This document shows, one piece after another, positions 1-64,000 of a stretch of DNA of 64,000 nucleotides. Position 1 is the first letter of the stretch. Each line of letters starts with the position of its first letter. This DNA comes from Pocillopora damicornis. Taxonomy: Eukaryota. Made by a program: the position numbers and the translations under genes. The stretch covers positions 62,001 to 126,000 of the forward strand of contig NW_020845487.1 of NCBI RefSeq assembly GCF_003704095.1. The letters are read 5' to 3'. The notes under the pieces were generated by a model. The model saw only the letters and a list, made by a program, of their open reading frames with translations, searched no databases and was not told the origin of the DNA.

Positions 1-2
1 GG

Positions 3-3000
3 ACGATGCGGAAGTTGCGGAACCATAGATAAATAGCTCAGTGCATTTGGCATGGCGCGGTAAGCAGGATGGTATGCATTGAAGAGATTGTAAAGAGATG
101 ATGGGGCAGTGGTGTGTATAACTCCAACGCTTCCAGGATTTGGAGCTTGATAAAGAACTCTCGGAATTACGGGACCTTGCTGCTGATATAGTGGAACGAG
201 CTGGCGTTTTCCACGTTTTCTAGGCGGTATGGAGGATTTTGCCGTTTCGACGTGAACGCGAACATCAGGAGAATCATCTTTTGGAGTTGCGGGCAGGTAT
301 TGTTGTAATGGTAATGGAAAACGGGATGGTGCGACTGGAGATCCTTCAAGCTCCTGAATAGCTTTTAAGTTAGCGCCAAAACCAGGCAAATGCTCCATGT
401 TGATTCCGTTTGGATTAGGTATCTCCTGCGCTTCCAGTAAAGCTTGATTCTGTAGAGCAGCTGTCTCAAGTTGATTGTAAACTGAGGGTATTGAATCGGT
501 AGATTCTGGTAAGATTAACTGTCTCTTTGTCACGTCATAACTTGGTTTGTAGGATCGCTTTGCAACTTCATGTTCACGGATCGAGGTGTTCCCTGGTATA
601 ATAGACATCTTCTCTTTTTGTTCAATGGACTTGTGTAAATCTTCTACATCATTAATTGGAGAGACAGATCCATAAAGTGAATGAGAGCCCATGAGCTGTC
701 TTTTCGTTAGTGGGTGTTGATTTATTGTTGATCGCAAAGTCTTTTTCTGAGTCTGGTCGGTGATAATTGTTTCAGTGTTTTCTGTTTTGGTTGTAGTTGT
801 TTTCGAGATTGTCGACTTTGTTATCTGTGGTTTTGATGACTTCCCGTTTAATTTATCTTTTGCTGAATGTTCAATGTGAGACCGATGAAAGTGATGAAAA
901 TCTAGCTCATCTCCATGGATCACATGATTTGGAATTCCCACATAGCTCATACTGTGTGTTACTGTTGAGCCTTGAGGAAGGAATCTGGCTGCAGGACGGA
1001 GAATAAATGAATCATGAGAGTGTAGAATAGGCTGGTTAACTGCGGGAGGTGGTTGATGGAATACTATGGGTGGTTGATGATACACAACAGCAGGCCGATG
1101 CACTACTACCGGCGGTTGATGGTAGATTATAGGTGGACGATGAAGTACTATAGGCGCTCTGTGAACTACGATGTCTGGTCTATGATAAATTTCAGGTGGT
1201 GGATGATAAATGATTGGGGGACGGCTTACCACTATGTCATTCTTTCTGGAGGCTTTTACATCTTTTACCTTTTGAGGATGTAAAATATATCCCTTTTTTC
1301 CCTCTGGTCTGGTTTCCTGTTTTCTGTGCCTTTTCTTTGGTTTTTCTGACTTAGATCTATATTTGAGCACATGCGATTTTCCGAAAGCATTGCCGTATCC
1401 ATAATTCCACCTGCCACCGAAAAAGTTTGGAGCTCCTAAGTAGGTTCCACTGTGTTGTACATGACTTGTGAAAGGAACGAATGCAGGATGAGCCATGTAT
1501 TGTTCATGTGCATGGAAAATCGGTTGTCTCACCATGGGTGCTGGTTGATGAAATACTACTGGTGGCTGATTATAGATAACAGGAGGACGATGAACTATAA
1601 CGGAAGGTTGATGATAGACAACGGAAGGTTGGTGGAGTACAATATCAGGGCGATGCACTATGATATCTGGTTTATGATACACCTCTGGTGGTGGGTGATA
1701 TACAAGTGGCGGCCTTCTTAGTACCACCTGATTCTTCTTACCACCTTTGCCACTCTGATGGCCCTTTTTGTGAAGTTTATCCTTTAGGGAATGATAAGTT
1801 GTTGTTGAATTTTTATCGGGTTCCACCGAACGTTGCTTCCTTATTCCTGCTTTCTTGACTGCACGATGAGGACTTTTGATATGTTTTTTTTCGCTATGCT
1901 TTTCGTGGGTTTTACTGAGTTCTTGGGCTTTGTCGAGGTGTTTCTCAACAAGAGACTTGCTGAATGCACGGGATTTGCTGAATGCGGCAGGGTTGGGACG
2001 AGGCAAAACTCTCCGATTTACAGGAGCAGTGGGCGCGACGTAGTTTGCTCTGTATAGTGAAGGTGAATACCATGGACCTTGGAAAGCGTTCCATCTTTGC
2101 CAACTGTTCATATTGGGTATAGCGTTATTGGAAAAACCGTAACCATACCTCCATCCCCCAGCATAGTAATGAGGTGCTCCAACGTACGTATGCGTATGCT
2201 TTATCTGAGAGGAATACGGAACAAAAGAGGGACGGCTATGGTAAATATCATGTGCAGTGTACATTGGCTGATGTACCATAGGCGAAGGTTGATGAAAAAC
2301 AACTGGAGGTGGATTATAGATAACTGGAGGACGATGGACAACAACAGATGGCTGATGATACACAACTGATGGTTGATGGATTACAAAGTCCGGTCGGTGA
2401 ACGATGATATCAGGTCTGTCGTATATTTCAGGTGGCGGATGATAAATCAAAGCTGGACGTTGTATAACAACCATGTTCTTTTTATGTCCTTTGCGGTGAC
2501 GCTTTTTATCCTCCTTTTGCGGATGCAGGGAAACGCTCTTCGCTTGTGCGTTTCCGCTTAGTTTCTTTTGTGCTCTTTGAGTACCTCCCTTAATATTGTG
2601 CGCCAAGAGTGTAGACTTAAGAAGCGTTTCTGAAGCCTTTGAAGATTCAGATGTGTCCCGTTTGGATTTGCTTCGGGGAGCCTTTTTCGAATGGGTGATT
2701 TGATTCCCTTCCTTTCCTCTTTCAATGGTTCCCACTGATCCTTTTTTAGACCCTTTTTCTACTTTAGATTTGTAAAAGGCATGCCCCATGAAATGTCCAA
2801 TACCATGTCCAAAATGCCCAGGGTAAAAGTGTGGTGCTCCCACGTAAGAACCAGCGTGCGATAAATGTGACATGAAGGGCACGAAGTGAGGATGAGCCAA
2901 GTACGTCTCATGAGCGTGAAAAATTGGCTGATGTACCATTGGCGATGGTTGATGAAAAACAACTGGTGGTTGATGATAAATTACCGGTGGACGGTGTACT

Positions 3001-6000
3001 ACGACAGATGGTTGATGGAAAACAACTGAGGGCCTGTGAATAACAAGGTCTGGTCTGTGCACAACTATGTCTGGCCTGTGATATATTTCTGGAGGAGGGT
3101 GATAGATAAGTGGTGGACGGTGCATTACTACTAAATTTTTCTTGTTGCCTTTGGAGCTATCTTCTCTGCTTCCCTTTTCACTAATTTTTCGAACCTCAGT
3201 TCTGTGAAGCGTTCTTCTACTCTCTTCACTTTCCCGTTCGATATTTTTGCTCTTGTTTTTTTGTTTTCCTGCTTTCTCAACTTTTGATTTTCCAAAGGCA
3301 TGATGGAAACCATAATCGTAGTTGCTTCCTTCCCATCCCCAGTCACCAGGGTAGAAGTGTGGTGCACCTACGTAACTATGGGTATGGTGAACGTGTGATG
3401 CAAAAGGAACAAAATGGGGGTGCGCCAAATAGGTGTCATGTGAATGGAAGATTGGTTGGTGGACCATAGGTGACGGCTGATGGAAGACAACAGGAGGTTG
3501 ATGGTAAATCACTGGAGGTCTATGTACCACTACAGAAGGCTGATGAAAAACTATTGAAGGTCTGTGAATAACGATATCCGGTCTGTGCATGACAACATCT
3601 GGCTTGTGATAAACTTCTGGTGGTGGGTGGTAAATAAGAGGAGGTCGCCGCATAATTACAAGGTTCTTTTTGTTTCCATTAAGGGTAGTTTTTGTTTCGT
3701 TTTTTAGTTTTACAACGTCTTCCAGGCTCTTTGCTTCTTGTTCTAAAGTTCTTTTGCTACCCTTGTACACCTCCTTGTCCCCTTGCTTCTTTTGTTTCTT
3801 GTGAACCTTGGCTACATCTGATTTACCAAACGCACTGTGGAAGCCATACATATCTCCTCCCATTCCCCATCCACTACCATAAAAGTGAGGTGCACCGACG
3901 TAGTTTCCACCAGTAGACACGCTTGATGTGTAAGGCGTAAAGTATGGATGAGAGAGGTAAGTATCATGAGCGTGGAAAATCGGCTGGCTTACCGTTGGTG
4001 ATGGCTGGTGGAAGACAACCGGCGGCTGCTGATAAACCACTGGCGGCCTGTGGACCACCACAGAGGGTTGATGATAAACAACTGGTGGCCTGTGAATAAC
4101 AATGTCTGGTCTGTGCATCACAACATCAGGCTTGTGATATACCTCTGGCGGTGGATGGTAGATTAGTGGTGGACGTCGGATAACAACCTGGTTTTTCTTT
4201 TTAGACTTTCTCTCTGATTTTGGTTTTACTTCCTTGTCATTTTTCGTTTGGTCATCTTTTGCTGCTCTTTTATGTTTGTCTCTCTGTGACTCTTTTGACT
4301 TTTTTCCTTTTAAGGATTCAGAACTCGTTTTGGGTACTTTTGATTTACCAAAGGCGGGACTAAAAAAGCGAGGCTGGCTCCAGCCATAATTCCATCCACC
4401 AGGATAATGGTGTGGGCTTCCTACGTAGGTGGATGTGTGCTGTATGTGGGAAGAATATGGCACTGGCACAGGATGAGCAACATAGGTATCATGAGCATGC
4501 ATAATCGGCTGATGAACTAACGGTGGAGGTTGGTGAAAGACTACTGGAGGTTGTTGGTATATAACTGGAGGTCTGTGGACAACGACTGAAGGTTGATGAT
4601 AAACAATCGAGGGACGATGTATAACGATGTCCGGTCGATGAACAACTATGTTTGGTCTGTCATATATCTCGGCTGGTGGATGGTATATCATCGGTGGCCG
4701 AGCTATAACAACTTTGTTCTTTTTGTGTCCTTTCGATTTTTCTGACGATTTTGCTTTTGTTTCGTCTTCATCACGAGTGTCGCGCTTTAATTTTGAATGA
4801 AATTTGTCCCCGCTCTTGCTTGTTTTCTTCTGGCTGTTTTTTTCGTCCTTGCTTGTCTTTCTATTCTCTACCTTTTCAACAGCTGATTTTCCAAACGCAT
4901 GACCAACATATGCACCGAACGGCTGACGATGGAAATAGTGTGGAGCTCCAACATACGTTGCTGTGTGATGAATCTGGGATGTGTATGGTACTGGAATAGG
5001 ATGGGCAAGATAAGTGTCATGGACGTGCATAATTGGTTGGTTAATCATGGGCGGAGGCTGGTGAAATATAATCGGTGGTTGGCGGTAAATTATTGGAGGT
5101 CTGTGAACCACAACTGAGGGTTGATGATACACTATTGATGGTCTATGCACCACGATATCTGGGCGGTGCATTATTACGTTTGGTCGATCATAGATCTCCG
5201 GTGGCGGATGATAAATCATTGGCGGTCTGTGAACAACAACTAGGTTCTTTCTTTCGCCTTTTTTATCCTCAGATTTTTCACCGACCTCTTTTGCCGTGGT
5301 ACTCTTAGCAATATGCCCTCCCTTGCCAGAGTTGTCTTCTTTTGATACCTTTGAGTTATCTTTTTCTATGGATGACTTTCCAAAAGCAAATCTCATTGGA
5401 TGAAAAAGATGTGGTACGTGGTACACGGGTGTTGGATGGTGCAGTACTATAGGAGGTCTGTGTATTATAACGGGAGGTCTGTGCACTACAACAGGAGCTC
5501 GATGGATAAGAATAGGTGGACGGTGTACGACCAATGGAGGTGGATGCATCACAACGGTTGGCTTATCAAATATATCTGGAGGTGGATGATATACTATTGG
5601 TGGCTGATGAACTACAAGGCCGACGTTCTGTTTCTTTGCGTTTTCATTATTTACCAATTTTTCAGTGCGTGAACGGCTTGCCTCTCTTTTTTCGTCCGGC
5701 TTTGTTTTCTGTACGTCTCCTCTTTCCTTTGTTTCAGACTCAATCTTGTAACTGGAGGTGTTCATTCGTTCTATATGCGATTTACCGTAAGCAGTTCCTT
5801 GAACAACAGACCCAAAGTAATTCCCAGAAGGATGCAAATAAGGCGACGTAGGAACCATTATGTGCTGTGCATGCGGTGTGAAGATTTCGTGGGAGTGAAT
5901 CACAGGGGTGTGAATTATCGGGGGCGGGTTGTGAAAGACGACTGGCGGCTGGTGATAAATTATCGGAGGATGGTGGACGATCGTTGGTGGTTGTTGGAAC

Positions 6001-9000
6001 ATTATCGCCGGCCTGTTGTAAACCAGTGGTGGTAAGTGCATCAAAATATCTGGTTGTCGATATACTTGAGGGGGTGGGTGATAAATAAGAGGAGGTCGAT
6101 GTATAATAACGACGTGTTTGCGGTGTCCTGGGTGAGCAAAAGCACTTATAGGACGGAGATGGTAGAAGCGCTTACTTCCGCGATGGTGATGACTGTGTCG
6201 GTGATGTTGGCTGTGATGATGATGGCGATGATGGTGATGGAGGTGACGTTTGCTCAATTCAGCTGACCTCCGTTTCCTAGACGCGTTGTTGTTCTTTTTC
6301 AGAAATGAGTCTTTGAGATGTTTCCTTTCGTGTTTCTTTTTGGATGACTTACTTTTGCTATTTTCTACTTCTGATCTTCCAAAAGCAGGTCCATACGAAG
6401 AATAGCCATATGCGTCATATGCGGGAGATGGTGTGTATCCATTAATACCAGAATAGCCGTAATTAGATGCGTAGTGGTATTGGGCTGTCTGTTCTGCAGG
6501 TAGATGTCCCGAAAGCCCCCATCCGTAATCGTTATGCCCAGGATAGAGATGAGGCGCTCCTACATATGTTGAGGAGTGTGCTATGTGGCTGACTTGTGGG
6601 TGAAACACAGGGTGAGCTACATAGGTATCATGGGCATTGTAAATTGGCTGACTAACCATTGGTGAGGGCTGATGAAACACTACTGGAGGCTGTTGATAAA
6701 CCACCGGTGCTCTGTGCACGACTACAGATGGCTGGTGGTAAACGATCGAGGGTCGATGAATTACAATATCTGGTCTGTGCACTACGATATCTGGCCGGTC
6801 ATAAATCTCAGGTGGCGGATGATAGATCATAGGAGGTCGTGCGACGATGACTTTATTCTTTCTCTCTCCTTTGGTATGCTTGCTTTTTTGCTGTGTTGGT
6901 GCGGCATGGACTTTCCCTAAATGTTTACGTTCGTGGTCTTTTAACTCATTAGTGTACTTCTGGTGTTCTAGGTGCCCTTGGTCACTGTTCTTTACGGGAT
7001 TTGCGCCCTGTGGTTTTGAAACTTCTGTTCTTCGAGCCCAGTGTGCTTGGTTTAGCGTGGGAAACATGTGTCCCGTTGGACCGCGAGGGATGTTGCCCGG
7101 ATAGTTAGTGACCCCGCCATGGGGTAAGCCTACGTAATGGCCGGCGTCATTTACAACGGAACCCATGTGAGATGCAAAAGCCATTGGGTGAACAACAAAA
7201 CTGTCATGTGAATACAGGACAGGCTGGTTAACTGCTGGAGCAGGTTGATGAAAGACGATTGGAGGTTGATGATAAACGACTGCAGGTCTATGAACAACAA
7301 CAGGAGGCTGATGATAGACAATAGGTGGTCTGTGGATAAGAATAGGAGCTCTGTGTACAACAATGTCTGGTCTGTGGTATACCTCTGGTGGTGGATGGTA
7401 GATAATAGGAGGCCTGTTGACGACCACATCTTTCTTCTTCTTACGGCTATCTTTTTTCTTTCTGTCATGATCTGTTTCCACAGCGCTTTTCTTTGACTTC
7501 TTGTCTGCAACAGAGCGTTTCGGCTTGTTAGAACTTTTGCCTTTGGAATCCTCGTTAGTAGCGTCTTTAAATGATTGGTCAGATTGTGATGTTTTCATAA
7601 TGTCGTTCTCAGTACTTTTATCTTCTATTCGTGCAACGGTGGATTTCCCATAGCCACAACCAGGGCAGTGCATGTGAATCATATGCATAGGATAGTGATG
7701 AATCAGGTGGGAATGATGAACTATCATTTGCGGTCCCTTGTGTATTATAATTGGCGGTCGATGGAAGAGTATTGGGTGGTGGTGAATGATATATGGACGA
7801 CGATGAATTATTATTGGTGGCCGGTGAAATACTAATGGAGGGCGATGAACTATTATGGGTGGTCTGTGTATAAGGACTGGTTGACGATGAATTATGATAG
7901 GGGGGCGATGTACTAGTATTGGTGGTCTGTGAAAGACGATTGGGTGACGGTGGACTATTATGTCTGGCCTGTGAACAACTATTGAAGGTCGATGAATCAT
8001 ATGGCTCGGTGGATGATACAATATTGGTGGCCTGTGAATTATTAGTAGTGTCTTTTTGGTGCTATTGGTGTTTTTGTCTGCGTTTTCGTCAGGTGTAGAG
8101 GTTTGAGTTTCCTCACTACTACGTTTATACATTTCATAAGCTGTCTCACCTTCAAATGTTGTCCGAGGGTCTGCTAATGCTCGCTGTATCCTTGCACTGG
8201 CCCCAATACGACTGTTAACGCTGCTGGTCAGCGGTTTTGTGTAAGGACTCCAAACATCGTCGATGGAGCGTTGGATTCTTGTTGCTGTTTCCCCCGAAAT
8301 AACAGTGTGTCGCTGGGGAGACAAGGAAAATTCACTAGAATACCCACTTTCCACTGGGTCGCTGAAGTATGGAAGCAAGCTGTGAAGGCTTCTCTGAATT
8401 CTAGTTTGGGCCCCAACAGGACTACGTGTCTCCCACTGCTTATGGATCAACGAATCAGACAATGCTCGCGCAATTCGTTCTCCTGCTCCAAGTTTAGCAC
8501 TGTTCTCCTTATTTTGCTTTGCACCATCTGCATGCTCCGTCTTGTTACTTTGTTTTTCATTGGTCGGCGTATCAGATTCTGTTTTTGTCTTCGTTTTCTC
8601 GCCAGAGTCTTGGTCATTTTCCTCAACCCTATGAACTTTGTCTCTACGGGTGGCTTTCATGGGGACATGAGATTTTCCAAAAGCTCCAGTGCCAATCCCA
8701 TGCATAAATATCTCTTCGTGAGGAACACCCTTGTATGTTGCTACGTGGCGGACATGTGAAGCATAGGGAATAACAACAGGCTTAGTAACCCAGGTATCGT
8801 GTGAATGCAGAACTGGTTGATGGACCATTGGTGGTGGTTGGTGAAAAACTATGGGAGGTTGATGGTAAACAATGGCTGGACGGTGAACCACTACTGGTGG
8901 CTGATGATAGATAATTGGGGCACGATAAAGTACGATAGGAGCACGGTGCACAACAATATCGGGTCTGTGATAAATCTCTGGTGGTGGATGGTAGATGATA

Positions 9001-12000
9001 GGTGGTCTATGAATGACTACGGAGTTCTTTTTGTTTGCTTTCTCTGTAACCTCCTTTGCCTTGTGATATTTCACCGGGAAACTATGACTTTTGTGAAGTT
9101 TCGTTCCTGTTTCTGTTTTGTCTTTGCTCCTTGTGAGAGGAATATGCTTTCGTCTAATGCGATGCCCTTTTCTCCCTGGCTTCGACTTTTTGTGACCTCT
9201 CTTGCCCTTCACAGTGGCCCTTGTGTCCCCCTTTTCTTCTTCAGTCTTTTCCTTCGCAGGTACCTTGGATTTTCCATAAGCCATGTAATGAACACCTCCG
9301 CCGTGTCCGTGATAATATGCATGTGGTATATGATACAGGTGTCCCACGTGATGCATTCGAGATCCGTATAGTCTCACCAAAGGTCTGTGGACGTAAGTGT
9401 CATGTGACCTGAATACTGGTTGGTGTACTACAGGCGGAGGTTGGTGGAAAATAAGAGCCGGCTGATGGTATACAATGGCTGGCCTGTGCACAATAACTGG
9501 TGGCTGATGGTAGATAATTGGAGCTCGGTGAATAACGATAGGAGCACGGTGAACCACTATTTCTGGCCGGTGATAAATTTCTGGTGGAGGGTGATAAATC
9601 ACCGGAGGGCGTCTCACAATAACTGCGTTTTTCTTTCCTCCTTTTTGGCTCTTTGCCTTTTTAGTTGTCAGACGTGAAGTAACGTTTTCTTTTCTTTCGT
9701 GAAAAGGTTTGTGGGAGGAATCTTCCTCTAGCTTTGTTGAGTTGGTATCACCACTTATTTTGTTTCGTGCGGATGCTTCCTCTTCTAACGATTTGGTGTG
9801 TTTCAAAATATGTGACTTGTAGAATGAGTATCCGTGTCCTCCTCCAAAGTGATGAACGGTGTAAGCGTCTGGAACGCCAACGTATGTGTGATGATGCAGC
9901 ACTCGCGAGGAGTAAGGTACCACCACTGGGTGAGAAATCCAGGTATCATGGGACTTTAGCACTGGCTGATGAACCATTGGTGGCGGCTGATGAAATACCA
10001 ATGGAGGCTGGTGATACACTATTGCTGGACGATGCACAACAACGGGTGGCTGGTGATAAAATATCGGTGCTCGGTGAATCATAATTGGAGGTCTATGGAC
10101 AACAATTATTGGGCGATGATAAATTTCAGGTGGCGGGTGATATATTATTGGAGGCCGTCTCACTATCACAGTGTTCTTTTTTCCTGCTTTTTCGTTTGTC
10201 TCATTCTTTGCTTTCTTACTGTTGTCCTCAAAGGAGGTCTTTTTCGAGGCAACTGCTGTAATGTTGTTACTGTCTGCAACAGTGGCGTTCTCTGACGAAG
10301 AAGAACCTTCTATTTTTGATCTTTTTCCTATGGGTGGGGGTCTTCCGAACAGTGGATTTCCGTAATTTGTAATAACGTTAGGCACCCCTACGTAATGTCC
10401 AAAATCTCGTACAACAGAGCCATGATGCGTTGCATAAAATGATGGATGGACAGTGAAAGAATCATGCGAATATAGAAGCGGTTGACTAACAGCAGGAGGT
10501 GGTTGATGAAAAACAATTGGCGGTTGATGATACACCACGGCCGGCCGATGAACAATTACGGGTGGCTGATGGTAGATAATGGGTGGTCTGTGTATCACTA
10601 GGGGAGGGCGGTGAACGACTATATCTGGGCGGTGATAAATCTCTGGTGGAGGGTGATAAATTATTGGAGGGCGATTGACAACTACGTCTTTCTTCTTTTT
10701 GTTTTGTGTGCCGTCTTTGGAATCGTCTCCGTCGTCCTGTTCTGTTTCCCTTCTTAACTTAAGTTTCCCTTTAATGCGCTCTGACGAGGTGTCTCTTTTA
10801 TTTACTACGTCGACGTCCATATTTTTGTAGCTTAATTTTTCCTTGGACCCCTCAGTTGACGTAATAAAGTCATATTGATCATAGATTTCTCTCTTTTTTA
10901 AGACCTTTGGTTTCCACAAGTTTGTGAAATAAGCCATGTAATCGCCCAAACTATCACGCTTTGTTTTCTTGAAATGATCTGGCTGTGTGCTGTTCTTAGC
11001 TTGATGTGGTACTTTTCCTTTTCTGTAAGAGCAATGTGCCCCATGACATCCCTCTCCATAGTCACCAGAGTACACGTGGGATGGAATTCCATAGTATGTC
11101 TTCGCATGGGAAACCATTGATGCTGTGTGATACACCATTGGCTTTGTAACCCAAGTATCATGCGAGTGTAAGATTGGCTGATGAACAACTGGCGGAGGCT
11201 GATGGAATACTATCGGTGGTTGGTGATATATTATTGCTGGTCGGTGAACGACTACGGGAGGCTGATGATAAATTATTGGTGGTCGATGTAGCATAATTGG
11301 CGCTCGATGAACCACAATATCTGGTCTGTGATATATCTCAGGTGGCGGGTGATAAATGATAGGAGGACGGTGCATGACAATTGAATTTTTACGATTTCCT
11401 TTAACTTCCTTTGGCTGCTGTGCGTGTGGGTGCGACAGGCTATGGGTCTTTGTATCATTTTTCTTTTCGTCGGATTTGGCATTTCTTCGGTATTGATGTC
11501 GCTCGTGTTTTCGTGAAGTAAATACATTGAGTCGGTGATATCGTTTTAAAGTTTTCTCCCAACTTTTGATATTCACTTTCCGTTTGCTTGCCTTCCCCGC
11601 ACCATGCTGTTTGTACAATGGGGCCTTTCCAGTATCGTGTTTGTCTGTTTCATTTTTCTTACCCGACAGAATTTTAGTTTTCTTAAAGGCCATCCTTGGA
11701 GCCTCAGAAGGTGAATTAACATTCCTAGCACCTAGTGATCTTACAGGGATTTCGTTGGTAGGCGCCATGCCTTGCATACCACCATTAACTCCTCCTGGTA
11801 AACCTTCCATTGCTCCCATAGGCCCTAGAGAATTAAGGCCTGCTGTACCCATGTTGCTCATGTCATTGATACCGCCAAAAGTGTTTATATTGTTCATTTG
11901 ATTTGCACTATTAAAATTGTTCAGTCCGTTCATTCCATTCATCATAAAATTTTGTGGATTCACTCCACCGAGTAGACCAGGTGGTGGATTACCAGCAACG

Positions 12001-13892
12001 TTTATGGGTGGAGGCATTGGTGTTATTATGTTCTGTCGTTGGGTGAATGGCATTCCCCCTCCAATCGGAAGCTGTGGCATTGTCCCCTCTTCAGGCATCA
12101 TACCCATCTGCGGCGATTCCATGCCATTCATTATCGGTATGTTATTATAAAACTGTCGTCTAAATGGACCGTTCATGTGTCGGAAACGCCTTTTGTGACG
12201 CTTGCGACCATGATGCTCGGGATATTCCTCCGGCTCCTCCATTCGCGACCTCTCATATAAGTAAGAATCGCGAAAATGGTGGCGATGATGGTGTGGGTAC
12301 CAATAATGCAAATGACGGCGATAAAATGGTGCGTCGTCGTAAAAACTTTCAAAACCACGCCTTTCAGGATAAGAGTGGTATGGATTGTAAAAATGACGAC
12401 GATGGAAATGTCCGTACGATCTTCGCATGCCAGGATACCAGTGGTGATGGAGATGGTATGGTGGATAATGGTAATGGTGGTAAAAAGATCGTTCTTGTGC
12501 AGCCGCTGACGCAGAATGAGAACCTGGGCGTGAGACCACCTGTAAAGAAGCAGGTTTGGCTTTGACTTTTACACCGGCAGAATTTGCGTTTATTTCCAAA
12601 TCGGCGGATTTATCGTCCACTTGAAAATGTCCCACTTCAGGCCCATTGGATGGTTTTGCTTCGCCGTCCCTTTCAGCATATGAATCAAGATCAGAAGCGC
12701 CTCGAGTTTTCACAATTTCCGATCCACTGTTTCCTAAGGCGTCTCGAATTGGTCCTACGGGTGCATTTTGAATTTGAGGCACGGTGTGTATTGCTGCTTC
12801 GCTTTCTTGAGATGATGATTGCGTTTTCGTTGACAAATTCTCCTTGCGTCCCAGTGCAGAAGCGGCGTTTTGTTCACCTGATGTAGCTGTTGTGACTTGC
12901 GTTTCTAATTTCTCAGTGGGGGTCTTAGTTTCATCACCACTGACCTGTTTATTGACATTTTCTTTGATTAATGTTTGAGCTTCCTGTGGACTTGCTTGCT
13001 TGCCTACGATAACGGCTTTAGCTACACTATTTCCTAACTGTGATGGAGACCCCGGAAATTTGACAGCGTTCTTGTCGTTAGGAAGACTTCCCATCTTTTT
13101 ACTCTCGTCAGCGTTATCCTGAACACTTCGCACCTGTGCGTTTTCATCAACTACCGTACTTACTGTTGTCTTGCTTTCCTGAACATTTGCACTGTTTTTC
13201 TCTGCAGAACGTCCACTACTATTTACATTATCACTACTTGAATCAGCTTTATCGTTCACGCCATTGTTTTCCGTTTGCAGTTCCCCACTTTCTTCTTGTT
13301 TTTTGTGAACATTGTTCTCATTTTCCCTACTCGAAGAATCCTCTCCTTCCTTTAATTCCTCTGATTTTGATTTACTGCTGACGGAGTTTTCCATCGACCC
13401 TTGCTGATGATCAGCAACAGAACTGTCAGTGGCTCCATTATCAGAGCCTTTTTTCTCTTCCTCAACTGGGACGCCAATCGATTCGCTTTCTGGCTGGTCG
13501 ACTTTAGAGCGGACATTCTCTTCAGTGTTTAAGTGCAATAAAGTATCTTTATCCACACCAGAATCTGAAGTCAAAGGCTGTATGGGTGTTTCAATACCCT
13601 GTCTCTTTTGAGGCTCTACAGTCAACAGTTGTTCATAACTACTCTTTGGCAACTCGTCCTCGACTTCGGTTGGACTTCGCTTGTCCCTCTCTATATGGTC
13701 GCCATTTTTATAGTTTATATTGTCTGGCCAATCTCCTTCATTCAAGCCTCCTAGATTACCTGTTGTATATGTACTCAGAAGATCTTGTTTAGGGTACGGC
13801 TTGGCTTGTATTGGCGACAAGTTAAGGTGAAGGAGAAGAGAATGAAATAGTGCTAAAGTCGCCAGAATATTTGGCGGCGACCAGCCAAACAT
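3..13892 (-). CDS. Gene A: giant single-exon secreted His/Pro-rich polyprotein precursor, >=4,630 aa, 3'-partial (runs off the left edge)
   Basis: ATG at 13892 gives MFGWSPPNILATLALFHSLLLHLNLSPIQA-KPYPKQ (signal-peptide-like). Hand translation of both ends and of all modules is in one frame (codon starts = 2 mod 3), ending ...YRAMPNALSYLSMVPQLPHR at nt 3. The ORF track lists no minus-strand ORF in this frame in 1-13.9 kb, as expected if no stop exists. Order: acidic pro-region, His/Tyr and Met/Gly/Asn segments, 18 His-Pro modules with basic spacers, then a Gln/Pro-rich tail with KR sites. Confidence 0.92.
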   Translation of the reverse strand, partial: MFGWSPPNILATLALFHSLLLHLNLSPIQAKPYPKQDLLSTYTTGNLGGLNEGDWPDNINYKNGDHIERDKRSPTEVEDELPKSSYEQLLTVEPQKRQGIETPIQPLTSDSGVDKDTLLHLNTEENVRSKVDQPESESIGVPVEEEKKGSDNGATDSSVADHQQGSMENSVSSKSKSEELKEGEDSSSRENENNVHKKQEESGELQTENNGVNDKADSSSDNVNSSGRSAEKNSANVQESKTTVSTVVDENAQVRSVQDNADESKKMGSLPNDKNAVKFPGSPSQLGNSVAKAVIVGKQASPQEAQTLIKENVNKQVSGDETKTPTEKLETQVTTATSGEQNAASALGRKENLSTKTQSSSQESEAAIHTVPQIQNAPVGPIRDALGNSGSEIVKTRGASDLDSYAERDGEAKPSNGPEVGHFQVDDKSADLEINANSAGVKVKAKPASLQVVSRPGSHSASAAAQERSFYHHYHYPPYHLHHHWYPGMRRSYGHFHRRHFYNPYHSYPERRGFESFYDDAPFYRRHLHYWYPHHHRHHFRDSYLYERSRMEEPEEYPEHHGRKRHKRRFRHMNGPFRRQFYNNIPIMNGMESPQMGMMPEEGTMPQLPIGGGMPFTQRQNIITPMPPPINVAGNPPPGLLGGVNPQNFMMNGMNGLNNFNSANQMNNINTFGGINDMSNMGTAGLNSLGPMGAMEGLPGGVNGGMQGMAPTNEIPVRSLGARNVNSPSEAPRMAFKKTKILSGKKNETDKHDTGKAPLYKQHGAGKASKRKVNIKSWEKTLKRYHRLNVFTSRKHERHQYRRNAKSDEKKNDTKTHSLSHPHAQQPKEVKGNRKNSIVMHRPPIIYHPPPEIYHRPDIVVHRAPIMLHRPPIIYHQPPVVVHRPAIIYHQPPIVFHQPPPVVHQPILHSHDTWVTKPMVYHTASMVSHAKTYYGIPSHVYSGDYGEGCHGAHCSYRKGKVPHQAKNSTQPDHFKKTKRDSLGDYMAYFTNLWKPKVLKKREIYDQYDFITSTEGSKEKLSYKNMDVDVVNKRDTSSERIKGKLKLRRETEQDDGDDSKDGTQNKKKKDVVVNRPPIIYHPPPEIYHRPDIVVHRPPLVIHRPPIIYHQPPVIVHRPAVVYHQPPIVFHQPPPAVSQPLLYSHDSFTVHPSFYATHHGSVVRDFGHYVGVPNVITNYGNPLFGRPPPIGKRSKIEGSSSSENATVADSNNITAVASKKTSFEDNSKKAKNETNEKAGKKNTVIVRRPPIIYHPPPEIYHRPIIVVHRPPIMIHRAPIFYHQPPVVVHRPAIVYHQPPLVFHQPPPMVHQPVLKSHDTWISHPVVVPYSSRVLHHHTYVGVPDAYTVHHFGGGHGYSFYKSHILKHTKSLEEEASARNKISGDTNSTKLEEDSSHKPFHERKENVTSRLTTKKAKSQKGGKKNAVIVRRPPVIYHPPPEIYHRPEIVVHRAPIVIHRAPIIYHQPPVIVHRPAIVYHQPALIFHQPPPVVHQPVFRSHDTYVHRPLVRLYGSRMHHVGHLYHIPHAYYHGHGGGVHYMAYGKSKVPAKEKTEEEKGDTRATVKGKRGHKKSKPGRKGHRIRRKHIPLTRSKDKTETGTKLHKSHSFPVKYHKAKEVTEKANKKNSVVIHRPPIIYHPPPEIYHRPDIVVHRAPIVLYRAPIIYHQPPVVVHRPAIVYHQPPIVFHQPPPMVHQPVLHSHDTWVTKPVVIPYASHVRHVATYKGVPHEEIFMHGIGTGAFGKSHVPMKATRRDKVHRVEENDQDSGEKTKTKTESDTPTNEKQSNKTEHADGAKQNKENSAKLGAGERIARALSDSLIHKQWETRSPVGAQTRIQRSLHSLLPYFSDPVESGYSSEFSLSPQRHTVISGETATRIQRSIDDVWSPYTKPLTSSVNSRIGASARIQRALADPRTTFEGETAYEMYKRSSEETQTSTPDENADKNTNSTKKTLLIIHRPPILYHPPSHMIHRPSIVVHRPDIIVHRHPIVFHRPPILVHRPPIIIHRQPVLIHRPPIIVHRPPLVFHRPPIIIHRRPYIIHHHPILFHRPPIIIHKGPQMIVHHSHLIHHYPMHMIHMHCPGCGYGKSTVARIEDKSTENDIMKTSQSDQSFKDATNEDSKGKSSNKPKRSVADKKSKKSAVETDHDRKKKDSRKKKKDVVVNRPPIIYHPPPEVYHRPDIVVHRAPILIHRPPIVYHQPPVVVHRPAVVYHQPPIVFHQPAPAVNQPVLYSHDSFVVHPMAFASHMGSVVNDAGHYVGLPHGGVTNYPGNIPRGPTGHMFPTLNQAHWARRTEVSKPQGANPVKNSDQGHLEHQKYTNELKDHERKHLGKVHAAPTQQKSKHTKGERKNKVIVARPPMIYHPPPEIYDRPDIVVHRPDIVIHRPSIVYHQPSVVVHRAPVVYQQPPVVFHQPSPMVSQPIYNAHDTYVAHPVFHPQVSHIAHSSTYVGAPHLYPGHNDYGWGLSGHLPAEQTAQYHYASNYGYSGINGYTPSPAYDAYGYSSYGPAFGRSEVENSKSKSSKKKHERKHLKDSFLKKNNNASRKRRSAELSKRHLHHHHRHHHHSQHHRHSHHHRGSKRFYHLRPISAFAHPGHRKHVVIIHRPPLIYHPPPQVYRQPDILMHLPPLVYNRPAIMFQQPPTIVHHPPIIYHQPPVVFHNPPPIIHTPVIHSHEIFTPHAQHIMVPTSPYLHPSGNYFGSVVQGTAYGKSHIERMNTSSYKIESETKERGDVQKTKPDEKREASRSRTEKLVNNENAKKQNVGLVVHQPPIVYHPPPDIFDKPTVVMHPPPLVVHRPPILIHRAPVVVHRPPVIIHRPPIVLHHPTPVYHVPHLFHPMRFAFGKSSIEKDNSKVSKEDNSGKGGHIAKSTTAKEVGEKSEDKKGERKNLVVVHRPPMIYHPPPEIYDRPNVIMHRPDIVVHRPSIVYHQPSVVVHRPPIIYRQPPIIFHQPPPMINQPIMHVHDTYLAHPIPVPYTSQIHHTATYVGAPHYFHRQPFGAYVGHAFGKSAVEKVENRKTSKDEKNSQKKTSKSGDKFHSKLKRDTRDEDETKAKSSEKSKGHKKNKVVIARPPMIYHPPAEIYDRPNIVVHRPDIVIHRPSIVYHQPSVVVHRPPVIYQQPPVVFHQPPPLVHQPIMHAHDTYVAHPVPVPYSSHIQHTSTYVGSPHHYPGGWNYGWSQPRFFSPAFGKSKVPKTSSESLKGKKSKESQRDKHKRAAKDDQTKNDKEVKPKSERKSKKKNQVVIRRPPLIYHPPPEVYHKPDVVMHRPDIVIHRPPVVYHQPSVVVHRPPVVYQQPPVVFHQPSPTVSQPIFHAHDTYLSHPYFTPYTSSVSTGGNYVGAPHFYGSGWGMGGDMYGFHSAFGKSDVAKVHKKQKKQGDKEVYKGSKRTLEQEAKSLEDVVKLKNETKTTLNGNKKNLVIMRRPPLIYHPPPEVYHKPDVVMHRPDIVIHRPSIVFHQPSVVVHRPPVIYHQPPVVFHQPSPMVHQPIFHSHDTYLAHPHFVPFASHVHHTHSYVGAPHFYPGDWGWEGSNYDYGFHHAFGKSKVEKAGKQKNKSKNIERESEESRRTLHRTEVRKISEKGSREDSSKGNKKNLVVMHRPPLIYHPPPEIYHRPDIVVHRPDLVIHRPSVVFHQPSVVVHRPPVIYHQPPVVFHQPSPMVHQPIFHAHETYLAHPHFVPFMSHLSHAGSYVGAPHFYPGHFGHGIGHFMGHAFYKSKVEKGSKKGSVGTIERGKEGNQITHSKKAPRSKSKRDTSESSKASETLLKSTLLAHNIKGGTQRAQKKLSGNAQAKSVSLHPQKEDKKRHRKGHKKNMVVIQRPALIYHPPPEIYDRPDIIVHRPDFVIHQPSVVYHQPSVVVHRPPVIYNPPPVVFHQPSPMVHQPMYTAHDIYHSRPSFVPYSSQIKHTHTYVGAPHYYAGGWRYGYGFSNNAIPNMNSWQRWNAFQGPWYSPSLYRANYVAPTAPVNRRVLPRPNPAAFSKSRAFSKSLVEKHLDKAQELSKTHEKHSEKKHIKSPHRAVKKAGIRKQRSVEPDKNSTTTYHSLKDKLHKKGHQSGKGGKKNQVVLRRPPLVYHPPPEVYHKPDIIVHRPDIVLHQPSVVYHQPSVIVHRPPVIYNQPPVVFHQPAPMVRQPIFHAHEQYMAHPAFVPFTSHVQHSGTYLGAPNFFGGRWNYGYGNAFGKSHVLKYRSKSEKPKKRHRKQETRPEGKKGYILHPQKVKDVKASRKNDIVVSRPPIIYHPPPEIYHRPDIVVHRAPIVLHRPPIIYHQPPVVVHRPAVVYHQPPIVFHQPPPAVNQPILHSHDSFILRPAARFLPQGSTVTHSMSYVGIPNHVIHGDELDFHHFHRSHIEHSAKDKLNGKSSKPQITKSTISKTTTTKTENTETIITDQTQKKTLRSTINQHPLTKRQLMGSHSLYGSVSPINDVEDLHKSIEQKEKMSIIPGNTSIREHEVAKRSYKPSYDVTKRQLILPESTDSIPSVYNQLETAALQNQALLEAQEIPNPNGINMEHLPGFGANLKAIQELEGSPVAPSRFPLPLQQYLPATPKDDSPDVRVHVETAKSSIPPRKRGKRQLVPLYQQQGPVIPRVLYQAPNPGSVGVIHTTAPSSLYNLFNAYHPAYRAMPNALSYLSMVPQLPHR
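900..11395 (-). repeat. 18 tandem His-Pro heptad modules (about 85-160 aa each) inside gene A
   Basis: Consensus [KR]K-N-xVVx-HRPPIIY-HPPPEIY-HRPDIVV-HRPDIVI-HRPSIVY-HQPSVVV-HRPPVIY-HQPPVVF-HQPPPMV-HQPIxHSHDTY...TYVGAPH...AFGKS. Approximate module starts (high coordinate): 11390, 10690, 10170, 9630, 9030, 8050, 7430, 6860, 6120, 5630, 5245, 4720, 4190, 3665, 3140, 2480, 1730, 1240. Confidence 0.9.
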
Positions 13893-16800
13893 TATGTGGC
13901 TTTTTAGTACATTAAAACTTTCCCAAGAAAATGAGCGCGTTCTCTCCAACCATTGTTTTGTTATTACATCACAAGTAGTTTCTATCGCCGGTCTGTGAAC
14001 AGTAAAAAGATGATATAAGGGGCGCGGAATTTGGATTAAGTCTTCTTATCTCATAAAACCAGATGGAACACCTGTTAGTTTCCAATCAAAAGTATACTTT
14101 GTGACAGGTATTCTTGTTACGGCAATCAAAACCTCCCTCTATGAGTGGTGAACTCGCTCTATGAGGTGCACAAAATACTGGTGCCTCTTTAAGTTCAATG
14201 GACAATTAAAGTGTGGGGACTTTACACCAGAAATACACAGTCACAATAACCTATTTTTTTTACTCACATAAATACTTGCAAAGTATCGAAGAAGGAAAAC
14301 ATGATTAAGCATTCTCTGTCCACCAGAGAAGCAGCGTTGCGGTTCACATCACATAACAATGATAATTAAATGTTTTTGATTTGCTTTAAGAACTCTTCGC
14401 TGACGAAATATTGGGAATTGATGTATGTGTTCAGATGTTTTAAACATTGAACTCATTTTCATTCTGTAACATGTTCAAGAGGCGATGTTTTGACTACCGC
14501 CTGCCTTATGAACAAAATGTTGGTGTCATGTCAAAGGATACAAAATAAGATATAGCTTTCTTTAAATTAAACGCTTCAATGCATTTCCTTCTATTTTCGC
14601 GGAAAAGTATGTAAACCACCTTCTAGTCAAGTGCTTGTTTTATTATTTTTTTTATTTTAACGAACCCAAAGTGGACTTAACCGAGAGGCAAACAAATAAT
14701 TTTACCAGGAAGTAACTGATAAACAAACTGTTGATGCTTTGACCAATAATTGCCCCGATGCAGAAACAATTTAAATTTAGTTTTCAAACGAAATTCTAAA
14801 ACAAAGCGGACGCAAAGCAGACTTAACCAGGTAACAAACAAATACTATTACCTTGATGTAACAATTAAACAAACTTTTGATCCTTGGATGGGTAATTGCC
14901 CCAATGCCGTAAAATGCTTTAAATTTAGTTTCCTAAGGATTTCTTAAACAAAACTATAGCTGAAAGATTTCATTCACAATATTTTATTTTGACTGAAATG
15001 CATTTGGATGACAGTTGAAATTTCAGTTCAGGTGACCGGGTACAACTCAGATTTTAGTGCGACAGACCATTAGCCTCAAGAACTTGGTGATGTTCTCATT
15101 TCCGTCAAAATTCAGTTTCGTATTTCAACATGCATCCAATTTAGCATGATTTCTCAAGCGATTTTACCATGGGGACTTTTTGTATTAATCGGTTTACATT
15201 TCAGCACGCGATGTAATTAATTAAGCACCGTTTTAAGGGATTGTTGGTCGGTTAAACACAATATGTTCGTCAGATAAAATATTTGTCGACTTTTTTTGGA
15301 TATTGCGTTGTAAGGAGGGGGCTTTAAAGTATTAAACGACCTCTTGTAACTGAGCCCTCACTTTTAAAGCAGATTTCGAAAAGTATTAGTATTGAAAATC
15401 TTACTTCATCGCCTCCTCACTACTTGTCTTGCCAAAATCTATTTCCGTTGGAAAGATGATCGTAGCTGCTGATCACGTTTTGTGGTAAACGCTGAGACGC
15501 TTTTCTTCAGAAAACAGGCTTTATTTGTCATTATTATTATGTAATGATAGTTTTAGAAGGCCAACTACAGTTGCGAAGATCAAGTGTCTATTGCACTTTG
15601 TTGGAATGATAGCTGCTTATTTTTGTAACCGAGGAAAATAGGATGCATTTTTTAGGGCTATGTTTCGGGTCACTGTCAATAGAAAACTGCAGAGAAGTCG
15701 GCTTAATTATTTTTACAAAAATTTCTTAACCGTTGCTATCTTCTTCTCTTTTTTCTTTTTTCTAAACTTGCTTCCGATAATGGAAAAGCTACTGGTGGCC
15801 GAAAATAAGTCTTACGAAGCTTACCGAACAAATTCTAACAAACAGGCCTTAAGTGAAACCCCTGCAAATGGTCTGCGCTTCGCTAGATTCTTTAATGCAT
15901 CTATAGTTTCAGTTAAATGACTGAAAACTCGTCAGCGTTCAATACGGGTTGTACTTTTAGGTGAAAAACTCCAATTCAAAGGAGATACCCAACTCATCAA
16001 GGGAGAATGTGTAATCTGTTATGTTTCCAAAAGAACTAACTCGATGGAGCTTATTGTCCCTCAATTGTCTCTCTTCCGCTAGTTCCTTTCCATGCAGCAT
16101 CAGTTTAAATATCATAGCATTACCGTGCATTGTACTCATTAACCGTTTAACTTATATTATTAGCTTTCTTTACGAATCGGAATGGGACGTGGTGTGTCTG
16201 TGCGTATCATGGTTAAATCGATGACAATTTTGAGTTTATTTGCGTTGTTCACTACTCTTCTAATATCCTTCATGAATGGTGTCTGTAGACAGAGGTAAAC
16301 TATAGGGTTACTCGGTAAATACGACACTTTCACTTCAAAGGAGAAGACTTTTCAACTTCTTGACGAAAAAACACCTGTCTTTATGAGTTGTTCACCTTTC
16401 ACACCTTATGACTATGTTGACAAAGCGTCGACTTATATCTAATTATAATCACAGACGAAATTAATTTAACTCTTTAAGGGTTCAACCAAAACAAAAGAGT
16501 TGTTGACCTTTTTCAACTACCATCAAACAAACGCCGAACCACTTGTTGACCAAAATCTCGATTAGCCGTGTTCAAACTGAGGATGTGACAAAGTTGATTA
16601 ACGCTGGCTGCATTTTGGGGTTTTTGTAAAATATAATTGGTTACAGAATTCCTCGGAGACTTCTAATTGACTTAAATGCGTTTGCTTGCGTATCGATTGT
16701 TTGTTTTGCCGTGTACATTAATATTTTATGAAAGACTGTCGTTTGCCTGTTCAAATTATACAAAATAATTGGAAAGAAAAACCAAGTTCTTGAATAAAAT

Positions 16801-17375
16801 GCGTATTAAAAAATCTCGGGCAAAATGATAATTAGTAGTTTTTGTTATATGCGTTAAAGAGTGACTTAATTTTATTTTTTAGTTAGGTACTTGTTCAGTG
16901 CAACCGACCCGCTGTAGGAGGTAACCAAATATGGCAAGGTACCCGCTGGATCTTTATCGCACTAACACAGCCATAACAACTTGAACAAAGCAAAATCAAT
17001 CTCTCCTGACTTGCCTAGCAGGTGACCTAAATAAGTTATTCATGAAAGTAACCATTTATTTCTCTCTAAGACAAAATAAAAGAAATTAATTGTATTACTT
17101 GCATTTTAAGCGTGAAACCTCATTTAAATGAAGAGAAATACCAAAAGGAAATTGGGTTTTAAAGTTCATGGTTAAGTGATAAAATTTATTGGATAACTTT
17201 CACAGATTCATTGTGTTTCGTCTTTTAAATGTTTTATTTGACACGTTATTTTCAGTATTACAAAAGAATATTTAATAACTTACGTAAGTGTACTTTTCTC
17301 TTATCTGCAACACTAGCGCGGTCTTATCAAGGGTTTAGTTTGGTCTTTCGTGTCTCGCGGAAGACTATGATCAAC

Positions 17376-20300
17376 ATGAGACTAAATCGCTTTCTCTTTT
17401 TAGCATTTCTGGTCATAACAAGTCTTCTCGTGGTGCACAGTAAACCGCTTGCCCAAGATAACGAAGAGAAAGAGCGTTTGAAAAGAAATGAGCCCGAAGA
17501 AGACGCACCTGACTCTTCAGGCGAAGAACAAACGAGTAAGGAAGTTGAAAACCCAGCGGGGGATGAACAAAACGAGCCTACAGAAAAAGGAGATGAAAAA
17601 CAAAATCAACAGAATGAGCAAAAAATAGATCATGAAAATTCTGTTGAGCAAAACGGTGAAGATGCTTCTACAAACGAAGCGGCTGATGAAGCGGAAGAAA
17701 ACAGCAAAGATGAAAAGAGGAAAGGTTCCAAGAGATGGCTCCACCATGGGTATGCTGGTTATGGAGGGTGGGGTTATCCTGGCTGGGGTGGAATTCATGG
17801 ATATGGAATTTATCCTGGTGCATTTGGGCCTGGGTATGGTCTGGGCGCTGGATATGGTCTCGGAGCTGGTCTTGGAGCTGGTCTCGGAGCTGGTCTCGGA
17901 GCTGGTCTCGGAGCTGGTCTTAGCTGGCCTGGCTACTGGTATAGGTCTAGCGTACCAAAATACGCGAAAACTCAAGGTTCATCCAAAAAGTTTGGTGTCG
18001 AGCATCCTTTGGGCTATGGTCTCGGATATTTTGGTGGTTATGGTGGTTATGGCGGTTATGGTATTTATGGCGGTCTTGCCGGCCCGTGGAGTGGATACTA
18101 TGGTGGGCCTTACGGGTATGGATTTGGTTTTCCAGGATATGGCTTTATGCCAAACCCAGCTTTGTTTCCCACGTCCTTTTTCAGGTCTGGTGTTCCAACA
18201 AAATCAGATAAGAAAGGCGCAAACAGAAGAGAAAATGTAGCTAAGAGATTTTATGGTTACGGCCATTTTGGTGTTCCCGCTGGGTTTGGATATCCTGGCT
18301 GGGCTAATTACGGACATCCTGGATTCGGTTTTGGAGTTCCTGCCTTTGGTAGCTATAGCCCTTTCCTTGGGTATGGACCTTTCGGTACTTGCTTCTATAA
18401 ATCCAAAATACCCAAAGACAAAAAGGACCGTAGTAAGGCGAAGCGAGACACAACTGGGAAAGTCCATAAGAAATGCTGTGGAGGATGCGGAGGATGCGGA
18501 GGATGCGGAGGATGCGGTGGATGTGGAGGATTCCTGGGCTGCGGAGGCAGCTACGGAGGACTTGGAGGATGTGGTGGATTTGGCCTAGGAGGATGGGGTG
18601 GATTAGGCTTAGGAGGATGGGGTGGATTTGGGCATGGCTTAGGATATGGAGGATTTGGCCACGGTGGATGGGGATGGGGCGGTTATGGCTATCCTCTATC
18701 TGGTGGGTGGGGCTTAGGAGGCTATGGCGCCTGGGGCCCAGGCTGTGGATTCTACAGATCAAAGGTTTCAGGACATGATAAACCGGAGAAACCTGAGAAT
18801 AAATCGAAACGGGAGGCTGATGACAATGAACAAACAGAAGACAAAGCTGAGGAAGAGCAAGCACCAGAAAGCTCAGAAACAAAAGATGACAAGAAAGACA
18901 AGAGTAACTGCGGCTGCGCACCACCATCATCGGACAACTCCGGAAACAACAAAGCTGGAAAAAGAAGTTGTTGCGGTGGTTCAGCATACTTGGGATTACC
19001 CTTTTATGGAGGTTATGGAGGATACGGGGGATGGTATGGCTCGGGATACGGCTATGGCTATCCTTTCCTAGGGTATGGCGGGCTAGGTTTTGGTTTAGGT
19101 TACGGTCGTGGTTTAGGTTATGGAGGATGCGGTTTCCCCTGTGGAGGTTCTCTTGAGGTAAGAACTAAAAAAAATGGATGTTATTAAATTTTCTTAGGAT
19201 ATATTAGAGCAACTTATCATGACGCTTACCATAGGAACTAACAGAACTTACCTGCTTGGTAAGATCTTAGGAGTGAGACAGTCAACATTTCAAATTCCAA
19301 ATTTTAAATTTCAAGACGTTCTAAGTATCCAATAATTTGCATTTCGATTTCCATGATTAATTTCTAAAGTGAAACGTTGAAGGTTTGTTATAAATACTAT
19401 CTTTTATCATGCTATAGCGACTGATACCTTTAACACTGTGTATGCAGACGATTGAACGTAAGGGCGCATTCATCTGCTGATTTATTTCGCGAAATTAGAT
19501 TGAGGATCTGAGCCAGAACAACACAGGACAGTAGACTTGGCAATTATTGAGATTTTGAGAGAAGTTATTGTTTCGTTTTCTTAAAAGGCTTTTATAGAAT
19601 TATGACAAGAAAGTTTACTGAAATTACGCTGAGATAAGCTCGTGTCACTCAATTATCAAAACGTAACAAAGAAAAGCATAAGTAGCAGTAGTTGCTGTCT
19701 AAAAAAAAAAAAACGAAACAAAACAGACCAAGTCTTTTAGGGAAATGTCCTTATGATTTGTTTTCATATGAGCCAAGCACAGACGTAATTTCCAACTGCT
19801 TGCATTGTTCGACGGTGTCTTTTTTTTCTTTGTATTCGTTGCCTCATGTAAATATCCATATTTTTATTTAACTGAAGTTGAAGCGAGCGAACGCGTTTTT
19901 GTGAAACAATTTGAGGTTATAATTATCTATCATAAATAGCTCCGGATTGACTGTTTGGCCTAAACACGGTAGAGGATATTGTAGCCCCATCAGCCGTACT
20001 TTCTCTGATTTACAAACTTTAATGAAAAAGAATTTCTAAAATTAAGCTAAAGAGGCTAAAAATGAGATCGGACTCGCGGACCATTCAAAATTTTTTCAGC
20101 TATTGGGAGCCATTTATACAAATGATTCTCATTTATTACCCATGTTAAGTCGGTGGCGTGTTCTTACACGTATCTCGAAATGTCAAACACGTTAATAAGA
20201 AGCTGATTGGCCCTCTATTTGTATCAAAGATAGTCTTAAGCAGGTAATACCTGTTAGTCGGTAAATCACGAGCCTGCTTTTTCCCTGTTTATACTGCTTT

Positions 20301-23300
20301 CTTGGTAAATTTCTACTGATACAGCATCTTCGAAGTCTTTCGCGCAGTATAAGCTAATCCCATGTTTCATACTCGTCACACCGACACCCTTTCTACCTCT
20401 TGGTAAGCGGTCTTACGGTTCAGACGAATATACCTTTAAAATCAGCAGCAATTTCTCACGTAAATTACGCACAAGCATATTAAAGCCCAAAACTAACCCC
20501 TATTTTAACCTTTTTTTTTATAATACATCTGATTTTCGTGCCAGACTACGCTGGTAACTCCCATTCTCAATTTTTTAGGTAACATAATTACGATTTAGCC
20601 GTGAAACCTTACAAATATAAATTTGAAAAATAATTACATTCCTATTTCTCTAACGTTTCATTCTTAGGCCTAACAAATGTATGCAACAACTTCACGCACT
20701 TTACTTCTATAGTTACGTGAGCTCGTTTCTGGGCTCTGTAATGTGTTAACTGTGCATTCAAATCTCATTTGCGAGCAATTATACTTTTTATGTCAATCAG
20801 GTTGTTGATCCATGTGATTGTGGATACACCACTATGGCTGGTCCTTGCGGTTGTGCTTCTTGCTGTGGAAAGTCAAAGATTTCAAAAGAGGAAAACGATT
20901 CTCAGAAAGAGAAAAGGAGCGCCGAAGCTGATAAAAAGAAGCAGTCTAAGCGATGCGGATGTGGAGGTTGTGGAGGTTGCGGAGGTTGCGGAGGAGGATA
21001 TGGAATAGGTTTTGGTGGGTGTGGTGGCTGTGGAGGATACGGTGGATGTGGTGGCTGTGGTGGTTGTGGCGGATGTGGCGGATGTGGCGGATGTGGCGGA
21101 TGTGGTGGGTGCGGCCACGGCGGCTGGGGCGGTCATGGAGATTGGTTTGGTGACGTCGGACACGGGGACTGGTTTGGTGACTTAGGCCATGGCTGCGGAG
21201 GATGTGGTTGTGGGGGATGTGGTTGTGGCTGTGGCGGATATGGAGGACATTGTGGATACGGAGGTCATGGATGGTATGGACATGGTGGTTGGGGTGGATG
21301 CGGTCATAGTTGTGGTGGCTGTGGTGGCTGTGGTGGCTGCGGCTGTGGAATTTTCCGATCTAAACTTGCCAAGAATGACAAGAAACAAACAGAAAAGCAA
21401 GCGAAAGATAGCTCGCAGCCCGCTCAAGATAAGAAAGCAGCACCAGATGCGGGAAAAAAGGAGGAAAAGGCAACTAAAAGGTGTGGACTTTGGGGTGGTT
21501 TTGGAGGATGTGGAGGATTCGGTGATCTTGGTGGATTTGGAGGTTGGGGAGTTGGCGATTGGAACTTCGGTGGTTGTGGAGGTCCCTTCGGAGGCTGGGG
21601 TGGATATCCAGGTTACGGCTATGGCTATGGAGGCTGTGGTAGCTGTGGAAGCTGTGGAGGTTGTGGAGGCTTTGGGGGATGTGGCTATGGGGGTTATGGT
21701 GGCTGTGGAGCCTCTTGTGCTGATGCTGGACCGTGGACATTTTTTAATGGCGGCTGCTGTAAATCTAACGTGGGTGAAAAGGGTTCTTCTGATAGTGCTC
21801 ATGATGAGAAGTCTCCAGGCAAAGAAGCTGCGCCATTGTCTGTTCAACCAGCTGGGGGACCTACACCTATAGCCAAAGCTGCCGCTGCTGGTGCTGTGAA
21901 ACCCGGTCAACCAGAACCAGCACCAGCATCAGCACCTGCTAAAACTCGGGATCAACCAGCAGCCCGAGAAAAAGCTTCCAAACGCTACGGAATCCCTGGC
22001 TTTGGAGGTTGTGGATACTGCGGGGGCTGTGGACGTGGTTTCGGAGGCTTTGGAGGATGCGGAGGGTTAGGATATGGAGGATTAGGATATGGAGGGTTAG
22101 GCTATGGAGGGTTTGGATGTGGGGGATTTGGTCATGGGGGCTATGGACTATTGGGTCATGGATTTGGTTTCCCCGGCGGCTATGGTGGTTATGGCTGGGG
22201 ATTTCCAGGTTATGGATATGGTTACGGTTTCCCATTAGGTTTTGCTCGATCAAAACTTCCCCAGAAGAATAAAGACGTGAGACCAAATACTCGTGGGGAA
22301 ATCCCTGTAGCAGACGGTTATGTACAAAAGAAGAAGCAAACTATTCATCTTGGATATGGTTATGCCAGTGGTGATAACTATCGTCTTGGATATGGATTTG
22401 GTGGGATGGGAGGTAGCTAACTCAATTTTTTTCCAAGTTCTTATTTAAAAGTCAATAATCGTAAATGTTTGATTAAGGAAAGAAAAAAATGGCCTGCCGG
22501 AATCAATTCTTACTACTTTGTTATTCGGCGACCCCACAGCTGAGGTAGAGAGTAAGTAATGGACTTCCAATGATCGTTAAACTTACTAACCAAAAACAAG
22601 TTAACAAGTGTGACTAATAGGATTTAATCCTATTACAGCCAGTTCAATATTTATGTTTTTGTCTTTGCATATATTACAGAATCGTTTTCATAAGCTCTTT
22701 TATTAAAAGGTCTTAGTGCAATTTGTATGCAAGATATGGTTATGTTCGCCTTTCCTAGGTTTAGCTGGCTATCATGGAGTTGGTGGCGTTACTGGAACAT
22801 CCGTCTATCGCTCTAAGATTCCAAAAACGAGTGTAAAGGGCTTTAAAAGATGGGGCTGGGGACATGGTGGGTATGGCGGACACGGATTCGGTCATGGTCA
22901 TGGAGGATGGGGATATGCGGCACCTTATGGTCATCCCATTACCCATCCGGGATTCACAAGCATCGGATTTCCTGGACATGCCCTGGCAACATTTGACGTC
23001 AAAAACAGCATCGCTCAGAAGCGGGGAAAACAAAAGCGACAGATAGTTCCCTTTGGTGCAGTGAGTCCTGGTCCACTGGCTTTACCTGCCACTCTGCCTG
23101 CTCCACTTCCTGCTCTTGCACCTCTGGCTTTGCCTGCTACATACCATGCTCCTGTGTATGCCCCAGTTGCACATCCTGTTGCCGCTGTCCCTTCCTACGC
23201 CGCTGTGCCCGCAGCAGGCGCACTACCAGCGACTGCTTTACCTGTTGGCTGTGAGTAGACTTTCTTTGTGTTTGTTGCGCCTCCTGGTCTCACGACAAAG

Positions 23301-24042
23301 TTTTGAATTTTATTGACGTCACTGCTATGATTGATAAGGTCAATGGTAAATTGTGGTCGATCTGATTTTTACAATAACATCTCATGTGCGTGCTGTTCTT
23401 GTTGTTTTAATTTGTGTCATGTAATGACTTCTACAACAAAATATGATTATCAAAATGAATTACATGACCATAGATTCTGGTACCCTGAACTGTTATAACC
23501 CACTTAGTTTTAAATTTTGTGCCGTTTGTATTGGCATCGCTATGTATTTCGTCGCGGTCATCTACTTCCAACCTTGCGAACCGAGAACCGACTTTCTTTT
23601 ACCGTGCCTTTTCTTTCACCTAGACAAGTTCTTCTCCAAATGTTACTCCGGGTATACCGGTCATAAAAGTCGGAATTTCGTCACTGGCCACTTTTCAGAA
23701 ATTTGCAATTGTTTTACGGAAGTAAACTTCTTCTCCGATATGGCGTGGATTGCTCAGCGTTGCGTTACATGTTGCATCATTTCTATCTTCGATTGTTCTC
23801 GACTAATGAGCGCGCGAGAATTATCACAATAATTGTTATTATTATTATTATTATTATTACTGTAATTATTATCACTGTTTCCCTATTGAATGTCACAGCA
23901 TGTTAACATGGGCTTATCTGATTAAATTATAGTGCACCTTGGTGGACCAGCCGTTGCCGGACTGGCGCTAGGCCGCTCTAATATGCCACAAGGTTTTGGA
24001 CCTTTTGGTAACATAAAAAGATCCGAAATGCCAGAAAAATGA
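17376..24042 (+). CDS. Gene B: secreted Gly/Tyr/Cys-rich polyprotein precursor, 4 coding exons, about 1,331 aa, 11 modules
   Basis: Exons 17376-19157, 20801-22412, 22759-23250, 23933-24042 (alternative ATG 17367). Junctions gag|gtaaga..aatcag| (phase 0), ag|gtagct..cctag| (phase 1) and ct|gtgagt..attatag| (phase 1) keep the frame; total 3,996 nt. Signal peptide MRLNRFLFLAFLVITSLLVVHS, acidic propeptide, then modules after KR/KK (WLHHGYAGYGG, FGVEH, FYGYGH, CCGGCGG, SCCGG, CGCGG, CGLWGG, YGIPG, QTIHLG, WGWGH, QIVPF). Confidence 0.85.
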
Positions 24043-24057
24043 TTCAACACTTTATAG

Positions 24058-24997
24058 GTGAGGAAAGCTCAAACGGTAACTGAACTTGCAAGCTGGCCCC
24101 CACTCAAGGGTTTGTTCAGCCATGTATTAAATAGGCAAACACGTCAGCTCTTCTAGTCTTCTCATTTTATTTTTGTCATTCTTTGGTCTTGGTAATGTTG
24201 CCATGACGACCCCGAAGCGTATAGCATGAATTTTATTTTTTATCAGTTTGGCCTCTATTTGCTTTAACAACAACCCTCTTCAGATTAAATGGCGAAGATG
24301 ATTGACTCTGCAATTGCTGTGACTCGTGTTCGTGTGAACAGTAACTGCTCCTGTCCTGTTACATACGTTCTTTTCCGCATCTTTTTTTGTCGTCGAATGC
24401 CCTGTATTCTCTTTATTATTTCTAAGAGTAGAATGTGTGAAAAAGAATCCCAGTTAGATGAATACTCGTTGAAAATGACTCACCATGATATCAAAGCTGC
24501 ATTTATCACTTCTGCAGAACTTTGCAAAGAGAGAGAGTTCGAAACGCGGTTAACTGTATGACCGTGACTTCCGTTAATTTATTTTTTGGTACCTTACATA
24601 GATTTCTCTCAAAACTCTTCTCGATAGACTCGGTGCTTTACCTTCCCATCCACAGAGCTTCGTATCCCGTATAGAAAAAAGAGAGACAAAAGGAAGGGAT
24701 GGAGGAGGGGATCAGCTTTTTAGTCAAAGAAAATTGATGTCTTCTCTCATCTTCTTCTCTGTAAAATTGTTCTTTTCTCTTGCAGGTTGAAACAAAGAAC
24801 GTAGAAACTTCATCGTAGAAGAAATCACAAGAAAGAAATGAATTTTTGTTTTGTATCGTTAAAGGAAAGAGCTTTGTTAAGAAGTGTTATGGTTCATTTT
24901 TTTAATTATCTACACGGTGCAGTCGTGTTCCTGATCTGCACACAGACAGTAAATAATTTACCAGAAACGTTTTTAATTTCAAGTTGTCAAAAATAAA
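24058..24997 (+). other. Putative 3'UTR intron, terminal non-coding exon and polyA signal of gene B
   Basis: Donor ag|gtgagg 15 nt after the stop; polypyrimidine acceptor ttttctcttgcag at 24785; AATAAA at 24992-24997. Confidence 0.5.
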
Positions 24998-26231
24998 GTG
25001 ACATCACTGATTTACATATGATTGGTTACTCTTCTTCTCCATTCTCATTCTTTTAATTATCAAAATGGATGTCCTTGAATGAGAGTATAGGACAATTCAG
25101 TGTCAATCATGGTCGGTCTTAAAGAAAAAAAAAAGATTATTTGACATTATGACGTGTCATGACGGCTGAGAGATTAATAATTACTTTTATCTAGGGCCGG
25201 CAAATGTTTATGAAATGTACTAGCACGTTAGCTGTTCTGAATTTTTCCCCTGAAACCGTTGAGGGTTAGAAGAGGCTGTGTGTGTCTATAACCGTAAACG
25301 AGGTTTTTCCGTCATTACCTTTGTTAAAGTTTGTTCTTCTGACCACCCATATTCCCTTAACGATGCTTGCGTATCCCCTTTTACCATCCATCAGCGTTCC
25401 CTTATAACGTTTCAGCGAACTAACCCGTAACCGAGACGACTTGTGGGCGCAACTGACCCATAAGCGAAATGACTTGTGGGCATACCGACCAATAGCAAGA
25501 TGACTTGCGTTCGGGAGTCAAGGTGGATGCGCCAATATCATCATAGAGAAGCAGATTAACAAGCAAATAAAGAAAAGAAAACTTTTAACTGATAGAACTT
25601 GCTCAAAGAGCACTTGCCCTCCACCAGCTGCAAAAACAGCAATAGGAAATCCTTCACCAGTGGACCAGAGGACACTGATATACTTTGCACATAGTTTGTT
25701 ACGTTGGTTGGTTATTACATTATTTTGATAATAAAATTTGACTTGTGTTTGGTCCCTTGTAAGTGCTAGTTTCATTTGTAGAGAGAAAAATGGAGTACAA
25801 AAAAAAAAACACGATACCTTAATAATGGTTGCAGAATTTTTATTGCACTCTTTCATTTTCAAGTGCGCAAAAAGGTATGAGCCCCACCTTATTTGCACTA
25901 AGGCAATCCTTTCCTTCCCTGTTATAAATGAACGGACCGTAGGAAATTTGTATACAATGTATTCCATTTATAATTGTGATGTGCTTCAGACCTCTTAATT
26001 GTGCGTTTGGACTGCGACTATCCCGCGTTTATCACGCGACGGACAACCGGGGTAAACTGGGAACGAAAATGAAGTAAAGATGTTACGCGCGTGTTCGCGC
26101 TTGATGCATTCTCCATGGAGCGTAACAAACATTTTGGTTTTTCTTCATTTTCAAAGCCATTAGACTGAAAATTTCACTTTCAGCTCCATTCCGTTTTGAA
26201 AACGTGTCTATCCTCGTTCAATTTCAAGTAA

Positions 26232-29000
26232 ATGGCGTCAACGGTTGTGGCCCTCAGAAAACATGGAGGAAGCGTTTACGATGGTAAGACACTGCATGAC
26301 AATCGACTGTTCTTTAATTTGCCAAACTTAAGTTTGGGTGAAATGAAGTTAAAGTGCTCTTAACGCGATAAAATTGTTCCTATATCTTCAGCAATAACTG
26401 ATAGAGAATATCGATCGTTTAAGTATTCTTTACTGACTTCTGTGGTTTGAAATGTAAGCTTACAAGTCTGAAATATAACAATATTTTGATACAATCACAA
26501 ACTTCAGTGGGTTTGCATTCAAACGTCTTACTGATCTGCTGGCCCCATTACGTCTAAATTATTCTATGTTGTCTTAAGTAGAAGATCAAATTATCGGTAT
26601 GTTTAATACAAAAGAATTAGCAAAGTTGAATCCGTGATTAAATCACCATTCATTTTTTACGATAGTGTAACTTCTGCTTCTTTGTTTCTCAGCTTTGTTG
26701 CATGCACTTTTCTACATGCATATATTTACAATTGTTTTGTAATGTGTATGTGTGTCTTACTTGTGTGTATAATTTTGTCTTTCAATTAATTTTTTCCCGT
26801 TATTTTTTTAATATCAGTACTTTTTTGTTTGTTTGTCCAACCTATGAATTGATACTCTCCACTTTTTCTCTCTCTTTTATGCTTCTATGGTGGTGAAATA
26901 ACTCAATGAAAAAAAGATTTACCACCAAGCTATGAATGAGAAAGAGTGTGGATGATTGATGTGTTGATTTTGGGGGAAAAAAGGCTCAATCCTTTGGATA
27001 TCAGGATCAGTGTAGTTATTCTCCCCACTTGCTGCCATTCATTTCCTTGTACCAGTAATTAAGAAAAAAAAAATTTGGTGTTACTGTTATATTGAGCTTA
27101 CACCTTTCAGTTCATTAGCTTTCCTTTTCTCAACATCAGTTTGCAGGATAATGTCTTCAATTTACATGGTGAAGTTATTTGTTTACTGTATTTGGGAGTT
27201 AAGTAGGGTTAACCAAACTTCCTGCAGTTATTAGTAAGTTCCAAAAGATTGATTGTTTTTTCAGTCTAGTTGGGATCTCTCACTATTCTGTCACTATTCT
27301 AGCATGTTAGCCATGCTTAAGTTTTGTTGTGCAACATTTGCCCTGGTTTTCAACCAGGAGACTCAGAGGTCATTGAAAATATTAGCTAGTAGGAGAAAAC
27401 ACAGGACAAAGGAGGAGAGCCACGCAAGATCATTAAATTTAACTTTTTTCCAGTAGCTCTTATTAGAAAAAAAAAAAACAAACAAAAAACATAATAGGGG
27501 GTTACTGATTTGATTTATCTTTAGTTGATTATTACCTATTTCCTATTTATATATTAGACCTAGATATTTTTTATATGGTTGAATTATAAAATTTTCTTCC
27601 TTCCATGTATCTTCTGTAGGACTGATTTCATCATGGGAAGGTTTTCCTCAGCTCCAAGGTACTGAGAAATACCTTAACAGTGGTATTCTAGTGGAGCAAC
27701 TGTACTTGAGTAGGTGTTGGAGAAAATAACAGCGCTTTGTTTGTCAAACATCCAAGGTGAGTAGTTCAGTAATGTTTGAAAAACACTAAGCTAAGTTGAG
27801 TCATTGAACATGGTTTCTCAGCATTGTTCTTTGTATCCTGTATCTTGCATGAGAGGGATCACAATAACTCCATGTGATTACACATGCAAGTATTTCAATA
27901 TCATGGCAGATTTCTTTTTCTCAATCAGTGGACAACCTTACCCCTTTACACTCTAACAATTTAGTATGCATATTTCCCAAACTGTTCTCTTTTTTACATT
28001 TTTTATGGTGCTGAGAACGAGAGTTTGTTATGCTATCAACAGATTCTTTAGTTGATGATCATTACCTTCATCCTCTTGACTCTAATGTGCGATTCAGGGG
28101 TGATTTTGTACTTAAGAAGAAGTACATGCTAGTCATTTTTCAGTGGTAAAAGCTGGTTAACAAGTAAAAATGGTCTTTAACTATTAAATGAGCAGGATAT
28201 CCTATCTTTTTATTTCATGATTTTGATGTAAAAATTATCCCCATAAAGGCACATTGTGGAAAAATATTAAAGGAAATTGATAGGAAGGAAAAAAGGATAC
28301 ATGTATGTATAACTCAAAGCTTGCACAAAACTGTTACTCAAGGGTGCAAGTTTCCTTGAGTTGAGTTGATGTTGTTTGAAGATTGCAATTTTTTTTTTCC
28401 AAGAATTATATATCACATTGTTTCATATACTTGAGAAGTATTTCCTGGCAAGTGTCTTTTCAAGTAATATACATTGTACTTAAACCCTTGCCTCTAGCTA
28501 CATGCAGCAAAATGTAACATGAACCAGTTGCAAAACCCACATATTAGTACCAGTACAGGCATAAATGGCTATTTACTCACAAATGAGATGTAATGAGCCA
28601 ATCTTACCTTATCATATCTCTTTAGTGAGTACTTAATGGCCCTCTTTTCAATTAATTTATTTCTCAAAGAGATTGGTGCAGAAACCTTTTAAAGAAGTTT
28701 CAAAGGAGTCACTCAGTAACTTTATTCAAGAGGAATTATCTTTCACTGACATAATTATAGTAGTATAGTAGTTTCACATAATGTTGGAACCTTGTTTCTA
28801 CAGTTGACCCTTTTTATTTCCTTTGGGAGCCAATGATAAGCAGCCTTTGATAAGTCAGATTTACAAATTGCCAAAACAAGTTAACAATACCAATACAGGT
28901 AGAACTTTCTTATGTTTCAATTACTTTGTTTGAATCATTATTTATACCAAATGGTTTTATTTTTCACAGCCATTACAGTTTGTGAAAAGATTAATGTTTT
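26232..29000 (+). other. Possible spliced lncRNA or small-ORF gene (boundaries uncertain)
   Basis: CpG-rich patch at about 26.0-26.1 kb, then an exon ending atg|gtaaga (about 26283) and candidate exons with consensus splice sites at about 27148-27232 and 27620-27756, plus an acceptor at about 28969. Longest spliced ORF I could build is about 53 aa. The downstream body is strongly CpG-depleted. Confidence 0.3.
27938..28160. mobile_element. Degenerate ~220-bp MITE-like interspersed repeat
   Basis: Begins ttacccctttacactctaacaatttagtatgcatatt and ends gtggtaaaagctggttaa, i.e. decayed ttaaccc...gggttaa termini. The body matches, from memory, an abundant repeat of pocilloporid coral genomes; not verified by search. 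Confidence 0.6.
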
Positions 29001-31358
29001 GGATTTAACCTTTGAGTTGAGAGCTATTGTCACACACAAGTGGCTCCTTTTGGAGCCATTGATTTAATATTTAAGTTCAATGACCAATATTTTACAGCCT
29101 AAATTTTGCTGTGCTGGTTTTTTCATATTACTGGCAGTAGTAGTCATTTATAAATTTTATGAAATGAACTGGACTATGGTTTTAAGCCAGTTAAGTGCAC
29201 ATGATGTATGATTTTAGGCTGGTTATAAAGTGATGTCTTAGATGATTTTCAATTTCTATATGGGGATTTGAGGGAAAACTTATTAAAAAAATCTTTGCTA
29301 TCAGCCAGACCTCTTTCTTTGGAAAAAAAAAATTCAGAAGCAAAGTTTAAGGCTCCTCTAAAATAGCTGGGCTTTCACAGGTGAATAGACATGGAATTAC
29401 TACAATTTAAAATATTATTTTGTTCTTGGTTTTTAATCATGATTTTATTTTGATTTCTGGAGACTGGTTATGACTATCATACATGTAAGTGCTATATCAA
29501 ACAAAAATGAGGAAAGTTATGATCCAATCAGCAATGAAATACTAGTTATTGGTGCATGAATTTGCCAAGAGATTACATTCACTACAAGTACAGATACACC
29601 TCACTCAGTGAAACCAGAAATCCACAATTTGATGAATTTATAATACTATGTCAACATGCATGAAGCCAACGAGTCAACATACACATAGGCAATGAATCAA
29701 ACCAAAAAACCCAACAATTGCAGGATGAAAACTGGTCTATTTACCTTACCCCGCTGGCACACTTTCATTGAATCTAAAGCTTGTCCTCTCATGGTAAAAT
29801 GGACTTAGCATTTCATCTGATGAGTTTCCAAGAATTATATTTAACTTAAAAGGAGCTTCTCAGTTGACTCTAAATAAAACGTTCTGCTTTTGTTGTTGAA
29901 ATGTCAGCTACAGTCAACATAGAGACTACAGCTCTAACTGAGGTCAAGAAAAATGTCCAACTGACATATCCATCTTTTGGTATGGATGATCCACTCATTG
30001 ACTTCAATTGTACTGTCCTGCACATATCTTTGGTATGTTTTTATTTGTTAAAAGGGAAAGAAAAAGGAAAATTTAGGTTTAAGGTTCGCAAAAAGAAAAA
30101 AATCTCTCTGTTTAGCACTAAATGTCTTGAATACTGAATTCATTAAGAAGATTAACTGAGATCAGATGCCCATAATCTTTTACATTTTAAATTATATTTT
30201 CTTGTGGAACAAAAGTTGTTTTAGCCAAAGGCCAATTCTTTTATTCTTTGTTTGACCACTTGAAGAGTTTTAATTCCATATTAAAGTTGCAGTTAAGTTA
30301 AGTTAATGGTCCATTTTAATGTAACATTACACACCAAAAGTGATAACCTCTTCTTTAAGTTGCATTTGTGGCTAACTGCAAATTTTCAACAAAAATTAAT
30401 AAAACTCAGCAGCGCTATTGATTTTGGGACTTGAGTTTGAGTGTTCTTTAAGTGGCATGATAGCTTTATTATCTACATTTTGATGGTGAAAAAGTACACT
30501 TGATGTATATGTTGCGAGTGTACTTGCAGATGTCGATGCAAAAAGGAAAAATTATGGTTCAAAACAAAATATTTAATGTGCTCTGTATGTGAAGGAGTTA
30601 TATAATTTGTCAATATAAATAATTATAAAGTTTAACATTCTTGAAAAAGTCTCGCACACAGCAGAGTAATACTTGATAAAATTTTAAGGCACAGATAAAA
30701 TTTTAAGGCACAGAAGCTTAAGTTGAGCAGTAGGGAAAAATAGACATGATCTCAAAATTGTATTGAGTTTATGATTTTACAAAGGGCTCACCTGACAGAA
30801 ACCACTCCCAACGTAGCATTGACTTTTAATATCCACGGAATGTGTAATTCCAGGGCAGTCAAAATTTTGGAAGCTTCCAAATAAAGGGAATGACCTTAGT
30901 GCTTCAGAGGACCCCAAAAAGTCTTTACAATGATGATTGTTTTGTCAGTTGCAGGACTTCATGTGAATTATAGGTTACTAAAGAATCATCTTCTGTAAAT
31001 GTAAAATATAAATACAGCTTCCCAGTGACATTATGCCTTAGTCTACAAAACATTCAGTCTTCCCAAACAAAAAGCATTGCAAAGGCTTTCTGAAAGTGTT
31101 TTATTTATTTATCAAATTACAAAATAAAAATGGGATTGGTGGTCTTCCTAGGTCTGGCAGATTTTTCTCACTGAATTATTTACTCAACATGCAGTTGCAA
31201 GAGTGATTGAATCCTGTTGTAACAATCTAAATTCAAGGAGAGTTAAGAATTTGACAACAATGACTGAAAAGTATATTTTAGTCACAAAAGTGAATCAAAC
31301 TTACATGTAAGATTTTGACAATTGGCTAATAATAGTCCATTTATGAGCATCTCTATTG

Positions 31359-31797
31359 ACAGTCAAACCTGTGTTAAGGATCACCTTATTAATCGGTCAC
31401 ACTGTATTAAGGGGTTGTTAGTAAAGTCCGAAATTTATTCCCCTGAATCACTGAAAATTTTGCCTCTATTAATCGGTCACCTCTATTAAGCAGCCATGGT
31501 CACCCTCAACTGAGTCCCAATGGCCTGTTTGCATCATCTTCCACTTGTATTGAATGCTCAAACTAGGAATAATCTTTCAAATAATTTTAAATCCATGTTT
31601 CTCTCCCAAAATTAAAGTAAGTAGTATTTTTTGAAAATGTACATTAAGTGCAAGATTATGGCCAATAGTGCCATTGTGTATCATTTTTTATAATACTCCT
31701 TGTTATAATACCTCTGTAATGTGGAACCTGTATTAGACAATCAACCTGCCACCACACCATTCTCTGTGAGTGACTGTTTAGTTTAAGTTAGATTGTA
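31359..31797. mobile_element. Degenerate Tc1/mariner-like MITE
   Basis: Left end acagtcaaacctgtgttaagg; internal sub-repeats tattaatcggtcac; decayed right end gtgactgtttagtttaagttagattgta, resembling the reverse complement of the left end. Confidence 0.45.
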
Positions 31798-31962
31798 CAC
31801 CCATACCCATAATGTTAGAGCATGTCCTAGAGCATATGCCAGGGTTCTTAGTATTTCAAGCGAGTCTTCGTGCCAATATATTACATGTAAGTTTTGTTAG
31901 TTTTTTTCTACAAATGTGGTACCAAAACCGTACATTTTTATGTGTAAGGTAGGGGCTTCCTT

Positions 31963-33846
31963 TCATTTGACTTTTATTGATCCTAAAATTTGAGGAGAGA
32001 AATCATTATTTGATGAAGTCATATACTGTTTAGGTTTTATAGAAGACAAATCTGCAATTGACGTTGTAATTTCTCTATTATTAGGTTCCTTTCTTTGAAA
32101 AATTTTGCCATTAGCATTATTGTCAGGAGACCCTTCTTTTCCTTCAGTATCTAAAATTTGAGGGGAAAGGTCTTCATTTAACAAAGCTGTGTGCCCTTTA
32201 GGTTTTATATTGAATGACTCGACAGCCATTGTTACCATTTCTCTGTTGTCATTTTCTTTCCTTTTAGATACTTTACCATTGATTTTACTGACACCAGAAC
32301 CTTTCCTTTCCCCAGCCTCTTTCCCACCAATTTTCCAACTAAAGGAGTATCCACCTCCACTTCCTTTTCCGCCTCCTTTCTTACCTTCTTCTCTTCTTCC
32401 CTCTCCTTCTTCACCTCCTCCCCCTCCTCCTTCCCCACCTGTTCCACCTTTACCACCACCAACACGTCCACTAACAACTCCTCCGCTAACTCCCACTCCA
32501 CCACCTGCCTCTATGCTAATAGTACCTCCACCTGCTGCACCTCCACCGCCACCTGCACCTCCACCAGCTCCACCAGCTCCACCACCACCAGCTGTTTTCT
32601 CAGTACCTCCTCCTCCAACACTTGCTGCTCCTCCACCACCCTCTCCTCCACCAATTCCTCCTCCACNNNNNNNNNNNNNNNNNNNNNNNNNNNNNNNNNN
32701 NNNNNNNNNNNNNNNNNNNNNNNNNNNNNNNNNNNNNNNNNNNNNNNNNNNNNNNNNNNNNNNNNNTCCACCAGCCCCTCCTCCACCAGCTTCTCCCCCA
32801 CCAGTTCCTACTCCACCACCTCCTCCTTTACCAGCTGCTCCACCACCAGCTGCTTCCCCGCCAGCTGCTCCCCCACCAGGTCCTCCTCCACCAGTTCCAC
32901 CCCCACCTGTTTTACCACCAGCTGCCCCCCCACCAGCTGCTCCTCTGCCAGCTTCACCACCAGCTCCTCCACCAGCTGCACCCCCACCAGCTTCACCACC
33001 AGCTGCTCCTTCACCAGATTTACCACCAGCTGTCTTTCCACTTCCTTCTCCCACACCAGCTGAGGGAGGAAGTCCTAGCCTATCTGTTAGCCAGGATGGT
33101 AGCCAGAGTTTTGGTCCTTCACCAGGTGGTAGAGGAGCTGGAATAGGCTTAGATACGATCAAAGTTGGCATCATCCAGATGTCTTCCAGTTTTTTTCCTC
33201 CAGGATTACAACAACAAGGACAGCATGGTGGCATCATACATGACTGTGGTTGACATGGTAAGCAATCCGAGCAGGAACAACCACATGCTGATGGATTAAA
33301 ACACGCACCACCTCCGCCTCCACAGGGCATAAAACATACGGATCCGTCTTGCGATGGAGAATCGCCTGACTGATCCTCATTTAATTTCTCTTTCTCTTTT
33401 CCATTACCTTTAGGCTTACTCTTGTTGTCCTGCGTGCCTTTAAAGTGATGATCCTCATTGTCGCTTCCCATGTCAGGCTCTGCGCTATCGTCAGTCCCAC
33501 CATCGTTTTCATAATCATTAAGCCTTTTCAATGCGTTTTCTAAAATCTCGTATAGTTTCTTAAAATTTTCTCTTGAAATAGAATGAAGAGGACCTTCAGG
33601 TTTTTCTTCTTCCGTTCTCTTCGTAACAGAAAAACCATGACCGTATCTTTGAATTAACAGTACTTTTTTCGAAAAAGGTCGTGAGTCCTCGATTGCCTTA
33701 ATAACTAAACCATTGAAATTTTTGATATGTTGTAGACGTTTAAAGAACGCAACGTAATTATATTCACTTGATTTGTTATTGTATATTCCAACGGTGAAAC
33801 ACTGAAACTGAGTCAATACAATAGCAAACTTGAGAACTTCATACAT
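31963..33846 (-). CDS. Gene C: secreted protein with Cys-rich core, poly-Gly/Ala region and duplicated C-terminal ~56-aa unit (contains assembly gap)
   Basis: 627-codon ORF with a hydrophobic N-terminus MYEVLKFAIVLTQFQCFTVG. Cys cluster CFMPCGGGGGACFNPSACGCSCSDCLPCQPQSCMMPPCCPCCCNP; GGEAGGGAA-type repeats; two copies of NGK...RKExxNRE...IKPK...SPQIL at the C-terminus. True length uncertain because of the 100-N gap. Confidence 0.72.
   Translation of the reverse strand: MYEVLKFAIVLTQFQCFTVGIYNNKSSEYNYVAFFKRLQHIKNFNGLVIKAIEDSRPFSKKVLLIQRYGHGFSVTKRTEEEKPEGPLHSISRENFKKLYEILENALKRLNDYENDGGTDDSAEPDMGSDNEDHHFKGTQDNKSKPKGNGKEKEKLNEDQSGDSPSQDGSVCFMPCGGGGGACFNPSACGCSCSDCLPCQPQSCMMPPCCPCCCNPGGKKLEDIWMMPTLIVSKPIPAPLPPGEGPKLWLPSWLTDRLGLPPSAGVGEGSGKTAGGKSGEGAAGGEAGGGAAGGGAGGEAGRGAAGGGAAGGKTGGGGTGGGGPGGGAAGGEAAGGGAAGKGGGGGVGTGGGEAGGGGAGGXXXXXXXXXXXXXXXXXXXXXXXXXXXXXXXXXXGGGIGGGEGGGGAASVGGGGTEKTAGGGGAGGAGGGAGGGGGAAGGGTISIEAGGGVGVSGGVVSGRVGGGKGGTGGEGGGGGGEEGEGRREEGKKGGGKGSGGGYSFSWKIGGKEAGERKGSGVSKINGKVSKRKENDNREMVTMAVESFNIKPKGHTALLNEDLSPQILDTEGKEGSPDNNANGKIFQRKEPNNREITTSIADLSSIKPKQYMTSSNNDFSPQILGSIKVK
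32667..32766. other. Assembly gap (100 N) within the Gly-rich repeat of gene C
   Basis: Run of exactly 100 N, typical placeholder for a gap of unknown size. Confidence 0.97.
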
Positions 33847-34424
33847 TTCAGTCCATATTTCTCCCAGTTCCTCTTCCCCTTTGTGTGAAATTTCGACTGC
33901 ATTGTTCAGCTAACAGTAGGGAATTCCTTGCTATGATGCCATAGGTACTTTCTTATACAAAGCATGTTTTCAAAGTTTTCTTCTTCACTTAGTGAAACGA
34001 TGAAAGAGAAAAAAATGTCATGACTTTTTACCACCTTGACTCCTAGTGTTATCGAGTATGTAAGTTAACAGGTCTCTCTATTGTCAAAGACTTTGGGTTA
34101 TCAATCATTCATGCCCAGATCTAGAAGGCGTTTGAACAATGTATAAGATTAAGAAAGATTGAGAAAGATTGTAAAGTTTGCGGCGCTCGGTCTTGACCAC
34201 TGAGCTGCTGATAATTATTAATAAGAGAACCAAGATTGTCAAATCTGTGATGAATGGATTGGTCGAGATTAGCTGTACATTTTTAAATGAATGAATTATT
34301 TGCTTCGAGTAACATGCTCTCAAAAAGGTCACTTATTTAATAAACCTTCGCCTAGTTAAATGAAACGCTTTTAATTAACAAATTATTTGCTAAATGTTAT
34401 AAAGTGATCATCAAACTCTCGGAC

Positions 34425-35054
34425 CTATCTCCTTTTCCGACCTAAGTAAACTCCACAATGTGGATGGCCACATTTTGCTTTTGCCTTTAAAGGTTTCATT
34501 TTAAATTTCGGTGGAGTGTATTTAACCTTGTACATTATCATCGGACGCATTAAGCAACATCCAGCGCAACCACAAAGAGGAAAGTAAGGGAAAGATGGCT
34601 TCGGTTTGGAAGACTTATCCTTTACTTTCGTTCCTCGTCCATCTTTCGATGTGTTTTGACTTAAACTCTTCAGACTGCCCAAAGCCTTTTCCAATAGTTT
34701 GCAAACTGTTTTTATCTTAAGTGAGTCTGGATTTCTTGTAGCGACATAGCTTCCGGCTCGTTTCCCCCTTCTTGGGCCTAAACTCCGTTCCACTTTACCA
34801 CTGTGTAGACGTCTTGTGCTGTTGCAAGAACTTAAGCCAATTTTCTGTGAATTTTTTTCTTGAGAAAATGCGGTAGAAGCACAGTTAGTCTCAGGAGTTT
34901 CACAACCAACGCTTTCGATTGCTGAACAATAGCCAGGTTGAGTTGAAACAATGCTCAGGCAACAAAACGTTAAACGCCAGAGACTTTTCTTAAGCCATTT
35001 TTTCGTCGACAGCGATGTCATCCTCTTATTTTTTCTTGAAATATCTTTCATCAT
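34425..35054 (-). CDS. Gene D: 209-aa probably secreted protein with a degenerate copy of the gene E Cys-domain tail
   Basis: Hydrophobic stretch SLWRLTFCCLSIVSTQPGYCS near the N-terminus. C-terminal CGCAGCC...YTPPKFKMKPLKAKAKCGHPHC matches CDPPKFKFKPLKPKPMCHCP of the gene E cassettes. TATAAA (minus) about 50 nt upstream at about 35104-35109. Confidence 0.65.
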   Translation of the reverse strand: MMKDISRKNKRMTSLSTKKWLKKSLWRLTFCCLSIVSTQPGYCSAIESVGCETPETNCASTAFSQEKNSQKIGLSSCNSTRRLHSGKVERSLGPRRGKRAGSYVATRNPDSLKIKTVCKLLEKALGSLKSLSQNTSKDGRGTKVKDKSSKPKPSFPYFPLCGCAGCCLMRPMIMYKVKYTPPKFKMKPLKAKAKCGHPHCGVYLGRKRR

Positions 35055-37010
35055 CTAGCCTCTAAGTTCCAAGTGAATCCACTTATAGAGCTCTAGTGTT
35101 TGGATTTATATTTAAGTAAGCTCAAAGGAATTCAATTGTATTGTTTACTACGGGTAGATTTCACAATTACTGATACATATACATATGGATTTGCGAATGC
35201 ACAAAATGGAAAGTTAAATGTTATTTCAGAGCCTTTAATTCCTTTACAATTTCAAAAAAGTTTACGAATCGCCGAAAAAAATCAACTCATGCTCTTCCAC
35301 TCTCTGTTTTATCGCTACCCGTTTTCCACTCTTACCCTACACCCACCAGCATCAATTCTAAGATTAAATACTTTTGGTGAAAAAACCTTTCTACGAAAAA
35401 GCAGTTCCATATTGCAAACTCCTTGACAGTAGATTACAGGGGAAATCATTACAACTTGCACGAGTAGAGGAAACGTAAGTCTTCACTGCTTAAAATTATT
35501 TATTAGACAAAATGTGATTTTTGCAGTATGTATCGTTAAGGCAGGAGGAAAACTTTTAAGACCTTAAAGCTAAATTTTTTTTCTAAGCCTTAACTATCTG
35601 CGCTGCAAAACCGAATCTTCCGTTCGCTAAACGTCTTCAACCTGCATCTTCGACATTAAAGCGCGTCTTTTTTTTTCGTTAGAGTCAGTAGATACCCATA
35701 GCAGATGGCAGCTAGCAGATAGATAGCAGCTAGTATGTCATTAAGACGCTGTTGATTTTCTTTTACAAAGCTAACAGGATTCCTTGTTTTTTCCAGCGAC
35801 ACCGGACCAACTTCAACAGCACGGTCTATTTCGGGGTAAAGTAAAGTCTTTTATTGCTACACACAGGTGGTTAAAATAAGTCGAGAATGCAATAAATCAG
35901 GACCCTGGCAACATCAGCAGATAAAGTGGATTAACGTTTGGGATCAAGAAATACATCAAGAAGAGGACATATGGAGGCGTACTGCAAAGGCAACAGATCA
36001 TCTAAATGTAAGTTGTGGAAAGGCGACAAGCTCAGTTTTATTTTTTTCCAAGTAAAGTTGTCATGCAAGTTTCTGTATGGGTTTGAACGAGAGCTTTAAA
36101 TTTGTGAACATTGGCAACAAGAAGTACACCCTTAAGTTCGGTTGATTGACACGATGGCCTGCGTAACAAGTTTATGAATACTCCTATTAACTTGATGTCT
36201 GTTAACTGAAAGATATAAAGTATAATGTCGGTGATGTTATACAGTAAGCGTGCAACCCATCTCTCCATAAACGTCCATGGTATTAAGCCTTCTTCTAAAC
36301 AAGAGAAAAATATTTCTATGGCCATAACTTAAGTTATTTCGAAAGGATTATGGATTGTTTCCTGATAAAGTTAAAAAAGGGGACTTGGGGTGATCCGAAA
36401 TCATAACTGCAGCAACAATAATTCAATATTTTTAACAGAAATGCACACATCATATTAAATGCTTGTTTAATTTATTAACCAGTTCTCAGTTGTATCACTA
36501 AATAACATGCACAGCTATCGAAGACTTTTCTCCGACGTGAATAATATCCATTTCAATAAAGCATTGATGTGTTCCATATTAGCTCCATGTTGCCTCGGGC
36601 GTGCTGAAGTGAAGCTGCTTGTTTTTGATCTCTCCGAATCCGAGGCTTCTTTAGAAGTTATGAGATCTGGAAAAATAGGGAAGAGAAAAATATGTCATTA
36701 TATTTTTTATGTTTGAGGCACTTTTCGTATTTCTTATATGAAAGAAAAAGAATATTTTTCTAAGTTTTTCTTTTGTGTCAGTGTCATGTTTAACGTGTAT
36801 ATATGTTTCTATGACAGAGGAGAGAAATAAGAATGTTGATTGTAAAAAGAGTAATCTATCAAAATAGCTAAAACGATAACTTTCTGCCATGGTAGAGCCA
36901 TTGTGCAGTAAAGCAAACTTTTGAGGTGACATCTTTTGGGTTACAAACTGTCGGCTTTCTTTAGAAATTATGGGCCGCTTATTTAATCAAAGTTTAGCCG
37001 TTGTTTAACA

Positions 37011-38163
37011 AAATCGTGTTTAGATTAATTTTAAGTTTCGCTTGACCTTTCATCCAAAATTTTTTGGGAGGGATGTCTGGATAGCAGATAGCTATCAGTG
37101 GAAGGACAGTTATTTAATTAAATCAGCCCTCTGATAGAAAAAGCTTGAGGCCCAATGATTGCGTAAAACCGTGGTTTGGTTTATACCCCTTGTAAATAAC
37201 CGGCCCTATCTCTCCACATATTAGAAGTACCTTGCTGATCAGTTTAAAATGCTCTTGGGATAGGCATCATTGGAACACCATTGAAAAATGGGTTGTAGAA
37301 TGGTGCATAGCCATGACTGTATGGAACCGGCACAAAAGGAGATCGCTGTTCTTCCATCAAGCTGCGTTTCACAGGGCCTCGCTTACCTTATCACAAGTGT
37401 AAAGGACACAATGGGTGAATTAGTGACTGATCTGAGGTGAACAATTATTCCCATGAGAGATTGACTTTCTGCCACCTTGCGCCTTCCGTCTCAAGATAGC
37501 TCGCTGGCTAGCTTCTCTGGTCAAATTTGGAGTTCAGGGCTCCGATCTGAGCTTAGTAAATTTCTGCGTGGACACAAATGTCTACATTTTCACTTGCACT
37601 TTACAATGGGAAATAAAATAGTCACGTCTTACTTGATCTTCTTAAACAGTGATGTCCACAGGCTGTATGGTGACTGTGTGGTGATGGGCAGTGGCACACA
37701 GGCTCAGGTTTCAGCGGTTTGAACTCAAATTGGGGTGGTGTACAGGTACAGCAGCAGGGCCACATGCATGGCCACTTGCACTTTCCAGGAGGGGTCTTTT
37801 CTTTACAACATTCACAACCAGGGTTGTTCACAGTGGCGCCAAATTGACAGGGAAACGTGAGACTTGGGCAGCAGCCGGTGTTACATCCTGAGCAAGTGAT
37901 TGGGGCACCGAATCCTCCTTTGCAGTTGGAGCACATGGTACCGGGAGCACACCAGTCGTTTGGTCCACAGCATCCGCATCCTCCGCATCCTCCGCATCCT
38001 CCGCATCCTCCACATCCACCGCATCCACATCCTGGTCCGTAGCCTCCCATGTAATCACAGCCGCCAGAATCGAAGGAATCTCCGCATCCCCAGCATCCGC
38101 CACATCCGCAGCGTTTTTCTGCAAGTATTTAAATCGTGTTTAGATTAATTTTAAGTTTCGCTT
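37011..38163. repeat. Perfect 33-bp direct repeat (37011-37043 and 38131-38163) bracketing the coding exons of cassette 5
   Basis: aaatcgtgtttagattaattttaagtttcgctt occurs at both positions, 1,120 bp apart. Confidence 0.9.
37244..38118 (-). CDS. Gene E cassette 5: Cys-domain exon 37633-38118 plus peptide exon 37244-37386 (recent paralog of cassette 3)
   Basis: 486-nt phase-1/1 exon, nearly identical to cassette 3 in the Cys domain. Next exon SKRGPVKR-SLMEEQRSPFVPVPYSHGYAPFYNPFFNGVPMMPIPRAF* (weaker AAG acceptor). UTR exon from 36666 is similar to that of cassette 3; AATAAA at 36471-36476. Confidence 0.8.
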
Positions 38164-38793
38164 TGCTGTTGCGTTTTTTCTGCGTGCTGTTAATAATATC
38201 ACTTGGAGTATCAAGAAAATGTGCCTCAAGTCCCAACCAACTTTTCATTAATGCGTGTAAGTGCACTTCTATCATGCAAAATTTCCAGACTTACCGGTTT
38301 TGGGTAGCGTTAAAAAGACACCATGATATTTCCCCAAGGTGTTTTATTTTTCCGGTGTAGTGGTTATCTTAATTGTATTTCAAGTTAAACGCAACGAACA
38401 AGCGTGCACGAGTTAAGTGATACTTTATTCAACCTTTATTACATATTCTTTTGATAATTAAGGAAGTTATAGTTGTTGAATCTGTATTCTTCTTGTGTGA
38501 TTAAAAGGTAGCCATGGCTGGAAATTTCTGGAGTGCTATTTGATGGCAATCCTACAAAACACAAACCAACATCGTTGAAATATGAGGTTAAAACATCAGA
38601 GTTTCCTTTAAGAAACATTCTTTGAAATTTACCCATCAGCTTCTGTTACGTTTTGAAACGAACCACAGCTTCGGAATACAGAGAAGTGTTGAATTCTACA
38701 AGTCAAATCTATAAATGTTGTTACAGCGTTTTTTGATCGTAGGAAATGATTTGTAATTTACCTTGTTTGCCTTTGATATCATGATCCTTTGAG

Positions 38794-40076
38794 TTATACT
38801 TGTTGACTGGGCTCTGAATTACTTGGAACTTGAAGAAAACCTTGAGGCTTGATTTGAAGGCCGTTGACAATTGGGAAACTGAAGGGAGCAAACACTTTTG
38901 GAAACGGCCCGCCAAGGGTATCCAGTAGGTTTCGTTTGACAGGACCTTGATTATCTGTTGTGGTGAAAAAATGCAGTTAAAGTCAGCTTACGAGGTAGGA
39001 GACTCATCCTGCCTGGACTTATTGAATTCAGTGAGTTCAGTTCAGGAGCGTAAACGGAATACAAGTCCATGGCAGGCTAGCCTTTATATTGCGTCATGTT
39101 CCCTTTAAAGGTTTAAGTTACCTATTGATAGACTTTGTGGAGGAGAGGCTCAGTGACTTACCAGAGAAAATCACACATGTCCTTGCTAGTTTCGCCTGTT
39201 TCTTAAAAACTGGTAATTTTACACACTCTAGGCAATCGTTTCAATCCAAATCTTAAGTATAGAAATAAGGCTCTTTGCTCAGAATTCTCTCAATTTGCTT
39301 TAGTTGCGTCGTATTTTTATTATGTGGATTTAAAAAGTATCAATTTCTTGCTGTTATATCCAAACATTGAAAAAAAAAACCAACAGCAACAAAAAATAGC
39401 TTTACAGGACCCGTAATCAAGAAGCAGGTCCTATTGCTTGAACCTGGATCCATTATAACAGAGTTAAGCGTCCTAACCAGGAGGCCACCACGCCTCGCTT
39501 CTGGGTGGAATTTTATTGAAAATAAATTCGTCTCCGTCAAGCGATGGTGTTTTTTGTCAAAATTGAAAAGTAGATAATTTTTTGAGGTTATAGAAACGTG
39601 TGTTGTGAATAGTAGAAAGAAGTGCGGCATACTTGTTTGTGATTGGTGTAATCTGTAGTAACGCTTGTGTGGACAGTGGCACACTGGCTTGGGCTCCAGA
39701 GGCTTAAACTTGAACTTAGGTGGATCGCACTCGCAGCAGCATGGCCACATGCATGGCCAGATACATTTTCCTTTGGGAGGCTTCTTCTTACAGCACTCAC
39801 AGCCTGGATTGTTGACAGAAGCGCCAAACACACAGGGGAATGTAAGACTCGGGGAACATCCACAGTTGCAGCCCCCACATCCTATAGGTGGTCCAAAGCC
39901 TCCCTTGCAGTTTGCGCACATGGTACCATCAGCACACCAGTCACATAACCCACCCAGACCGAAACCGTAGCCACCGCAGCCACCGAATCCACCATAGCCA
40001 CCGTAGCCGCCGAGGCCACCACAGCCGCCACAGCCACCAAAGCCGTAACCACCGCAGCGTTTTCTTCCGCGTTTAC
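38794..40076 (-). CDS. Gene E cassette 4: Cys-domain exon 39633-40076 plus peptide exon 38794-38954
   Basis: 444-nt phase-1/1 exon GKRGRKR-CGGYGFGGC...CSPSLTFPCVFGASVNNPGCECC...CIWPCMWPCCCECDPPKFKFKPLEPKPVCHCPHKR... Next exon NNQGPVKR-NLLDTLGGPFPKVFAPFSFPIVNG...SQQV*. UTR exon acceptor at 38642; AATAAA at 38424-38440. Confidence 0.8.
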
Positions 40077-41242
40077 CTATTGGAAACAAAAGACACACTT
40101 TAAGTTTTTAGCTTCTCTCGGTCAAGGTCTGTCAGTTAATGCACTGTTAAGAAACTATTACTTAAACTTATTAATAAGAAGAAAAAAGGAAGAATCAATT
40201 AGTTTTATTAAATTCTTAAGTACTCAATCTAGCGATAGAAGTATTAGTTTTTATACTTATGGGCAACATTTTTTGGTGCGTCCCTAGTGTTAAGCATATT
40301 TTGTACGCTACTTAATAAAATCATGTTAAAGAATGAACATGATTACGTTATCAAGTATTGATTAAGTTAAAATTACTTTTGCCTTACAAGGTTTACATTA
40401 CATTATGTTGTTAGCTGCTTATTAGCCAACAATTGTTTTAGAGGCCGGAAGAGTTGTGAATTGACGAAAGGTTAATGACTCGAGATTTGTGAATAATGAT
40501 ATGGCGAGAAGTAAGCTTTGCATATGATAGATGTAACATCGTCACAAGGCAAATGTTATTGTTTATGGTAAACGTGAAAATGATGTGTGATACCTGATGA
40601 ATGTGAATTGGACGTCTGTGAAATTGTGCCATTGAGTGTGCTTCCAAATCCATTTCTAACCAACTTACTTCTTTCATGGAGAAAAAGTTATCTGTAGATT
40701 AAGCCACCGTCATCACAGTCGGAGAAAGGTATATTCCCCACAAAAAAATTATTTTATTTAACCTGAGAAGACCGAGCATTACAAGGGTAATGTCAGCAAG
40801 TTAAAAGTGCTGTAAGGGAAGGTGTAGTTTATAACTTTTTATAATAAAACCACACAGAATACCGATATCATATTAAACCTTTGCTCAATTTATTGACCAG
40901 TATTTCAATATTATAACTGAATAGTATGGAAAGTCATCGAAAATATATATTTTTTTCTCTAAATTAATAATTTTTTTTGTCAACGAAGCGTTCATTGTTC
41001 ATCATTCGTTCCGCATTGCCTTAGGCGTGCTGATTTGAAGTTGCGTGTTTTCATCTCTCCATATCCGAGGCTCCTTTTCAAGTTACGAGATCTGTTGTGA
41101 TAAATTGGGAGATATACGTTAGTTTGGGTCATTGTGTTGTGACAAAAAATTATGGTCGAAATGGTGGTGAGGCTATGTAGCGCTTGAACGATTTGAATTC
41201 ACGTTTAAGTTACAGATATATAGAAATACCTAGTTGATCAGT

Positions 41243-42140
41243 TTAAAATACTCTTGGAAAAGGCATCATTGGTACACCATTGAAGAATGGGTTGTAGAAT
41301 GGTGCATAACCGTAATTGTATGGGACTGGCATAAAAGGAGATGGCTGTTCCTCCATTAAGCTGCGTTTCACAGGGCCTCGCTTACCTGAAAACGGGAGCA
41401 AAAGAAACAAATTAAGAATGCGTTACCTATTGCAGGGGAACAATTATACTGAGTAATACAATTTTTTCCCGTGGCAAATTTAGCCACACAATTAAAAAAA
41501 AGAACAGTCTCAATTCAACAGCTTCTTAAAGCAAAGCTGTAGCTTATCCTCTACCTCTCGTAAAGCTTGCAATTAGACACCTGTCTTTTCTGACGAGACG
41601 GTTTGCTCTCCGTTTTACGTTTACTTTCCTGGAGAGAACCCTACTTACTTGATCTTCTTAAACAGTGATGTCCACAGGCTGTATGGTGACTGTGTGGTGA
41701 TGGACAGTGACACACAGGCTCGGGTTTCAGCGGTTTGAACTCAAATTTAGGTGGTGTGCAGGTACAGCAGCAGGGCCACATGCATGGCCACTTGCACTTT
41801 CCAGGAGGGGTCTTTTCTTTACAACATTCACAACCAGGGTTGTTCACGGTGGCGCCAAATTGACAGGGAAACGTGAGACTTGGGCAGCAGCCGGTGTTAC
41901 ATCCTGAGCAAGTGATTGGGGCACCGAATCCTCCTTTGCAGTTGGAGCACATGGTACCACCAGCACACCAGTCGTTTGTTCCACAGGTTCCACAACCACC
42001 ACATCCACAACTGGGTCCGTAGATGCCTCCGGGTGCTCCACCGCAACCCCCTCCCATGTAATCACAGCCGCCAGAATCGAAGGCATCTCCACATCCACCG
42101 CATCCGCCACATCCGCATCCGCCACATCCGCAGCGTTTTT
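41243..42140 (-). CDS. Gene E cassette 3: Cys-domain exon 41649-42140 plus peptide exon 41243-41385
   Basis: 492-nt phase-1/1 exon EKR-CGCGGCGCGG...CCPSLTFPCQFGATVNNPGCECCKEKTPPGKCKWPCMWPCCCTCTPPKFEFKPLKPEPVCHCP...CLRRS. Next exon SKRGPVKR-SLMEEQPSPFMPVPYNYGYAPFYNPFFNGVPMMPFPRVF*. UTR exon acceptor at 41091; AATAAA at 40889-40894. Confidence 0.83.
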
Positions 42141-43137
42141 CTACAGGAATCAGAGTAGTGAAGAATGTGAAAACAAAACCCAACATTTGAGAGTGGAATG
42201 AAATAAAATACCGGTGTGTTTACTTTGCATTCATTTAAATATCCTTTAGTTTACTAAAATGTTAAAATAAGTTTTTACTTTTAATGTTAAATAAGTTTTA
42301 TTGTTGAGTAGCTGTTAAATACTCTCTTCATGCTATCATAATATTGTTTACGGTAAATTTTTGATGAAGGATATTTATTTAGATCTAGTCTGTTTTTTAA
42401 CTTAACAATTCATTTATTATAGCAATATTCAGATCTACGTACCTTAAATATAAGATTTTAGTCGAAAAACTTTGCATCAAAACTTCATTACCAGATAATT
42501 CAACAGATATTTGCATGTTTCAAATTTATTCTTTATTGCAGCTTTGATTGATTTTAAATAGTTTCTAACTACATTATTGTTAATTTATCTATAATTTTGA
42601 CCCTCTAATTAATCAAAACATTTCACTATTGTCCTAATCTTTGATCGCAATTAATGCAATCCGCTGTGGTATGCTGTATGCTTGTCAGGGACATTCTGCA
42701 GAGAGAGAAAGACGAGGAAACTTGAAGTACCTGAACGATTTTAACATCCGATAACAAAAAAGTAGACCCTAGATTCTTCGTTTTGATTTACGCACTATTT
42801 TCTGGGTAGTTTTGCAAGTGGAATGGAAATAAGTCCTTACACTGTGGTCTGTTTCTTATTCCAAAATAAGCATTATAAACATATGATTAAATCCAAGTTC
42901 TCGCGCCCCTCAAAAAACAGCCATAAAATGAGCCCAACTGCAACATGCTGTTTTTTCCTTCAACAAAATCAGTCGTATTTGCATGAAATTGGAGAAAGAA
43001 AATTATTTTTCACAAAAAAAACAACACCAAAAAAAAAAAACAATCCGCATCTACCATTGCTGTAAAGCAGACGTTGACTCTGTCTGGAAGGACCAATATT
43101 AATATCTAAAGAGCTAGAGAGTCTCCACTGACCTTCC

Positions 43138-43899
43138 TCAGTAGTAATAGTATAGATACTGTGGCGGGAATGGTGCCCCATAGTAGAGAGGAACCACAGG
43201 ACTGAAGAAATAAGGAAGCGGTTGAATATCTGTAATGGTTGGTGGAATAAGGCATCGCTTGCTGCAGTGAACTAGAAAAGTAGTTGTGTTAGCACTATTA
43301 GCCAATCTGTCAATCACTTTGGTCACATTTTAATATAAGTGATTCTCAACATATTCAGCATATGAACATATTCTTAAATGAGCTATTCCTTAGAAAAAGT
43401 GTGAAGTTTAACAGAAAAACAACGACAACGGAATTACAAAATTGTACAATTGCATAATAACAGAACGTAATTTTTCTGAGGGTTTCAACGAAAATAAATT
43501 GTTTAGGACCAGCAAGTGAATGATTTAGTCAAATTATACCTCCACTCTTTCGGCAACAATGACAACAACCGCAGCAACCGTGACAGCAACCATGACAGCA
43601 AGTATGGCAATCCTTAGGGACAGCTTTTGGCTTCAAGGGCTTCAACTTAAATTGAGGAACTTTGCACTCGCAGCAGCAGGGCCACATACAGGGCCACTGA
43701 CAGTAGCCTTTCTTTGGTTTTTTTTTACAGCATTGACAACAAGGATTGTCAACGCATGCACCAAACTCAACCGGGAATGTTATCGATTCACAACCATGGC
43801 CGCAGCATCCACAGCAACCGCCACAGCAATGATGGCAAACATGAGGGCATCCAAAGCCACCGCAACAATTGCAACATCCACAAAAGCCTGAACGTCTTG
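43138..43899 (-). CDS. Gene E cassette 2: Cys-domain exon 43540-43899 plus Pro/Tyr peptide exon 43138-43271
   Basis: 360-nt phase-1/1 exon ARR-SGFCGCCNCC...ITFPVEFGACVDNPCCQCC...CQWPCMWPCCCECKVPQFKLKPLKP...CCHCCRKSG. Next exon VHCSKR-CLIPPTITDIQPLPYFFSPVVPLYYGAPFPPQYLYYYY*. UTR exon acceptor at 42730; AATAAA at 42525-42537. Confidence 0.78.
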
Positions 43900-45964
43900 C
43901 TGTTAAGAACGACATGAAATCAGCACGTTACTGGGTTACTTCATTCATACATCTTGTAAAAGCATGCTTAAGACATAAACGCAAGATCAGGCCAGCTTCG
44001 TATTAAGAGATGTTTACTGCCTTAACTTTCATGGCAGACGTGAATGCAGACATGACTAGAAGAAGGTTTCATGTTGACGAAGCTGCCCTGTCTATGGGTT
44101 TGCCAAAGTAAACAATCGAAAATTTTTAAAGGGCAGATCGCAAAAAAAGATACTCACCAGCAATAGTGAAGAGAAGCTGGCGAGTGGTTAGCACACTCAG
44201 CGTCTTTGATGCAACGAGACTGTGTAAGTACACGCATATCTCTTCCTTCCACCAGTAGATATATTTAAAGAAAAGAAGGTTACGAAACTGCACGCTTCTC
44301 ATAGTCAGACTGGAAAAGACTCGGGTTGCGGAAGTGCATTTCCTAAACATTGTGCGAATGAATACTGCTTTGACTAAACGTGGGCAGGGCAGCTATCGCC
44401 AGCTTTTCTTTATCTAAGTTATGTGCTTTTATTTGAGCGACTTATCGAAAGGCACAGAAGCTAAAGAATCCGCGATCCTGAGGTGTGTACGGTAAATGCC
44501 GAAATTCGAAAAGAATGCCATACTCCACGAAAAATACTAACTGTACAAAAAGTATTTCCCTTTTGCATGTTGTAAAGCCAAAAAAATGTGCGGGTAATCT
44601 TTGTTGTTATGCATTTTGTTGCTTTGTAGTAATTGGGATGAATAGTGAAATAAATCTAAACATCCTACAAGAACCCTTCAAGATTCTTGATCTCTATTAT
44701 TACAATTTTAACTAGTAAAGATTTGCATTAACTTTCTTGAAAAACCCCAAGAAAAGAAGATATAGTTTTCTCTAACTGGTCTCAGTTTTTGACAGGAAAA
44801 TAAGATAAGTTACTAATTTTTCAAATTTGATTGCAACCGTTGGTCATGAGGAATGCAACTGAATGGACTATCGGCTCTCATTCATATTTAGAGAACATCA
44901 TTAGTTCATATGTCAGTGTATTCGATTTTAATTGAGTAAGCAGTGGAACTGCTATCTAGTTGAGTAAAAAAACAACAAAACAAAAACAGAAACTACTTGG
45001 ACTGAATGTATCTCTCAGTCCCAATGACTGCTATTTCGTTTTTCAGTGACCGCCCTCCTTTTTTTTTTCTTTTTTCAAATGTCTCACCATTCAATGATTT
45101 TGTAAGACTTAACTGGACTGGAGACTGGAGTTGCTGATTTTTACTAATTATGAAGAACGGCTATATTTATTATCTCAATTATCAAAGGAGCACTTAAGAG
45201 TCGAGGCTCGGATCAATGTGCAATGAGCCTTGAACCATTACCGTCTCAATCATGAGATTGGGTGATATATACGAATGAGAATGGGAAAAGACATTAACCA
45301 CCACAAAATTGATTCATTTTATTTACTAGCATGCGTTCATGCGAGTTGGTAAGCTCATGCAGGATGATGGAATGATGGGTGATTAAATGTTATTTTTCAA
45401 AAATAGTTTCTTCAAGGACACGTTTCTCGCTGGAAACGACTTTTTCTTTCGTAATTGATAATTATTATTTTGCCTCATCGGGGGATATTGCTTTGTTACA
45501 TTTTTTTCTTACATGTAAAAATTATTTCGAGGCTTTCGCTCATTTTAAAAATTGTCCAGACAGAGCATACGTCGAGAAACTACTCCTCGCGAGGTGACAT
45601 TTTGCCAATGATCAAGGGACCTGTAAGATAAAATAAAAGGGGTCAAAGGAAGTAAGTAATAATTATACAAATAGAATAAGTCCAAAAGAGGTTTAACATA
45701 CAAAAAAGTGTTACGCTGCTTTTTTATGATTTACAACTGAAATTCATCTTTAATTCACAAAGGATGACATTTGTTTTACTTGCTAAACGATATATTAGAT
45801 ATGTTGGGAATATAGTGTAGGGTAGTCTCTTTTTGGTCAAAATTTTAATCACCGTCGAGTATACACAATTCAAGTCAAAAAATAAAAAGCCCTACGGCAT
45901 TTCCAAAATGAGTGTTCTCCATTCCAAGGCAAATACAAAATGGCTAGAAAAATATTTTACTCGC

Positions 45965-47034
45965 CTAGTATAATGGAAAGGGGAAGCCACCATTGAATGG
46001 ACCAAGACCGTGCAAATATCCGCCATATCCGTAGGGGCCATATCCGTAGGGTCCATATCCACCGAAAGGTCCATAACCAAGACCGGCACCAAAATCGCCA
46101 TATCCATAACCACCATATCCGAAGCCACAACCGCACCGCTTTTTGACATCAGCTCTTTTTACAGGACCTGAATATTTTAAGAAATAATTAGCACTAGTTT
46201 CATTTTTCTTTCTTTTTTTAATGCTACTGACTTTCCTCTCATTTACAAAATAGTATCAGAAAGCTGACTGAGTTCGATATTTCCAGATTATTTGCTTCTT
46301 TTTCGCGAATGAATATAAATAAATTAATCTTCCTCAGAATCCCACTGAAGTCTTATCAGAAGACCTTTGGGATGTTTTAGTTATTTCAGAGAGTTTCTCT
46401 CACTGAAACGAAAAGAAAAGAAAGAACGAGACAACAAAAAGCAAAGCCTTGGTTTCTCATTTTACGTCCCCATGGGTGATAGATAACACTATATCATCAG
46501 TAAGAAAAAGGTTTTGTCGCCACCTTCCGTGACGTGGAGCTATTAACTTTAAAAGGTGACACTGCTTACTCCTCCGCCAATATGAAGTCTAAAGGAGTTA
46601 CATTCCTTTCAAAAGTAGCTGTTGGAAGATCCACACAAAAAAATAGCAATTTGTCAATGATTTAACGTTACAAACAGAACAAATCAACTCACCTACACTC
46701 TTCTTTCCGCCGCAGCATCCATGAGAGTTAGGACAATGACACATTGGCTTGGGCTTGAGCGGCGTGAATTTAAACTTGGGTGGATCGCATTCGCAGCAGC
46801 AGGGCCACATGCAAGGCCACTGACATTTTCCCTTCGGTGGTTTTTTCTGACAACATTCACAGCACGGATTGTTTACACATGCACCGAAAGTGACGGGGAA
46901 GTTAAGTTGCGGGCAACAACCGCACCCACAGCTTCCACAAGTTTGGGGGCATTCGAAACCGCCACAGCAGTTACCGCAGCCGCAACCCTCACCTGGTTCA
47001 CCCCAGGAACCACAACCACACCGTTTTTCTTGAA
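45965..47034 (-). CDS. Gene E cassette 1: Cys-domain exon 46693-47034 plus Gly/Tyr peptide exon 45965-46167 (377-aa isoform with exon 1)
   Basis: Phase-1/phase-1 exon of 342 nt: VQEKR-CGCGSWG...CCPQLNFPVTFGACVNNPCCECCQKKPPKGKCQWPCMWPCCCECDPPKFKFTPLKPKPMCHCP...GGKKSV. Next exon GPVKRADVKKR-CGCGFGYGGYGYG...FPFPLY*. UTR exon acceptor at 45620; AATAAA at 45318-45323. Confidence 0.85.
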
Positions 47035-48065
47035 CTATTCATGCAATCGGTATCATGCAACATGCAAAGAACAACATGCAAATACCATAAAGTTAGTTCA
47101 TGCAATATACCTTTGCTAGGCAAATATCACACTGATTTGACGGGATTCACATTTTTGGGCAGTTTTGTCAGACATAACTATAGATACTGTAATAAGCAAT
47201 CAAATTAATCACATTACCCCTATTTTCCAATTATTTATGCTAATGTCTAATGTACGGAAAAGATAGACCACGTAACGGACATAATAATTTTCTTTTAATT
47301 TCATTGTCATTGAAACTAAAGCATGAGTCCAATCTCTTGGACTGGACTGATTAAAGAGCCGAGCACAGTGATTTTAAGGTTTTTTAAAATGATTTTCCAT
47401 CCATTGTCAGACCTGATCACCTTTACTTTGAAGAAGACCAAACAACGAAAGTTGTTTGTGCCACAATAGCTGAGCTATACGGGAATTTGGAAAGCAAGGA
47501 TAAGTATAGATGTCTTTTCATCTATTTTGATAAGTAAAAAATGAAGCACAGCCTTGAGTTCATCATTTCTGCTCCATGGATACAGGTGGCTGATCACCTG
47601 CAACCCTTTCATGCTTCGATAAGCGCAGCGAGAAAAATGTTTTAAAATTTTTTTAAAATGAAAATTCTCTGCACTTTATGGTTATCATCAGTGTCGTATT
47701 TTGTACTTTTCTTAATCTGGAAAGTAATTCGTGAATTTTAGTCCTTAAGTCTGTAGACAAAACAATCATAAAACACTAAAAAGTCATGAAAAATTAATGA
47801 TTTTGGCTTCGTGATTAGATATTGTTCTCGAAACTAAAGTTCTGGTCCGCAATCATAGTTTCATTTCTAACCCTTGTTAGAAACTGAAAATGTGAAGGCT
47901 AAACCAAGTTGTTTTACTAAAAAGGTAAAACAGAATCTTTTTTACAATAGCTTGTCTTGAACATGAGTTACTGATATTTGAAAGTTATTTCAAATATACT
48001 CTACATATAGTTAAAATACATGATCATTAGTTAACGAGGTATTAAAAAATAGGAAATGATGTTAC

Positions 48066-48654
48066 CTTGTGTGCTCTTCACTGCCTTTTTGTCATCATCC
48101 ACGGAACGCTTTTCGGGTTTGTCCTTCTCTTTGTCTGAATCTTCAATCACAACTCCTTTGATTTTTCCATTACCGCTTCCCTGAAGCACCAAATGCTCGG
48201 AATCAAGATCTACATTTTCTTCCCCAGACGAGTCTTGATCGTTCTGTTGATCATTGAGATCAGGTTCCTCTTCTTTGTCGTCTTCCTCTTCTTTATCGTC
48301 TTTCTTCTCTTCCTCGTCTTTTTTATCATCATCATCATCCTTACTTTCTTCGTCTTCCTTCTTGTCATCATCATCTTTCTTCTCCTCGTCTTCCTTTTTG
48401 TCTTCATCGTCCTTATCGTCTTCGTCGTTTTTGGTTTCATCTTCCTTCTCTTCATCTTCCTTACTTGCTTCTTCATCCTCTTCATCCTTGGCCTTGTCGT
48501 CGTCACTGGCCTCTTCAGCTTTCTCCTTAGCCTCCATTACCTCCATAAAATTTTCATTTTCTAACTTGTAAGATGATGCTACAGGAACTGCTGTTGCTTG
48601 ATAAAGCACCACTAACAAAGTGAAAACTACCAAGAGCCAGGTAGTTTTCATCAT
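48066..48654 (-). CDS. Gene E exon 1: signal peptide plus Asp/Glu/Lys-rich propeptide, shared leader of the cassette array
   Basis: MMKTTWLLVVFTLLVVLYQATA-VPVASS, about 90 aa of D/E/K runs, then ...PEKRSVDDDKKAVKSTQ G|gtaac (phase-1 donor at 48066). Confidence 0.88.
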
Positions 48655-51071
48655 CTTCCACTGCTGTTTTTCCTAGACCTTTGGCACGGCTTATGGGAGT
48701 ATCGTAAACAACAACAATGTAACTAACTCTTCTCGCCTCGATCTATTGTCTCATAAACTGCCATAAAATGACTTGAAATTAGGTAAGATTTGAAATATTT
48801 ACGTCGTGAATTTTGGTTGGCTAGGGTGCTCTATTGTGTGATTACTTATTCTTTAATATTATTGGTTAGCAGGTAAAGGGGCAAATTAGGTAACACCTGA
48901 TTATGCGAAATCTGGAAACAATCGATGTCAAGCCTCCGGTCGGCTTTTGTAATAATTAATCCGTAGTTTGTAGAAATCAAGATTTGCATTTTTTCCTTAA
49001 GTGTGTCATCAAAAGAAAGAACTAGTGAAACATATCTTCCAGCGTCCTCCATAGCATAAAACGCCATTTTTAATTTCAAAATTCCTATTAATTTTTTAGT
49101 GCTTTCTTTTCTTGTTAACTCGAGCATTAAATAGTGCACCTGAATGGCTGAATACACCACCTATCGCAAGCGTCAAGCTTGAAGAGACATCTATTTATTG
49201 CTTTGTGTTTAAAATTAACCACATGTGACCATTTTGCCACAAATATAAGTCAGTAAAGTTAAAACCACTATTTGATAAAAAATGGGGTATTCTAAGACTG
49301 AAAACCTTGTAAGAAATTGTAATTGATCTGTTCACGGCTTATCGTGGCGAGCAAAGAGAGAGGAACTTCCATCTGTGCTATAGATTAAGGGAATGACAAT
49401 TGAAATTCAGAAGTCTAGCGGAGCCCTGAAACAATATCAAATCTAGCGATACGAACTAATGTGAAAAGTAATAGCGTCATAGGTTAAAAGAATTAAAAGC
49501 TGTTTTTGTTTGTAATTTAGTCAATGTACTATCCCCACTTTTCAAGCTAAACAAATAAAAAAGAAATTGAAACACTTCAATGAAAAAATGCAAATTCATC
49601 ATCGAATAAGCGCTAAATGTGGAACTTTTTGCGAAAAAAATCCAGACTTCATGAAAGTCATCCGAAGTGTAACTGAAAAGTGGAAAAACCTGAACAGTGA
49701 ATGGTGCCCCTAGTCCTCTTTCTCGTTTCCGCGACTTCCTTGGAAACTCCTGTCTTAACATGTTTGTATATATACTTTCACAGTTATCGGAGGTAGTTGA
49801 TCGAAAGTTATTTTGTAGTACAAGTATAACTTTCCTTAAAAATGGACCGAGGATGTCGCTTAATCGTGGTGTAAGTGTCGCTCTTAAGGATATAGAAGTC
49901 GTTCCTTTTTTATCTTACATACTTAGGACACCTAAGGAGAAAAAAACGGCGAGGAGTATTGGATGTCTCTCAGTTGATGATTATTGAAAGTATCTTTGTT
50001 ATAATTTGAGTTTGTGAATTCAATTCTATTGTTATTCATGTCAACAGTAGACAAAATAAGTCCACATATAATATTGACGCGTATAAAAACAGAATGACCA
50101 AGTCATATCTTGTGTTCAGCGCTGGTACCTGTAAGAATTAATTGCTGTACCACCACATGCTGTCAACATCCACATCAACCAACCCTTAGAGGCTAATTTC
50201 AATTTTTTTCCTCTGCTGCAAAGATATTAAGCGCACAAAGTGGAATAATCAGTATAACATGATTTGAATCTGCTCGGCGAAATAATTTTTAAAAGGCCTG
50301 AGTTTCTCCTAGTAATTGCTTTAGTGTATACAAACATTTGGTGATAAACATTTGAAATGTAAGTGTTTGTTTGATGCTTTGAGCGATTTCCAAATTAAGA
50401 AAGTTTTAAGAATGGAATGCTCGGTAAAACCTTTTTCACATCGGACACACTGTGCTTAAATTTCTGTATCGGTAGTTAATTGCCAGTGCGTGTGGTTTTG
50501 CCAAGAATCGTTAACTATCCGACCTGGCTCCACATTTCGAAAGGAAAATTCCTAGGATTTCGAAAGGAAGTTCGACCCCCCCATGCCCTCCTCTAACTCT
50601 GTTGAATTTTGACCTCTGCGTCTAGCAAAATCAAAACCCTATTGTCTCTTTGGTTGTGCAACAGAAGCGATTAAAGAAAAAAAAGAAAGAAAAGGAATGA
50701 CTTAATAAAGAATTCCTAAATAGAATACTTGCAGCTGTCTCGTGACTTTAACCTATGTTTGTTTCTAATTAGTGTAATCTCAAATTCACGATATATCTTA
50801 AAGGTGGTTTTGCTATTACCGTATTAGGGGACGAAATCAGTTGCAGAATTTTTGAATGTGAACCTGCGGATAATTGTTACTTAAAATGTATTGTCAGACA
50901 TATGAGTAAAAATAGACACAAACATCACTACTATGCTAATTGTTTATTTCATGTCGACCCTTCTGTTACACATGATCATATATACAATTTTATGACGATA
51001 TTGTGGCACTTAAGGAGGTTTGTTTTTTGATATTTTGTTACTAATAATCGGTAGACTTAAATGACCATCTC

Positions 51072-52439
51072 TTAGTGATGTTGTGGCTTGGAGTGTGCAG
51101 CAGCGATCTGCGGATTGACAACAGCAGGCGTCCTCTCTGAGGCATTTGACTTCTTACAGCAACAATGGCAGCAGCAGGGACAGCAGTGGCAGCAGTGGCA
51201 GCAGCATGGGCAGCAGCACTCGTGGCAACAGCAACAACATGGTTCGCAGCAGTGGCAGCAACAGCAGCATGGTTCGCAGCAGTGGCAGCAACAGTCGTGG
51301 CAGCAACAGTCGTGGCAGCAGTCACAGCAACAGCATTTCTTGGACCCTTTTCCCTTTCTTACCGCTTGACTTCCATCGGCTTGCGCCATTATTGGTGCAA
51401 CAGCCAAGATACCCGGGTTATCTGACACTTGCGCTGCTACAGTTGAGTGTCCTGTATTTGAACGAGAGTTGCATTTGCAATCACATCGCCTCGTGATGTT
51501 TGTCTGAATACTGCCACTTTCTGCATCTTTTTGGTTCTTGCATTTGCAATCCTCTGGCCTGCAATTCTTTATCGTTGCGCTTGAAGAGTCACAGTTACAT
51601 TTTCCTTTGTCTCTCAGACACTTTTTTGCGTCTCCTTGCGAGCAATCACACTTTCCGTCGATATTTTGTTCCTCTTTTGCTGGAATTTCACAAGTGCATT
51701 TATTGGCATCGGCCTCTTTCCTTTCGTCTAAAATAAAAAAAAAAAATACAGGTTTAACATACGATCAACTTCATGCTAACCAAAGAAACGGTCACAAAGG
51801 TTTGACGTTGTTTTATATGGAGAAGAAGTAAGTTGGTCAACCCTCTGGAGGGTATGCAAATCAACAAGGTACTTTCAAAGCAAACCCCGTCGAGGAAAGT
51901 AGTGAATGAGATACCAGTAAGTCTCTTGGCGAGTGTTTAAGAGTTCTTGTGTGTCAACACGCTCCGAATTTGACCCAGCATAATATATTAATTACTTTAA
52001 AGCCAATGGCTTATTGTAACTTTATTTTCTCATAAATCAGGTTTAAAGTAACTTATCTTCTTATATCTTATCAAAATTCGTTCTTTTTAATTTTATGGAA
52101 TGTTTTGGGTTGCTTTCTGTGAACAGCCGCACTAATTGTCGTTGGAGTTTGCTTGTTTTCTTATGATCGTGAAAAAAATGATCTGAAACGAAACAATTTC
52201 TCTCTCATTTGAGCACCAAAAAAAATCGACGTTGAAACATCAAAATCAGTTCACTACTGCAGCGAATGATTTCTCGATGGATTCGATCCGTCAACAGAAA
52301 TAAACCCTTGCTATGAAGTTATCCTCGTTCTCACTTCAAACAACAAATCCTTACCGTGATTTGCCTTGATTGATTTTCCTTCCACTAATAAGAAAACACA
52401 ACTTAACATAGAAAAACAAAGAAACACTGTCGCCTTCAT
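51072..52439 (-). CDS. Gene F: secreted ultra-high-cysteine Cys/His peptide precursor, 2 coding exons, 246 aa
   Basis: Exon 1 52355-52439 MKATVFLCFSMLSCVFLLVEG-KSIKANH G|gtaag; exon 2 51072-51727 after a ttttag acceptor (phase 1). KCxC-repeat pro-region, then SKK-CCCCDCCHDCCCH...CCC-KKS (59 aa: 41 Cys, 8 His) and tail AAAHSKPQHH*. Confidence 0.85.
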
Positions 52440-54222
52440 AATGACGCACAAAACAAACCAGAGAAAGAACTCGGTGAGTCCAGTGATTGAAGTGTTGCCT
52501 TTATGATGTAATTTACCCTTAAAAATCAATTGAACTGGTGACCTTTTGTTAATTTCGTGATTTGAATACGACCATATATTATATGCGATTTGTTTATGCA
52601 TCAGAACTTTGTTTGATTTTATGACTTGCATCTTTTTGGCAAAAACGGATAACAGTGATCTTCATTTAGGTCATCAGGCAACTATTTTAAGGAAAGTGAA
52701 AGACACTTTAGTTCGTGTTATAACCGGCAAGGGTGTTCCAATTTGCGAAATCATTGAATACATGTCAAATGGTCACTTCCGGGAATGGTGCTTCAACGAA
52801 CTAATTTAATTTTACCAGAGAAACCAGAAAAGTTGACTTGCACTTTAACTTGAACTATGGCTCAGAGAGACAGCTGGTCATATTTTTGCACCTTTTAACA
52901 TACTGATCGAAATGACATGTGTTGTTTTCTTAGTTGCTCACGCAAAAACTGCAAAAAACACCTTACAATTTCCACTGAACTAACAAATGGATTTCACGAT
53001 TGGTTATCCCTCTCTTTTTTCTGTTTGAATGTGTATTGCAGTGAAAAATCACCTTTTCCTTTATTCTAAAGTTACCAATGTGTGCGCTTGCCGTAACAAA
53101 AAGAAAACGCCTTACGCAGAGATCAAATGCTCGTGTCTGCTGCTTCCGTGTTATTGGAAGGATTTTCTTTTTCGGAGTAACATGATAGGCGGGGATGCTG
53201 GGAAATATCTTCAGGTATCAACCTGTTAGCACTCATTTGCAGTTTGGGGAAAGCTAGAAGAATGTGGCAGTGGCTTGTCCCGGGATAAGTGCTGGTCTAA
53301 TGTTTCGAGTAAACAAATGGTTCTCACTCACAGACATTGCAATTGCTTGAATGATTAGCCAAAAGAAAAACTAAATAGATCATAGATCATAATTATTATT
53401 ATTTCGTTCCTCAATGTCTCTGAAAACCCTTTGGAAAACACTACGAGTTTCAAGTTGTGCCATGCAGAACTAGATAATCGAGTAGAATATATCTGTCCCG
53501 TGAGAATTTCAAACTTTAATTGCACAAAGCTTGACAATATTTGGGAACTCGCGAGAAAGTTTCATGCTTCTGCAATATTATAAAAATCTTAGAATTCAAT
53601 GCGTTGATCGATTCATTTTATTTCACATTCGCATTTCAAACAAACACCATTAAACAATCTCACATCATATCCCTAAATATGGTTACACTTTGCACATATC
53701 ACATTTAAATACAAACAGTCAAACTAATTGCTCGCAAAAAACGATGTAAACACTAATATTCATTGTTCTTGACAAAAACGATTCGTCTGAACATCAGAAG
53801 AGGTATATATCAGGTGACGCGTCATAAAGTATTTACGCTGCAATGCACTTGGAACCATATGACTCTTTCCGTTCCTGACGAGCTCACGTGATCTTGATGT
53901 AGCAAAATCGCTAAAGGCTTTGTTTCTCGATAAAGTTCGTTAAGACTCTTATAAGACTTTCCTTTAGTATACCTGTCACCTCAACGGATAGAGGATAAAT
54001 TTTGTTTCAATTTATATACTGACTTTCAGATCTAATTATTTACCAATTTCCTTACTTCTCTGACATTTTACCGTTATGTAACTTCCATTATGAAACAATT
54101 TCATCGGCAGCGGACGTCATTTAGCTTATGCCCTGTATGTTGCAGCGATAGGCAGAGGAACACGCAAAACGATGGTCTACAATCAGAATATGTTTTTCAA
54201 AATTAGTGACGATAATTTCGAT

Positions 54223-54929
54223 TTAATGATGGATTGGGCGGGAGGCGGCAGCTGCGGCGGCGGCAGCCAATGCAGCGGAATTGAGTTGTTCCTTGGACTT
54301 TTTGCAGCAGCAGCAGCATGGACAGTGGCAACAATGATGGCAGCAGTGACAGCAGCATGGCTCACAACAGTGACAGCAGCAGCATGGCTCACAACAGTGG
54401 CAGCAACAGCAGCATGGCTCACAGCAATGACAGCAACAATCGTGACAGCAACAGTCGTGGCAACAGTCATGGCAGCAGTCACAGCAACAGTCATGGCAAC
54501 AATCACAGCAGCAATCGTGACAACAGTCATGACAACAATCACCGCAACAGCATTTCTTTGTAGAATTGATTTTTTTGCCGATACCAAGCTGAGGCGATAT
54601 GGCAGATGATAGTTTCACGGCTCCTATTACAGCGGGGTCTGCTGGTCTTGGAATTCCTGCCTTGGCCTCTCCCTCTTTGCATTTACAGTTGCATTTCTTC
54701 CCACCTCCAATTGCGGCAACATTTTTGCATTTTTCTGCTTGTGCCTTACAATCACATTTCTTGGGTTGATCTTTGTGTGTACAGTTCTTGGGTTGATCTT
54801 TGTGTTCACACTTCTTGTTTTCAGTGTACGTACCGCCACATTTTTCGGGCCACTCTGATTTCTTCGTCTCCTCGGTACATTTCTTTTTAGGTTTTCCACT
54901 GCATTCACAAGAATCTTTCACTTTTTGCT
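54223..54929 (-). CDS. Gene G: paralog of gene F exon 2; 5' exon not located
   Basis: Acceptor catgcag| at 54929 (phase 1). KKCxC repeats, then TKK-CCCGDCCHDCCHD...CCCCC-KKS (83 aa: 53 Cys) and tail AAAAAAASRPIHH*. Confidence 0.8.

Positions 54930-64000: not shown

What the first reader, a model, noticed from the sequence alone, without database searches (positions are those of the whole stretch)
3..13892. Hidden >=13.9-kb intronless ORF missing from the ORF track
Seen: one minus-strand frame stays open from ATG 13892 to the window edge (>=4,630 codons). The roughly 45 short ORFs called here are antisense or off-frame shadows. It encodes a secreted precursor with 18 homologous but diverged modules and non-homologous basic spacers. 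An unbroken frame despite heavy synonymous and spacer divergence implies purifying selection. A single coding exon this long is unusual in animals.
Basis: seen in the sequence. Interest (0 to 1): 0.85.

Follow-up and report, generated by a model that had tools for sequence, protein, structure and literature searches.

The report
Giant intronless coral repeat-protein gene
The window holds most of a real, transcribed, 18.7-kb gene without introns that encodes a 6,239-residue secreted repeat protein found only in corals, sea anemones and Hydra; its histidine-studded modules have barely changed in hundreds of millions of years, yet nobody has described what it does.

Summary
The minus-strand frame from the ATG at 13892 is open for 4,630 codons to the window edge. 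It runs on for 1,609 more codons in the adjacent DNA, giving 6,239 codons (18,720 nt, about 705 kDa).

It is not really hidden. The ORF track omits ORFs that run off the window, and NCBI already carries a 6,206-aa model on this contig.

PolyA RNA contigs from four studies lie colinear with the genome, one of them 18.5 kb long, with no splice. NCBI's single 99-nt in-frame intron is retained in all four.

Orthologs of 5,000-6,300 aa exist in Stylophora, Oculina, Acropora, Nematostella and Hydra, all labelled "uncharacterized". The module occurs in no other gene of this genome, and I found no convincing match that does not look cnidarian.

The protein has four parts:
- a signal peptide;
- an acidic N-terminal region;
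- 18 modules of ten heptads with His at every seventh residue, separated by Lys-rich spacers;
- about 14 C-terminal units that start [KR]RQ and end PxVxVxV-ETAK.

Short punctuation motifs flank every unit and are conserved. pN/pS is 0.20 overall and 0.10 in the modules.

My best reading is a secreted structural polyprotein. Function and cell type are untested. A conserved head-to-head neighbour gene uses the same punctuation.

The parts
3..13892 (-). Codons 1-4630 of a 6,239-codon single-exon CDS. The remaining 1,609 codons and the TAG lie left of the window, at contig C2122:57173-62002.
   Evidence: Open frame. Identical to NCBI model P0033 except for 33 aa. RNA contigs are colinear over 1-6000, including one 18,526-nt contig.
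13803..13892 (-). Residues 1-30: probable signal peptide, ending just before a conserved AKPY.
   Evidence: Hydrophobic N-terminus conserved in all coral and Nematostella orthologs. Inferred; no predictor was run.
11394..13802 (-). N-terminal region, residues 31-833. It has an acidic Ser/Thr/Asn-rich stretch, a highly conserved element at residues 421-480 (window 12453-12632), then a His/Tyr/Arg-rich stretch and a Met/Asn/Gly/Pro-rich stretch.
   Evidence: Conservation profile across 11 orthologs: 0.90 for residues 421-480 and 0.35-0.39 for residues 181-360. No Pfam match.
888..11393 (-). Array of 18 modules with Lys-rich spacers, residues 834-4335. Module coordinates in the window: 11037-11393, 10347-10697, 9825-10181, 9282-9635, 8679-9032, 7662-8057 (long variant), 7086-7439, 6510-6863, 5763-6122, 5277-5636 (short variant), 4896-5252, 4371-4724, 3846-4199, 3318-3671, 2790-3143, 2130-2483, 1386-1739, 888-1247.
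   Evidence: Alignment A1 and HMM envelopes. The only hits in the own genome lie in one 6,290-aa open frame. His recurs at lag 7 at 4.25 times expectation. The pre-module motif [KR]K[NKDH]x[VI][VI] occurs 18 times and the terminator [KR]Sx[VIL][PE] 20 times, against 0.3 and 1.9 in block shuffles; each is kept in register in about 80-86% of orthologs.
3..887 (-). Start of the C-terminal region (residues 4336-6239, mostly left of the window). It holds about 14 units that begin [KR]RQ plus a hydrophobic residue and end PxVxVxV-E-T-A-K-S-x-[VI]-P, followed by a basic spacer.
   Evidence: [KR]RQ occurs 17 times against 2.6 in shuffles, and PxVxVxV 12 times against 0.6; they are conserved in register in 84% and 77% of orthologs.
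2050..2148 (-). 99-nt in-frame GT..AG stretch that the NCBI model removes as an intron (residues 3916-3948). It lies inside an insertion specific to module 16.
   Evidence: P0033 compared with the ORF. The stretch is retained in the RNA contigs of all four runs laid.
13893..14129 (-). Conserved upstream block, probably the 5' UTR and core promoter, with a TATA-like TTATATC about 125 nt before the ATG.
   Evidence: 74% identity over 248 aligned columns to the equivalent position in another coral, L007:7264-7507. The promoter role is inferred.

Best explanation
This is a genuine, transcribed, single-exon gene of a pocilloporid coral. It encodes a secreted precursor of about 705 kDa that belongs to an undescribed protein family seen so far only in Cnidaria.

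I read it as a structural polyprotein. The load-bearing parts are 18 modules of about 118 aa. Each has ten heptads of the form [R/Q]-P-P-[I/V]-[I/V]-[Y/V/F]-H, followed by a conserved His/Tyr-rich tail. These are short hydrophobic beta or PPII-type strands with a titratable His at every seventh position. Such modules could associate with each other, or with a partner, when the His residues lose their charge or bind metal.

Lys-rich, fast-evolving spacers separate the modules. Each spacer is bounded by conserved punctuation: [KR]-S-x-[VIL]-[P/E] after a module and K-K-N-x-V-V before the next. In the C-terminal third, each unit starts [KR]-R-Q plus a hydrophobic residue. I take these motifs to be processing sites in the secretory pathway (proprotein convertase type, with Gln becoming pyroglutamate), cross-linking sites, or both.

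Shown: gene structure, transcription, architecture, selection, phyletic range, positional orthology of modules, and the conserved punctuation.

Inferred: secretion, cleavage, His-switched assembly, and the structural role. The expressing cell type is unknown.
For: - Open frame of 6,239 codons.
- PolyA and oligo-dT RNA contigs from four studies are colinear with the genome, one of them 18,526 nt long.
- Uninterrupted ORFs of 5,400-6,300 aa occur in at least 12 other coral assemblies, and there are named orthologs in Stylophora, Oculina, Acropora, Nematostella and Hydra.
- pN/pS is 0.20 overall, 0.10 in modules, 0.32 in spacers and 0.19 in the C-terminal region. Between modules, synonymous sites are saturated while the core has pN 0.15.
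- The module tree pairs coral modules 1-5, 8, 10, 11 and 19 with Nematostella modules 1-5, 6, 8, 9 and 15. Coral modules 2, 8 and 19 group with Hydra modules 2, 6 and 13. The array was therefore laid out before these lineages split and has not been homogenised since.
- Heptad cores are 85-100% conserved across Hexacorallia, while 60-residue stretches dominated by spacer are 23-60% conserved.
- His periodicity at lag 7 is 4.25 times expectation.
- Punctuation motifs are enriched 7- to 60-fold over block shuffles and are kept in register in 77-86% of orthologs, although they sit in poorly conserved spacers. The same terminator occurs in Hydra.
- The divergently transcribed neighbour, gene B, has chemically different (Gly/Tyr/Cys-rich) modules that end in the same terminator plus a Lys-rich spacer. 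This head-to-head pair is conserved in another coral.
- No known domain was found: Pfam gave 0 families, the PDB nothing, and AlphaFold2 gave pLDDT 50 with no secondary structure. That is typical of fibrous or low-complexity structural proteins.
Against: - There is no protein-level evidence of any kind: no cleavage products, no localisation, no cell type.
- The protein has only 4 Cys in 6,239 residues, and the Nematostella ortholog has none. The disulfide chemistry typical of known cnidocyst wall proteins is therefore absent.
- Hydra spacers are acidic rather than basic, and Hydra has a single [KR]RQ. Spacer charge and that motif are not universal.
- Structure and self-association predictions gave nothing usable.
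- Dibasic sites are common (180), so some of the punctuation could reflect composition. The block-shuffle control argues against that only for the specific motifs tested.
Confidence: 0.5

Rival explanations
1. The protein stays intact as one giant extracellular fibre or matrix component, in the manner of tropoelastin. Hydrophobic modules alternate with Lys-rich cross-linking domains. The conserved K/Q-containing punctuation would then be lysyl-oxidase or transglutaminase cross-link sites rather than cleavage sites. The location could be mesoglea, the apical glycocalyx, mucus or an adhesive.
For: Hydrophobic modules alternate with Lys-rich spacers. [KR]RQ supplies Gln next to Lys. The near absence of Cys calls for a cross-linking chemistry other than disulfides. 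The strict conservation of module order is more easily explained if the units stay connected. Single modules resemble insect cuticle and chorion low-complexity proteins weakly.
Against: Spacer charge is not conserved in Hydra (pI 5.6). [KR]RQ plus a hydrophobic residue, placed directly at unit starts, looks more like a convertase site. There is no evidence of tissue location.
Confidence: 0.25
2. The protein is a polyprotein precursor of many diffusible bioactive peptides or mini-proteins, such as His/Pro-rich antimicrobial or signalling peptides. These would be released at dibasic sites, and the C-terminal units would carry N-terminal pyroglutamate.
For: A signal peptide, 180 dibasic sites and 17 [KR]RQ sites conserved in register. 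Units of about 40-50 aa lie between KRQ and ETAK-K/R in the C-terminal region. From my own knowledge, cnidarian peptide precursors are often multi-copy.
Against: Modules of about 118 aa that are nearly identical between a coral and Hydra are unlike fast-evolving antimicrobial peptides. Each module is a distinct, positionally orthologous variant rather than a repeated identical peptide. Most units lack a Gly-basic amidation signal. The high content of hydrophobic beta-branched residues predicts insolubility rather than diffusion.
Confidence: 0.12
3. It is a core component of the cnidocyst (stinging capsule), in the matrix, tubule or spines. This is a specific version of the structural reading.
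For: The family appears confined to Cnidaria and spans Anthozoa and Hydrozoa. After the signal peptide comes a pro-region that ends in KR, as I recall for nematocyst proteins. The protein is His- and Pro-rich, like spinalin and CPP-1. The neighbour gene B and a nearby cluster encode Gly/Cys-rich secreted proteins.
Against: There is no minicollagen-type Cys-rich domain and no Gly-X-Y run. No expression or proteome evidence was found: identifier searches of the literature and of two supplement sets were blank. Phyletic restriction alone does not identify the organelle.
Confidence: 0.2
4. The long open frame is an artefact or is non-coding, for example a repeat array that happens to lack stops.
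For: None beyond the low-complexity composition.
Against: Purifying selection. Full-length orthologous ORFs extend out to Hydra. Modules diverged at synonymous sites still keep the frame. The RNA is polyadenylated.
Confidence: 0.01

Closest known systems
Profilaggrin and other S100-fused-type proteins of the vertebrate epidermal differentiation complex
   Same: A giant His-rich tandem-repeat precursor encoded on one very large exon. Its units are separated by short linkers that are cut by proteases. It lies in a genomic cluster with Gly/Cys-rich structural protein genes; compare gene B and the Cys-rich genes at 37-63 kb of the window. This is an analogy drawn from my own knowledge.
   Different: No sequence homology and no S100/EF-hand head (Pfam found nothing). 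This protein has a signal peptide and is presumably extracellular or organellar, whereas filaggrin is cytoplasmic. Its modules are ancient and individually orthologous rather than recently homogenised.
Tropoelastin-type alternating hydrophobic and Lys-rich cross-linking domains
   Same: Regular alternation of hydrophobic Pro/Val-rich segments with Lys-rich segments in a secreted protein that is almost free of Cys.
   Different: Elastin has many small exons and VPGVG-type repeats without His. Here there is one exon and strict heptads bearing His. No homology was detected.
Insect chorion and cuticle low-complexity proteins (Pfam Chorion_3 PF05387, Cuticle_3 PF11018)
   Same: Short periodic Pro/Val/His/Tyr motifs in insoluble extracellular structures. 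The Hydra ortholog scores 41 bits on Chorion_3 against a cut-off of 22. Single coral modules reach E = 1e-4 on Cuticle_3.
   Different: Only about 58 of the 277 profile positions match, and they match the heptads. The coral protein as a whole gives no Pfam hit, and for single modules the best Chorion_3 E-value is 0.12. The resemblance is compositional, not evidence of common descent.
Known cnidocyst structural proteins (minicollagens, NOWA, spinalin, cnidoin, CPP-1)
   Same: Restricted to Cnidaria, secreted, repetitive, and rich in Pro and/or His. The pro-region ends in KR.
   Different: No Cys-rich domain, no collagen triplets, and only 4 Cys. The protein is 10 to 100 times larger. Cnidocyte expression has not been shown.
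Giant single-exon animal genes (AHNAK, central exons of mucins)
   Same: Coding exons of more than 12-18 kb made of tandem repeats.
   Different: Unrelated sequences with different chemistry. Here the whole CDS, and apparently the 5' UTR as well, is unspliced.

Membership tests
Pfam Chorion_3 (PF05387) | Whole-protein score above the gathering cut-off (22 bits), with the match covering the family's conserved central domain | tested here: not met
   The window protein gives 0 families at E<=1. Of 16 single modules, 7 match with a best E of 0.12. The Hydra ortholog does pass at 41.4 bits, but only through four short stretches on profile positions 144-201.
Pfam Cuticle_3 (PF11018) | Significant match to the pupal cuticle protein C1 profile | tested here: inconclusive
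   Five of 16 modules match, with a best E of 1e-4 in single-protein searches. The whole protein does not match.
Minicollagen / NOWA-type cnidocyst proteins | Cys-rich domain CX3CX3CX3CX3CC | tested here: not met
   A regex search finds none, and there are only 4 Cys in 6,239 residues.
Minicollagen / NOWA-type cnidocyst proteins | Central Gly-X-Y collagen run | tested here: not met
   No run of six or more Gly-X-Y triplets.
Minicollagen / NOWA-type cnidocyst proteins | Expression in developing cnidocytes and presence in capsules | not testable with these tools
   No cell-type data could be reached. Identifier searches in papers and supplements were blank.
S100-fused-type proteins (profilaggrin-like) | N-terminal S100/EF-hand domain | tested here: not met
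   No Pfam hit on the N-terminal region. The protein starts with a signal-peptide-like leader.
S100-fused-type proteins (profilaggrin-like) | Tandem repeats on one giant exon, processed at linkers | tested here: inconclusive
   The single giant exon and the repeats are shown. Processing is only inferred, from conserved punctuation.
Multi-copy peptide precursor (neuropeptide type) | Signal peptide plus repeated units flanked by basic cleavage sites | tested here: met
   Leader; [KR]RQ 17 times and the pre-module K-K-N motif 18 times, conserved in register.
Multi-copy peptide precursor (neuropeptide type) | Short (under 30 aa), near-identical peptide copies, usually with a Gly amidation signal | tested here: not met
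   Units are 40-170 aa, are individually distinct and are positionally orthologous. The terminator is [KR]S, and it is preceded by Gly in only some units.

The most novel reading that the evidence does not exclude
The family is an ancient core building material of Cnidaria, most attractively of the stinging capsule. In this reading it is made as a 700-kDa polyprotein and cut at a conserved punctuation code that it shares with its head-to-head neighbour gene. The His-every-seventh modules stay soluble in an acidic secretory vesicle and lock into an insoluble, Cys-free assembly when the pH rises or metal binds. The locus, with gene B and the nearby Cys-rich genes, would then be a cnidarian counterpart of the vertebrate epidermal differentiation complex.
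Probability: 0.2. Interest if true: 0.8.

Novelty: new variant of a known kind. Interest (0 to 1): 0.6.

Why it matters
This is one of the largest intronless protein-coding genes one is likely to meet in an animal genome. It appears to be single-copy: its module occurs in no other gene of this genome. It is well represented in RNA contigs of adult coral. Individual 118-residue modules are nearly identical between a reef coral and Hydra, and their order along the protein is preserved. Even so, every public record calls it "uncharacterized", and I found no paper that mentions it.

A phylum-wide, strongly constrained secreted protein of 705 kDa with no known domain probably marks an unstudied piece of cnidarian biology. 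The heptad with a fixed His and almost no Cys is a simple, testable design for a pH- or metal-switched material, which may interest biomaterials research. The punctuation shared with the neighbour gene points to a processing or cross-linking system that has not been described. For genome annotation, the case shows that an ORF track which drops ORFs running off the window edge can miss the largest gene present.

Tried and rejected
- Domain and fold searches. Pfam on the window part, on the C-terminal part and on single modules gave nothing convincing. The PDB profile search gave only one chance-level hit. ESM Atlas searches on a module and on the conserved N-terminal region scored 0.79 and 0.77, which is noise.
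- AlphaFold2 on a module with the 16-module alignment gave pLDDT 50.6 and no secondary structure.
- Complex prediction with four copies of a module returned "no answer". I do not count it for or against self-association.
- Literature. Full-text searches found nothing for the ortholog identifiers LOC100210570, LOC116618347, SpisGene9031, several XP, PFX and UniProt accessions, and the EukProt id TCONS_00024867. Searches for six short module motifs also found nothing. Supplements of the Stylophora cell atlas and of a comparative nematocyst proteome paper held no matching identifier. The Hydra nematocyst proteome paper is not held, and the Hydractinia paper has no supplements held.
- Naming the unnamed homologs through cluster look-ups gave no names.
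- Fetching the Stylophora and Nematostella loci failed. The proteins exceed the tool's 5,000-residue limit, and the shorter Nematostella isoform is not on record.
- The 'joints' and the 21-nt 'left out' row in the read table are secondary matches between paralogous modules of the same contig. They are neither splices nor indels.
- The weaker hits of the profile search, among the 408 with E<=0.001, are unrelated heptad low-complexity proteins. Those I inspected look bacterial. I rejected them as homologs.
Full report
**Observation.** The reverse complement of window 3-13892 translates into 4,630 codons from an ATG without a stop. The window is G000:C2122:62001-126000, in a genome of 234.35 Mb and 4,393 contigs. 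I fetched the adjacent 20 kb. The frame continues to a TAG at contig 57173-57175, giving 6,239 codons (18,720 nt) with no N. The 43 ORFs of at least 60 aa that the ORF lister reports over 1-13892 are all 60-188 aa, either antisense or in another minus-strand frame. The lister omits ORFs that run off the source, and that alone is why the gene looked hidden. NCBI already has a 6,206-aa model on this very 375,129-bp contig. It is identical to the ORF except that it removes 33 residues as a 99-nt in-frame GT..AG intron at window 2050-2148.

**Organism.** The closest named ortholog is Stylophora pistillata, at 88% identity. A Tara Pacific Pocillopora metagenome scaffold is 99.2% identical in DNA. 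The assembly statistics match what I remember of the Pocillopora damicornis assembly. This identification is an inference.

**Transcription and splicing.** Twenty-two public runs hold at least half of the sampled words of window 1-6000. Nine of them are recorded as RNA, from five studies. I laid the contigs of four polyA, oligo-dT or random-primed RNA runs from four studies on 1-6000. All are colinear with the genome. One contig of 18,526 nt covers the whole 6 kb without a gap, and all four runs bridge 2050-2148 unspliced. The joints listed in that output are secondary matches between paralogous modules. Contigs cannot exclude rare spliced forms or DNA carry-over, but an 18.5-kb contig in oligo-dT libraries makes a full-length unspliced mRNA the simplest reading. 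One contig runs about 950 nt past the stop, and polyadenylation signals are present in that stretch. The 237 nt upstream of the ATG are 74% conserved with another coral and contain a TATA-like box. A 5' intron is therefore unlikely, though I did not test this with reads.

**Architecture.**
- Residues 1-30 form a hydrophobic leader followed by a conserved AKPY.
- Residues 31-833 form an N-terminal region with an acidic Ser/Thr/Asn-rich stretch. It contains a 60-residue element that is 90% conserved across Hexacorallia, followed by a His/Tyr/Arg-rich stretch.
- Residues 834-4335 hold 18 modules. Each starts K-K-N-x-V-V and runs through ten heptads of the type R-P-P-I-I-Y-H. It continues with a tail (S-H-D-T-Y...T-Y-V-G-A-P-H) and usually ends with a motif such as A-F-G-K-S-K-V-P-K. 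A Lys-rich spacer of 8-207 residues follows (23% K+R).
- His recurs at lags 7, 14 and 21 at about 4 times expectation.
- Residues 4336-6239 hold about 14 units. Each begins [KR]-R-Q plus a hydrophobic residue and ends P-R-V-S-V-N-V-E-T-A-K-S-x-I-P plus basic residues. The protein's very end is one more such strand motif.
- The whole protein is about 705 kDa, has pI 9.8 and contains four Cys.

**Selection and age.**
- Between modules, synonymous sites are saturated (median pS 0.8), while the heptad core has pN 0.15. The modules are therefore old duplicates held by selection, not by recent homogenisation.
- Against the 99.2%-identical Pocillopora scaffold there are 77.5 synonymous and 53.5 non-synonymous differences over 5,838 codons. 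pN/pS is 0.20 overall, 0.10 in modules, 0.32 in spacers and 0.19 in the C-terminal region, and there are no stops.
- Gene callers found uninterrupted ORFs of 5,400-6,300 aa in at least a dozen other coral assemblies. Named orthologs exist in Oculina, Acropora, Nematostella (about 5,000 aa) and Hydra (4,502 aa).
- The Hydra gene spans 22.9 kb and has introns. The Nematostella isoforms differ by an in-frame 69-aa segment and an alternative end. The intronless state is shown here for this coral only; the uninterrupted ORF calls in the other coral assemblies suggest that it is shared among stony corals.
- A maximum-likelihood tree of 43 modules pairs coral modules with Nematostella modules by position (1-5, 8/6, 10/8, 11/9, 19/15). 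It also groups coral modules 2, 8 and 19 with Hydra modules 2, 6 and 13. The central coral modules form lineage-specific clades. Support is SH-aLRT 81-98.
- A profile of the module, searched against 1.84 billion representative proteins, finds about 40 sequences that match the whole module. The weaker hits I inspected are unrelated low-complexity proteins that look bacterial.
- In this genome the module occurs only in this gene.

**Punctuation.** Four short motifs are far more frequent than in shuffles that preserve local composition:

| Motif | Observed | Shuffled mean |
|---|---|---|
| Terminator [KR]Sx[VIL][PE] | 20 | 1.9 |
| [KR]RQ | 17 | 2.6 |
| Pre-module [KR]K[NKDH]x[VI][VI] | 18 | 0.3 |
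| PxVxVxV | 12 | 0.6 |

They are kept in register in 77-86% of 11 orthologs, although 60-residue stretches dominated by spacer are only 23-60% conserved. The terminator also occurs in Hydra.

The neighbouring gene B is transcribed divergently from about 3.4 kb away. It encodes a secreted protein whose modules are chemically quite different (Gly/Tyr-rich and Cys/Gly-rich) but end in the same terminator followed by a Lys-rich spacer. Its ortholog lies head-to-head beside the 5,720-aa ortholog of the giant gene in another coral. A punctuation code shared by two genes with different module contents argues that the code serves processing or cross-linking rather than the fold of the modules.

**What it is like, and what it is not.**
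- No Pfam family matches the coral protein.
- The Hydra ortholog passes the Chorion_3 threshold, but only through short heptad stretches. Single coral modules give weak Chorion_3 and Cuticle_3 hits. I read this as convergent composition with insect structural proteins.
- There is no minicollagen Cys-rich domain and no collagen run.
- AlphaFold2 gives no confident structure. The PDB and ESM Atlas give nothing. The self-association prediction returned no answer.
- The nearest analogies, drawn from my own knowledge, are profilaggrin and tropoelastin. Profilaggrin is a giant His-rich repeat precursor on one exon, cut at linkers, in a cluster with Gly/Cys-rich structural genes. Tropoelastin alternates hydrophobic and Lys-rich cross-linking domains.

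**Mechanism.** I commit to a secreted structural polyprotein, with confidence 0.5. The His-bearing hydrophobic heptad modules would be the assembling parts. The spacers with their punctuation would be sites of cleavage, cross-linking, or both.

The main rivals are:
- the same material left intact as a cross-linked fibre (0.25);
- a cnidocyst location as a specific sub-case (0.2; this overlaps with the readings above and is not exclusive of them);
- a precursor of diffusible bioactive peptides (0.12);
- an artefact (0.01).

None of the steps after translation is shown.

**Literature.** I found no paper that mentions any ortholog identifier or module motif and no cell-type or proteome evidence. 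The open library does not cover subscription journals or most supplements, so "undescribed" holds only within those limits.

**Verdict.** The gene is real, remarkable in size and conservation, publicly annotated but uncharacterised. Its function is open and readily testable.

Noticed in passing
window 17367-23258 (+): Gene B lies head-to-head with the giant gene. It has a signal peptide and a pro-region ending in KR, followed by Gly/Tyr-rich and CGG-repeat modules. Each module ends in [FY]x[KR]S.[VIL]P and is followed by a Lys-rich spacer, the same punctuation as in the giant gene. The head-to-head pairing is conserved in another coral (L007).
   Followed up: partly
window 2050-2148 (-): The NCBI model removes this 99-nt in-frame GT..AG stretch as an intron. 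All four RNA contig sets retain it. It is at best a rare exitron and more likely a prediction artefact.
   Followed up: yes
L006:32907-34934 (+), Hydra: The open frame directly after the annotated stop of Hydra LOC100210570 is called as a separate 568-aa gene. It carries units like the coral C-terminal region, including a final K-P-E-V-H-V-H-I-S-T-E-K-S that matches the coral and Nematostella C-termini. The Hydra model is probably truncated or split.
   Followed up: partly
window 37622-62793, both strands: A cluster of small ORFs encodes extremely Cys-rich secreted-looking products, with CGGCGG runs, a shared Cys domain of about 65 aa, and CCCHCC-type runs. Together with gene B, this makes the window a cluster of lineage-restricted, low-complexity structural-type genes.
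   Followed up: no
window 31963-33846 (-): A 627-aa ORF with a long Gly/Ala-rich run is interrupted by the assembly gap at 32667-32766. I left the gap as it is.
   Followed up: no
window 13893-14129 and 16962-17289: Blocks of the intergenic region between the two divergent genes are 74-83% conserved with another coral. They are candidates for the core promoters or UTRs of the pair.
   Followed up: partly
Nematostella isoforms P0026, P0018 and P0027: The predicted isoforms differ by an in-frame 69-aa segment, which is exactly one C-terminal unit with its KRRQ, and by an alternative C-terminus. In-frame exitron-like models therefore recur in this family.
   Followed up: partly

What the first reader, a model, noticed from the sequence alone, without database searches (positions are those of the whole stretch)
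900..23990. Shared two-sided processing code: dibasic start, aromatic/Cys-x-[KR]-S end
Seen: modules of unrelated sequence end with the same motif. Gene A: AFGKS (x7), AYGKS (x2), GYGKS, AFGRS, FYKS (x2), FHRS, i.e. 14 of 18 modules. Gene B: WYRS, FFRS, FYKS, FYRS, CGKS, IFRS, CCKS, FARS, VYRS, LGRS. Related ends in genes E-H: GKKS, CRKS, LRRS, CKKS (x2), CKRS. Module starts follow KR/KK/RK. Established: proprotein convertases cut after dibasic sites. Inference: the C-terminal motif is a second, often monobasic, site for a dedicated protease, so the cluster may share one maturation pathway.
Basis: partly seen in the sequence, partly recalled or inferred. Interest (0 to 1): 0.78.

Follow-up and report, generated by a model that had tools for sequence, protein, structure and literature searches.

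The report
Shared boundary motifs in coral polyproteins
A cluster of highly repetitive secreted coral proteins, including one 6,239-residue single-exon giant, marks the start and end of almost every module with the same short basic motifs, conserved as far as sea anemones, which most likely guide cutting of the precursors into many pieces, though no cut product has been seen yet.

Summary
Gene A is one uninterrupted minus-strand ORF (Met at 13892). It runs 4.8 kb past the window start and encodes 6,239 aa. All 14 of 18 quoted module ends are present.

Gene B is a 4-exon gene, with all three introns confirmed by RNA contigs. Its 11 K/R-free Gly/Tyr/Cys modules all start after KR or KK, and 10 end phi-x-[KR]-S. 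A matrix trained only on gene A ends ranks gene B module ends as its top seven hits.

Against the Nematostella orthologue, the boundary motifs are islands of conservation (59-65% identity; spacers 22%). K and R swap at P1. Both genes have a conserved R-x-K-R site after the signal peptide.

Processing is the best reading, at about 0.45, but it is unproven. The C-terminal site breaks the classical monobasic convertase rule, no protease is linked to the cluster, and Hydra-type orthologues mostly lack the end motif. No paper or Pfam family describes these proteins.

The parts
1..13892 (-). Gene A: the part of a single stop-free ORF that lies in the window. The start codon is at 13892-13890. The ORF continues 4,826 nt beyond window base 1 to a stop at L008:5173-5175, for 6,239 aa in total. 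The N-terminus has a hydrophobic signal peptide, then the mature start KPYPKQ, then a conserved R-D-K-R site.
   Evidence: Orthologues of 5,019-5,811 aa occur in other corals and in Nematostella (LOC116618347), and one of 3,822 aa in Hydra (LOC100210570).
879..11405 (-). Array of 18 Pro/His heptad modules. Each has [KR]K-[NKD]-x-V-V-x-x-RPP-I-I-Y-HPPPE, then about 10 H-x-P-P-phi3 heptads, then an H-S-H-D...Y-V-G-x-P-H tail, then a Gly/Tyr/Trp stretch, then the end motif (A-F-G-K-S-x-V-[EP]-K) and a 40-100 aa K/E/S/T spacer. First base of the P1 [KR] codon of the end motifs: 11021 (variant), 10322 (variant), 9818, 9272, 8675, 7646, 6377, 5783, 5378, 4889, 4346, 3824, 3290, 2771, 1958, 1379 and 884.
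   Evidence: Conservation by class against Nematostella: core 69%, start 65%, end motif 59%, tail 42%, spacer 22%.
1..878 (-). Beginning of the third module class, which forms the C-terminal 1,900 aa of gene A and lies mostly outside the window. Segments open [KR]R|Q-[LIVFM]; the Gln codons in the window are at 698, 521 and 203. Segments close with V-x-V-x-V-x-T-A-[KR]-S-x-[IV]-P; the one in the window has its P1 at 239.
   Evidence: KR|Q[LIVFM] occurs 16 times against 0.5 expected. V.[VI].V..[AS][KR] occurs 11 times against 0.1 expected.
17376..19157 (+). Gene B exon 1. It encodes a signal peptide, an acidic pro-region with R-L-K-R, four complete Gly/Tyr/Trp/Cys modules and the start of a fifth. 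Motif four-mers start at 17937 (WYRS), 18177 (FFRS), 18393 (FYKS) and 18750 (FYRS).
   Evidence: Coral orthologues P0001-P0004 keep the boundaries while the cores carry indels. The donor at 19158 is confirmed by RNA contigs of 4 runs.
20801..22412 (+). Gene B exon 2. It encodes the end of module 5, modules 6-8 and the start of module 9. Motif four-mers start at 20864 (CGKS), 21350 (IFRS), 21755 (CCKS) and 22241 (FARS).
   Evidence: The joints 19155/20799 and 22410/22757 (both GT..AG) are seen in RNA contigs.
22759..23250 (+). Gene B exon 3. It encodes the end of module 9 (VYRS at 22803), module 10 and the start of module 11.
23933..24042 (+). Gene B exon 4. It encodes the end of module 11 (LGRS at 23968) and the stop codon at 24040-24042.
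   Evidence: joint 23250/23933 in 2 runs.
37622..62793 (-). Their Cys blocks begin after KR, KK or RKR and end C/L-[KR][KR]-S. The end four-mers start at 37645 (LRRS), 43555 (CRKS), 51158 (CKKS), 54306 (CKKS) and 62523 (CKRS).
Evidence: I did not analyse them further here.

Best explanation
Genes A and B, and probably the neighbouring Cys-rich genes, encode secretory polyprotein precursors. Each precursor alternates two kinds of segment:
- Aggregation-prone, almost K/R-free or K/R-masked modules. These are Pro/His heptads, Gly/Tyr/Trp/Cys blocks, or Gln-initiated segments.
- Highly charged K/E/S-rich spacers.

In the secretory pathway, kexin/PC-type convertases would cut at R-x-K-R behind the signal peptide and at the KR or KK that precedes each module. 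Where Gln follows, it could then cyclise to pyroglutamate.

A second basic-residue-directed endoprotease would cut at or next to the [KR] of phi-x-[KR]-S-x-[VI]-[PE]-K at each module end. This enzyme is not a classical monobasic-site convertase. Where P2 is Gly (A-F-G-K), carboxypeptidase and amidating enzyme could leave a C-terminal amide.

The net result would be removal of the solubilising spacers and release of dozens of 50-170 aa low-complexity modules, probably building blocks of a secreted structural material.

Shown here: the architecture, the motifs, their enrichment, their conservation and gene B expression. Inferred: the cleavage itself, the enzymes and the fate of the products.
For: - The end motif occurs in three unrelated module chemistries and two genes. 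A gene A matrix finds gene B ends at ranks 1-7. Ten of 11 gene B modules, defined without using the motif, end [KR]-S, and 11 of 11 start after KR or KK.
- [KR]R|Q[LIVFM] occurs 16 times against 0.5 expected. The extended end motif occurs 21 times against 2.2.
- Identity to Nematostella peaks exactly at K-R-Q (11-12 of 16) and falls to 1-5 of 16 a few residues upstream. The end motif is 59% identical, against 42% for the tail and 22% for the spacer.
- K and R exchange at P1 among paralogues (21 K, 11 R) and at orthologous sites.
- In some modules and species a dibasic variant, Y-x-[KR]-K-G-x-V-P-K, replaces the monobasic motif.
- Ser at P1' uses all four TCN codons, which indicates selection at the amino-acid level.
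- Inside the Pro/His modules, 73 of 107 K/R residues are followed by Pro. Spacers are 29% K/R, with only 8 of 277 before Pro. Gene B modules are essentially K/R-free.
- Canonical R-x-[KR]-R follows the signal peptide in gene A and its coral, Nematostella and Hydra orthologues, and in gene B and its orthologues.
- The AF2 model of one module places the A-F-G-K-S region in a low-confidence stretch without predicted structure.
- The genome encodes several subtilase plus P-domain convertases.
- In cnidarian preprohormones, cleavage at KR, RR or a single R after Gly, and N-terminal pyroglutamate, are established (PMC7523074).
- Gene B is spliced and abundant in poly(A) RNA of several studies.
Against: - No cleaved product has been observed. 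A Nematostella peptidomics supplement contains none of six orthologous predicted N-termini.
- Only 3 of 32 end sites have K or R at P4, P6 or P8, and aromatic residues sit at P2 or P3. This is contrary to what I recall of classical monobasic convertase sites.
- Hydra-type orthologues keep the modules and the KK[ND] start but mostly lack the end motif. End cleavage is therefore not essential to the protein family.
- The modules are far larger than typical convertase-released peptides.
- No protease is linked to the cluster.
- Alternating hydrophobic and Lys-rich blocks also typify unprocessed elastomeric proteins.
Confidence: 0.45

Rival explanations
1. The proteins are unprocessed block copolymers. 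They stay intact as giant modular structural proteins, in the manner of elastin, resilin or silk. The charged spacers act as hydrated linkers or cross-linking domains, and the conserved junction motif is an assembly, docking or cross-link site rather than a scissile bond.
For: - Hydrophobic low-complexity blocks alternate with Lys-rich hydrophilic blocks.
- The aromatic-x-K-S-x-V-P motif loosely recalls lysine cross-link contexts such as collagen telopeptides and elastin KP domains. This comparison comes from my own knowledge and was not tested.
- Hydra orthologues function without the end motif.
- There is no evidence of cleavage products.
Against: - Arg replaces Lys at P1 in a third of sites and at orthologous positions. 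That is incompatible with lysine-specific chemistry such as lysyl oxidase, transglutaminase or hydroxylation.
- Spacer lysines are not positionally conserved (22% identity and 42% gaps against Nematostella).
- The KR|Q signature and the R-x-K-R sites are hard to explain without proteolysis.
Confidence: 0.25
2. Only the dibasic sites are cut. Convertases cleave at R-x-K-R, KR and KK. The phi-x-[KR]-S-x-[VI]-P-K element stays on each product as a short basic C-terminal tail, with a non-proteolytic role such as a sorting signal, matrix or polyanion binding, or an enzyme docking site.
For: - The dibasic sites fit known convertase specificity, whereas the end motif does not.
- Conservation extends five residues past the basic residue (S-x-[VI]-[PE]-K). 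That is more than a simple P1 site needs.
- In the C-terminal class the spacer between the end motif and the next KR is only 10-25 residues.
Against: - The conserved element marks exactly the transition from K/R-free module to K/R-rich spacer in three module classes.
- The dibasic variant [KR]-K-G at the same position looks like an alternative cleavage site.
Confidence: 0.2
3. The motif is a historical relic. Genes A and B share the boundary and spacer element by common descent or exon shuffling, and intragenic repeat homogenisation maintains it without any specific function.
For: - The genes are adjacent and head-to-head, and both mature N-termini start K-P.
- Gene A modules are tandem duplicates.
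Against: - The motif persists at orthologous positions in Nematostella while its flanks diverge.
- Synonymous variation at the Ser and Lys/Arg codons shows amino-acid-level selection.
- The motif also sits in a third, non-homologous module class.
Confidence: 0.05

Closest known systems
Multi-copy prohormone and propeptide precursors cut by kexin/PC1/3/PC2-type convertases, for example cnidarian RFamide and LWamide preprohormones
   Same: - A signal peptide and many product units on one precursor.
- KR or RR sites, and single basic residues after Gly.
- Gln directly after the cut, which could become pyroglutamate.
- Cleavage sites more conserved than spacers.
   Different: - The products here would be 50-170 aa low-complexity modules, not 4-40 aa peptides.
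- The precursor is 6,239 aa long and encoded in one exon.
- The C-terminal signal is an extended phi-x-[KR]-S-x-[VI]-[PE]-K, mostly without Gly and without an upstream basic residue.
- In cnidarian neuropeptide precursors the N-terminal side is usually not basic (PMC7523074). Here it is.
Fungal Kex2-processed repeat proteins, such as Ustilago Rep1, yeast alpha-factor and Candida Ece1 (from my own knowledge)
   Same: - Secreted tandem-repeat precursors cut at KR in the Golgi.
- Rep1 yields self-assembling structural peptides.
- Spacer trimming occurs by a second activity.
   Different: - They come from a different kingdom, and no homology was detected (no Pfam hit).
- The fungal spacers are short dipeptide repeats removed by exopeptidases, not 15-100 aa charged spacers with their own conserved leading motif.
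Profilaggrin and the epidermal differentiation / keratin-associated protein clusters of vertebrates (from my own knowledge)
   Same: - A giant His-rich tandem-repeat protein encoded in one huge exon and cut at linker peptides into units.
- Genomic neighbours are Gly/Cys/Tyr-rich and ultra-high-Cys proteins.
   Different: - The vertebrate proteins are cytosolic, with an S100 head and no signal peptide. No S100 domain is present here.
- The linker motifs and proteases are unrelated. The resemblance is architectural only.
Elastin-type structural proteins with alternating hydrophobic and Lys cross-linking domains (from my own knowledge)
   Same: Hydrophobic low-complexity blocks alternate with Lys-rich hydrophilic blocks, and an aromatic residue lies near the junction Lys.
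   Different: - K and R are interchangeable at the conserved position.
- Spacers are polyampholytic and unconserved.
- Dibasic KR|Q signatures are absent from elastins.

Membership tests
Convertase-processed secretory polyprotein precursor | N-terminal signal peptide | tested here: met
   Read by eye only; no predictor was available. Gene A and gene B each begin with a hydrophobic leader followed by K-P, and this is conserved in orthologues.
Convertase-processed secretory polyprotein precursor | Product units flanked by dibasic (KR, RR, KK) or R-x-[KR]-R sites, enriched over chance | tested here: met
   - 11 of 11 gene B modules and 18 of 18 gene A heptad modules follow [KR][KR].
- [KR]R|Q[LIVFM] occurs 16 times against 0.5 expected.
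- R-x-K-R follows both signal peptides.
Convertase-processed secretory polyprotein precursor | Cleavage sites conserved while spacers diverge | tested here: met
   boundaries are 59-65% identical to Nematostella, against 22% for spacers.
Convertase-processed secretory polyprotein precursor | Mature cleaved products demonstrated | not testable with these tools
   No proteomic data were reachable. Literature and one peptidomics supplement were negative.
Classical monobasic convertase site (for the end motif) | Basic residue at P4, P6 or P8 and no aromatic residue at P2 (rule recalled from my own knowledge) | tested here: not met
   Only 3 of 32 instances have K or R at P4, P6 or P8, and P2 is Tyr or Phe in 8 of 32.
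Amidated-peptide precursor (X-Gly-[KR] signal) | Gly immediately before the basic cleavage residue | tested here: inconclusive
   Gly is at P2 in 13 of 32 end motifs, mostly in gene A heptad modules. It is replaced by Tyr, Ala, Ser, Phe or Cys elsewhere and in orthologues.
Elastin-like Lys cross-linked structural protein | Invariant Lys at the cross-link position | tested here: not met
   P1 is K in 21 and R in 11 instances, and K and R swap at orthologous sites.
S100-fused-type protein (profilaggrin family) | N-terminal S100 EF-hand domain, no signal peptide | tested here: not met
   There are no Pfam hits in the N-terminal 1,631 aa, and a signal peptide is present.

The most novel reading that the evidence does not exclude
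Anthozoans possess an undescribed maturation system. A dedicated endoprotease recognises phi-x-[KR]|S-x-[VI]-[PE]-K. Together with convertases acting at KR|Q, KR and KK, it dismantles giant single-exon polyproteins and their neighbours into dozens of K/R-free, self-assembling modules. Some modules would carry N-terminal pyroglutamate or a C-terminal amide, and they would build a secreted material such as a cnidocyst or surface matrix. The charged spacers would act as removable solubilisers.
Probability: 0.3. Interest if true: 0.8.

Novelty: new variant of a known kind. Interest (0 to 1): 0.62.

Why it matters
If the motifs are cleavage signals, three things follow:
- One pan-cnidarian gene of unknown function (Nematostella LOC116618347, Hydra LOC100210570) and its coral neighbours would become a defined system for how animals keep aggregation-prone structural modules soluble during secretion and release them on demand.
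- The system would point to a protease specificity not described in cnidarians.
- It would give exact, testable predictions of about 45 neo-N- and neo-C-termini, counting the modules of gene A and gene B.

Gene B is abundant in poly(A) RNA from adult coral samples, so the products are likely to be a quantitatively important but unstudied coral material.

If the proteins are not processed, the finding still defines a conserved junction element in a new family of giant modular proteins.

Tried and rejected
- **Pfam.** Scans of all parts of gene A, gene B and three neighbouring ORFs gave only sub-threshold or low-complexity hits (Chorion_3, Cuticle_3) and nothing else.
- **ESM Atlas.** A search with one gene A module gave no usable hit; the best score was 0.78.
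- **Structure prediction.** AlphaFold2 of one module with 25 aligned sequences gave mean pLDDT 58. Only one beta-hairpin exceeded 70, so no fold search was made.
- **Genome-wide DNA pattern.** A pattern for K-S-K-[VI]-P-K gave 75 and 79 hits against 74 and 83 for the reversed control. The pattern was too degenerate, so this says nothing either way.
- **Literature.** Searches by accession, by sequence snippets and by composition keywords found nothing on these proteins. Three nematocyst papers I looked into do not mention them.
- **Peptidomics.** The supplements of PMC6756747 (Nematostella) contain none of six predicted orthologous N-termini.
- **Nematostella synteny.** This could not be checked. 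The longest isoform exceeds the tool's 5,000-residue limit and the shorter isoform is not on record.
- **Linked protease.** None was found. All subtilase and P-domain loci lie on other contigs.
- **Cnidocyst (stinging-organelle) component.** I considered this but cannot support it. The only arguments are the pan-cnidarian distribution, the acidic pro-region ending in KR, and the spinalin-like Gly/His composition of some gene B modules.
- **Gene B searches.** Gene B was searched and analysed exon by exon only.
- **Cluster-member look-ups.** For 20 homologues these gave names for only two, both "uncharacterized protein".
Full report
**What is in the sequence**

The window is from a cnidarian (coral) genome.

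It is a single stop-free reading frame that begins at the ATG at 13892 and runs through window base 1. I fetched the adjacent 10 kb of the same contig. The frame continues for another 1,608 codons to a stop at L008:5173-5175, so the protein has 6,239 residues encoded without an intron.

The protein has these parts:
- A hydrophobic signal peptide, with the mature end beginning K-P-Y-P-K-Q.
- An R-D-K-R site about 45 residues further on.
- A roughly 800-residue N-terminal region that includes a Met/Asn/Gly-rich stretch.
- Eighteen tandem Pro/His heptad modules (window 11405-879).
- A 1,900-residue C-terminal region made of a different kind of module.

**Checking the observation in gene A**

The other four modules carry recognisable variants.

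Over 32 instances it reads:

| Position | Residues |
|---|---|
| P4 | A/G |
| P3 | F/Y/T |
| P2 | G/Y/A |
| P1 | K (21) or R (11) |
| P1' | S |
| P2' | K/H/S |
| P3' | V/I (29 of 32) |
| P4' | P/E (23 of 32) |
| P5' | K (17 of 32) |

The instances were picked with a pattern, so S at P1' is fixed by construction.

Every heptad module is preceded by [KR]K-[NKD]-x-V-V.

The 18 modules are homologous repeats (alignment A2). Repetition within gene A alone therefore proves little.

The C-terminal 1,900 residues fall into 16 segments. Each begins with Gln plus a hydrophobic residue directly after [KR]R. Most end with a V-x-V-x-V-x-T-A-[KR]-S-x-[IV]-P element, followed by a short basic spacer that ends in KR.

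Enrichment against residue shuffles of the protein:

| Pattern | Observed | Expected |
|---|---|---|
| [KR]R-Q-[LIVFM] | 16 | 0.5 |
| The beta-like V-x-V-x-V element | 11 | 0.1 |
| [KR]-S-x-[VILM]-[PE] | 21 | 2.2 |

**Gene B**

Gene B is a plus-strand gene of four exons: 17376-19157, 20801-22412, 22759-23250 and 23933-24042. I read the GT..AG splice sites from the sequence.

RNA contigs from poly(A) or oligo-dT libraries confirm them. The first intron is confirmed in four runs from four different studies, the second in three and the third in two. Depth over exons is very high and depth over introns is near zero.

I analysed and searched the exons one by one. The joined protein was not built or searched.

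I cut the exon translations into runs free of K, R, D and E, which makes no use of the motif. Reading the modules across the splice joints then gives 11 modules. All 11 start after KR (8) or KK (3). Ten end with [KR]-S as the first charged residue and its neighbour.

A position matrix trained only on gene A ends ranks gene B module ends first to seventh among about 1,300 positions. It gives three hits of 5 bits or more, against 0.1 expected.

So the same boundary element closes modules of three unrelated chemistries in two genes. The GKKS at 4307, however, is inside a gene A spacer.

**Conservation**

A full-library HMMER search with three heptad modules found giant orthologues of 5,019-5,811 residues. 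The only named ones are uncharacterised proteins of Nematostella vectensis (LOC116618347) and Hydra vulgaris (LOC100210570, 3,822 aa).

Global alignments show the end motif at orthologous positions in two other corals and in Nematostella, with occasional K/R exchange.

Identity to Nematostella by sequence class:

| Class | Identity |
|---|---|
| Heptad core | 69% |
| KK[N] start | 65% |
| End motif | 59% |
| Tail before the end motif | 42% |
| Spacer | 22% (42% gaps) |

Around the 16 KR|Q sites, identity to Nematostella is 11-12 of 16 at K, R and Q. It is 4-8 of 16 over the next eight residues and 1-5 of 16 upstream.

Ser at P1' is encoded by all four TCN codons, and P1 by five different Lys and Arg codons.

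Coral orthologues of gene B exon 1 keep every boundary, while the Gly-rich cores are riddled with indels.

On a contig of another anthozoan, the gene A and gene B orthologues are again head-to-head neighbours. The Gly/Ala-rich gene that lies at 31963-33846 in the window lies next to them there too.

Hydra and several Hydra-like fragments keep the modules and the KK[ND] start. They have only a few relict end motifs and no KR|Q series. The two-sided arrangement is therefore essentially anthozoan.

**What it most likely is**

No Pfam family matches any part of these proteins, and no paper mentions them.

Taken together, the features are those of convertase-processed secretory precursors:
- Signal peptides.
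- A canonical R-x-[KR]-R after the signal peptide, conserved from coral to Hydra in gene A and among corals in gene B.
- Dibasic sites in front of every module.
- Gln directly after many of those sites.
- Site conservation against spacer divergence.
- Modules that either lack K/R (gene B) or have it followed by Pro (73 of 107 in gene A modules), next to spacers that are 29% K/R.

In cnidarian preprohormones, cleavage at KR, RR or a single R after Gly, and N-terminal pyroglutamate, are established (PMC7523074). The genome has at least seven subtilase plus P-domain loci.

I therefore favour the reading that the spacers are removable, solubilising pro-segments and that the modules are released as separate low-complexity products. 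The K/R interchange at P1, and the dibasic [KR]-K-G variant found at the same position in some modules and species, favour a basic-residue protease at the module end over lysine-specific cross-linking.

**Why this is not settled**

- No product has been seen. A Nematostella peptidomics supplement lacks six predicted N-termini, although that study targeted small neuropeptides.
- The end motif lacks the upstream basic residue in 29 of 32 cases and often has an aromatic residue at P2. As far as I recall the rules, it is therefore not a classical monobasic convertase site.
- Conservation extends five residues downstream of P1, which could equally mark a docking or sorting element.
- No protease is linked to the cluster.
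- Hydra manages without the end motif.
- Alternating hydrophobic and Lys-rich blocks are also the hallmark of unprocessed elastomers.
- The AF2 model is too poor (pLDDT 58) to say more than that the motif lies in a region without confident structure.

**Comparison with known systems and novelty**

In how it works, the closest parallels are multi-copy prohormone precursors, fungal Kex2-processed repeat proteins and profilaggrin. In architecture it resembles elastin-like block copolymers. It is not a member of any of these families by sequence.

As a kind, a polyprotein cut at basic sites is known. Four things would be new:
- The family itself, which is pan-cnidarian and uncharacterised.
- Its scale.
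- A common boundary element shared across unrelated module types and neighbouring genes.
- The unusual extended C-terminal signal.

I rate it a new variant of a known kind, with interest of about 0.6. The predictions are exact and cheap to test by non-tryptic terminomics.

Noticed in passing
window 13893-17375: Genes A (minus strand) and B (plus strand) are arranged head-to-head across a 3.5-kb AT-rich gap (GC about 0.36-0.39). The same head-to-head pairing occurs on another anthozoan contig (L009), which suggests a shared bidirectional control region.
   Followed up: partly
window 13800-13892 (-) and 17376-17460 (+): Both mature proteins begin K-P right after the predicted signal-peptide cut (K-P-Y-P-K-Q and K-P-L-A-Q-D). 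Each has an R-x-K-R site 15-45 residues later, followed by an acidic stretch. This is conserved in orthologues, including Hydra for gene A.
   Followed up: partly
window 8030-7650 (-): One aberrant module consists of about 14 uninterrupted H-R-P-P-I-I-[VI] heptads. It lacks the usual H-S-H-D...Y-V-G tail and ends in a His/Met/Cys patch followed by G-Y-G-K-S.
   Followed up: no
window 8560-8180 (-): The spacer after module 5 carries four copies of a different short repeat ([AT]-R-I-[AQ]-R-[AS]-[LI]) in a roughly 130-aa insert. This repeat is not seen in the other spacers.
   Followed up: no
window 6270-6180 (-): The spacer after module 7 contains a run of about 30 residues made almost only of His and Arg. 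It is bracketed by K-R-R-S and S-K-R.
   Followed up: no
window 12230-11700 (-): The gene A N-terminal region has a Met/Asn/Gly/Pro-rich low-complexity stretch of about 170 aa. It is preceded by a His/Tyr/Arg/Pro-rich stretch that contains R-R|Q-F-Y.
   Followed up: no
window 31963-33846 (-), with the N run at 32667-32766: A 627-aa ORF with a Cys-rich block followed by a long Gly/Ala repeat is interrupted by the 100-N gap. Its orthologue sits next to the gene B orthologue on L009 (681-2375), so the wider cluster is syntenic.
   Followed up: partly
window 5783-884 (-) and 17937-23968 (+): Every Ser at the P1' position of the end motif uses a TCN codon, in all four third-base variants. None uses AGY, in gene A or in gene B.
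   Followed up: yes
P0013, P0017, P0018, P0022 (homologues): Proteins of about 1,000-1,300 residues from unnamed assemblies carry two or three heptad modules with the KK[ND] start, but no end motif and no signal peptide. They are probably fragments of medusozoan-type orthologues.
   Followed up: partly

What the first reader, a model, noticed from the sequence alone, without database searches (positions are those of the whole stretch)
900..11395. Strict His-every-7th heptad H-x-P-x-aliphatic/aromatic x3: candidate metal- or pH-switched assembly motif
Seen: each module has about 10 heptads (HRPPIIY, HPPPEIY, HRPDIVV, HQPPVVV, HQPPIVF), giving 21-bp periodicity. Heptad order is conserved between modules and followed by HSHDT(Y/W) and YVG(A/V)P motifs. 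The Pro content rules out a coiled coil. Established: His-rich proteins harden Nereis jaws with Zn, cross-link mussel byssus preCols, and form pH-dependent coacervates in squid beak. Inference: registered His ladders may bind Zn/Cu or trigger assembly on moving from an acidic vesicle to seawater pH. I do not recognise this repeat as a named family.
Basis: partly seen in the sequence, partly recalled or inferred. Interest (0 to 1): 0.78.

Follow-up and report, generated by a model that had tools for sequence, protein, structure and literature searches.

The report
Giant cnidarian His-Pro heptad protein
The histidine-every-seventh repeat is real: it makes up 18 ancient modules of one intronless coral gene for a 6,239-residue secreted protein that is conserved almost unchanged from Hydra to reef corals, belongs to no named family, and has a function nobody has yet tested.

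Summary
Window 888-11402, minus strand, encodes 18 modules. Each has 9-10 heptads of H-x-P-x plus three hydrophobic residues. There are 97 canonical heptads against 1.6±1.2 in shuffles. Most modules then carry an HSHDT[YWF] and YVGxP tail.

The modules are the middle of one stop-free frame of 6,290 codons. Its ATG is at window 13892 and its stop lies outside the window. The product has 6,239 aa, about 705 kDa, pI 9.8 and 4 Cys, with a signal-peptide-like N-terminus. The gene is single-copy and is transcribed unspliced.

Full-length orthologues exist in Stylophora, Oculina, Acropora, Nematostella and Hydra, all annotated "uncharacterized". Module 2 is 93% identical to its Nematostella counterpart and 83% to Hydra. 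Synonymous sites between modules are saturated, so the array is ancient and under strong purifying selection.

Pfam, PDB, the ESM Atlas, a 1.84-billion-protein HMM search and the literature give no named family. AlphaFold2 places one short β-strand per heptad, but the model matches no known fold.

Histidine dominates the module's charge: the core goes from +11.6 at pH 5.5 to +2.1 at pH 8.1. A pH- or metal-gated β-assembly is therefore plausible but untested. The tissue or structure it serves is unknown.

The scan had already noted this stretch as a hidden intronless ORF (s1-777643).

The parts
1..13892 (-). Window part of a single-exon coding sequence. ATG at 13892. The frame continues past window position 1 to a stop at G000:C2122:57173-57175. 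The full product is 6,239 aa.
   Evidence: Stop-free frame. ATG and length equal P0001. RNA contigs are collinear over 9601-13945/13970.
13945..13970 (-). Approximate 5' end of the transcript, 55-80 nt upstream of the ATG.
   Evidence: Contigs of RNA runs X3 and X14 end at 13945 and 13970. Three of four runs have no depth upstream. All four have none at 14540-15500.
13803..13892 (-). Signal-peptide-like N-terminus (aa 1-30, ending ..IQA before KPYPKQ).
   Evidence: The N-terminus is conserved in 15 or more orthologues. Nematostella and Hydra have analogous hydrophobic N-termini. This is a sequence inference; no signal-peptide predictor was run.
12486..13802 (-). Ser/Glu/Asn-rich, roughly neutral N-terminal region (aa 31-469).
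   Evidence: Translation. Charge of the N-terminal 800 aa is about 0 at pH 8.1.
12252..12488 (-). His/Tyr/Arg-rich patch (aa 469-547). Hydra has a counterpart.
11751..12128 (-). Met/Gly/Asn/Pro-rich low-complexity region (aa 589-714).
888..11402 (-). Array of 18 His-Pro heptad modules with Lys/Ser/Glu-rich spacers (aa 831-4335; 401 kDa, pI 10.0, 10% His, 12% Pro).
11040..11402 (-). Module 1
   Evidence: HMM score 184.5 bits.
10344..10706 (-). Module 2. It is 93% identical to Nematostella module 2 and 83% to a Hydra module.
9828..10190 (-). Module 3
9282..9644 (-). Module 4
8679..9041 (-). Module 5
7662..8066 (-). Module 6. Atypical long run of HRPPII[VH]-type heptads with no HSHDT/YVGxP tail.
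   Evidence: The HMM splits it into two hits of 70 and 33 bits.
7086..7448 (-). Module 7
6510..6872 (-). Module 8
6180..6248 (-). Poly-His/Arg patch in the spacer before module 9.
5769..6131 (-). Module 9, the most divergent full module.
5277..5639 (-). Module 10. Heptads only; the tail is missing.
4899..5261 (-). Module 11
4371..4733 (-). Module 12
3846..4208 (-). Module 13
3318..3680 (-). Module 14, used as the query for the second structure prediction.
2790..3152 (-). Module 15
2130..2492 (-). Module 16
1386..1748 (-). Module 17
894..1256 (-). Module 18. Its best matches are the last modules of Nematostella (79%) and Hydra (73%).
1..887 (-). Start of the C-terminal region (aa 4336-6239, mostly outside the window). 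It carries short x-V-x-V-x-V-E-T-A-K-S strands and 13 KRQ+hydrophobic sites.

Best explanation
WHAT IT IS (shown). This is the central array of one intronless, single-copy, transcribed gene of a stony coral. The gene encodes a protein of about 705 kDa that is almost Cys-free and strongly basic, with a signal-peptide-like N-terminus. The protein is an orthologue of 'uncharacterized' giant proteins found across Cnidaria, in scleractinians, Nematostella and Hydra.

Each of the 18 modules has four parts:
- a Lys-Lys-Asn lead-in;
- nine to ten heptads H-[RQ]-P-[PDSA]-[IV]-[IV]-[YVFI], each with its own conserved identity;
- a His/Tyr/Gly-rich tail (HSHDT[YWF]..YVGxP);
- a closing motif [FYA]-x-[KR]-S-x-[IVL].
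A variable Lys/Ser/Glu spacer follows.

HOW IT MOST LIKELY WORKS (inferred). Each heptad supplies one short β-strand (the three hydrophobic residues plus His) and one Pro-kinked turn. A module is thus a stack or meander of about ten mini-strands. Its net charge is set almost entirely by the His ladder. In an acidic secretory compartment the protonated His keep the Ile/Val/Tyr strands apart and soluble. At neutral to alkaline extracellular pH the core and tail become nearly uncharged and associate into β-rich intra- or intermolecular assemblies. The regularly spaced imidazoles may be locked further by Zn/Cu/Ni, and conserved Tyr and spacer Lys may add oxidative cross-links.

The always-cationic spacers would make the product a beads-on-a-string block copolymer of an extracellular or organelle-lumen material common to all cnidarians. 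Which material this is (cnidocyst, apical matrix or cuticle, adhesive) is not known.

The confidence given (0.4) is for the whole statement including the inferred mechanism. For the 'what it is' part alone I would give about 0.9.
For: Gene and protein:
- One 6,290-codon frame; the ATG gives 6,239 aa, identical in length and start to P0001.
- All 19 module matches in the 234-Mb genome lie in this one frame.
- Contigs from four RNA-seq runs of three studies are collinear with the genome from 9601 to about 13945-13970, and nothing lies upstream at 14540-15500.
- The N-terminus is conserved and hydrophobic. Four Cys, pI 9.8.

Constraint:
- Orthologues of 5,000-6,300 aa exist in Stylophora, Oculina, Nematostella and Hydra.
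- Module-to-module orthology is 93% to Nematostella and 83% to Hydra for module 2, higher than to any paralogous module.
- Between modules pS is 0.83 (saturated) and pN is 0.17.
- His and Pro ladder columns are 37-41 of 41 in most heptads across three species.

Structure:
- AlphaFold2 with a 31-sequence alignment puts strands at residues 7-10, 15-17, 22-24, 29-31, 43-45, 50-52, 57-59 and 64-67, i.e. one per heptad. 57 residues have pLDDT 70-90.

Switch:
- Core charge goes from +11.6 to +2.1 and tail charge from +8.7 to +0.1 between pH 5.5 and 8.1.

Precedent (established knowledge, from memory except where cited): His-rich domains mediate metal cross-linking in mussel preCols (summarised in PMC4944945) and in Nereis jaw Nvjp-1, and drive pH-dependent coacervation of squid-beak His-rich proteins.
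Against: - There is no experimental or expression-localisation evidence. The mechanism rests on composition, conservation and a weak model.
- The AlphaFold2 tertiary arrangement is unreliable (pTM 0.25, mean pLDDT 66). The 16-sequence run gave no secondary structure at all (pLDDT 56).
- No known fold matches: Foldseek E>5 and best VIA Z 2.7.
- The protein as a whole stays highly cationic at pH 8.1 (+287; module array +234). Assembly would probably need a polyanionic partner rather than pH alone.
- Several ladder positions tolerate Asp, Asn, Gln or Arg. An unbroken metal-binding ladder is therefore not required.
- The same module is kept in freshwater Hydra, so nothing ties it to seawater chemistry.
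Confidence: 0.4

Rival explanations
1. It is a structural component of cnidocysts (capsule wall, tubule or spines of nematocysts and spirocysts). It would be delivered into the acidic, polyanion-filled post-Golgi cnidocyst vesicle. There the cationic His-Pro modules would pack against poly-γ-glutamate or chondroitin and harden on maturation. This concerns location and is compatible with the pH-switch mechanism.
For: - The phyletic range seen is exactly Cnidaria: named orthologues come only from corals, an anemone and Hydra.
- The Hydra orthologue has a signal peptide followed by a dibasic-terminated stretch, like nematocyst propeptides (the comparison is from memory).
- Hydra spacers contain Gly/His-rich runs reminiscent of spinalin (spinalin is cited in PMC12945647).
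- The window is a cluster of genes for secreted Gly/Tyr-, Gly/Cys- and Cys/His-rich proteins.
- The module's R-P and K-P bonds would hide it from tryptic proteomics (sequence inference).
Against: - The protein has none of the Cys-rich domains that define minicollagens, NOWA, CPP-1 and cnidoin-type wall proteins: 4 Cys in 6,239 aa.
- It was not found by accession or peptide words in any searchable paper, nor in the Nematostella matrisome supplements.
- Anthozoan orthologues lack an obvious KR-ended propeptide.
- No cell-type expression data could be reached.
Confidence: 0.25
2. It is a polyprotein precursor. The conserved closing motif [FYA]-x-[KR]-S-x-[IVL] and the basic spacers would be processing sites. 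The 18 modules would be released as separate polypeptides of about 110-170 aa that act individually, for example as matrix, antimicrobial or adhesive peptides.
For: - The closing motif occurs 21 times against 1.0±1.0 in shuffles. It ends 15 modules.
- The same motif ends the chemically different Gly/Tyr and Gly/Cys modules of the neighbouring gene at 17367-23255.
- There are 180 dibasic pairs and 14 KRQ sites in the protein.
Against: - Only 5 minimal furin motifs (R-x-[KR]-R) occur in the whole protein, and two in the module array.
- The KRQ sites lie almost entirely in the C-terminal region, not between heptad modules.
- Positional orthology of individual modules from coral to Hydra suggests that order within one chain matters.
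- No protease is known to me that recognises the motif.
Confidence: 0.15
3. It is a cationic scaffold whose modules act mainly by binding a polyanionic or polysaccharide partner (sulfated glycosaminoglycan, chitin, acidic matrix proteins, mucus). The His/Arg ladder would serve as a spaced recognition surface rather than as a self-assembly switch.
For: - Net charge is +234 for the array even at pH 8.1.
- Arg or Gln at the second heptad position and His at the first are the most conserved polar residues.
- Every heptad keeps its own identity for over 500 My. That fits a defined binding register.
Against: - Three consecutive β-branched or aromatic residues per heptad are more typical of a buried or stacking core than of a sugar- or anion-binding face.
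- There is no similarity to known chitin-, lectin- or GAG-binding domains.
- No partner has been identified.
Confidence: 0.15
4. It is not a functional motif: a translated 21-bp minisatellite, or an unconstrained disordered low-complexity spacer.
For: - Many weak hits of the module HMM in the big library are exactly that, near-perfect 7-mer tandem translations with median period-7 self-identity of 0.775.
- The first AlphaFold2 run gave no structure.
Against: - True modules have a period-7 self-identity of only 0.31.
- Synonymous sites are saturated while the amino acids are kept: pS 0.83, pN 0.17.
- Module 2 is 83-93% identical between coral, anemone and Hydra.
- The frame is open for 6,290 codons.
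- The gene is transcribed.
Confidence: 0.02

Closest known systems
His-rich metal- or pH-responsive structural proteins of marine invertebrates (mussel byssal preCol His-rich flanks, Nereis jaw Nvjp-1, squid-beak His-rich proteins)
   Same: Secreted, repetitive and low in complexity. High in His: 10% in the array and 16-19% in the core and tail. His protonation would control charge. The protein could serve cross-linking or condensation of an extracellular material. PMC4944945 summarises the preCol role.
   Different: There is no sequence similarity. Those proteins are Gly/His- or Ala/His-rich and lack a fixed register. Here His sits in a Pro-kinked heptad with three β-branched or aromatic residues, each heptad is individually conserved, and the modules are 83-93% identical across classes of Cnidaria. 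Metal or pH behaviour has not been tested.
Maize 27-kDa γ-zein (VHLPPP)8 repeat
   Same: A short Pro-rich repeat with one His and aliphatic residues per unit. It is known to self-assemble and to form an amphipathic polyproline-II helix (PMC6184761).
   Different: That repeat has a period of 6, a multiple of the 3-residue PPII turn, so His lines up on one face. Here the period is 7, with three consecutive hydrophobic residues and frequent Tyr or Phe. AlphaFold2 predicts β-strands, not PPII. There is no homology.
Pfam Chorion_3 (PF05387, Drosophila chorion s36/s38) and Cuticle_3 (PF11018, pupal cuticle protein C1)
   Same: These are the only Pfam models that respond at all. They describe insect extracellular structural proteins with His/Pro/Val/Tyr-rich stretches that are hardened after secretion. 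Hydra and one coral orthologue exceed the Chorion_3 cut-off (41.4 and 32.7 bits against 22).
   Different: Those scores are sums of 10-11 weak stretches. A single module scores 12.5 bits (E 0.099) for Chorion_3. The best Cuticle_3 value is E 1e-4 and lies below its 27.1-bit cut-off. The window protein gives no hit at all. I read this as compositional resemblance, not membership.
Short-repeat β-solenoids and β-rolls (e.g. the RTX nonapeptide Ca2+ β-roll, insect antifreeze solenoids)
   Same: A short unit made of one mini β-strand plus a turn. In RTX proteins folding is triggered outside the cell by ion binding in the turns. That is a possible analogy for a His/Asp-lined turn here.
   Different: A coil of two heptads (14 residues) is unproven. 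The AlphaFold2 model has pTM 0.25 and matches no solved solenoid (best Z 2.7). There are no Gly-rich turns and no Ca-binding Asp pattern.
Cnidocyst structural proteins (minicollagens, NOWA, CPP-1, cnidoin, spinalin)
   Same: Restricted to Cnidaria, secreted, repetitive and Pro-rich. Spinalin is Gly/His-rich.
   Different: There are no Cys-rich domains, no collagen triplets, no sequence similarity, and the protein is ten to a hundred times larger.

Membership tests
Pfam PF05387 Chorion_3 | Whole-protein HMM score at or above the curated cut-off (22 bits), arising from a genuine domain match | tested here: not met
   The window protein gives 0 families at E<=1. Each of 16 modules has best E 0.099 and 12.5 bits. 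Orthologues P0020 and P0016 pass only by adding 10-11 weak stretches.
Pfam PF11018 Cuticle_3 | HMM score at or above 27.1 bits | tested here: not met
   Five of 16 modules respond. The best E is 1e-4, and module 1 scores 15.5 bits.
Coiled-coil heptad repeat | Helix-compatible sequence with hydrophobic a and d positions | tested here: not met
   Pro is invariant at the third position of nearly every heptad and frequent at the fourth. AlphaFold2 predicts no helix.
Amphipathic PPII repeats of the γ-zein type | A repeat period that is a multiple of 3, so that like residues align on one PPII face | tested here: not met
   The period is 7. The reference property is taken from PMC6184761.
His-rich metal- or pH-switched structural proteins (functional class) | High His content in a secreted repetitive protein | tested here: met
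   10.1% His in the array and 15.7-19.2% in the core and tail, with a signal-like N-terminus.
His-rich metal- or pH-switched structural proteins (functional class) | Demonstrated metal coordination or pH-dependent condensation | not testable with these tools
   Only the computed charge shift is available: +11.6 to +2.1 for the core.
β-solenoid / β-roll repeat folds | Stacked coils of short strands, seen in a confident model or matched to a solved solenoid | tested here: inconclusive
   There is one strand per heptad at pLDDT about 70-77, but pTM is 0.25. There is no structural match: Foldseek E>5 and VIA Z<=2.7.
Cnidocyst wall proteins (minicollagen, NOWA, CPP-1) | Minicollagen-type Cys-rich domains | tested here: not met
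   There are 4 Cys in 6,239 residues and none in a CRD pattern.
Cnidaria-wide orthologue group of the 'uncharacterized' giant proteins (Stylophora PFX26305.1, Nematostella LOC116618347, Hydra LOC100210570) | Full-length collinear similarity with the same module order | tested here: met
   E=0, 55-89% identity over the queried 701 aa, and lengths of 5,019-6,329 aa. The module counts are 19, 19, 15 and 13. First, second and last modules are reciprocal best matches.

The most novel reading that the evidence does not exclude
The heptad module is a previously undescribed, Cnidaria-specific protein fold. It would be a Pro-kinked stack of about ten mini β-strands carrying a conserved His ladder, fixed before Anthozoa and Medusozoa split. 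It would work as a pH- or metal-gated latch. The 700-kDa protein built from 13-19 such latches would be the backbone of a material common to all cnidarians that has escaped proteomics because its R-P and K-P bonds resist trypsin. The most exciting possibility is an unrecognised major cnidocyst component. In that case the shared closing motif [FYA]-x-[KR]-S-x-[IVL] would mark a wider family of modular precursors encoded in the same gene cluster.
Probability: 0.2. Interest if true: 0.82.

Novelty: new variant of a known kind. Interest (0 to 1): 0.6.

Why it matters
A domain made almost only of His, Pro, Ile, Val and Tyr has stayed 83-93% identical between Hydra, sea anemones and reef corals. It is one of the most constrained "low-complexity" sequences I can point to, so it must do something exact.

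It has no name, no fold and no paper. If the His ladder is a pH or metal latch, it would give materials scientists a compact, Cys-free switchable β-module of about 70 residues. It would also give cnidarian biologists a new conserved giant component of an extracellular or cnidocyst material.

The gene has orthologues in two genetically tractable models, Nematostella and Hydra, so its function can be tested directly.

Tried and rejected
- Pfam on the whole window protein gave nothing. A first attempt on P0005 failed on the length limit.
- Rfam on the window gave nothing.
- The ESM Atlas gave a best cosine of 0.78 to unnamed clusters, which is not informative.
- A PDB sequence profile search gave only a chance hit at E 0.55.
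- AlphaFold2 on the 16-paralogue alignment gave no secondary structure.
- Foldseek and VIA searches with the second model gave no credible fold.
- Literature searches by locus and protein accessions, by peptide words, and by topic (nematocyst, adhesive, matrisome, His-rich coral proteins) found no paper on this protein.
- The Nematostella matrisome supplements do not contain it. The Hydractinia nematocyst proteome has no supplements held.
- Cluster look-ups and contig look-ups gave no names for the unnamed homologues. They showed only TARA and Logan sample identifiers. I therefore cannot state the taxon of every strong hit.
- I considered and rejected homology with the roughly 100 heptad-only hits of the big search. 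They are near-perfect simple repeats.
- I considered and rejected a 21-nt "insertion" behind 11330 in run X14 as a heptad-unit polymorphism. That piece comes from a different part of the same contig, i.e. another module laid onto module 1 (table 8).
- I rejected a furin-cut polyprotein as the main reading, because there are only five R-x-[KR]-R sites.
- The N run at 32667-32766 was left untouched.

Full report
1. THE OBSERVATION

The window has no listed ORF over 188 aa in 1-14000. That is an artefact of the ORF tool, which drops ORFs that run off the source. Six-frame translation shows one stop-free minus-strand frame at window 3-14045, 4,681 codons long, holding 150 H-x-P-xxxx matches.

Eighteen module starts of the type [RQK]-P-[PA]-x-x-Y-H-P-P lie between window 894 and 11402. 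The 18 segments align column for column. Their order is:
- a Lys-Lys-Asn lead-in;
- nine to ten heptads;
- HSHDT[YWF];
- a short His/Pro segment;
- YVGxP;
- a Gly/aromatic stretch;
- a closing motif of the form A-F-G-K-S-x-V.

Sixteen typical modules share 67% mean column identity. Module 6 is a long run of almost pure HRPPII[VH]-type heptads. Module 10 has lost the tail.

The periodicity is far beyond chance:
- 97 canonical heptads, against 1.6±1.2 in shuffles;
- 151 His pairs at i and i+7, against 35±5.
In 128 of 352 cases the next His is exactly seven residues on. At the DNA level there are only loose 21- and 42-bp periods at 61-78% matches.

It is on the minus strand. 'Strict' overstates the ladder. 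The modules are part of something much larger.

2. THE GENE

The window is G000:C2122:62001-126000, in a 234-Mb assembly of 4,393 contigs. Fetching the flank shows that the frame continues to a stop at contig 57173-57175, giving 6,290 codons. The first ATG (window 13892) gives 6,239 aa. That is exactly the length and N-terminus of the database protein P0001 and of orthologues in other corals.

The N-terminus looks like a signal peptide. It has a hydrophobic core and ends ..IQA before a conserved KPYPKQ. Nematostella and Hydra have equivalent hydrophobic N-termini. This is a sequence inference; no predictor was available.

The mature protein is about 705 kDa with pI 9.8. It is 11% Pro, 7% His and 7% Lys, has only 4 Cys, and has no other hydrophobic segment.

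Its layout is as follows:
- a Ser/Glu/Asn-rich region;
- a His/Tyr/Arg patch;
- a Met/Gly/Asn/Pro-rich region;
- the 18 modules, aa 831-4335;
- a 1,900-aa C-terminal region, mostly outside the window, with a second short motif (x-V-x-V-x-V-E-T-A-K-S) and KRQ+hydrophobic sites.

The module profile finds 19 matches in the whole genome, all inside this one frame, so the gene is single-copy.

Six runs on record as RNA hold at least 89% of the sampled words of an approximately 6-kb stretch of the gene. Contigs from four RNA libraries of three studies are collinear with the genome from 9601 up to 13847-13970. Three of them stop there, and none covers 14540-15500. The gene is therefore transcribed, is unspliced over the part examined, and has a 5' end about 55-80 nt upstream of the ATG. 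Contigs cannot give expression level or strand.

3. RELATIVES AND CONSTRAINT

The word-based search returned 25 proteins. They include full-length orthologues in:
- Stylophora pistillata (PFX26305.1, 6,136 aa, 89% identical over the queried stretch);
- Oculina patagonica;
- Acropora palmata;
- Nematostella vectensis (LOC116618347, 5,019-5,088 aa);
- Hydra vulgaris (LOC100210570, up to 4,519 aa).
All are named 'hypothetical' or 'uncharacterized'.

A profile of the 16 typical modules was run against 1.84 billion representatives. It gave 421 hits at E<=1e-3 and 40 at E<1e-30. The strong hits cover the whole module and carry the same signature; they are fragments of the same gene family. About 100 weaker hits cover only the heptads. 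Nearly all of those are near-perfect seven-residue tandem repeats, i.e. translated simple repeats. Their median period-7 self-identity is 0.775, against 0.31 for true modules. I found no credible relative outside Cnidaria. Most library entries carry no names, however.

The modules are old, not a recent expansion. Pocillopora module 2 is 93% identical to Nematostella module 2 and 83% identical to a Hydra module. Its closest paralogue is only 82% identical. The first, second, third, fourth and last modules pair with the same-rank modules of Nematostella. Among the window's own modules, synonymous differences are saturated (median pS 0.83) while non-synonymous differences are low (pN 0.17).

Across 41 modules of three species, the His column is 40-41 of 41 in heptads 2, 4 and 7 and 33-39 of 41 in heptads 5, 6, 8 and 9. 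Pro two residues later is 35-41 of 41 in all but one heptad, where it is 30. Each heptad also keeps its own identity. Examples are the single Glu of heptad 2, the Asp of heptad 3, Tyr at the last position of heptads 1, 2, 5 and 7, and Phe in heptad 8. A conserved order like this points to a defined three-dimensional or binding register, not a generic low-complexity spacer.

4. FAMILY TESTS

Pfam gives nothing for the window protein. Scanned singly, all 16 modules touch Chorion_3 only at E>=0.099 (12.5 bits against a cut-off of 22). Five touch Cuticle_3 below its cut-off. The precomputed PF05387 tags on some orthologues, and my own scan of Hydra and a coral orthologue (41.4 and 32.7 bits), arise by adding 10-11 such weak stretches. 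I treat this as compositional resemblance to insect eggshell and cuticle proteins, not membership.

PDB sequences, the ESM Atlas and Rfam add nothing. I found no paper by accession, by peptide word or by topic.

5. STRUCTURE

AlphaFold2 on the 16-paralogue alignment gave an unstructured chain (pLDDT 56, pTM 0.13). I then added six modules from a TARA coral contig and nine single-module fragments, for 31 rows. The model improved to mean pLDDT 66, with 57 residues at 70-90.

It places a three- to four-residue β-strand on the hydrophobic triplet of almost every heptad, at residues 7-10, 15-17, 22-24, 29-31, 43-45, 50-52, 57-59 and 64-67. Two longer strands lie in the tail.

The global arrangement is not trustworthy (pTM 0.25) and matches no solved fold: Foldseek E>5 and best VIA Z 2.7. 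What I take from it is local. Each heptad is one mini-strand plus one Pro turn.

6. MECHANISM

Shown:
- The protein looks secreted.
- It is strongly constrained.
- It has a β-prone, Pro-kinked heptad.
- Histidine accounts for nearly all the titratable charge of the core and tail. The core goes from +11.6 at pH 5.5 to +2.1 at pH 8.1, and the tail from +8.7 to +0.1.

Inferred: protonated His keeps the Ile/Val/Tyr strands soluble in an acidic secretory compartment. Deprotonation outside allows β-association. The spaced imidazoles could then chelate transition metals, and conserved Tyr and spacer Lys could be cross-linked.

Two facts qualify it. The Lys-rich spacers keep the array at about +234 even at pH 8.1, so a polyanionic partner is likely. 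The module is equally conserved in freshwater Hydra, so seawater is not the trigger.

The tissue or material is unknown. I rank three options: a cnidocyst component, an apical matrix or cuticle, and an adhesive. I could not reach cell-type data for any of them.

7. A LEAD FOUND ON THE WAY

The closing motif [FYA]-x-[KR]-S-x-[IVL] occurs 21 times in the protein, against 1.0±1.0 in shuffles. It ends 15 modules and recurs in the C-terminal motifs.

The neighbouring plus-strand gene (Met at 17367, open frames to 23255) has a signal peptide and Gly/Tyr-rich and Gly/Cys-rich modules. Those modules end in the same motif, for example F-Y-K-S-K-I-P-K and C-G-K-S-K-I-S-K.

Chemically unrelated modules in two adjacent genes thus share one punctuation mark. 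That suggests a common processing, sorting or cross-linking step. It is the main support for the polyprotein rival, although classical furin sites are rare.

8. VERDICT

The feature is real, ancient and unnamed. As a kind of thing it sits beside known His-rich structural proteins. Its heptad architecture, its extreme conservation and its giant single-exon gene are new. The function is a reasoned hypothesis only. I set interest at 0.6.

Noticed in passing
window 17367-23255 (+): The neighbouring gene has a signal peptide, an acidic region, and then Gly/Tyr-rich, Gly/Leu/Ala-rich and Gly/Cys-rich modules. Each module ends in the same [FYC]-x-[KR]-S-x-[IVL] motif that closes the His-Pro modules. 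Several modules begin just after a Lys-Arg pair.
   Followed up: partly
G000:C2122:57176-62887 (window 1-887 and beyond the window start), minus strand: The C-terminal 1,900 aa of the same protein carry about a dozen short alternating strands of the type P-R-V-S-V-N-V-E-T-A-K-S. They also carry 13 KRQ+hydrophobic sites. Both features are conserved in other cnidarian fragments such as P0074 and P0066.
   Followed up: partly
window 888-11402 (-): The synonymous difference between modules (median pS 0.83) is above the 0.75 expected for random sequence. This could reflect codon choice that keeps the DNA copies dissimilar, to avoid recombination, or simply codon-usage structure.
   Followed up: no
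window 6180-6248 (-): A run of about 23 residues that is almost only His, Arg and Ser sits in the spacer before module 9. A His/Tyr/Arg patch at 12252-12488 has a counterpart in Hydra.
   Followed up: no
window 37625-48672 (-): There are five open frames that begin after Lys-Arg with Cys/Gly repeats and share a conserved Cys-rich end. An acidic leader frame with a signal peptide lies at 48034-48672. This is the array described in earlier notes s1-777628 and s1-777709.
   Followed up: no
window 51075-51764, 54226-54954, 62380-62808 (-): These open frames end in extreme Cys/His runs (CCH, CCEP units), noted earlier as s1-777680. Together with the genes above, the window looks like a cluster of genes for secreted low-complexity proteins.
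   Followed up: no
P0097, P0105 and Hydra P0020 residues 1964-2078: Hydrozoans have a variant module in which the heptads are followed by a His-rich stretch and a small Cys cluster (C-x-C ... C-x-C). This is absent from the coral protein.
   Followed up: no
P0148 and P0183 (big-search hits, source unknown): These are short proteins with non-identical heptads of the types x-x-P-V-V-V-H/Y and Q-E-P-Q-V-V-Y. They could be convergent examples of the same strand-plus-Pro-turn design outside Cnidaria.
   Followed up: no
window 13603-14539: One metatranscriptomic run (X12) has a 937-nt contig reaching about 570 nt further upstream than the 5' ends seen in the other three runs. This may be an alternative start, unprocessed RNA or DNA carry-over.
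   Followed up: no
window 1-14045: The ORF lister omits this 14-kb frame because it runs off the window edge. Any giant terminal exon will be invisible in that track.
   Followed up: yes

What the first reader, a model, noticed from the sequence alone, without database searches (positions are those of the whole stretch)
36471..48654. One leader exon feeding five alternative 3' cassettes (constant-to-variable array)
Seen: the only signal-peptide exon is 48066-48654, ending in a phase-1 donor. Downstream are five tandem units, each with a phase-1 acceptor followed within a few codons by KR/RR, a Cys-domain exon whose length is a multiple of 3 (342, 360, 492, 444, 486 nt), a short peptide exon with its own stop, and a 3'UTR exon with AATAAA. 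Because each unit has a stop and polyA signal, they cannot form one polyprotein. Units 3-5 lie only 0.3-0.8 kb from the previous polyA, and I found no leader exon there. Inference: alternative terminal-cassette splicing gives five secreted precursors with one shared propeptide, the mirror image of clustered protocadherin/UGT1 organisation. All coding junctions are phase 1, so Cys exons could also be mixed with other cassettes' peptide exons.
Basis: partly seen in the sequence, partly recalled or inferred. Interest (0 to 1): 0.9.

Follow-up and report, generated by a model that had tools for sequence, protein, structure and literature searches.

The report
One leader exon, five end-cassettes
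A coral gene uses one signal-peptide exon and then picks one of several complete downstream end-modules, making a family of secreted cysteine-rich proteins; sea anemones have the same layout, and it resembles known alternative-last-exon genes.

Summary
On the minus strand one signal-peptide and acidic-propeptide exon (48654-48066, phase-1 donor) is followed by five units. Each unit has a phase-1 acceptor, a KR/RR site, a Cys-rich exon and a peptide exon with its own stop. AATAAA signals lie downstream of each. The genome holds one leader and exactly five Cys domains, all at this locus.

RNA contigs from four studies join donor 48066 to acceptor 47034 (cassette 1, two runs). They also join it to the start of cassette 3 (28 letters unique to 42140 in two runs). 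In the other two runs the contig stops exactly where cassettes 3 and 5 diverge.

The near-identical Pocillopora verrucosa locus carries public models of leader+cassette 2, leader+cassette 3 and leader+cassette 5. Cassette 4 is modelled there as a separate gene without a leader. In the four runs cassette 2 RNA was unspliced at its acceptor.

Porites, Acropora and Montipora show leader-to-cassette proteins. Nematostella has one leader and at least five phase-1, dibasic-site cassettes. So the shared-leader reading holds for four of five cassettes.

The kind is known (alternative terminal exons, as in CALCA or lola). A conserved, single-copy, structured intronic element before cassette 2, enclosing a perfect 5' splice-site motif, remains unexplained.

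The parts
48066..48654 (-). Shared first coding exon. It encodes a signal peptide (by inspection, MMKTTWLLVVFTLLVVLYQATA|V), a 174-aa acidic propeptide (pI 4.1, net charge -48) with an internal KR, and ends in a phase-1 donor AAG|GTAAC.
   Evidence: It is the only copy in the genome. In one run a leader contig ends exactly at 48066 (X6, record 24). In all four runs a contig leaves the genome at 48066.
46693..47034 (-). Cassette 1 Cys-rich exon (342 nt, phase 1 to 1, VQEKR|CGCG...). Its acceptor has the weakest pyrimidine tract of the five.
   Evidence: The joint 48066>47034 is seen in runs X6 and X15. Pyrimidine count is 9 of 20.
45965..46167 (-). Cassette 1 peptide exon (GPVKR|ADVKKR|Gly/Tyr-rich peptide). 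The stop TAG is the last codon of the exon.
   Evidence: The joint 46693>46167 is seen in all four runs.
45059..45620 (-). Cassette 1 3'UTR exon, reached through what appears to be a GC-AG intron right after the stop. AATAAA lies at 45323 and 45171. The spliced contigs of X1 and X6 end at 45059 and 45120.
   Evidence: The exact intron ends are inferred, because the reported joint can shift by up to 3 places.
43971..44419 (-). Conserved non-coding element in the intron or intergenic space before cassette 2. It has a long stem (about 44403-44367 with 44107-44072), an invariant GCTGGTGAGTA (44161-44151) paired in a roughly 10-bp hairpin with ACTCGCCAGC, and two smaller hairpins.
   Evidence: It is single-copy in the genome and present in 8 further coral metagenome contigs. 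There is no Rfam match and no conserved open frame.
43540..43899 (-). Cassette 2 Cys-rich exon (360 nt, ARR|SGFCGCC..., 36 Cys).
   Evidence: P. verrucosa isoform X4 is leader plus this exon. dN/dS is 0.04 against another coral lineage. RNA contigs run unspliced across 43899 in all four runs.
43133..43271 (-). Cassette 2 peptide exon (VHCSKR|Pro/Tyr-rich peptide). Stop TGA is at 43140-43138 and the donor follows 5 nt later.
   Evidence: The joint 43540>43271 is seen in four runs. A loose end at 43133 matches 42695-42668, the start of the 3'UTR exon just after the acceptor AG.
42280..42696 (-). Cassette 2 3'UTR exon, with AATAAA at 42537, 42530, 42418, 42379 and 42302. The 3' end is not determined.
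41649..42140 (-). Cassette 3 Cys-rich exon (492 nt, EKR|CGCGG...).
   Evidence: The 28 loose letters at donor 48066 in X6 and X15 match only 42140-42113. P. verrucosa isoform X2 is leader plus this cassette.
41243..41385 (-). Cassette 3 peptide exon, coding part (SKRGPVKR|Pro/Phe/Tyr-rich peptide, then stop). A GT donor candidate lies 13 nt after the stop.
   Evidence: The 3'UTR structure was not checked with RNA.
40594..40670 (-). 'Exon B' of the separate P. verrucosa cassette 4 model. Together with a donor near 41019 inside the cassette 3 3'UTR region, it feeds acceptor 40076 without the leader.
39633..40076 (-). Cassette 4 Cys-rich exon (444 nt, GKRGRKR|CGG...). Its use with the leader is not shown.
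   Evidence: dN/dS is 0.04. It is modelled as a separate gene in P. verrucosa.
38794..38954 (-). Cassette 4 peptide exon (NNQGPVKR|peptide, then stop).
37633..38118 (-). Cassette 5 Cys-rich exon (486 nt). It is a recent paralogue of cassette 3, and the first 26 nt are identical.
   Evidence: A 408-aa P. verrucosa product runs from the leader ATG to the stop of this cassette. Leader contigs in X1 and X4 stop at the point where cassettes 3 and 5 diverge.
37244..37386 (-). Cassette 5 peptide exon, coding part. The 3'UTR continues towards AATAAA at 36476.

Best explanation
This is one gene of a stony coral. The assembly is 234 Mb and the locus is nearly identical to Pocillopora verrucosa.

What is shown:
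- A single promoter-proximal exon encodes the signal peptide and a strongly acidic propeptide, and ends in a phase-1 donor.
- That donor is spliced to one of several complete terminal cassettes lying in tandem over 11 kb.
- Each cassette consists of a Cys-rich exon, a peptide exon with its own stop, and candidate poly(A) signals downstream.
- A 3'UTR intron within 0-5 nt of the stop is shown by RNA for cassettes 1 and 2. A GT 13 nt after the stop suggests the same for cassettes 3 and 5.

What is inferred:
- The choice is made by alternative last-exon selection. If a cassette's 3' splice site is used, its poly(A) site ends the transcript. If it is skipped, the whole cassette is removed as part of the intron.
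- Distal cassettes seem to take most of the output. Leader contigs are roughly 8-65 times deeper than cassette 1 contigs and some 25-130 times deeper than cassette 2 contigs. Cassette 1 also has the weakest acceptor. Contig depth is a poor measure of expression.
- Every product would be a secreted precursor cut at dibasic sites into three pieces. These are the shared acidic propiece, a basic domain with 24-36 Cys and a conserved core of about 75 aa, and a cassette-specific aromatic and proline-rich C-terminal peptide.
- The proteins are probably structural or cross-linking secreted proteins. That part is weakly supported.

Status by cassette: use with the leader is shown for 1 and 3, modelled in a congener for 2, 3 and 5, and unshown for 4.
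For: - Exon anatomy and phases are confirmed.
- The genome has one leader and five Cys domains, all at this locus.
- RNA contigs from four studies were laid on 42721-48720. They show joint 48066>47034 in two runs. In all four runs a contig leaves the genome at 48066 and continues with the first 26-28 letters of cassette 3. The 28-letter version matches only 42140-42113, and the 26-letter version ends where cassettes 3 and 5 diverge.
- P. verrucosa XP_058950968.2 (isoform X2) is leader plus cassette 3. XP_058950970.2 (isoform X4) is leader plus cassette 2.
- The public gene table of that locus lists products that start at the same ATG and end at the cassette 3 stop (407 aa) and at the cassette 5 stop (408 aa).
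- The order leader-C1-C2-C3-C4 (or a second C3-like unit) is kept in three other coral scaffolds that differ from one another and from the window.
- Leader plus cassette-1-type proteins occur in Porites lobata, including Logan contigs (1.7 kb) whose predicted proteins join leader and cassette 1. Leader plus cassette-3-type proteins occur in Porites lutea, Acropora and Montipora.
- Nematostella has one leader with a phase-1 donor and at least five phase-1 cassettes that open with KR/KK. Public products from one start end at four different places.
- All cassettes are under strong purifying selection: dN/dS is 0.02-0.04 for the Cys exons, including cassettes 2 and 4.
- Charge asymmetry: the propeptide has net charge -48, and the Cys domains have pI 7.9-8.8.
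Against: - No joint 48066>43899 appeared in four RNA runs. The cassette 2 contig runs unspliced from 43540 up to 44439-45026. In X6 and X15 depth steps up about 6-8-fold near 44650, as if an internal start existed.
- Cassette 4's acceptor is used in a public model by non-leader exons, and no leader-to-cassette-4 form was found.
- Contigs cannot show absence, level, strand or mutual exclusivity.
- The public isoforms are automated predictions, and I could not inspect their RNA support.
- Cleavage at the dibasic sites and the function of the products are inferred from sequence only.
- Pfam, the Atlas search and structure prediction gave nothing.
Confidence: 0.85

Rival explanations
1. Mixed regime. 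Cassettes 1, 3 and 5 are the real leader-fed ends. Cassettes 2 and 4 are mainly transcribed from internal starts or as read-through or chained RNA, for example cassette 3's 3'UTR exon > exon B > cassette 4. These RNAs lack a signal peptide and are non-productive or regulatory. Leader-fed forms of 2 and 4 would be rare or limited to a stage or cell type that was not sampled.
For: - The cassette 2 contig is unspliced across 43899 in all four runs, and depth steps up near 44650 in X6 and X15.
- P. verrucosa LOC131778519 models cassette 4 with two non-leader exons and a start codon inside the cassette 3 3'UTR region.
- The Nematostella gene table also has leaderless models inside and just beyond the array.
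Against: - Cassettes 2 and 4 have dN/dS of 0.04, keep their phase-1 acceptors and dibasic sites across coral lineages, and have no start codon or signal peptide of their own. They are therefore translated, and only the leader offers a productive route.
- P. verrucosa isoform X4 is leader plus cassette 2.
Confidence: 0.35
2. Five independent tandem genes, each with its own promoter and an unrecognised private leader exon. The apparent sharing would be an annotation or assembly artefact.
For: - Tandem duplicates commonly carry their own promoters.
- A perfect, conserved 5' splice-site motif sits at 44161-44151 before cassette 2.
Against: - Junctions of the one leader to cassettes 1 and 3 are seen directly in four independent studies.
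- There is only one leader in the genome.
- No open frame reaching the 44158 donor is conserved in four coral lineages, and no joint was seen there.
- Between cassettes, only known exons, UTRs and this one element are conserved with the most divergent locus compared (L006, carrying a Porites-cluster leader).
Confidence: 0.03
3. Trans-splicing of the mod(mdg4) type. Some cassettes, cassette 2 in particular, are transcribed on their own, and the leader RNA is joined to them in trans. The conserved structured element with its U1-like motif would help that reaction.
For: - There is an apparent independent 5' boundary of cassette 2 RNA near 44650 in two runs.
- The conserved intronic element has an invariant 5' splice-site-like motif.
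- From my own recollection, not checked here: a conserved intronic U1-binding motif promotes trans-splicing of Drosophila mod(mdg4) and lola.
Against: - All cassettes lie downstream on the same strand, so ordinary cis-splicing suffices.
- As far as I know, spliced-leader trans-splicing is not reported for anthozoans.
- Nothing requires two molecules.
Confidence: 0.04

Closest known systems
Calcitonin/CGRP gene (CALCA) and the Lymnaea FMRFamide gene: a shared signal/propeptide exon spliced to alternative peptide-encoding downstream exons (from established knowledge, not tested here)
   Same: Common 5' exon(s) carry the signal peptide and N-terminal pro-region. For CALCA, each alternative 3' part has its own stop and poly(A) site; I recall the Lymnaea gene only for its shared leader spliced to alternative coding exons. 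The products are dibasic-processed secreted precursors that share the propiece and differ in the mature part.
   Different: This gene has five tandem paralogous cassettes rather than two unrelated ones. The mature parts are 110-160-aa Cys-rich domains plus aromatic peptides, not short hormones. Whether the choice is cell-type specific is unknown.
Drosophila lola and mod(mdg4): constant 5' exons joined to an array of many alternative 3' terminal exons (from established knowledge)
   Same: A constant-to-variable array. The variable units are tandem paralogues, each with its own stop and poly(A) site. There is a conserved intronic sequence with a U1-like motif.
   Different: Those genes encode nuclear BTB-zinc-finger or FLYWCH proteins and use trans-splicing for part of the array. 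Here cis-splicing is sufficient and trans-splicing is untested.
Clustered protocadherins / UGT1A
   Same: One constant part is combined with one member of a tandem array of variable exons.
   Different: The polarity is opposite. There each variable first exon has its own promoter and joins constant 3' exons. Here one promoter and leader joins variable 3' ends, so the choice is made by splicing and polyadenylation rather than by promoter choice.
Precursors with an anionic propiece and a cationic mature part, such as coral damicornin, Hydra arminin and alpha-defensins (recalled, not compared by sequence here)
   Same: A signal peptide, an acidic propiece, a dibasic site, and then a basic Cys-rich mature part.
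   Different: The mature domain here is far larger and richer in Cys and Gly. No sequence or fold relation was found. An antimicrobial role is not indicated by any test.

Membership tests
Alternative last-exon (terminal cassette) gene | One upstream donor is spliced to two or more alternative downstream acceptors | tested here: met
   Donor 48066 is joined to 47034 and to 42140 in RNA contigs. Congener models add 43899 and the cassette 5 end.
Alternative last-exon (terminal cassette) gene | Each alternative carries its own stop codon and poly(A) site | tested here: met
   All five cassettes have their own stop and AATAAA signals downstream. In X1 and X6 the spliced cassette 1 contigs end at 45059 and 45120, downstream of AATAAA 45171; an X4 contig runs on through this point. 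Poly(A) ends of cassettes 2-5 were not observed directly.
Alternative last-exon (terminal cassette) gene | The alternatives are used exclusively in one mRNA | not testable with these tools
   Contigs cannot show whole molecules. A chained form (cassette 3 3'UTR > cassette 4) is suggested by a congener model.
Variable-first-exon clusters (protocadherin/UGT1 type) | Each variable exon has its own promoter and is spliced to shared downstream constant exons | tested here: not met
   The shared part is the first exon and the variable parts are terminal.
mod(mdg4)-type trans-spliced array | The 3' cassettes are transcribed independently and joined in trans | tested here: inconclusive
   A depth step near 44650 before cassette 2 in two runs hints at an internal start. 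All cassettes are on the same strand, and no test of molecule origin was possible.
Proprotein-convertase-processed secreted precursor | An N-terminal signal peptide and dibasic sites at domain borders | tested here: met
   The signal is judged by inspection of residues 1-22. KR/RR follows every cassette acceptor, and GPVKR or SKR precedes every C-terminal peptide. The same sites are kept in Nematostella. Actual cleavage was not tested.
Minicollagen / cnidocyst CRD proteins | A CX3CX3CX3CX3CC cysteine-rich domain flanking a Gly-X-Y collagen stretch | tested here: not met
   No CRD pattern occurs in any of the five domains. Only chance G-x-x runs occur in the Gly-rich parts of C4 and C5. There are no Pfam hits.
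Any curated protein family (Pfam-A) | A significant profile match | tested here: not met
   The leader and cassettes 1-4 have no Pfam family at E<=1. Cassette 5 was not submitted. The family has only 20 representatives among 1.84 billion, and all named ones are Hexacorallia.

The most novel reading that the evidence does not exclude
The conserved, single-copy, roughly 450-nt element before cassette 2 could be an RNA switch that sets cassette choice. A stem of about 29 bp closes a domain in which an invariant consensus 5' splice-site motif is held in a hairpin. Opening or closing that U1-binding site might decide one of three things:
- whether transcription and splicing run on past cassettes 1 and 2 to the distal cassettes;
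- whether cassette 2 is taken;
- less likely, whether a leader is joined in trans to an independently started cassette 2 RNA.

Together with the Nematostella hybrid isoform, the array would then be an ancient, structure-guided combinatorial system for secreted proteins in a non-bilaterian.
Probability: 0.15. Interest if true: 0.75.

Novelty: new member of a known kind. Interest (0 to 1): 0.5.

Why it matters
- It shows that a constant-to-variable array of alternative terminal exons exists in corals and in a sea anemone with the same phase and processing-site logic, so it probably predates their split. Such arrays are best known from a few bilaterian genes.
- One promoter yields a small repertoire of secreted Cys-rich proteins with a common propiece. 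This family is restricted to Hexacorallia, has no known fold or function, and appears abundant in adult coral RNA.
- The automated annotation of a congener splits the locus into a multi-isoform gene plus a leaderless gene. This analysis tells annotators how to read it.
- The conserved structured element gives a concrete, testable handle on how cassette choice is controlled.

Tried and rejected
Searches that found nothing:
- Pfam on the leader, four cassettes and neighbouring genes gave nothing relevant.
- The ESM Atlas gave no usable hit.
- Rfam on 36000-49500 gave no match.
- Literature searches found no description of this gene or family. This is not proof of absence.

Structure:
- AlphaFold2 on the Cys domain with a 20-row alignment gave pLDDT 41. 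I ran no fold search, because its matches would be meaningless.

Ideas tested and rejected:
- A private coding leader at the 44158 donor. No open frame is conserved in four coral lineages and no joint is seen.
- A 19-nt micro-exon ending at that donor. By hand translation it would shift cassette 2 out of frame.
- A mobile-element (MITE) origin of the inverted repeat. The element is single-copy in the genome and lies at the same position in distant corals.
- A docking-site model with a conserved partner just after the leader donor. Nothing in intron 1 is conserved with the distant loci.

Limits of the tools:
- Isoform look-ups by the leader returned few public isoforms. The decisive ones surfaced only through cluster listings.
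- P0012 is not on record as a gene product, and one locus had no DNA available.
I repeated it with window references.

Full report
**What is in the sequence**

The window is from a stony coral. RNA runs that hold it are labelled coral or marine metagenome. The assembly has 234 Mb in 4393 contigs. The P. verrucosa locus L009 is collinear, with 92-100% protein identity exon by exon.

- The leader exon is 48654-48066, 589 nt. It encodes a typical signal peptide and a 174-aa acidic stretch (pI 4.1, net charge -48). It ends AAG|GTAAC in phase 1.
- Five acceptors (47034, 43899, 42140, 40076, 38118) follow AG and read in phase 1. Each opens with KR or RR.
- They start Cys-rich exons of 342, 360, 492, 444 and 486 nt, which again end in phase 1.
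- Each Cys exon is followed by a short exon that reads in phase to its own stop. These are 46167-45965, 43271-43138, 41385-41243, 38954-38794 and 37386-37244.
- Four of these short exons open with GPVKR. Cassette 2 has SKR instead.
- AATAAA signals follow every unit.

**More than chance**

A six-frame search of the whole assembly finds one leader. The second hit is a weak acidic match at E=1.6e-4. The same search finds exactly five Cys domains, all at this locus.

The Cys domain has no Pfam family. It has only 20 representatives among 1.84 billion clustered proteins. Every named one comes from Hexacorallia: Pocillopora, Porites, Acropora, Montipora, Desmophyllum, Actinia and Nematostella.

The conserved core is about 75 aa. 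Its pattern is C-x-NC-[CK]-GGF ... FP-x-FGA-x-V-[ND]-NP-x-C-[EQ]-CC ... WPC-[ML]-WPCCC-x-C-x-x-P-x-F-x-[FL]-x-PL-x-P ... CHCP.

**RNA evidence on this sequence**

I had one read-laying run and used it on 42721-48720. That stretch holds the leader and cassettes 1 and 2. I laid RNA contigs from four different studies.

Joints with GT..AG ends on the minus strand:
- 48066>47034 in X6 and X15. The leader side is 30 letters, as expected when a de Bruijn contig breaks at a branch point.
- 46693>46167 and 43540>43271 in all four runs.
- 45965>45620, read here as a GC-AG intron that starts right after the stop.

Other observations:
- A loose end at 43133 matches 42695-42668. That is the start of cassette 2's 3'UTR exon, just after the acceptor AG.
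- In all four runs one contig leaves the genome exactly at 48066. It continues with letters whose reverse complement is the start of cassette 3.
- The 28-letter version (X6, X15) occurs only at 42140-42113. The 26-letter version (X1, X4) fits both 42140 and 38118 and stops exactly where the two cassettes diverge.
- In a de Bruijn assembly, a contig ends that way when both continuations exist. I therefore take this as a hint that leader>cassette 5 also occurs. This is inference.
- In X6 a leader contig ends exactly at 48066 (record 24). That again indicates a branch point at the donor.
- Leader contigs have mean word depth of roughly 970-2000. Cassette 1 contigs have 30-127 and cassette 2 contigs 19-41. 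The tool warns that contig depth is a poor measure, so I use it only as a hint that most leader-containing RNA goes to the distal cassettes.

**What the RNA did not show**

No joint 48066>43899 appeared. In all four runs the cassette 2 contig is spliced at 43540>43271. Upstream it runs unspliced across 43899 to 44439, 44636, 44675 or 45026.

In X6 and X15 depth falls from about 19-27 to about 3 upstream of roughly 44650. That pattern looks like an internal start. Contigs drop minor variants, so this shows only that the leader-joined form is not the main cassette-2-containing RNA in these samples.

**Public models of the same locus**

Cluster listings brought up two P. verrucosa RefSeq proteins with neighbouring accession numbers.
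- XP_058950968.2, isoform X2 (407 aa), is the leader plus cassette 3 and its peptide exon.
- XP_058950970.2, isoform X4 (360 aa), is the same leader plus cassette 2 and the peptide exon I had derived (..RKSG|VHCSKRC..YYYY).

The public gene table of that locus lists two products that start at the same ATG. One ends at the cassette 3 stop (407 aa). The other ends at the cassette 5 stop (408 aa), which is the length expected for leader plus cassette 5.

Cassette 4 is a separate gene there, LOC131778519 (264 aa, no signal peptide). Its acceptor, 40076 in the window, is fed by an exon matching 40670-40594. That exon is in turn fed by a donor near 41019, inside the cassette 3 3'UTR region. This could be a chained read-through RNA or an internal start. 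It gives no productive way to secrete cassette 4.

As I understand NCBI's pipeline, alternative variants are reported only with transcript support. I could not inspect that support.

**Conservation**

- Three coral scaffolds from other sources keep the order leader, C1-type, C2-type, C3-type, then a C4-type or a second C3-like unit. One of them, L006, carries a leader of the Porites cluster.
- Porites lobata has a leader plus cassette-1-type model. 1.7-kb Logan contigs (run type not checked) carry proteins that join leader and cassette 1 (P0049, P0056).
- Porites lutea, Acropora and Montipora have leader plus cassette-3-type 'isoforms'.
- Window against the closest other locus (L005) gives dN/dS of 0.04 for C2, 0.02 for C3 and 0.04 for C4. 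Window against L003 gives 0.03 for C1. The peptide exons give 0.1-0.3.
- All cassettes are therefore kept as protein. This includes cassettes 2 and 4, which have no start codon or signal peptide of their own.
- In Nematostella LOC116617360 the leader ends in a phase-1 donor (GTTTCAG|GTTAGA). At least five downstream cassettes start with a phase-1 acceptor followed within a few codons by KR or KK.
- Public Nematostella products that start at one ATG end at 12634, 15107, 20532 and 23501 in L008.
- Isoform X3 combines the first Cys exon of one cassette with the second Cys exon and peptide exon of the next.

**How it most likely works**

Shown: one donor is joined to alternative terminal cassettes. 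Each cassette has its own stop, and AATAAA signals lie downstream.

Inferred:
- The choice is made by competition among the 3' splice sites, coupled to recognition of the terminal exon and its poly(A) site. A skipped cassette is removed within the intron.
- The proximal acceptor is the weakest, with 9 pyrimidines in 20 against 13-15 for cassettes 2-4. This fits a design that lets the polymerase and spliceosome reach distal cassettes.
- The stop-proximal 3'UTR introns lie 0 and 5 nt after the stop in cassettes 1 and 2, as shown by RNA. In cassettes 3 and 5 a candidate GT lies 13 nt after the stop. All are too close to the stop to trigger nonsense-mediated decay by the usual 50-nt rule (established knowledge).
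- The products would be cut at the dibasic sites into a common acidic propiece, a basic Cys-rich domain (pI 7.9-8.8, 24-36 Cys) and a peptide that differs by cassette. The peptide is Gly/Tyr-rich in cassette 1, Pro/Tyr-rich in 2, Pro/Phe/Tyr/Met-rich in 3 and 5, and Pro/Phe-rich in 4.
- An acidic propiece that neutralises a basic mature part is a known design. Nothing here tests it.
- The surrounding window is a cluster of secreted, low-complexity Gly/Cys/Tyr/His-rich precursor genes. I therefore lean towards a structural or cross-linked extracellular material, with low confidence.

**An unexplained conserved element**

Between cassette 1's poly(A) region and cassette 2's acceptor lies the only deeply conserved non-exonic block of the locus, 44419-43971.

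- It is single-copy in the genome and has no Rfam match.
- It is present in the same place in the three other coral loci. It is also present in eight metagenome contigs found with a pattern search.
- Two long stretches, around AGCTGCCCTGCC...TAGTCAAAG and CTTTGRCAAA...ATAGACAGGGCAGCT, are nearly invariant. They are complementary over about 29 pairs.
- Between them an invariant GCTGGTGAGTA, a perfect 5' splice-site motif, pairs with CUACUCGCCAGC in a 10-11-bp hairpin.
- In nine sequences the changes in that hairpin are almost all C-to-U or G-to-A on one side, which keep a wobble pair. There are 8 kept cells and 3 broken cells.
- Because the arms hardly vary, covariation is weak (one compensatory pair in the long stem). 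A single-sequence fold is not unusually stable (z = -0.98).
- No open frame reaches the motif in a conserved way, and no RNA joint uses it.
- I read it as a candidate regulator of cassette choice, for example gated U1 binding. This is a hypothesis only.

**Comparison with what is known, and verdict**

The kind is known: alternative last exons with a shared signal and propeptide (CALCA, Lymnaea FMRFamide), and constant-to-variable arrays (lola, mod(mdg4)). It is the mirror image of protocadherin/UGT1, not a member of that class.

Automated annotation already carries the isoforms in several species. I found no paper describing the gene or its family.

I file it as a new member of a known kind. 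Cassette 4 remains open, and the main cassette 2 RNA is an unspliced form.

Noticed in passing
window 43971-44419 (-); also L003 13564-14037, L005 14680-15139, L006 14458-14949, L011-L018: A single-copy non-coding element conserved across distant corals. It has two nearly invariant complementary arms (about 29 bp) and an invariant GCTGGTGAGTA held in a hairpin. There is no Rfam match, no conserved ORF and no splice joint in RNA contigs.
   Followed up: yes
window 40594-40670 and about 41019-41132 (-): A P. verrucosa RefSeq model feeds the cassette 4 acceptor from two exons lying in and after cassette 3's 3'UTR region. The first donor reads AG|GCAATG, a GC donor. This suggests chained or internally started transcripts.
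   Followed up: partly
L008 18576-18845, 22538-22687, 23229-23498 (Nematostella): Public isoform X3 combines the first Cys exon of one cassette with the second Cys exon and peptide exon of the next cassette. In Nematostella the Cys domain is split over two exons.
   Followed up: partly
window 45620-45965 (-): Cassette 1's 3'UTR intron starts directly after the stop codon and is best read as a GC-AG intron. In cassette 2 RNA shows a 3'UTR intron 5 nt after the stop. In cassettes 3 and 5 a GT 13 nt after the stop is only a candidate donor.
   Followed up: partly
window 45056-45076 and 48436-48456: Contigs in X1 and X6 link 45076 to 48436 through 38 foreign letters. Long loose ends leave at 45059 and 48456 with letters that are not in the window. 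These may be assembly chimeras through A-rich or GAA-rich low-complexity words, or another allele or copy. Unexplained.
   Followed up: no
window 34425-35054 (-): A 209-aa ORF just downstream of the array ends with CGCAGCC...PPKFKMKPLKAKAKCGHPHC. This is a distant echo of the C-terminal half of the Cys domain. It may be a diverged relative with its own N-terminus.
   Followed up: no
window 17229-19187 (+), 20834-22420 (+), 22716-23258 (+): Neighbouring genes encode a signal peptide, then an acidic propiece, then many Gly/Tyr/Trp/Cys/His-rich modules separated by Lys-rich linkers with KR sites. The locus is a cluster of secreted low-complexity precursor genes.
   Followed up: no
window 51072-51428, 54223-54921, 62377-62793 (-): ORFs made largely of CCH, CCHD and CCEP units (extremely Cys-rich), with no Pfam match for the one tested.
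   Followed up: no
window 32667-32766: A 100-base run of N (assembly gap or mask) lies inside a long Gly/Ala-rich ORF on the minus strand. I left it as it is.
   Followed up: no
P0065 (Desmophyllum pertusum OS493_025274): A deposited gene model reads a cassette-3-type unit and a cassette-4-type unit as one 379-aa protein without a leader. It is probably a prediction artefact, and it shows how this architecture confuses gene finders.
   Followed up: no

Follow-up and report, generated by a model that had tools for sequence, protein, structure and literature searches.

Cysteine/histidine blocks between dibasic sites in predicted secreted precursors of Pocillopora damicornis and other hexacorals

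Background

In a stretch of Pocillopora damicornis DNA (64,000 nt of contig NW_020845487.1, hereafter the window), two genes, F and G, contain tracts that can be read as runs of cysteine. Such tracts raise the question of whether they are protein at all and, if so, what a peptide of this kind could do and where. An earlier note, made from the sequence alone, had described secreted peptides of 64-69% cysteine at this locus and suggested extreme disulfide cross-linkers or extracellular metal sinks. The window is intron-containing DNA with a GC content of approximately 33-47%.

Results and discussion

Gene models of F and G

Both genes lie on the minus strand, and the interval proposed earlier (51072..54929) was confirmed, running from the stop of F to the position at which the last exon of G starts. 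The spliced models join exon 52439-52355 to 51727-51072 in phase 1 for F (246 aa) and exon 56040-55956 to 54929-54223 for G (263 aa), with GT/AG intron ends and no internal stops (Table 1). In both genes, exon 1 encodes a basic-hydrophobic N-terminus that ends in VxG-KSI. Judged from a hydropathy scan and alignment, these are predicted signal peptides, which agrees with the earlier claim for F and extends it to G.

Models RMX45021 (P0012) and RMX45026 (P0007) of P. damicornis represent residues 1-133 of spliced F and 1-131 of spliced G, and models pdam_00011483 and pdam_00011484 match F and G letter for letter over 133 and 131 aa. Two P. damicornis models terminate ahead of the core. In P0033 (245 aa, from a 907-nt contig) and P0043, the signal peptide is fused to exon 2, suggesting that these proteins derive from spliced transcripts; P0003 and similar records open with intron-derived residues. 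As a candidate for a decayed middle exon, a stretch of the G intron (approximately 55880-55770) matching the extra N-terminal stretch of the Acropora and Porites members was rejected as not significant, its best scores being reached by 41-50 of 300 shuffles.

Table 1 Coordinates of the features of F, G and H in the window
Feature	Position	Strand	Remark
F exon 1 (start codon, signal-peptide-like hydrophobic N-terminus, phase-1 GT donor)	52355..52439	-	hydropathy scan and alignment
F intron, GT...AG, T-rich acceptor	51728..52354	-	
F pro-region (Lys/Glu/Asp/Ser-rich, 13 Cys in CxC motifs), hydrophobic spacer, basic stretch	51342..51727	-	
F N-terminal dibasic flank KK, putative convertase site	51336..51341	-	cleavage inferred
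F core, 60 aa (42 Cys, 8 His, 4 Pro, 3 Asp, 3 Glu)	51156..51335	-	
F KKS flank, Ala-rich tail to KPQHH, stop codon	51072..51155	-	
G exon 1 (start codon, signal-peptide-like N-terminus, phase-1 GT donor)	55956..56040	-	beyond the coordinates of the earlier note
G intron	54930..55955	-	
G pro-region (12 Cys, 23% Lys), spacer, KK flank	54553..54929	-	
G core, 83 aa (53 Cys, 13 His, 9 Asp, 4 Pro, 3 Glu, 1 Gly)	54304..54552	-	
G KKS flank, poly-Ala tail to RPIHH, stop codon	54223..54303	-	
H last exon, Cys/His/Pro core related to F/G, closed by KRS	62377..62744	-	

Composition of the precursors and cores

The pro-regions of F and G contain six and four overlapping CxC motifs among their 13 and 12 Cys. 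Their earlier description as KCxC repeats was apt as to CxC, but literal KCxC occurs just three times in F and twice in G. Both cores lie between KK and KKS, as had been proposed, and the Ala-rich [KR]PxHH tail was found as KPQHH in F and RPIHH in G. Among the 51 family proteins with a full core, the N-terminal flank is KK in 50 and KR in one (P0059), and the C-terminal flank is KKS in all 51. These flanks suggest excision of the core at the dibasic sites; against this, KK is a weaker convertase site than KR.

The F core has 60 aa and 42 Cys instead of the 59 aa and 41 Cys first counted, the eight His being correct, and the earlier count for the G core (83 aa, 53 Cys) was reproduced. Cysteine makes up 70% of the F core and 64% of the G core. 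Because the spliced precursors contain just 23% (57/246) and 25% (66/263), the value of 64-70% is a property of the core only, and the figure of 64-69% stands for the cores and not for the precursors. In F, CCHD units are followed by CCEP and then CCH/CCP units; G has the same order with extra N-terminal CCHD/CCCD units. Across the family, the order of Asp units, Glu-Pro units and His units is fixed, and length changes by whole units. The F core contains two copies of CCEPC and the G core three. Each core alone amounts to 6.6-9.1 kDa, with approximately 20% sulfur by weight. AlphaFold2 models were of low confidence: the mean pLDDT was 34 when the precursor was modelled with 13 sequences and 50 when only the F core was.

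Cys, His, Asp and Glu account for 56 of the 60 residues in the F core and 78 of the 83 in the G core, and neither core contains an aromatic residue or Lys. A small, Cys-dense, aromatic-free core of 6.6-9 kDa resembles metallothioneins, as do the CxC motifs of the pro-region, and UniRef labels two family members 'Metallothionein'. Metallothioneins are approximately 30% Cys, and the cores have about twice that density. In addition, anemones are reported to sequester metals in granules and nematocysts (PMC4168758). A secreted or vesicular metallothionein-like sink, holding Zn, Cu or Cd in thiolate/His clusters of the core for storage or disposal, nevertheless seems quite unlikely. Metallothioneins are cytosolic and lack a signal peptide, whereas F and G have one together with a precursor layout; the thiols would be sent through an oxidising compartment, and runs of five to six Cys give no turns for wrapping a cluster. 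A Lys-rich C/K composition is described as marking metallothioneins (10.1101/2023.07.24.550260), in contrast to the Lys-free cores. Furthermore, no metallothionein Pfam match was obtained in any of nine members at E up to 10, and every neighbour examined has the appearance of a structural low-complexity protein.

Reading frame of the cores

Four of the six frames are open over both cores, since the TGY repeat permits alternative frames. Stops were found in the plus-strand Gln (Gln/Trp) frame, with seven in G, and in the Leu frame, with 1 and 9 on the two cores. In a protein-guided alignment of 61 codons, 57 of 61 residues were identical between the F and G cores in the Cys frame. The Gln frame gave 51/60 yet included four stops in G, and the remaining frames gave 31-43 identical residues, with 32/60 and 32/61 in the Ala/Thr frames. 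Third positions account for 28 of the 35 base differences between the cores, and 25 of the 57 codons with the same residue differ silently. As silent changes are near saturation, mostly in two-fold codons, the likeness of F and G is probably not due to recent conversion. In an unguided, ungapped DNA comparison, each of the top five 84-nt windows, which may overlap, had ten mismatches; all ten fell at third positions in four of these windows, and eight did so in the fifth. From these codon comparisons, translation of both cores in the Cys frame under purifying selection can be regarded as settled, which bears out the earlier choice of frame over the Gln/Trp and Ala/Thr readings.

The open frames would also be accounted for if a TGY microsatellite had been read out of frame, and two Porites models (P0047 and P0054) do use an Ala-rich frame through splicing. 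This artefact was ruled out by the third-position bias and the in-phase splice to the signal peptide and is contradicted as well by frame-preserving indels in all named orthologues, so we give it practically no credence. Among 59 collected family proteins, including two from the window itself, the full core was present in 51 and absent in eight. These eight are the two Porites models, the two P. damicornis models that terminate early, P0042, P0043 and P0048, in which the core was lost by an apparent frameshift, and one truncated record. The frame tests, together with orthologues from an anemone and from corals of five named genera, demonstrate that F and G are not a chance pattern.

Family and conservation

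Named members were found in the corals Pocillopora, Stylophora, Orbicella, Porites and Acropora and in the anemone Actinia tenebrosa, including XP_022789514.1 of Stylophora and XP_029200839.2 of Acropora millepora. Pro-region searches led to the acceptance of 4 of 16 and 3 of 35 candidates, a profile compared with 1.84 billion representatives gave nine matches, and a wider profile gave 15 accepted among 2005 candidates. No named match was obtained in Nematostella, Exaiptasia, octocorals or medusozoans in these searches, which low complexity weakens.

In F and G, it is the core that is conserved rather than the pro-region. All 55 aligned residues of the F core are the same in the Orbicella and Porites orthologues, and between Pocillopora and Porites, the pro-region and tail of F share 53/113 and 16/27 residues. 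G and its Acropora digitifera counterpart share 76/80 core, 45/112 pro-region and 18/26 tail residues. Core order matters, because none of 1000 core shuffles reached the F-Porites or G-Acropora score.

This pattern bears on whether the CxC pro-region might be an active toxin- or defensin-like peptide, with the Cys block as a tag for packaging or aggregation. Full-length members have 11-14 Cys in the pro-region, which varies faster, as in venom peptides, and coral SCRiPs likewise use a signal peptide and a convertase site (PMC2652719). However, the only invariant columns ahead of the core in the wide alignment are three pro-region Cys and the spacer Pro, the invariant part is the core, and Pfam and PDB matches are absent. 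The pattern described for the mature SCRiP peptide (41-48 aa with eight spaced Cys; PMC2652719) is also absent in F and G. We regard an active pro-region as very unlikely.

For the anemone-type core, residue order did not match F significantly beyond composition (71 and 75 of 1000 shuffles reached the score); the link to F therefore rests, apart from shared composition and flanks, on the pro-region and layout (E 7.7e-4). A tree of 16 selected rows, built from the sequence outside the core and with a long-branch warning on P0049, recovered a G-type group including Acropora (97/93), an F-type group including Porites and Orbicella (85/89) and the Actinia pair (100/99). With clade membership taken from general knowledge, this grouping suggests that F and G probably split before the divergence of Complexa and Robusta.

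The member in Actinia, which has no skeleton, shows that the family is not tied to mineralisation. This member weighs against a galaxin-like skeletal organic matrix protein, a reading that we consider extremely unlikely. Galaxins, like SCRiPs, are hexacoral secreted Cys-rich precursors with convertase sites (PMC2652719, PMC2726143); galaxins combine a dibasic site with di-Cys repeats (PMC2726143), and the F/G cores are mildly acidic (pI 5.2-5.6). However, the tandem repeats of approximately 30 aa with two di-Cys and 12-13% Cys described for galaxin (PMC2726143) are absent, and the Cys density of the F/G cores is five times that of galaxin.

Pfam searches with nine family members at E up to 10 returned unrelated weak matches only, although composition filters may mask weak ones. 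No PDB sequence matched at E up to 1, and ESM Atlas gave no usable match for G or the Stylophora orthologue. Besides the UniRef label mentioned above, RefSeq names such as 'KAP 5-4/10-4/10-6-like' are automatic. Literature searches with ids, sequence motifs and keywords, which covered few subscription papers and no supplementary tables, identified no study of this family. F and G thus represent a real hexacoral family, undescribed so far and carrying only automatic names in databases.

Gene cluster

F and G sit in a cluster of low-complexity proteins with a common KK/KR-module-(K/R)S layout, a feature that the earlier note had missed, as it had the depth of conservation. The related core that the earlier note had seen in H is present at 62521-62682 (54 aa, 29 Cys, 14 His). 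An 84-nt Cys-rich exon (63104-63187) splices in phase to the last exon of H; the first exon of H was not found. A 4681-codon ORF contains 17 His/Pro/Val modules, each starting right after KK or RK, and the motif [FY][GYHS][KR]S occurs 16 times in its 4680 aa, compared with a mean of 1.0 and a maximum of 6 in 1000 shuffles; this motif and the module patterns were picked after the sequences had been viewed. The precursors at 17367-19187, a GLGAG-repeat protein with a signal peptide, and 20750-22420 contain Gly/Tyr and Gly-Gly-Cys modules between similar KK/KR-(K/R)S sites. In addition, five repeated exons (47038-37622) start with KR or RR followed by Cys/Gly/Pro modules. In a Pfam scan of 16 window ORFs, none reached the cut-off, including F, G, H and 12 others, and only 17229-19184 gave any signals, two that were sub-threshold.

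Comparison with known systems

The closest functional analogues appear to be the matrix proteins of hair and feathers and their sauropsid relatives EDCRP and EDPCCC. Avian EDCRP contains 29-38% Cys and a CCDPC unit, and disulfide cross-linking has been proposed for it (PMC4423139); cobra EDPCCC1 contains 46.6% Cys (PMC5366951). F and G resemble KRTAP, EDCRP and EDPCCC in their Cys runs and CCxP units (CCEPC in F/G, CCDPC in EDCRP), in a repeat number that varies among species and in their clustering with Gly/Tyr-rich and His-rich low-complexity genes. The spacer residues are His, Asp and Glu in F/G but Gln, Lys and Ser in the others. KRTAP and EDCRP are intracellular and fill cornifying keratinocytes, whereas F and G have a signal peptide, pro-region and dibasic flanks. 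Keratin-associated Pfam profiles gave no match for F and G and none in nine members at E up to 10. By analogy, F and G would thus work most like KRTAP/EDCRP matrix proteins, but their predicted secretion and the lack of a profile match set them outside those families.

At 64-70% Cys, the F/G cores alone exceed any compared whole protein (29-46.6% in EDCRP and EDPCCC, as reported). The earlier estimate of twice the Cys content of keratin-associated proteins would hold only if the core is excised, the precursors being below EDCRP and EDPCCC1. Nematostella 'KRTAP-like' proteins (XP_032242219.1 and two NvERTx contigs) have been treated as KRTAP antecedents, with time-course expression, in PMC10029157.

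Cnidocyst structural proteins undergo pro-peptide removal at a dibasic site. Minicollagens, NOWA, spinalin and Nematostella v1g243188 also resemble F and G as secreted Cys- or Gly/His-rich blocks in a disulfide-linked polymer (PMC12549020, PMC9205923). The Gly-X-Y run, polyproline flanks and terminal six-Cys domains described for minicollagens (PMC12549020) are absent in F and G.

Possible function and site of action

Taken together, F and G are probably, in our moderately held view, convertase-released cysteine-block cross-linkers of a keratin-like secreted structural material. The signal peptide would take the precursors into the secretory pathway, in which the charged CxC pro-region and tail may hold the Cys/His block of 60-83 aa soluble during transit. 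A proprotein convertase would then cut at the observed KK/KR before the core and KK-S after it, and a carboxypeptidase would trim the basic residues, yielding a free peptide of 6.6-9.1 kDa with 64-70% Cys. Beyond the Golgi, this peptide may condense with His/Pro/Val, Gly/Tyr and Gly/Cys modules from neighbouring genes, freed by similar processing, and dense disulfide bonding would harden the mixture, with His, Asp and Glu possibly binding Zn or Cu. Such an action would resemble that of the Cys-rich matrix proteins of hair and feathers, except that F and G would be secreted and proteolytically released. Vicinal Cys-Cys pairs can form intramolecular loops that limit cross-linking (PMC2726143), which could also apply to F/G. 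As to the two functions first suggested, the cross-linker fits the anatomy of the precursors and the gene neighbourhood, and the metal sink fits poorly.

Cnidae are the obvious disulfide-hardened structures common to corals and anemones. On circumstantial grounds, the armature of the cnidocyst (shaft filaments, spines and barbs) is the likeliest site for the proposed cross-linker, although we hold this placement tentatively and at less than even confidence. It is favoured because members occur both in corals and in a naked anemone, because spinalin is reported to be missing in Galaxea and Nematostella, and because the Nematostella barb factor is fibroin-like and nematocyte-specific and Cu is reported in anemone nematocysts. 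Specifically, spinalin, a Hydra spine protein, is described as not found in Galaxea or Nematostella (PMC7430897, PMC9205923), which implies that the spines of anthozoans require different proteins. In Nematostella, the known shaft/barb factor is termed 'fibroin-like' (PMC9205923) and nematocyte-specific (10.64898/2026.06.23.733813), and the GLGAG-repeat protein of the cluster resembles it, as a resemblance only. Cu in anemone nematocysts is reported in PMC4168758, citing Gupta and Hall 1984, the title of which names Ca, Cu and Zn.

The same released cross-linker might instead come from gland or epidermal cells and serve a cuticle, attachment cement, mucus scaffold or egg or sperm coat. The secretory cells of coral larvae are described as rich in taxon-restricted secreted proteins, for which a part in adhesion is suggested from a comparison with small Cys-rich proteins of mussels and barnacles (PMC12225738), and the Pfam scan of the 16 window ORFs detected no minicollagen, nematogalectin or other known cnidocyst gene. 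However, Actinia has neither a skeleton nor a thick cuticle, and we consider a gland-cell site unlikely.

The cluster could be a 'materials cassette' of hexacorals that has not been described before and that corresponds to the epidermal differentiation complex of amniotes. In it, one convertase would free the His/Pro/Val, Gly/Tyr, Gly/Cys and Cys/His blocks, and these would assemble together into anthozoan cnidae, forming their spines, shaft and barbs (or spirocyst rods), with the F/G blocks as a Zn/Cu-loaded disulfide hardener. In this full form, the proposal is speculative and somewhat unlikely.

As Hydra spinalin has no reported orthologue in the anthozoans examined, the F/G family and its cluster provide named candidates for components of anthozoan nematocyst spines and shafts. 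The genes are mis-named or truncated in annotations, and expression studies may therefore have missed them. At any site, a block of 60-83 aa, two-thirds of it Cys, is nearly invariant across both main stony-coral lineages. F and G would represent an independent, secreted route to keratin-like sulfur hardening and would probe how much cysteine the secretory pathway can carry.

Variants and the intron of gene G

In two stored records resembling G, a two-exon gene encoding a precursor with a signal peptide and a Cys/His core, the reading frame is lost just 5' of the core (P0042 and P0043; equivalent to approximately 54553-54580 of G), near A runs. The losses represent either sequencing slips or null alleles. 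Additionally, in the G-type records P0008, P0009 and P0044, translation continues beyond the terminal HH, with Trp replacing the stop; this extension may reflect intron read-through or a longer form. The purine-rich stretch in the G intron (Table) is possibly a decayed middle exon; its similarity to the extra segment of the Acropora and Porites members was not significant.

Table. Further features of the window
Feature	Position	Strand	Organisation or basis
Gene H, two Cys-rich exons joined in phase	62377-63187	minus	exon reading
Purine-rich stretch in G intron	~55880-55770	minus	acceptor- and donor-like ends, in-frame stop
Five repeated exons, preceded by a signal peptide and a long acidic pro-region	48654-37622	minus	one gene or more
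Cys/Pro patch, then long Gly/Ala-rich run	31963-33909	minus	ORF reading
Gly-Gly-Cys, Gly/Tyr, Gly/His and Ala/Pro modules	20750-23258	plus	flanks as in 17367-19187 precursor
Precursor in one ORF	17367-19187	plus	signal peptide, then acidic pro-region, then modules
Stop-free ORF of 4681 codons, continuing beyond window end	1-14045	minus	ORF reading

Gene H and other repetitive coding regions

The core of gene H, related to that of G, contains a His6 run, and its first exon was not found within the window. The five repeated exons (47038, 43927, 42219, 40107 and 38128) have in common a Cys/Pro/Trp domain with a PCMWPCC motif, as well as a PLKP stretch, and are interspersed with short exons of Gly/Tyr and Pro/Tyr/Phe type; further, weaker copies occur near 35054 and 33909. 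A 100-N assembly gap interrupts the Gly/Ala-rich run of the 31963-33909 ORF; the opposite strand reads as poly-Pro.

Close to its start, the 4681-codon ORF has a signal-peptide-like segment. The ORF includes at least 17 His/Pro/Val modules with a period of approximately 7 residues, each preceded by KK/RK and followed by xx(K/R)S, and contains only 5 Cys. Neither this ORF nor the repeated-exon region had a match in the Pfam scan of the window ORFs.

On the plus strand, no first exon was recognised for the 20750-23258 module stretch. The modules of the 17367-19187 precursor are of Gly/Tyr, GLGAG-repeat and Gly-Gly-Cys types, bounded by putative KR/KK release sites. This precursor is a candidate relative of Nematostella v1g243188, described in PMC9205923 as a fibroin-like barb factor.
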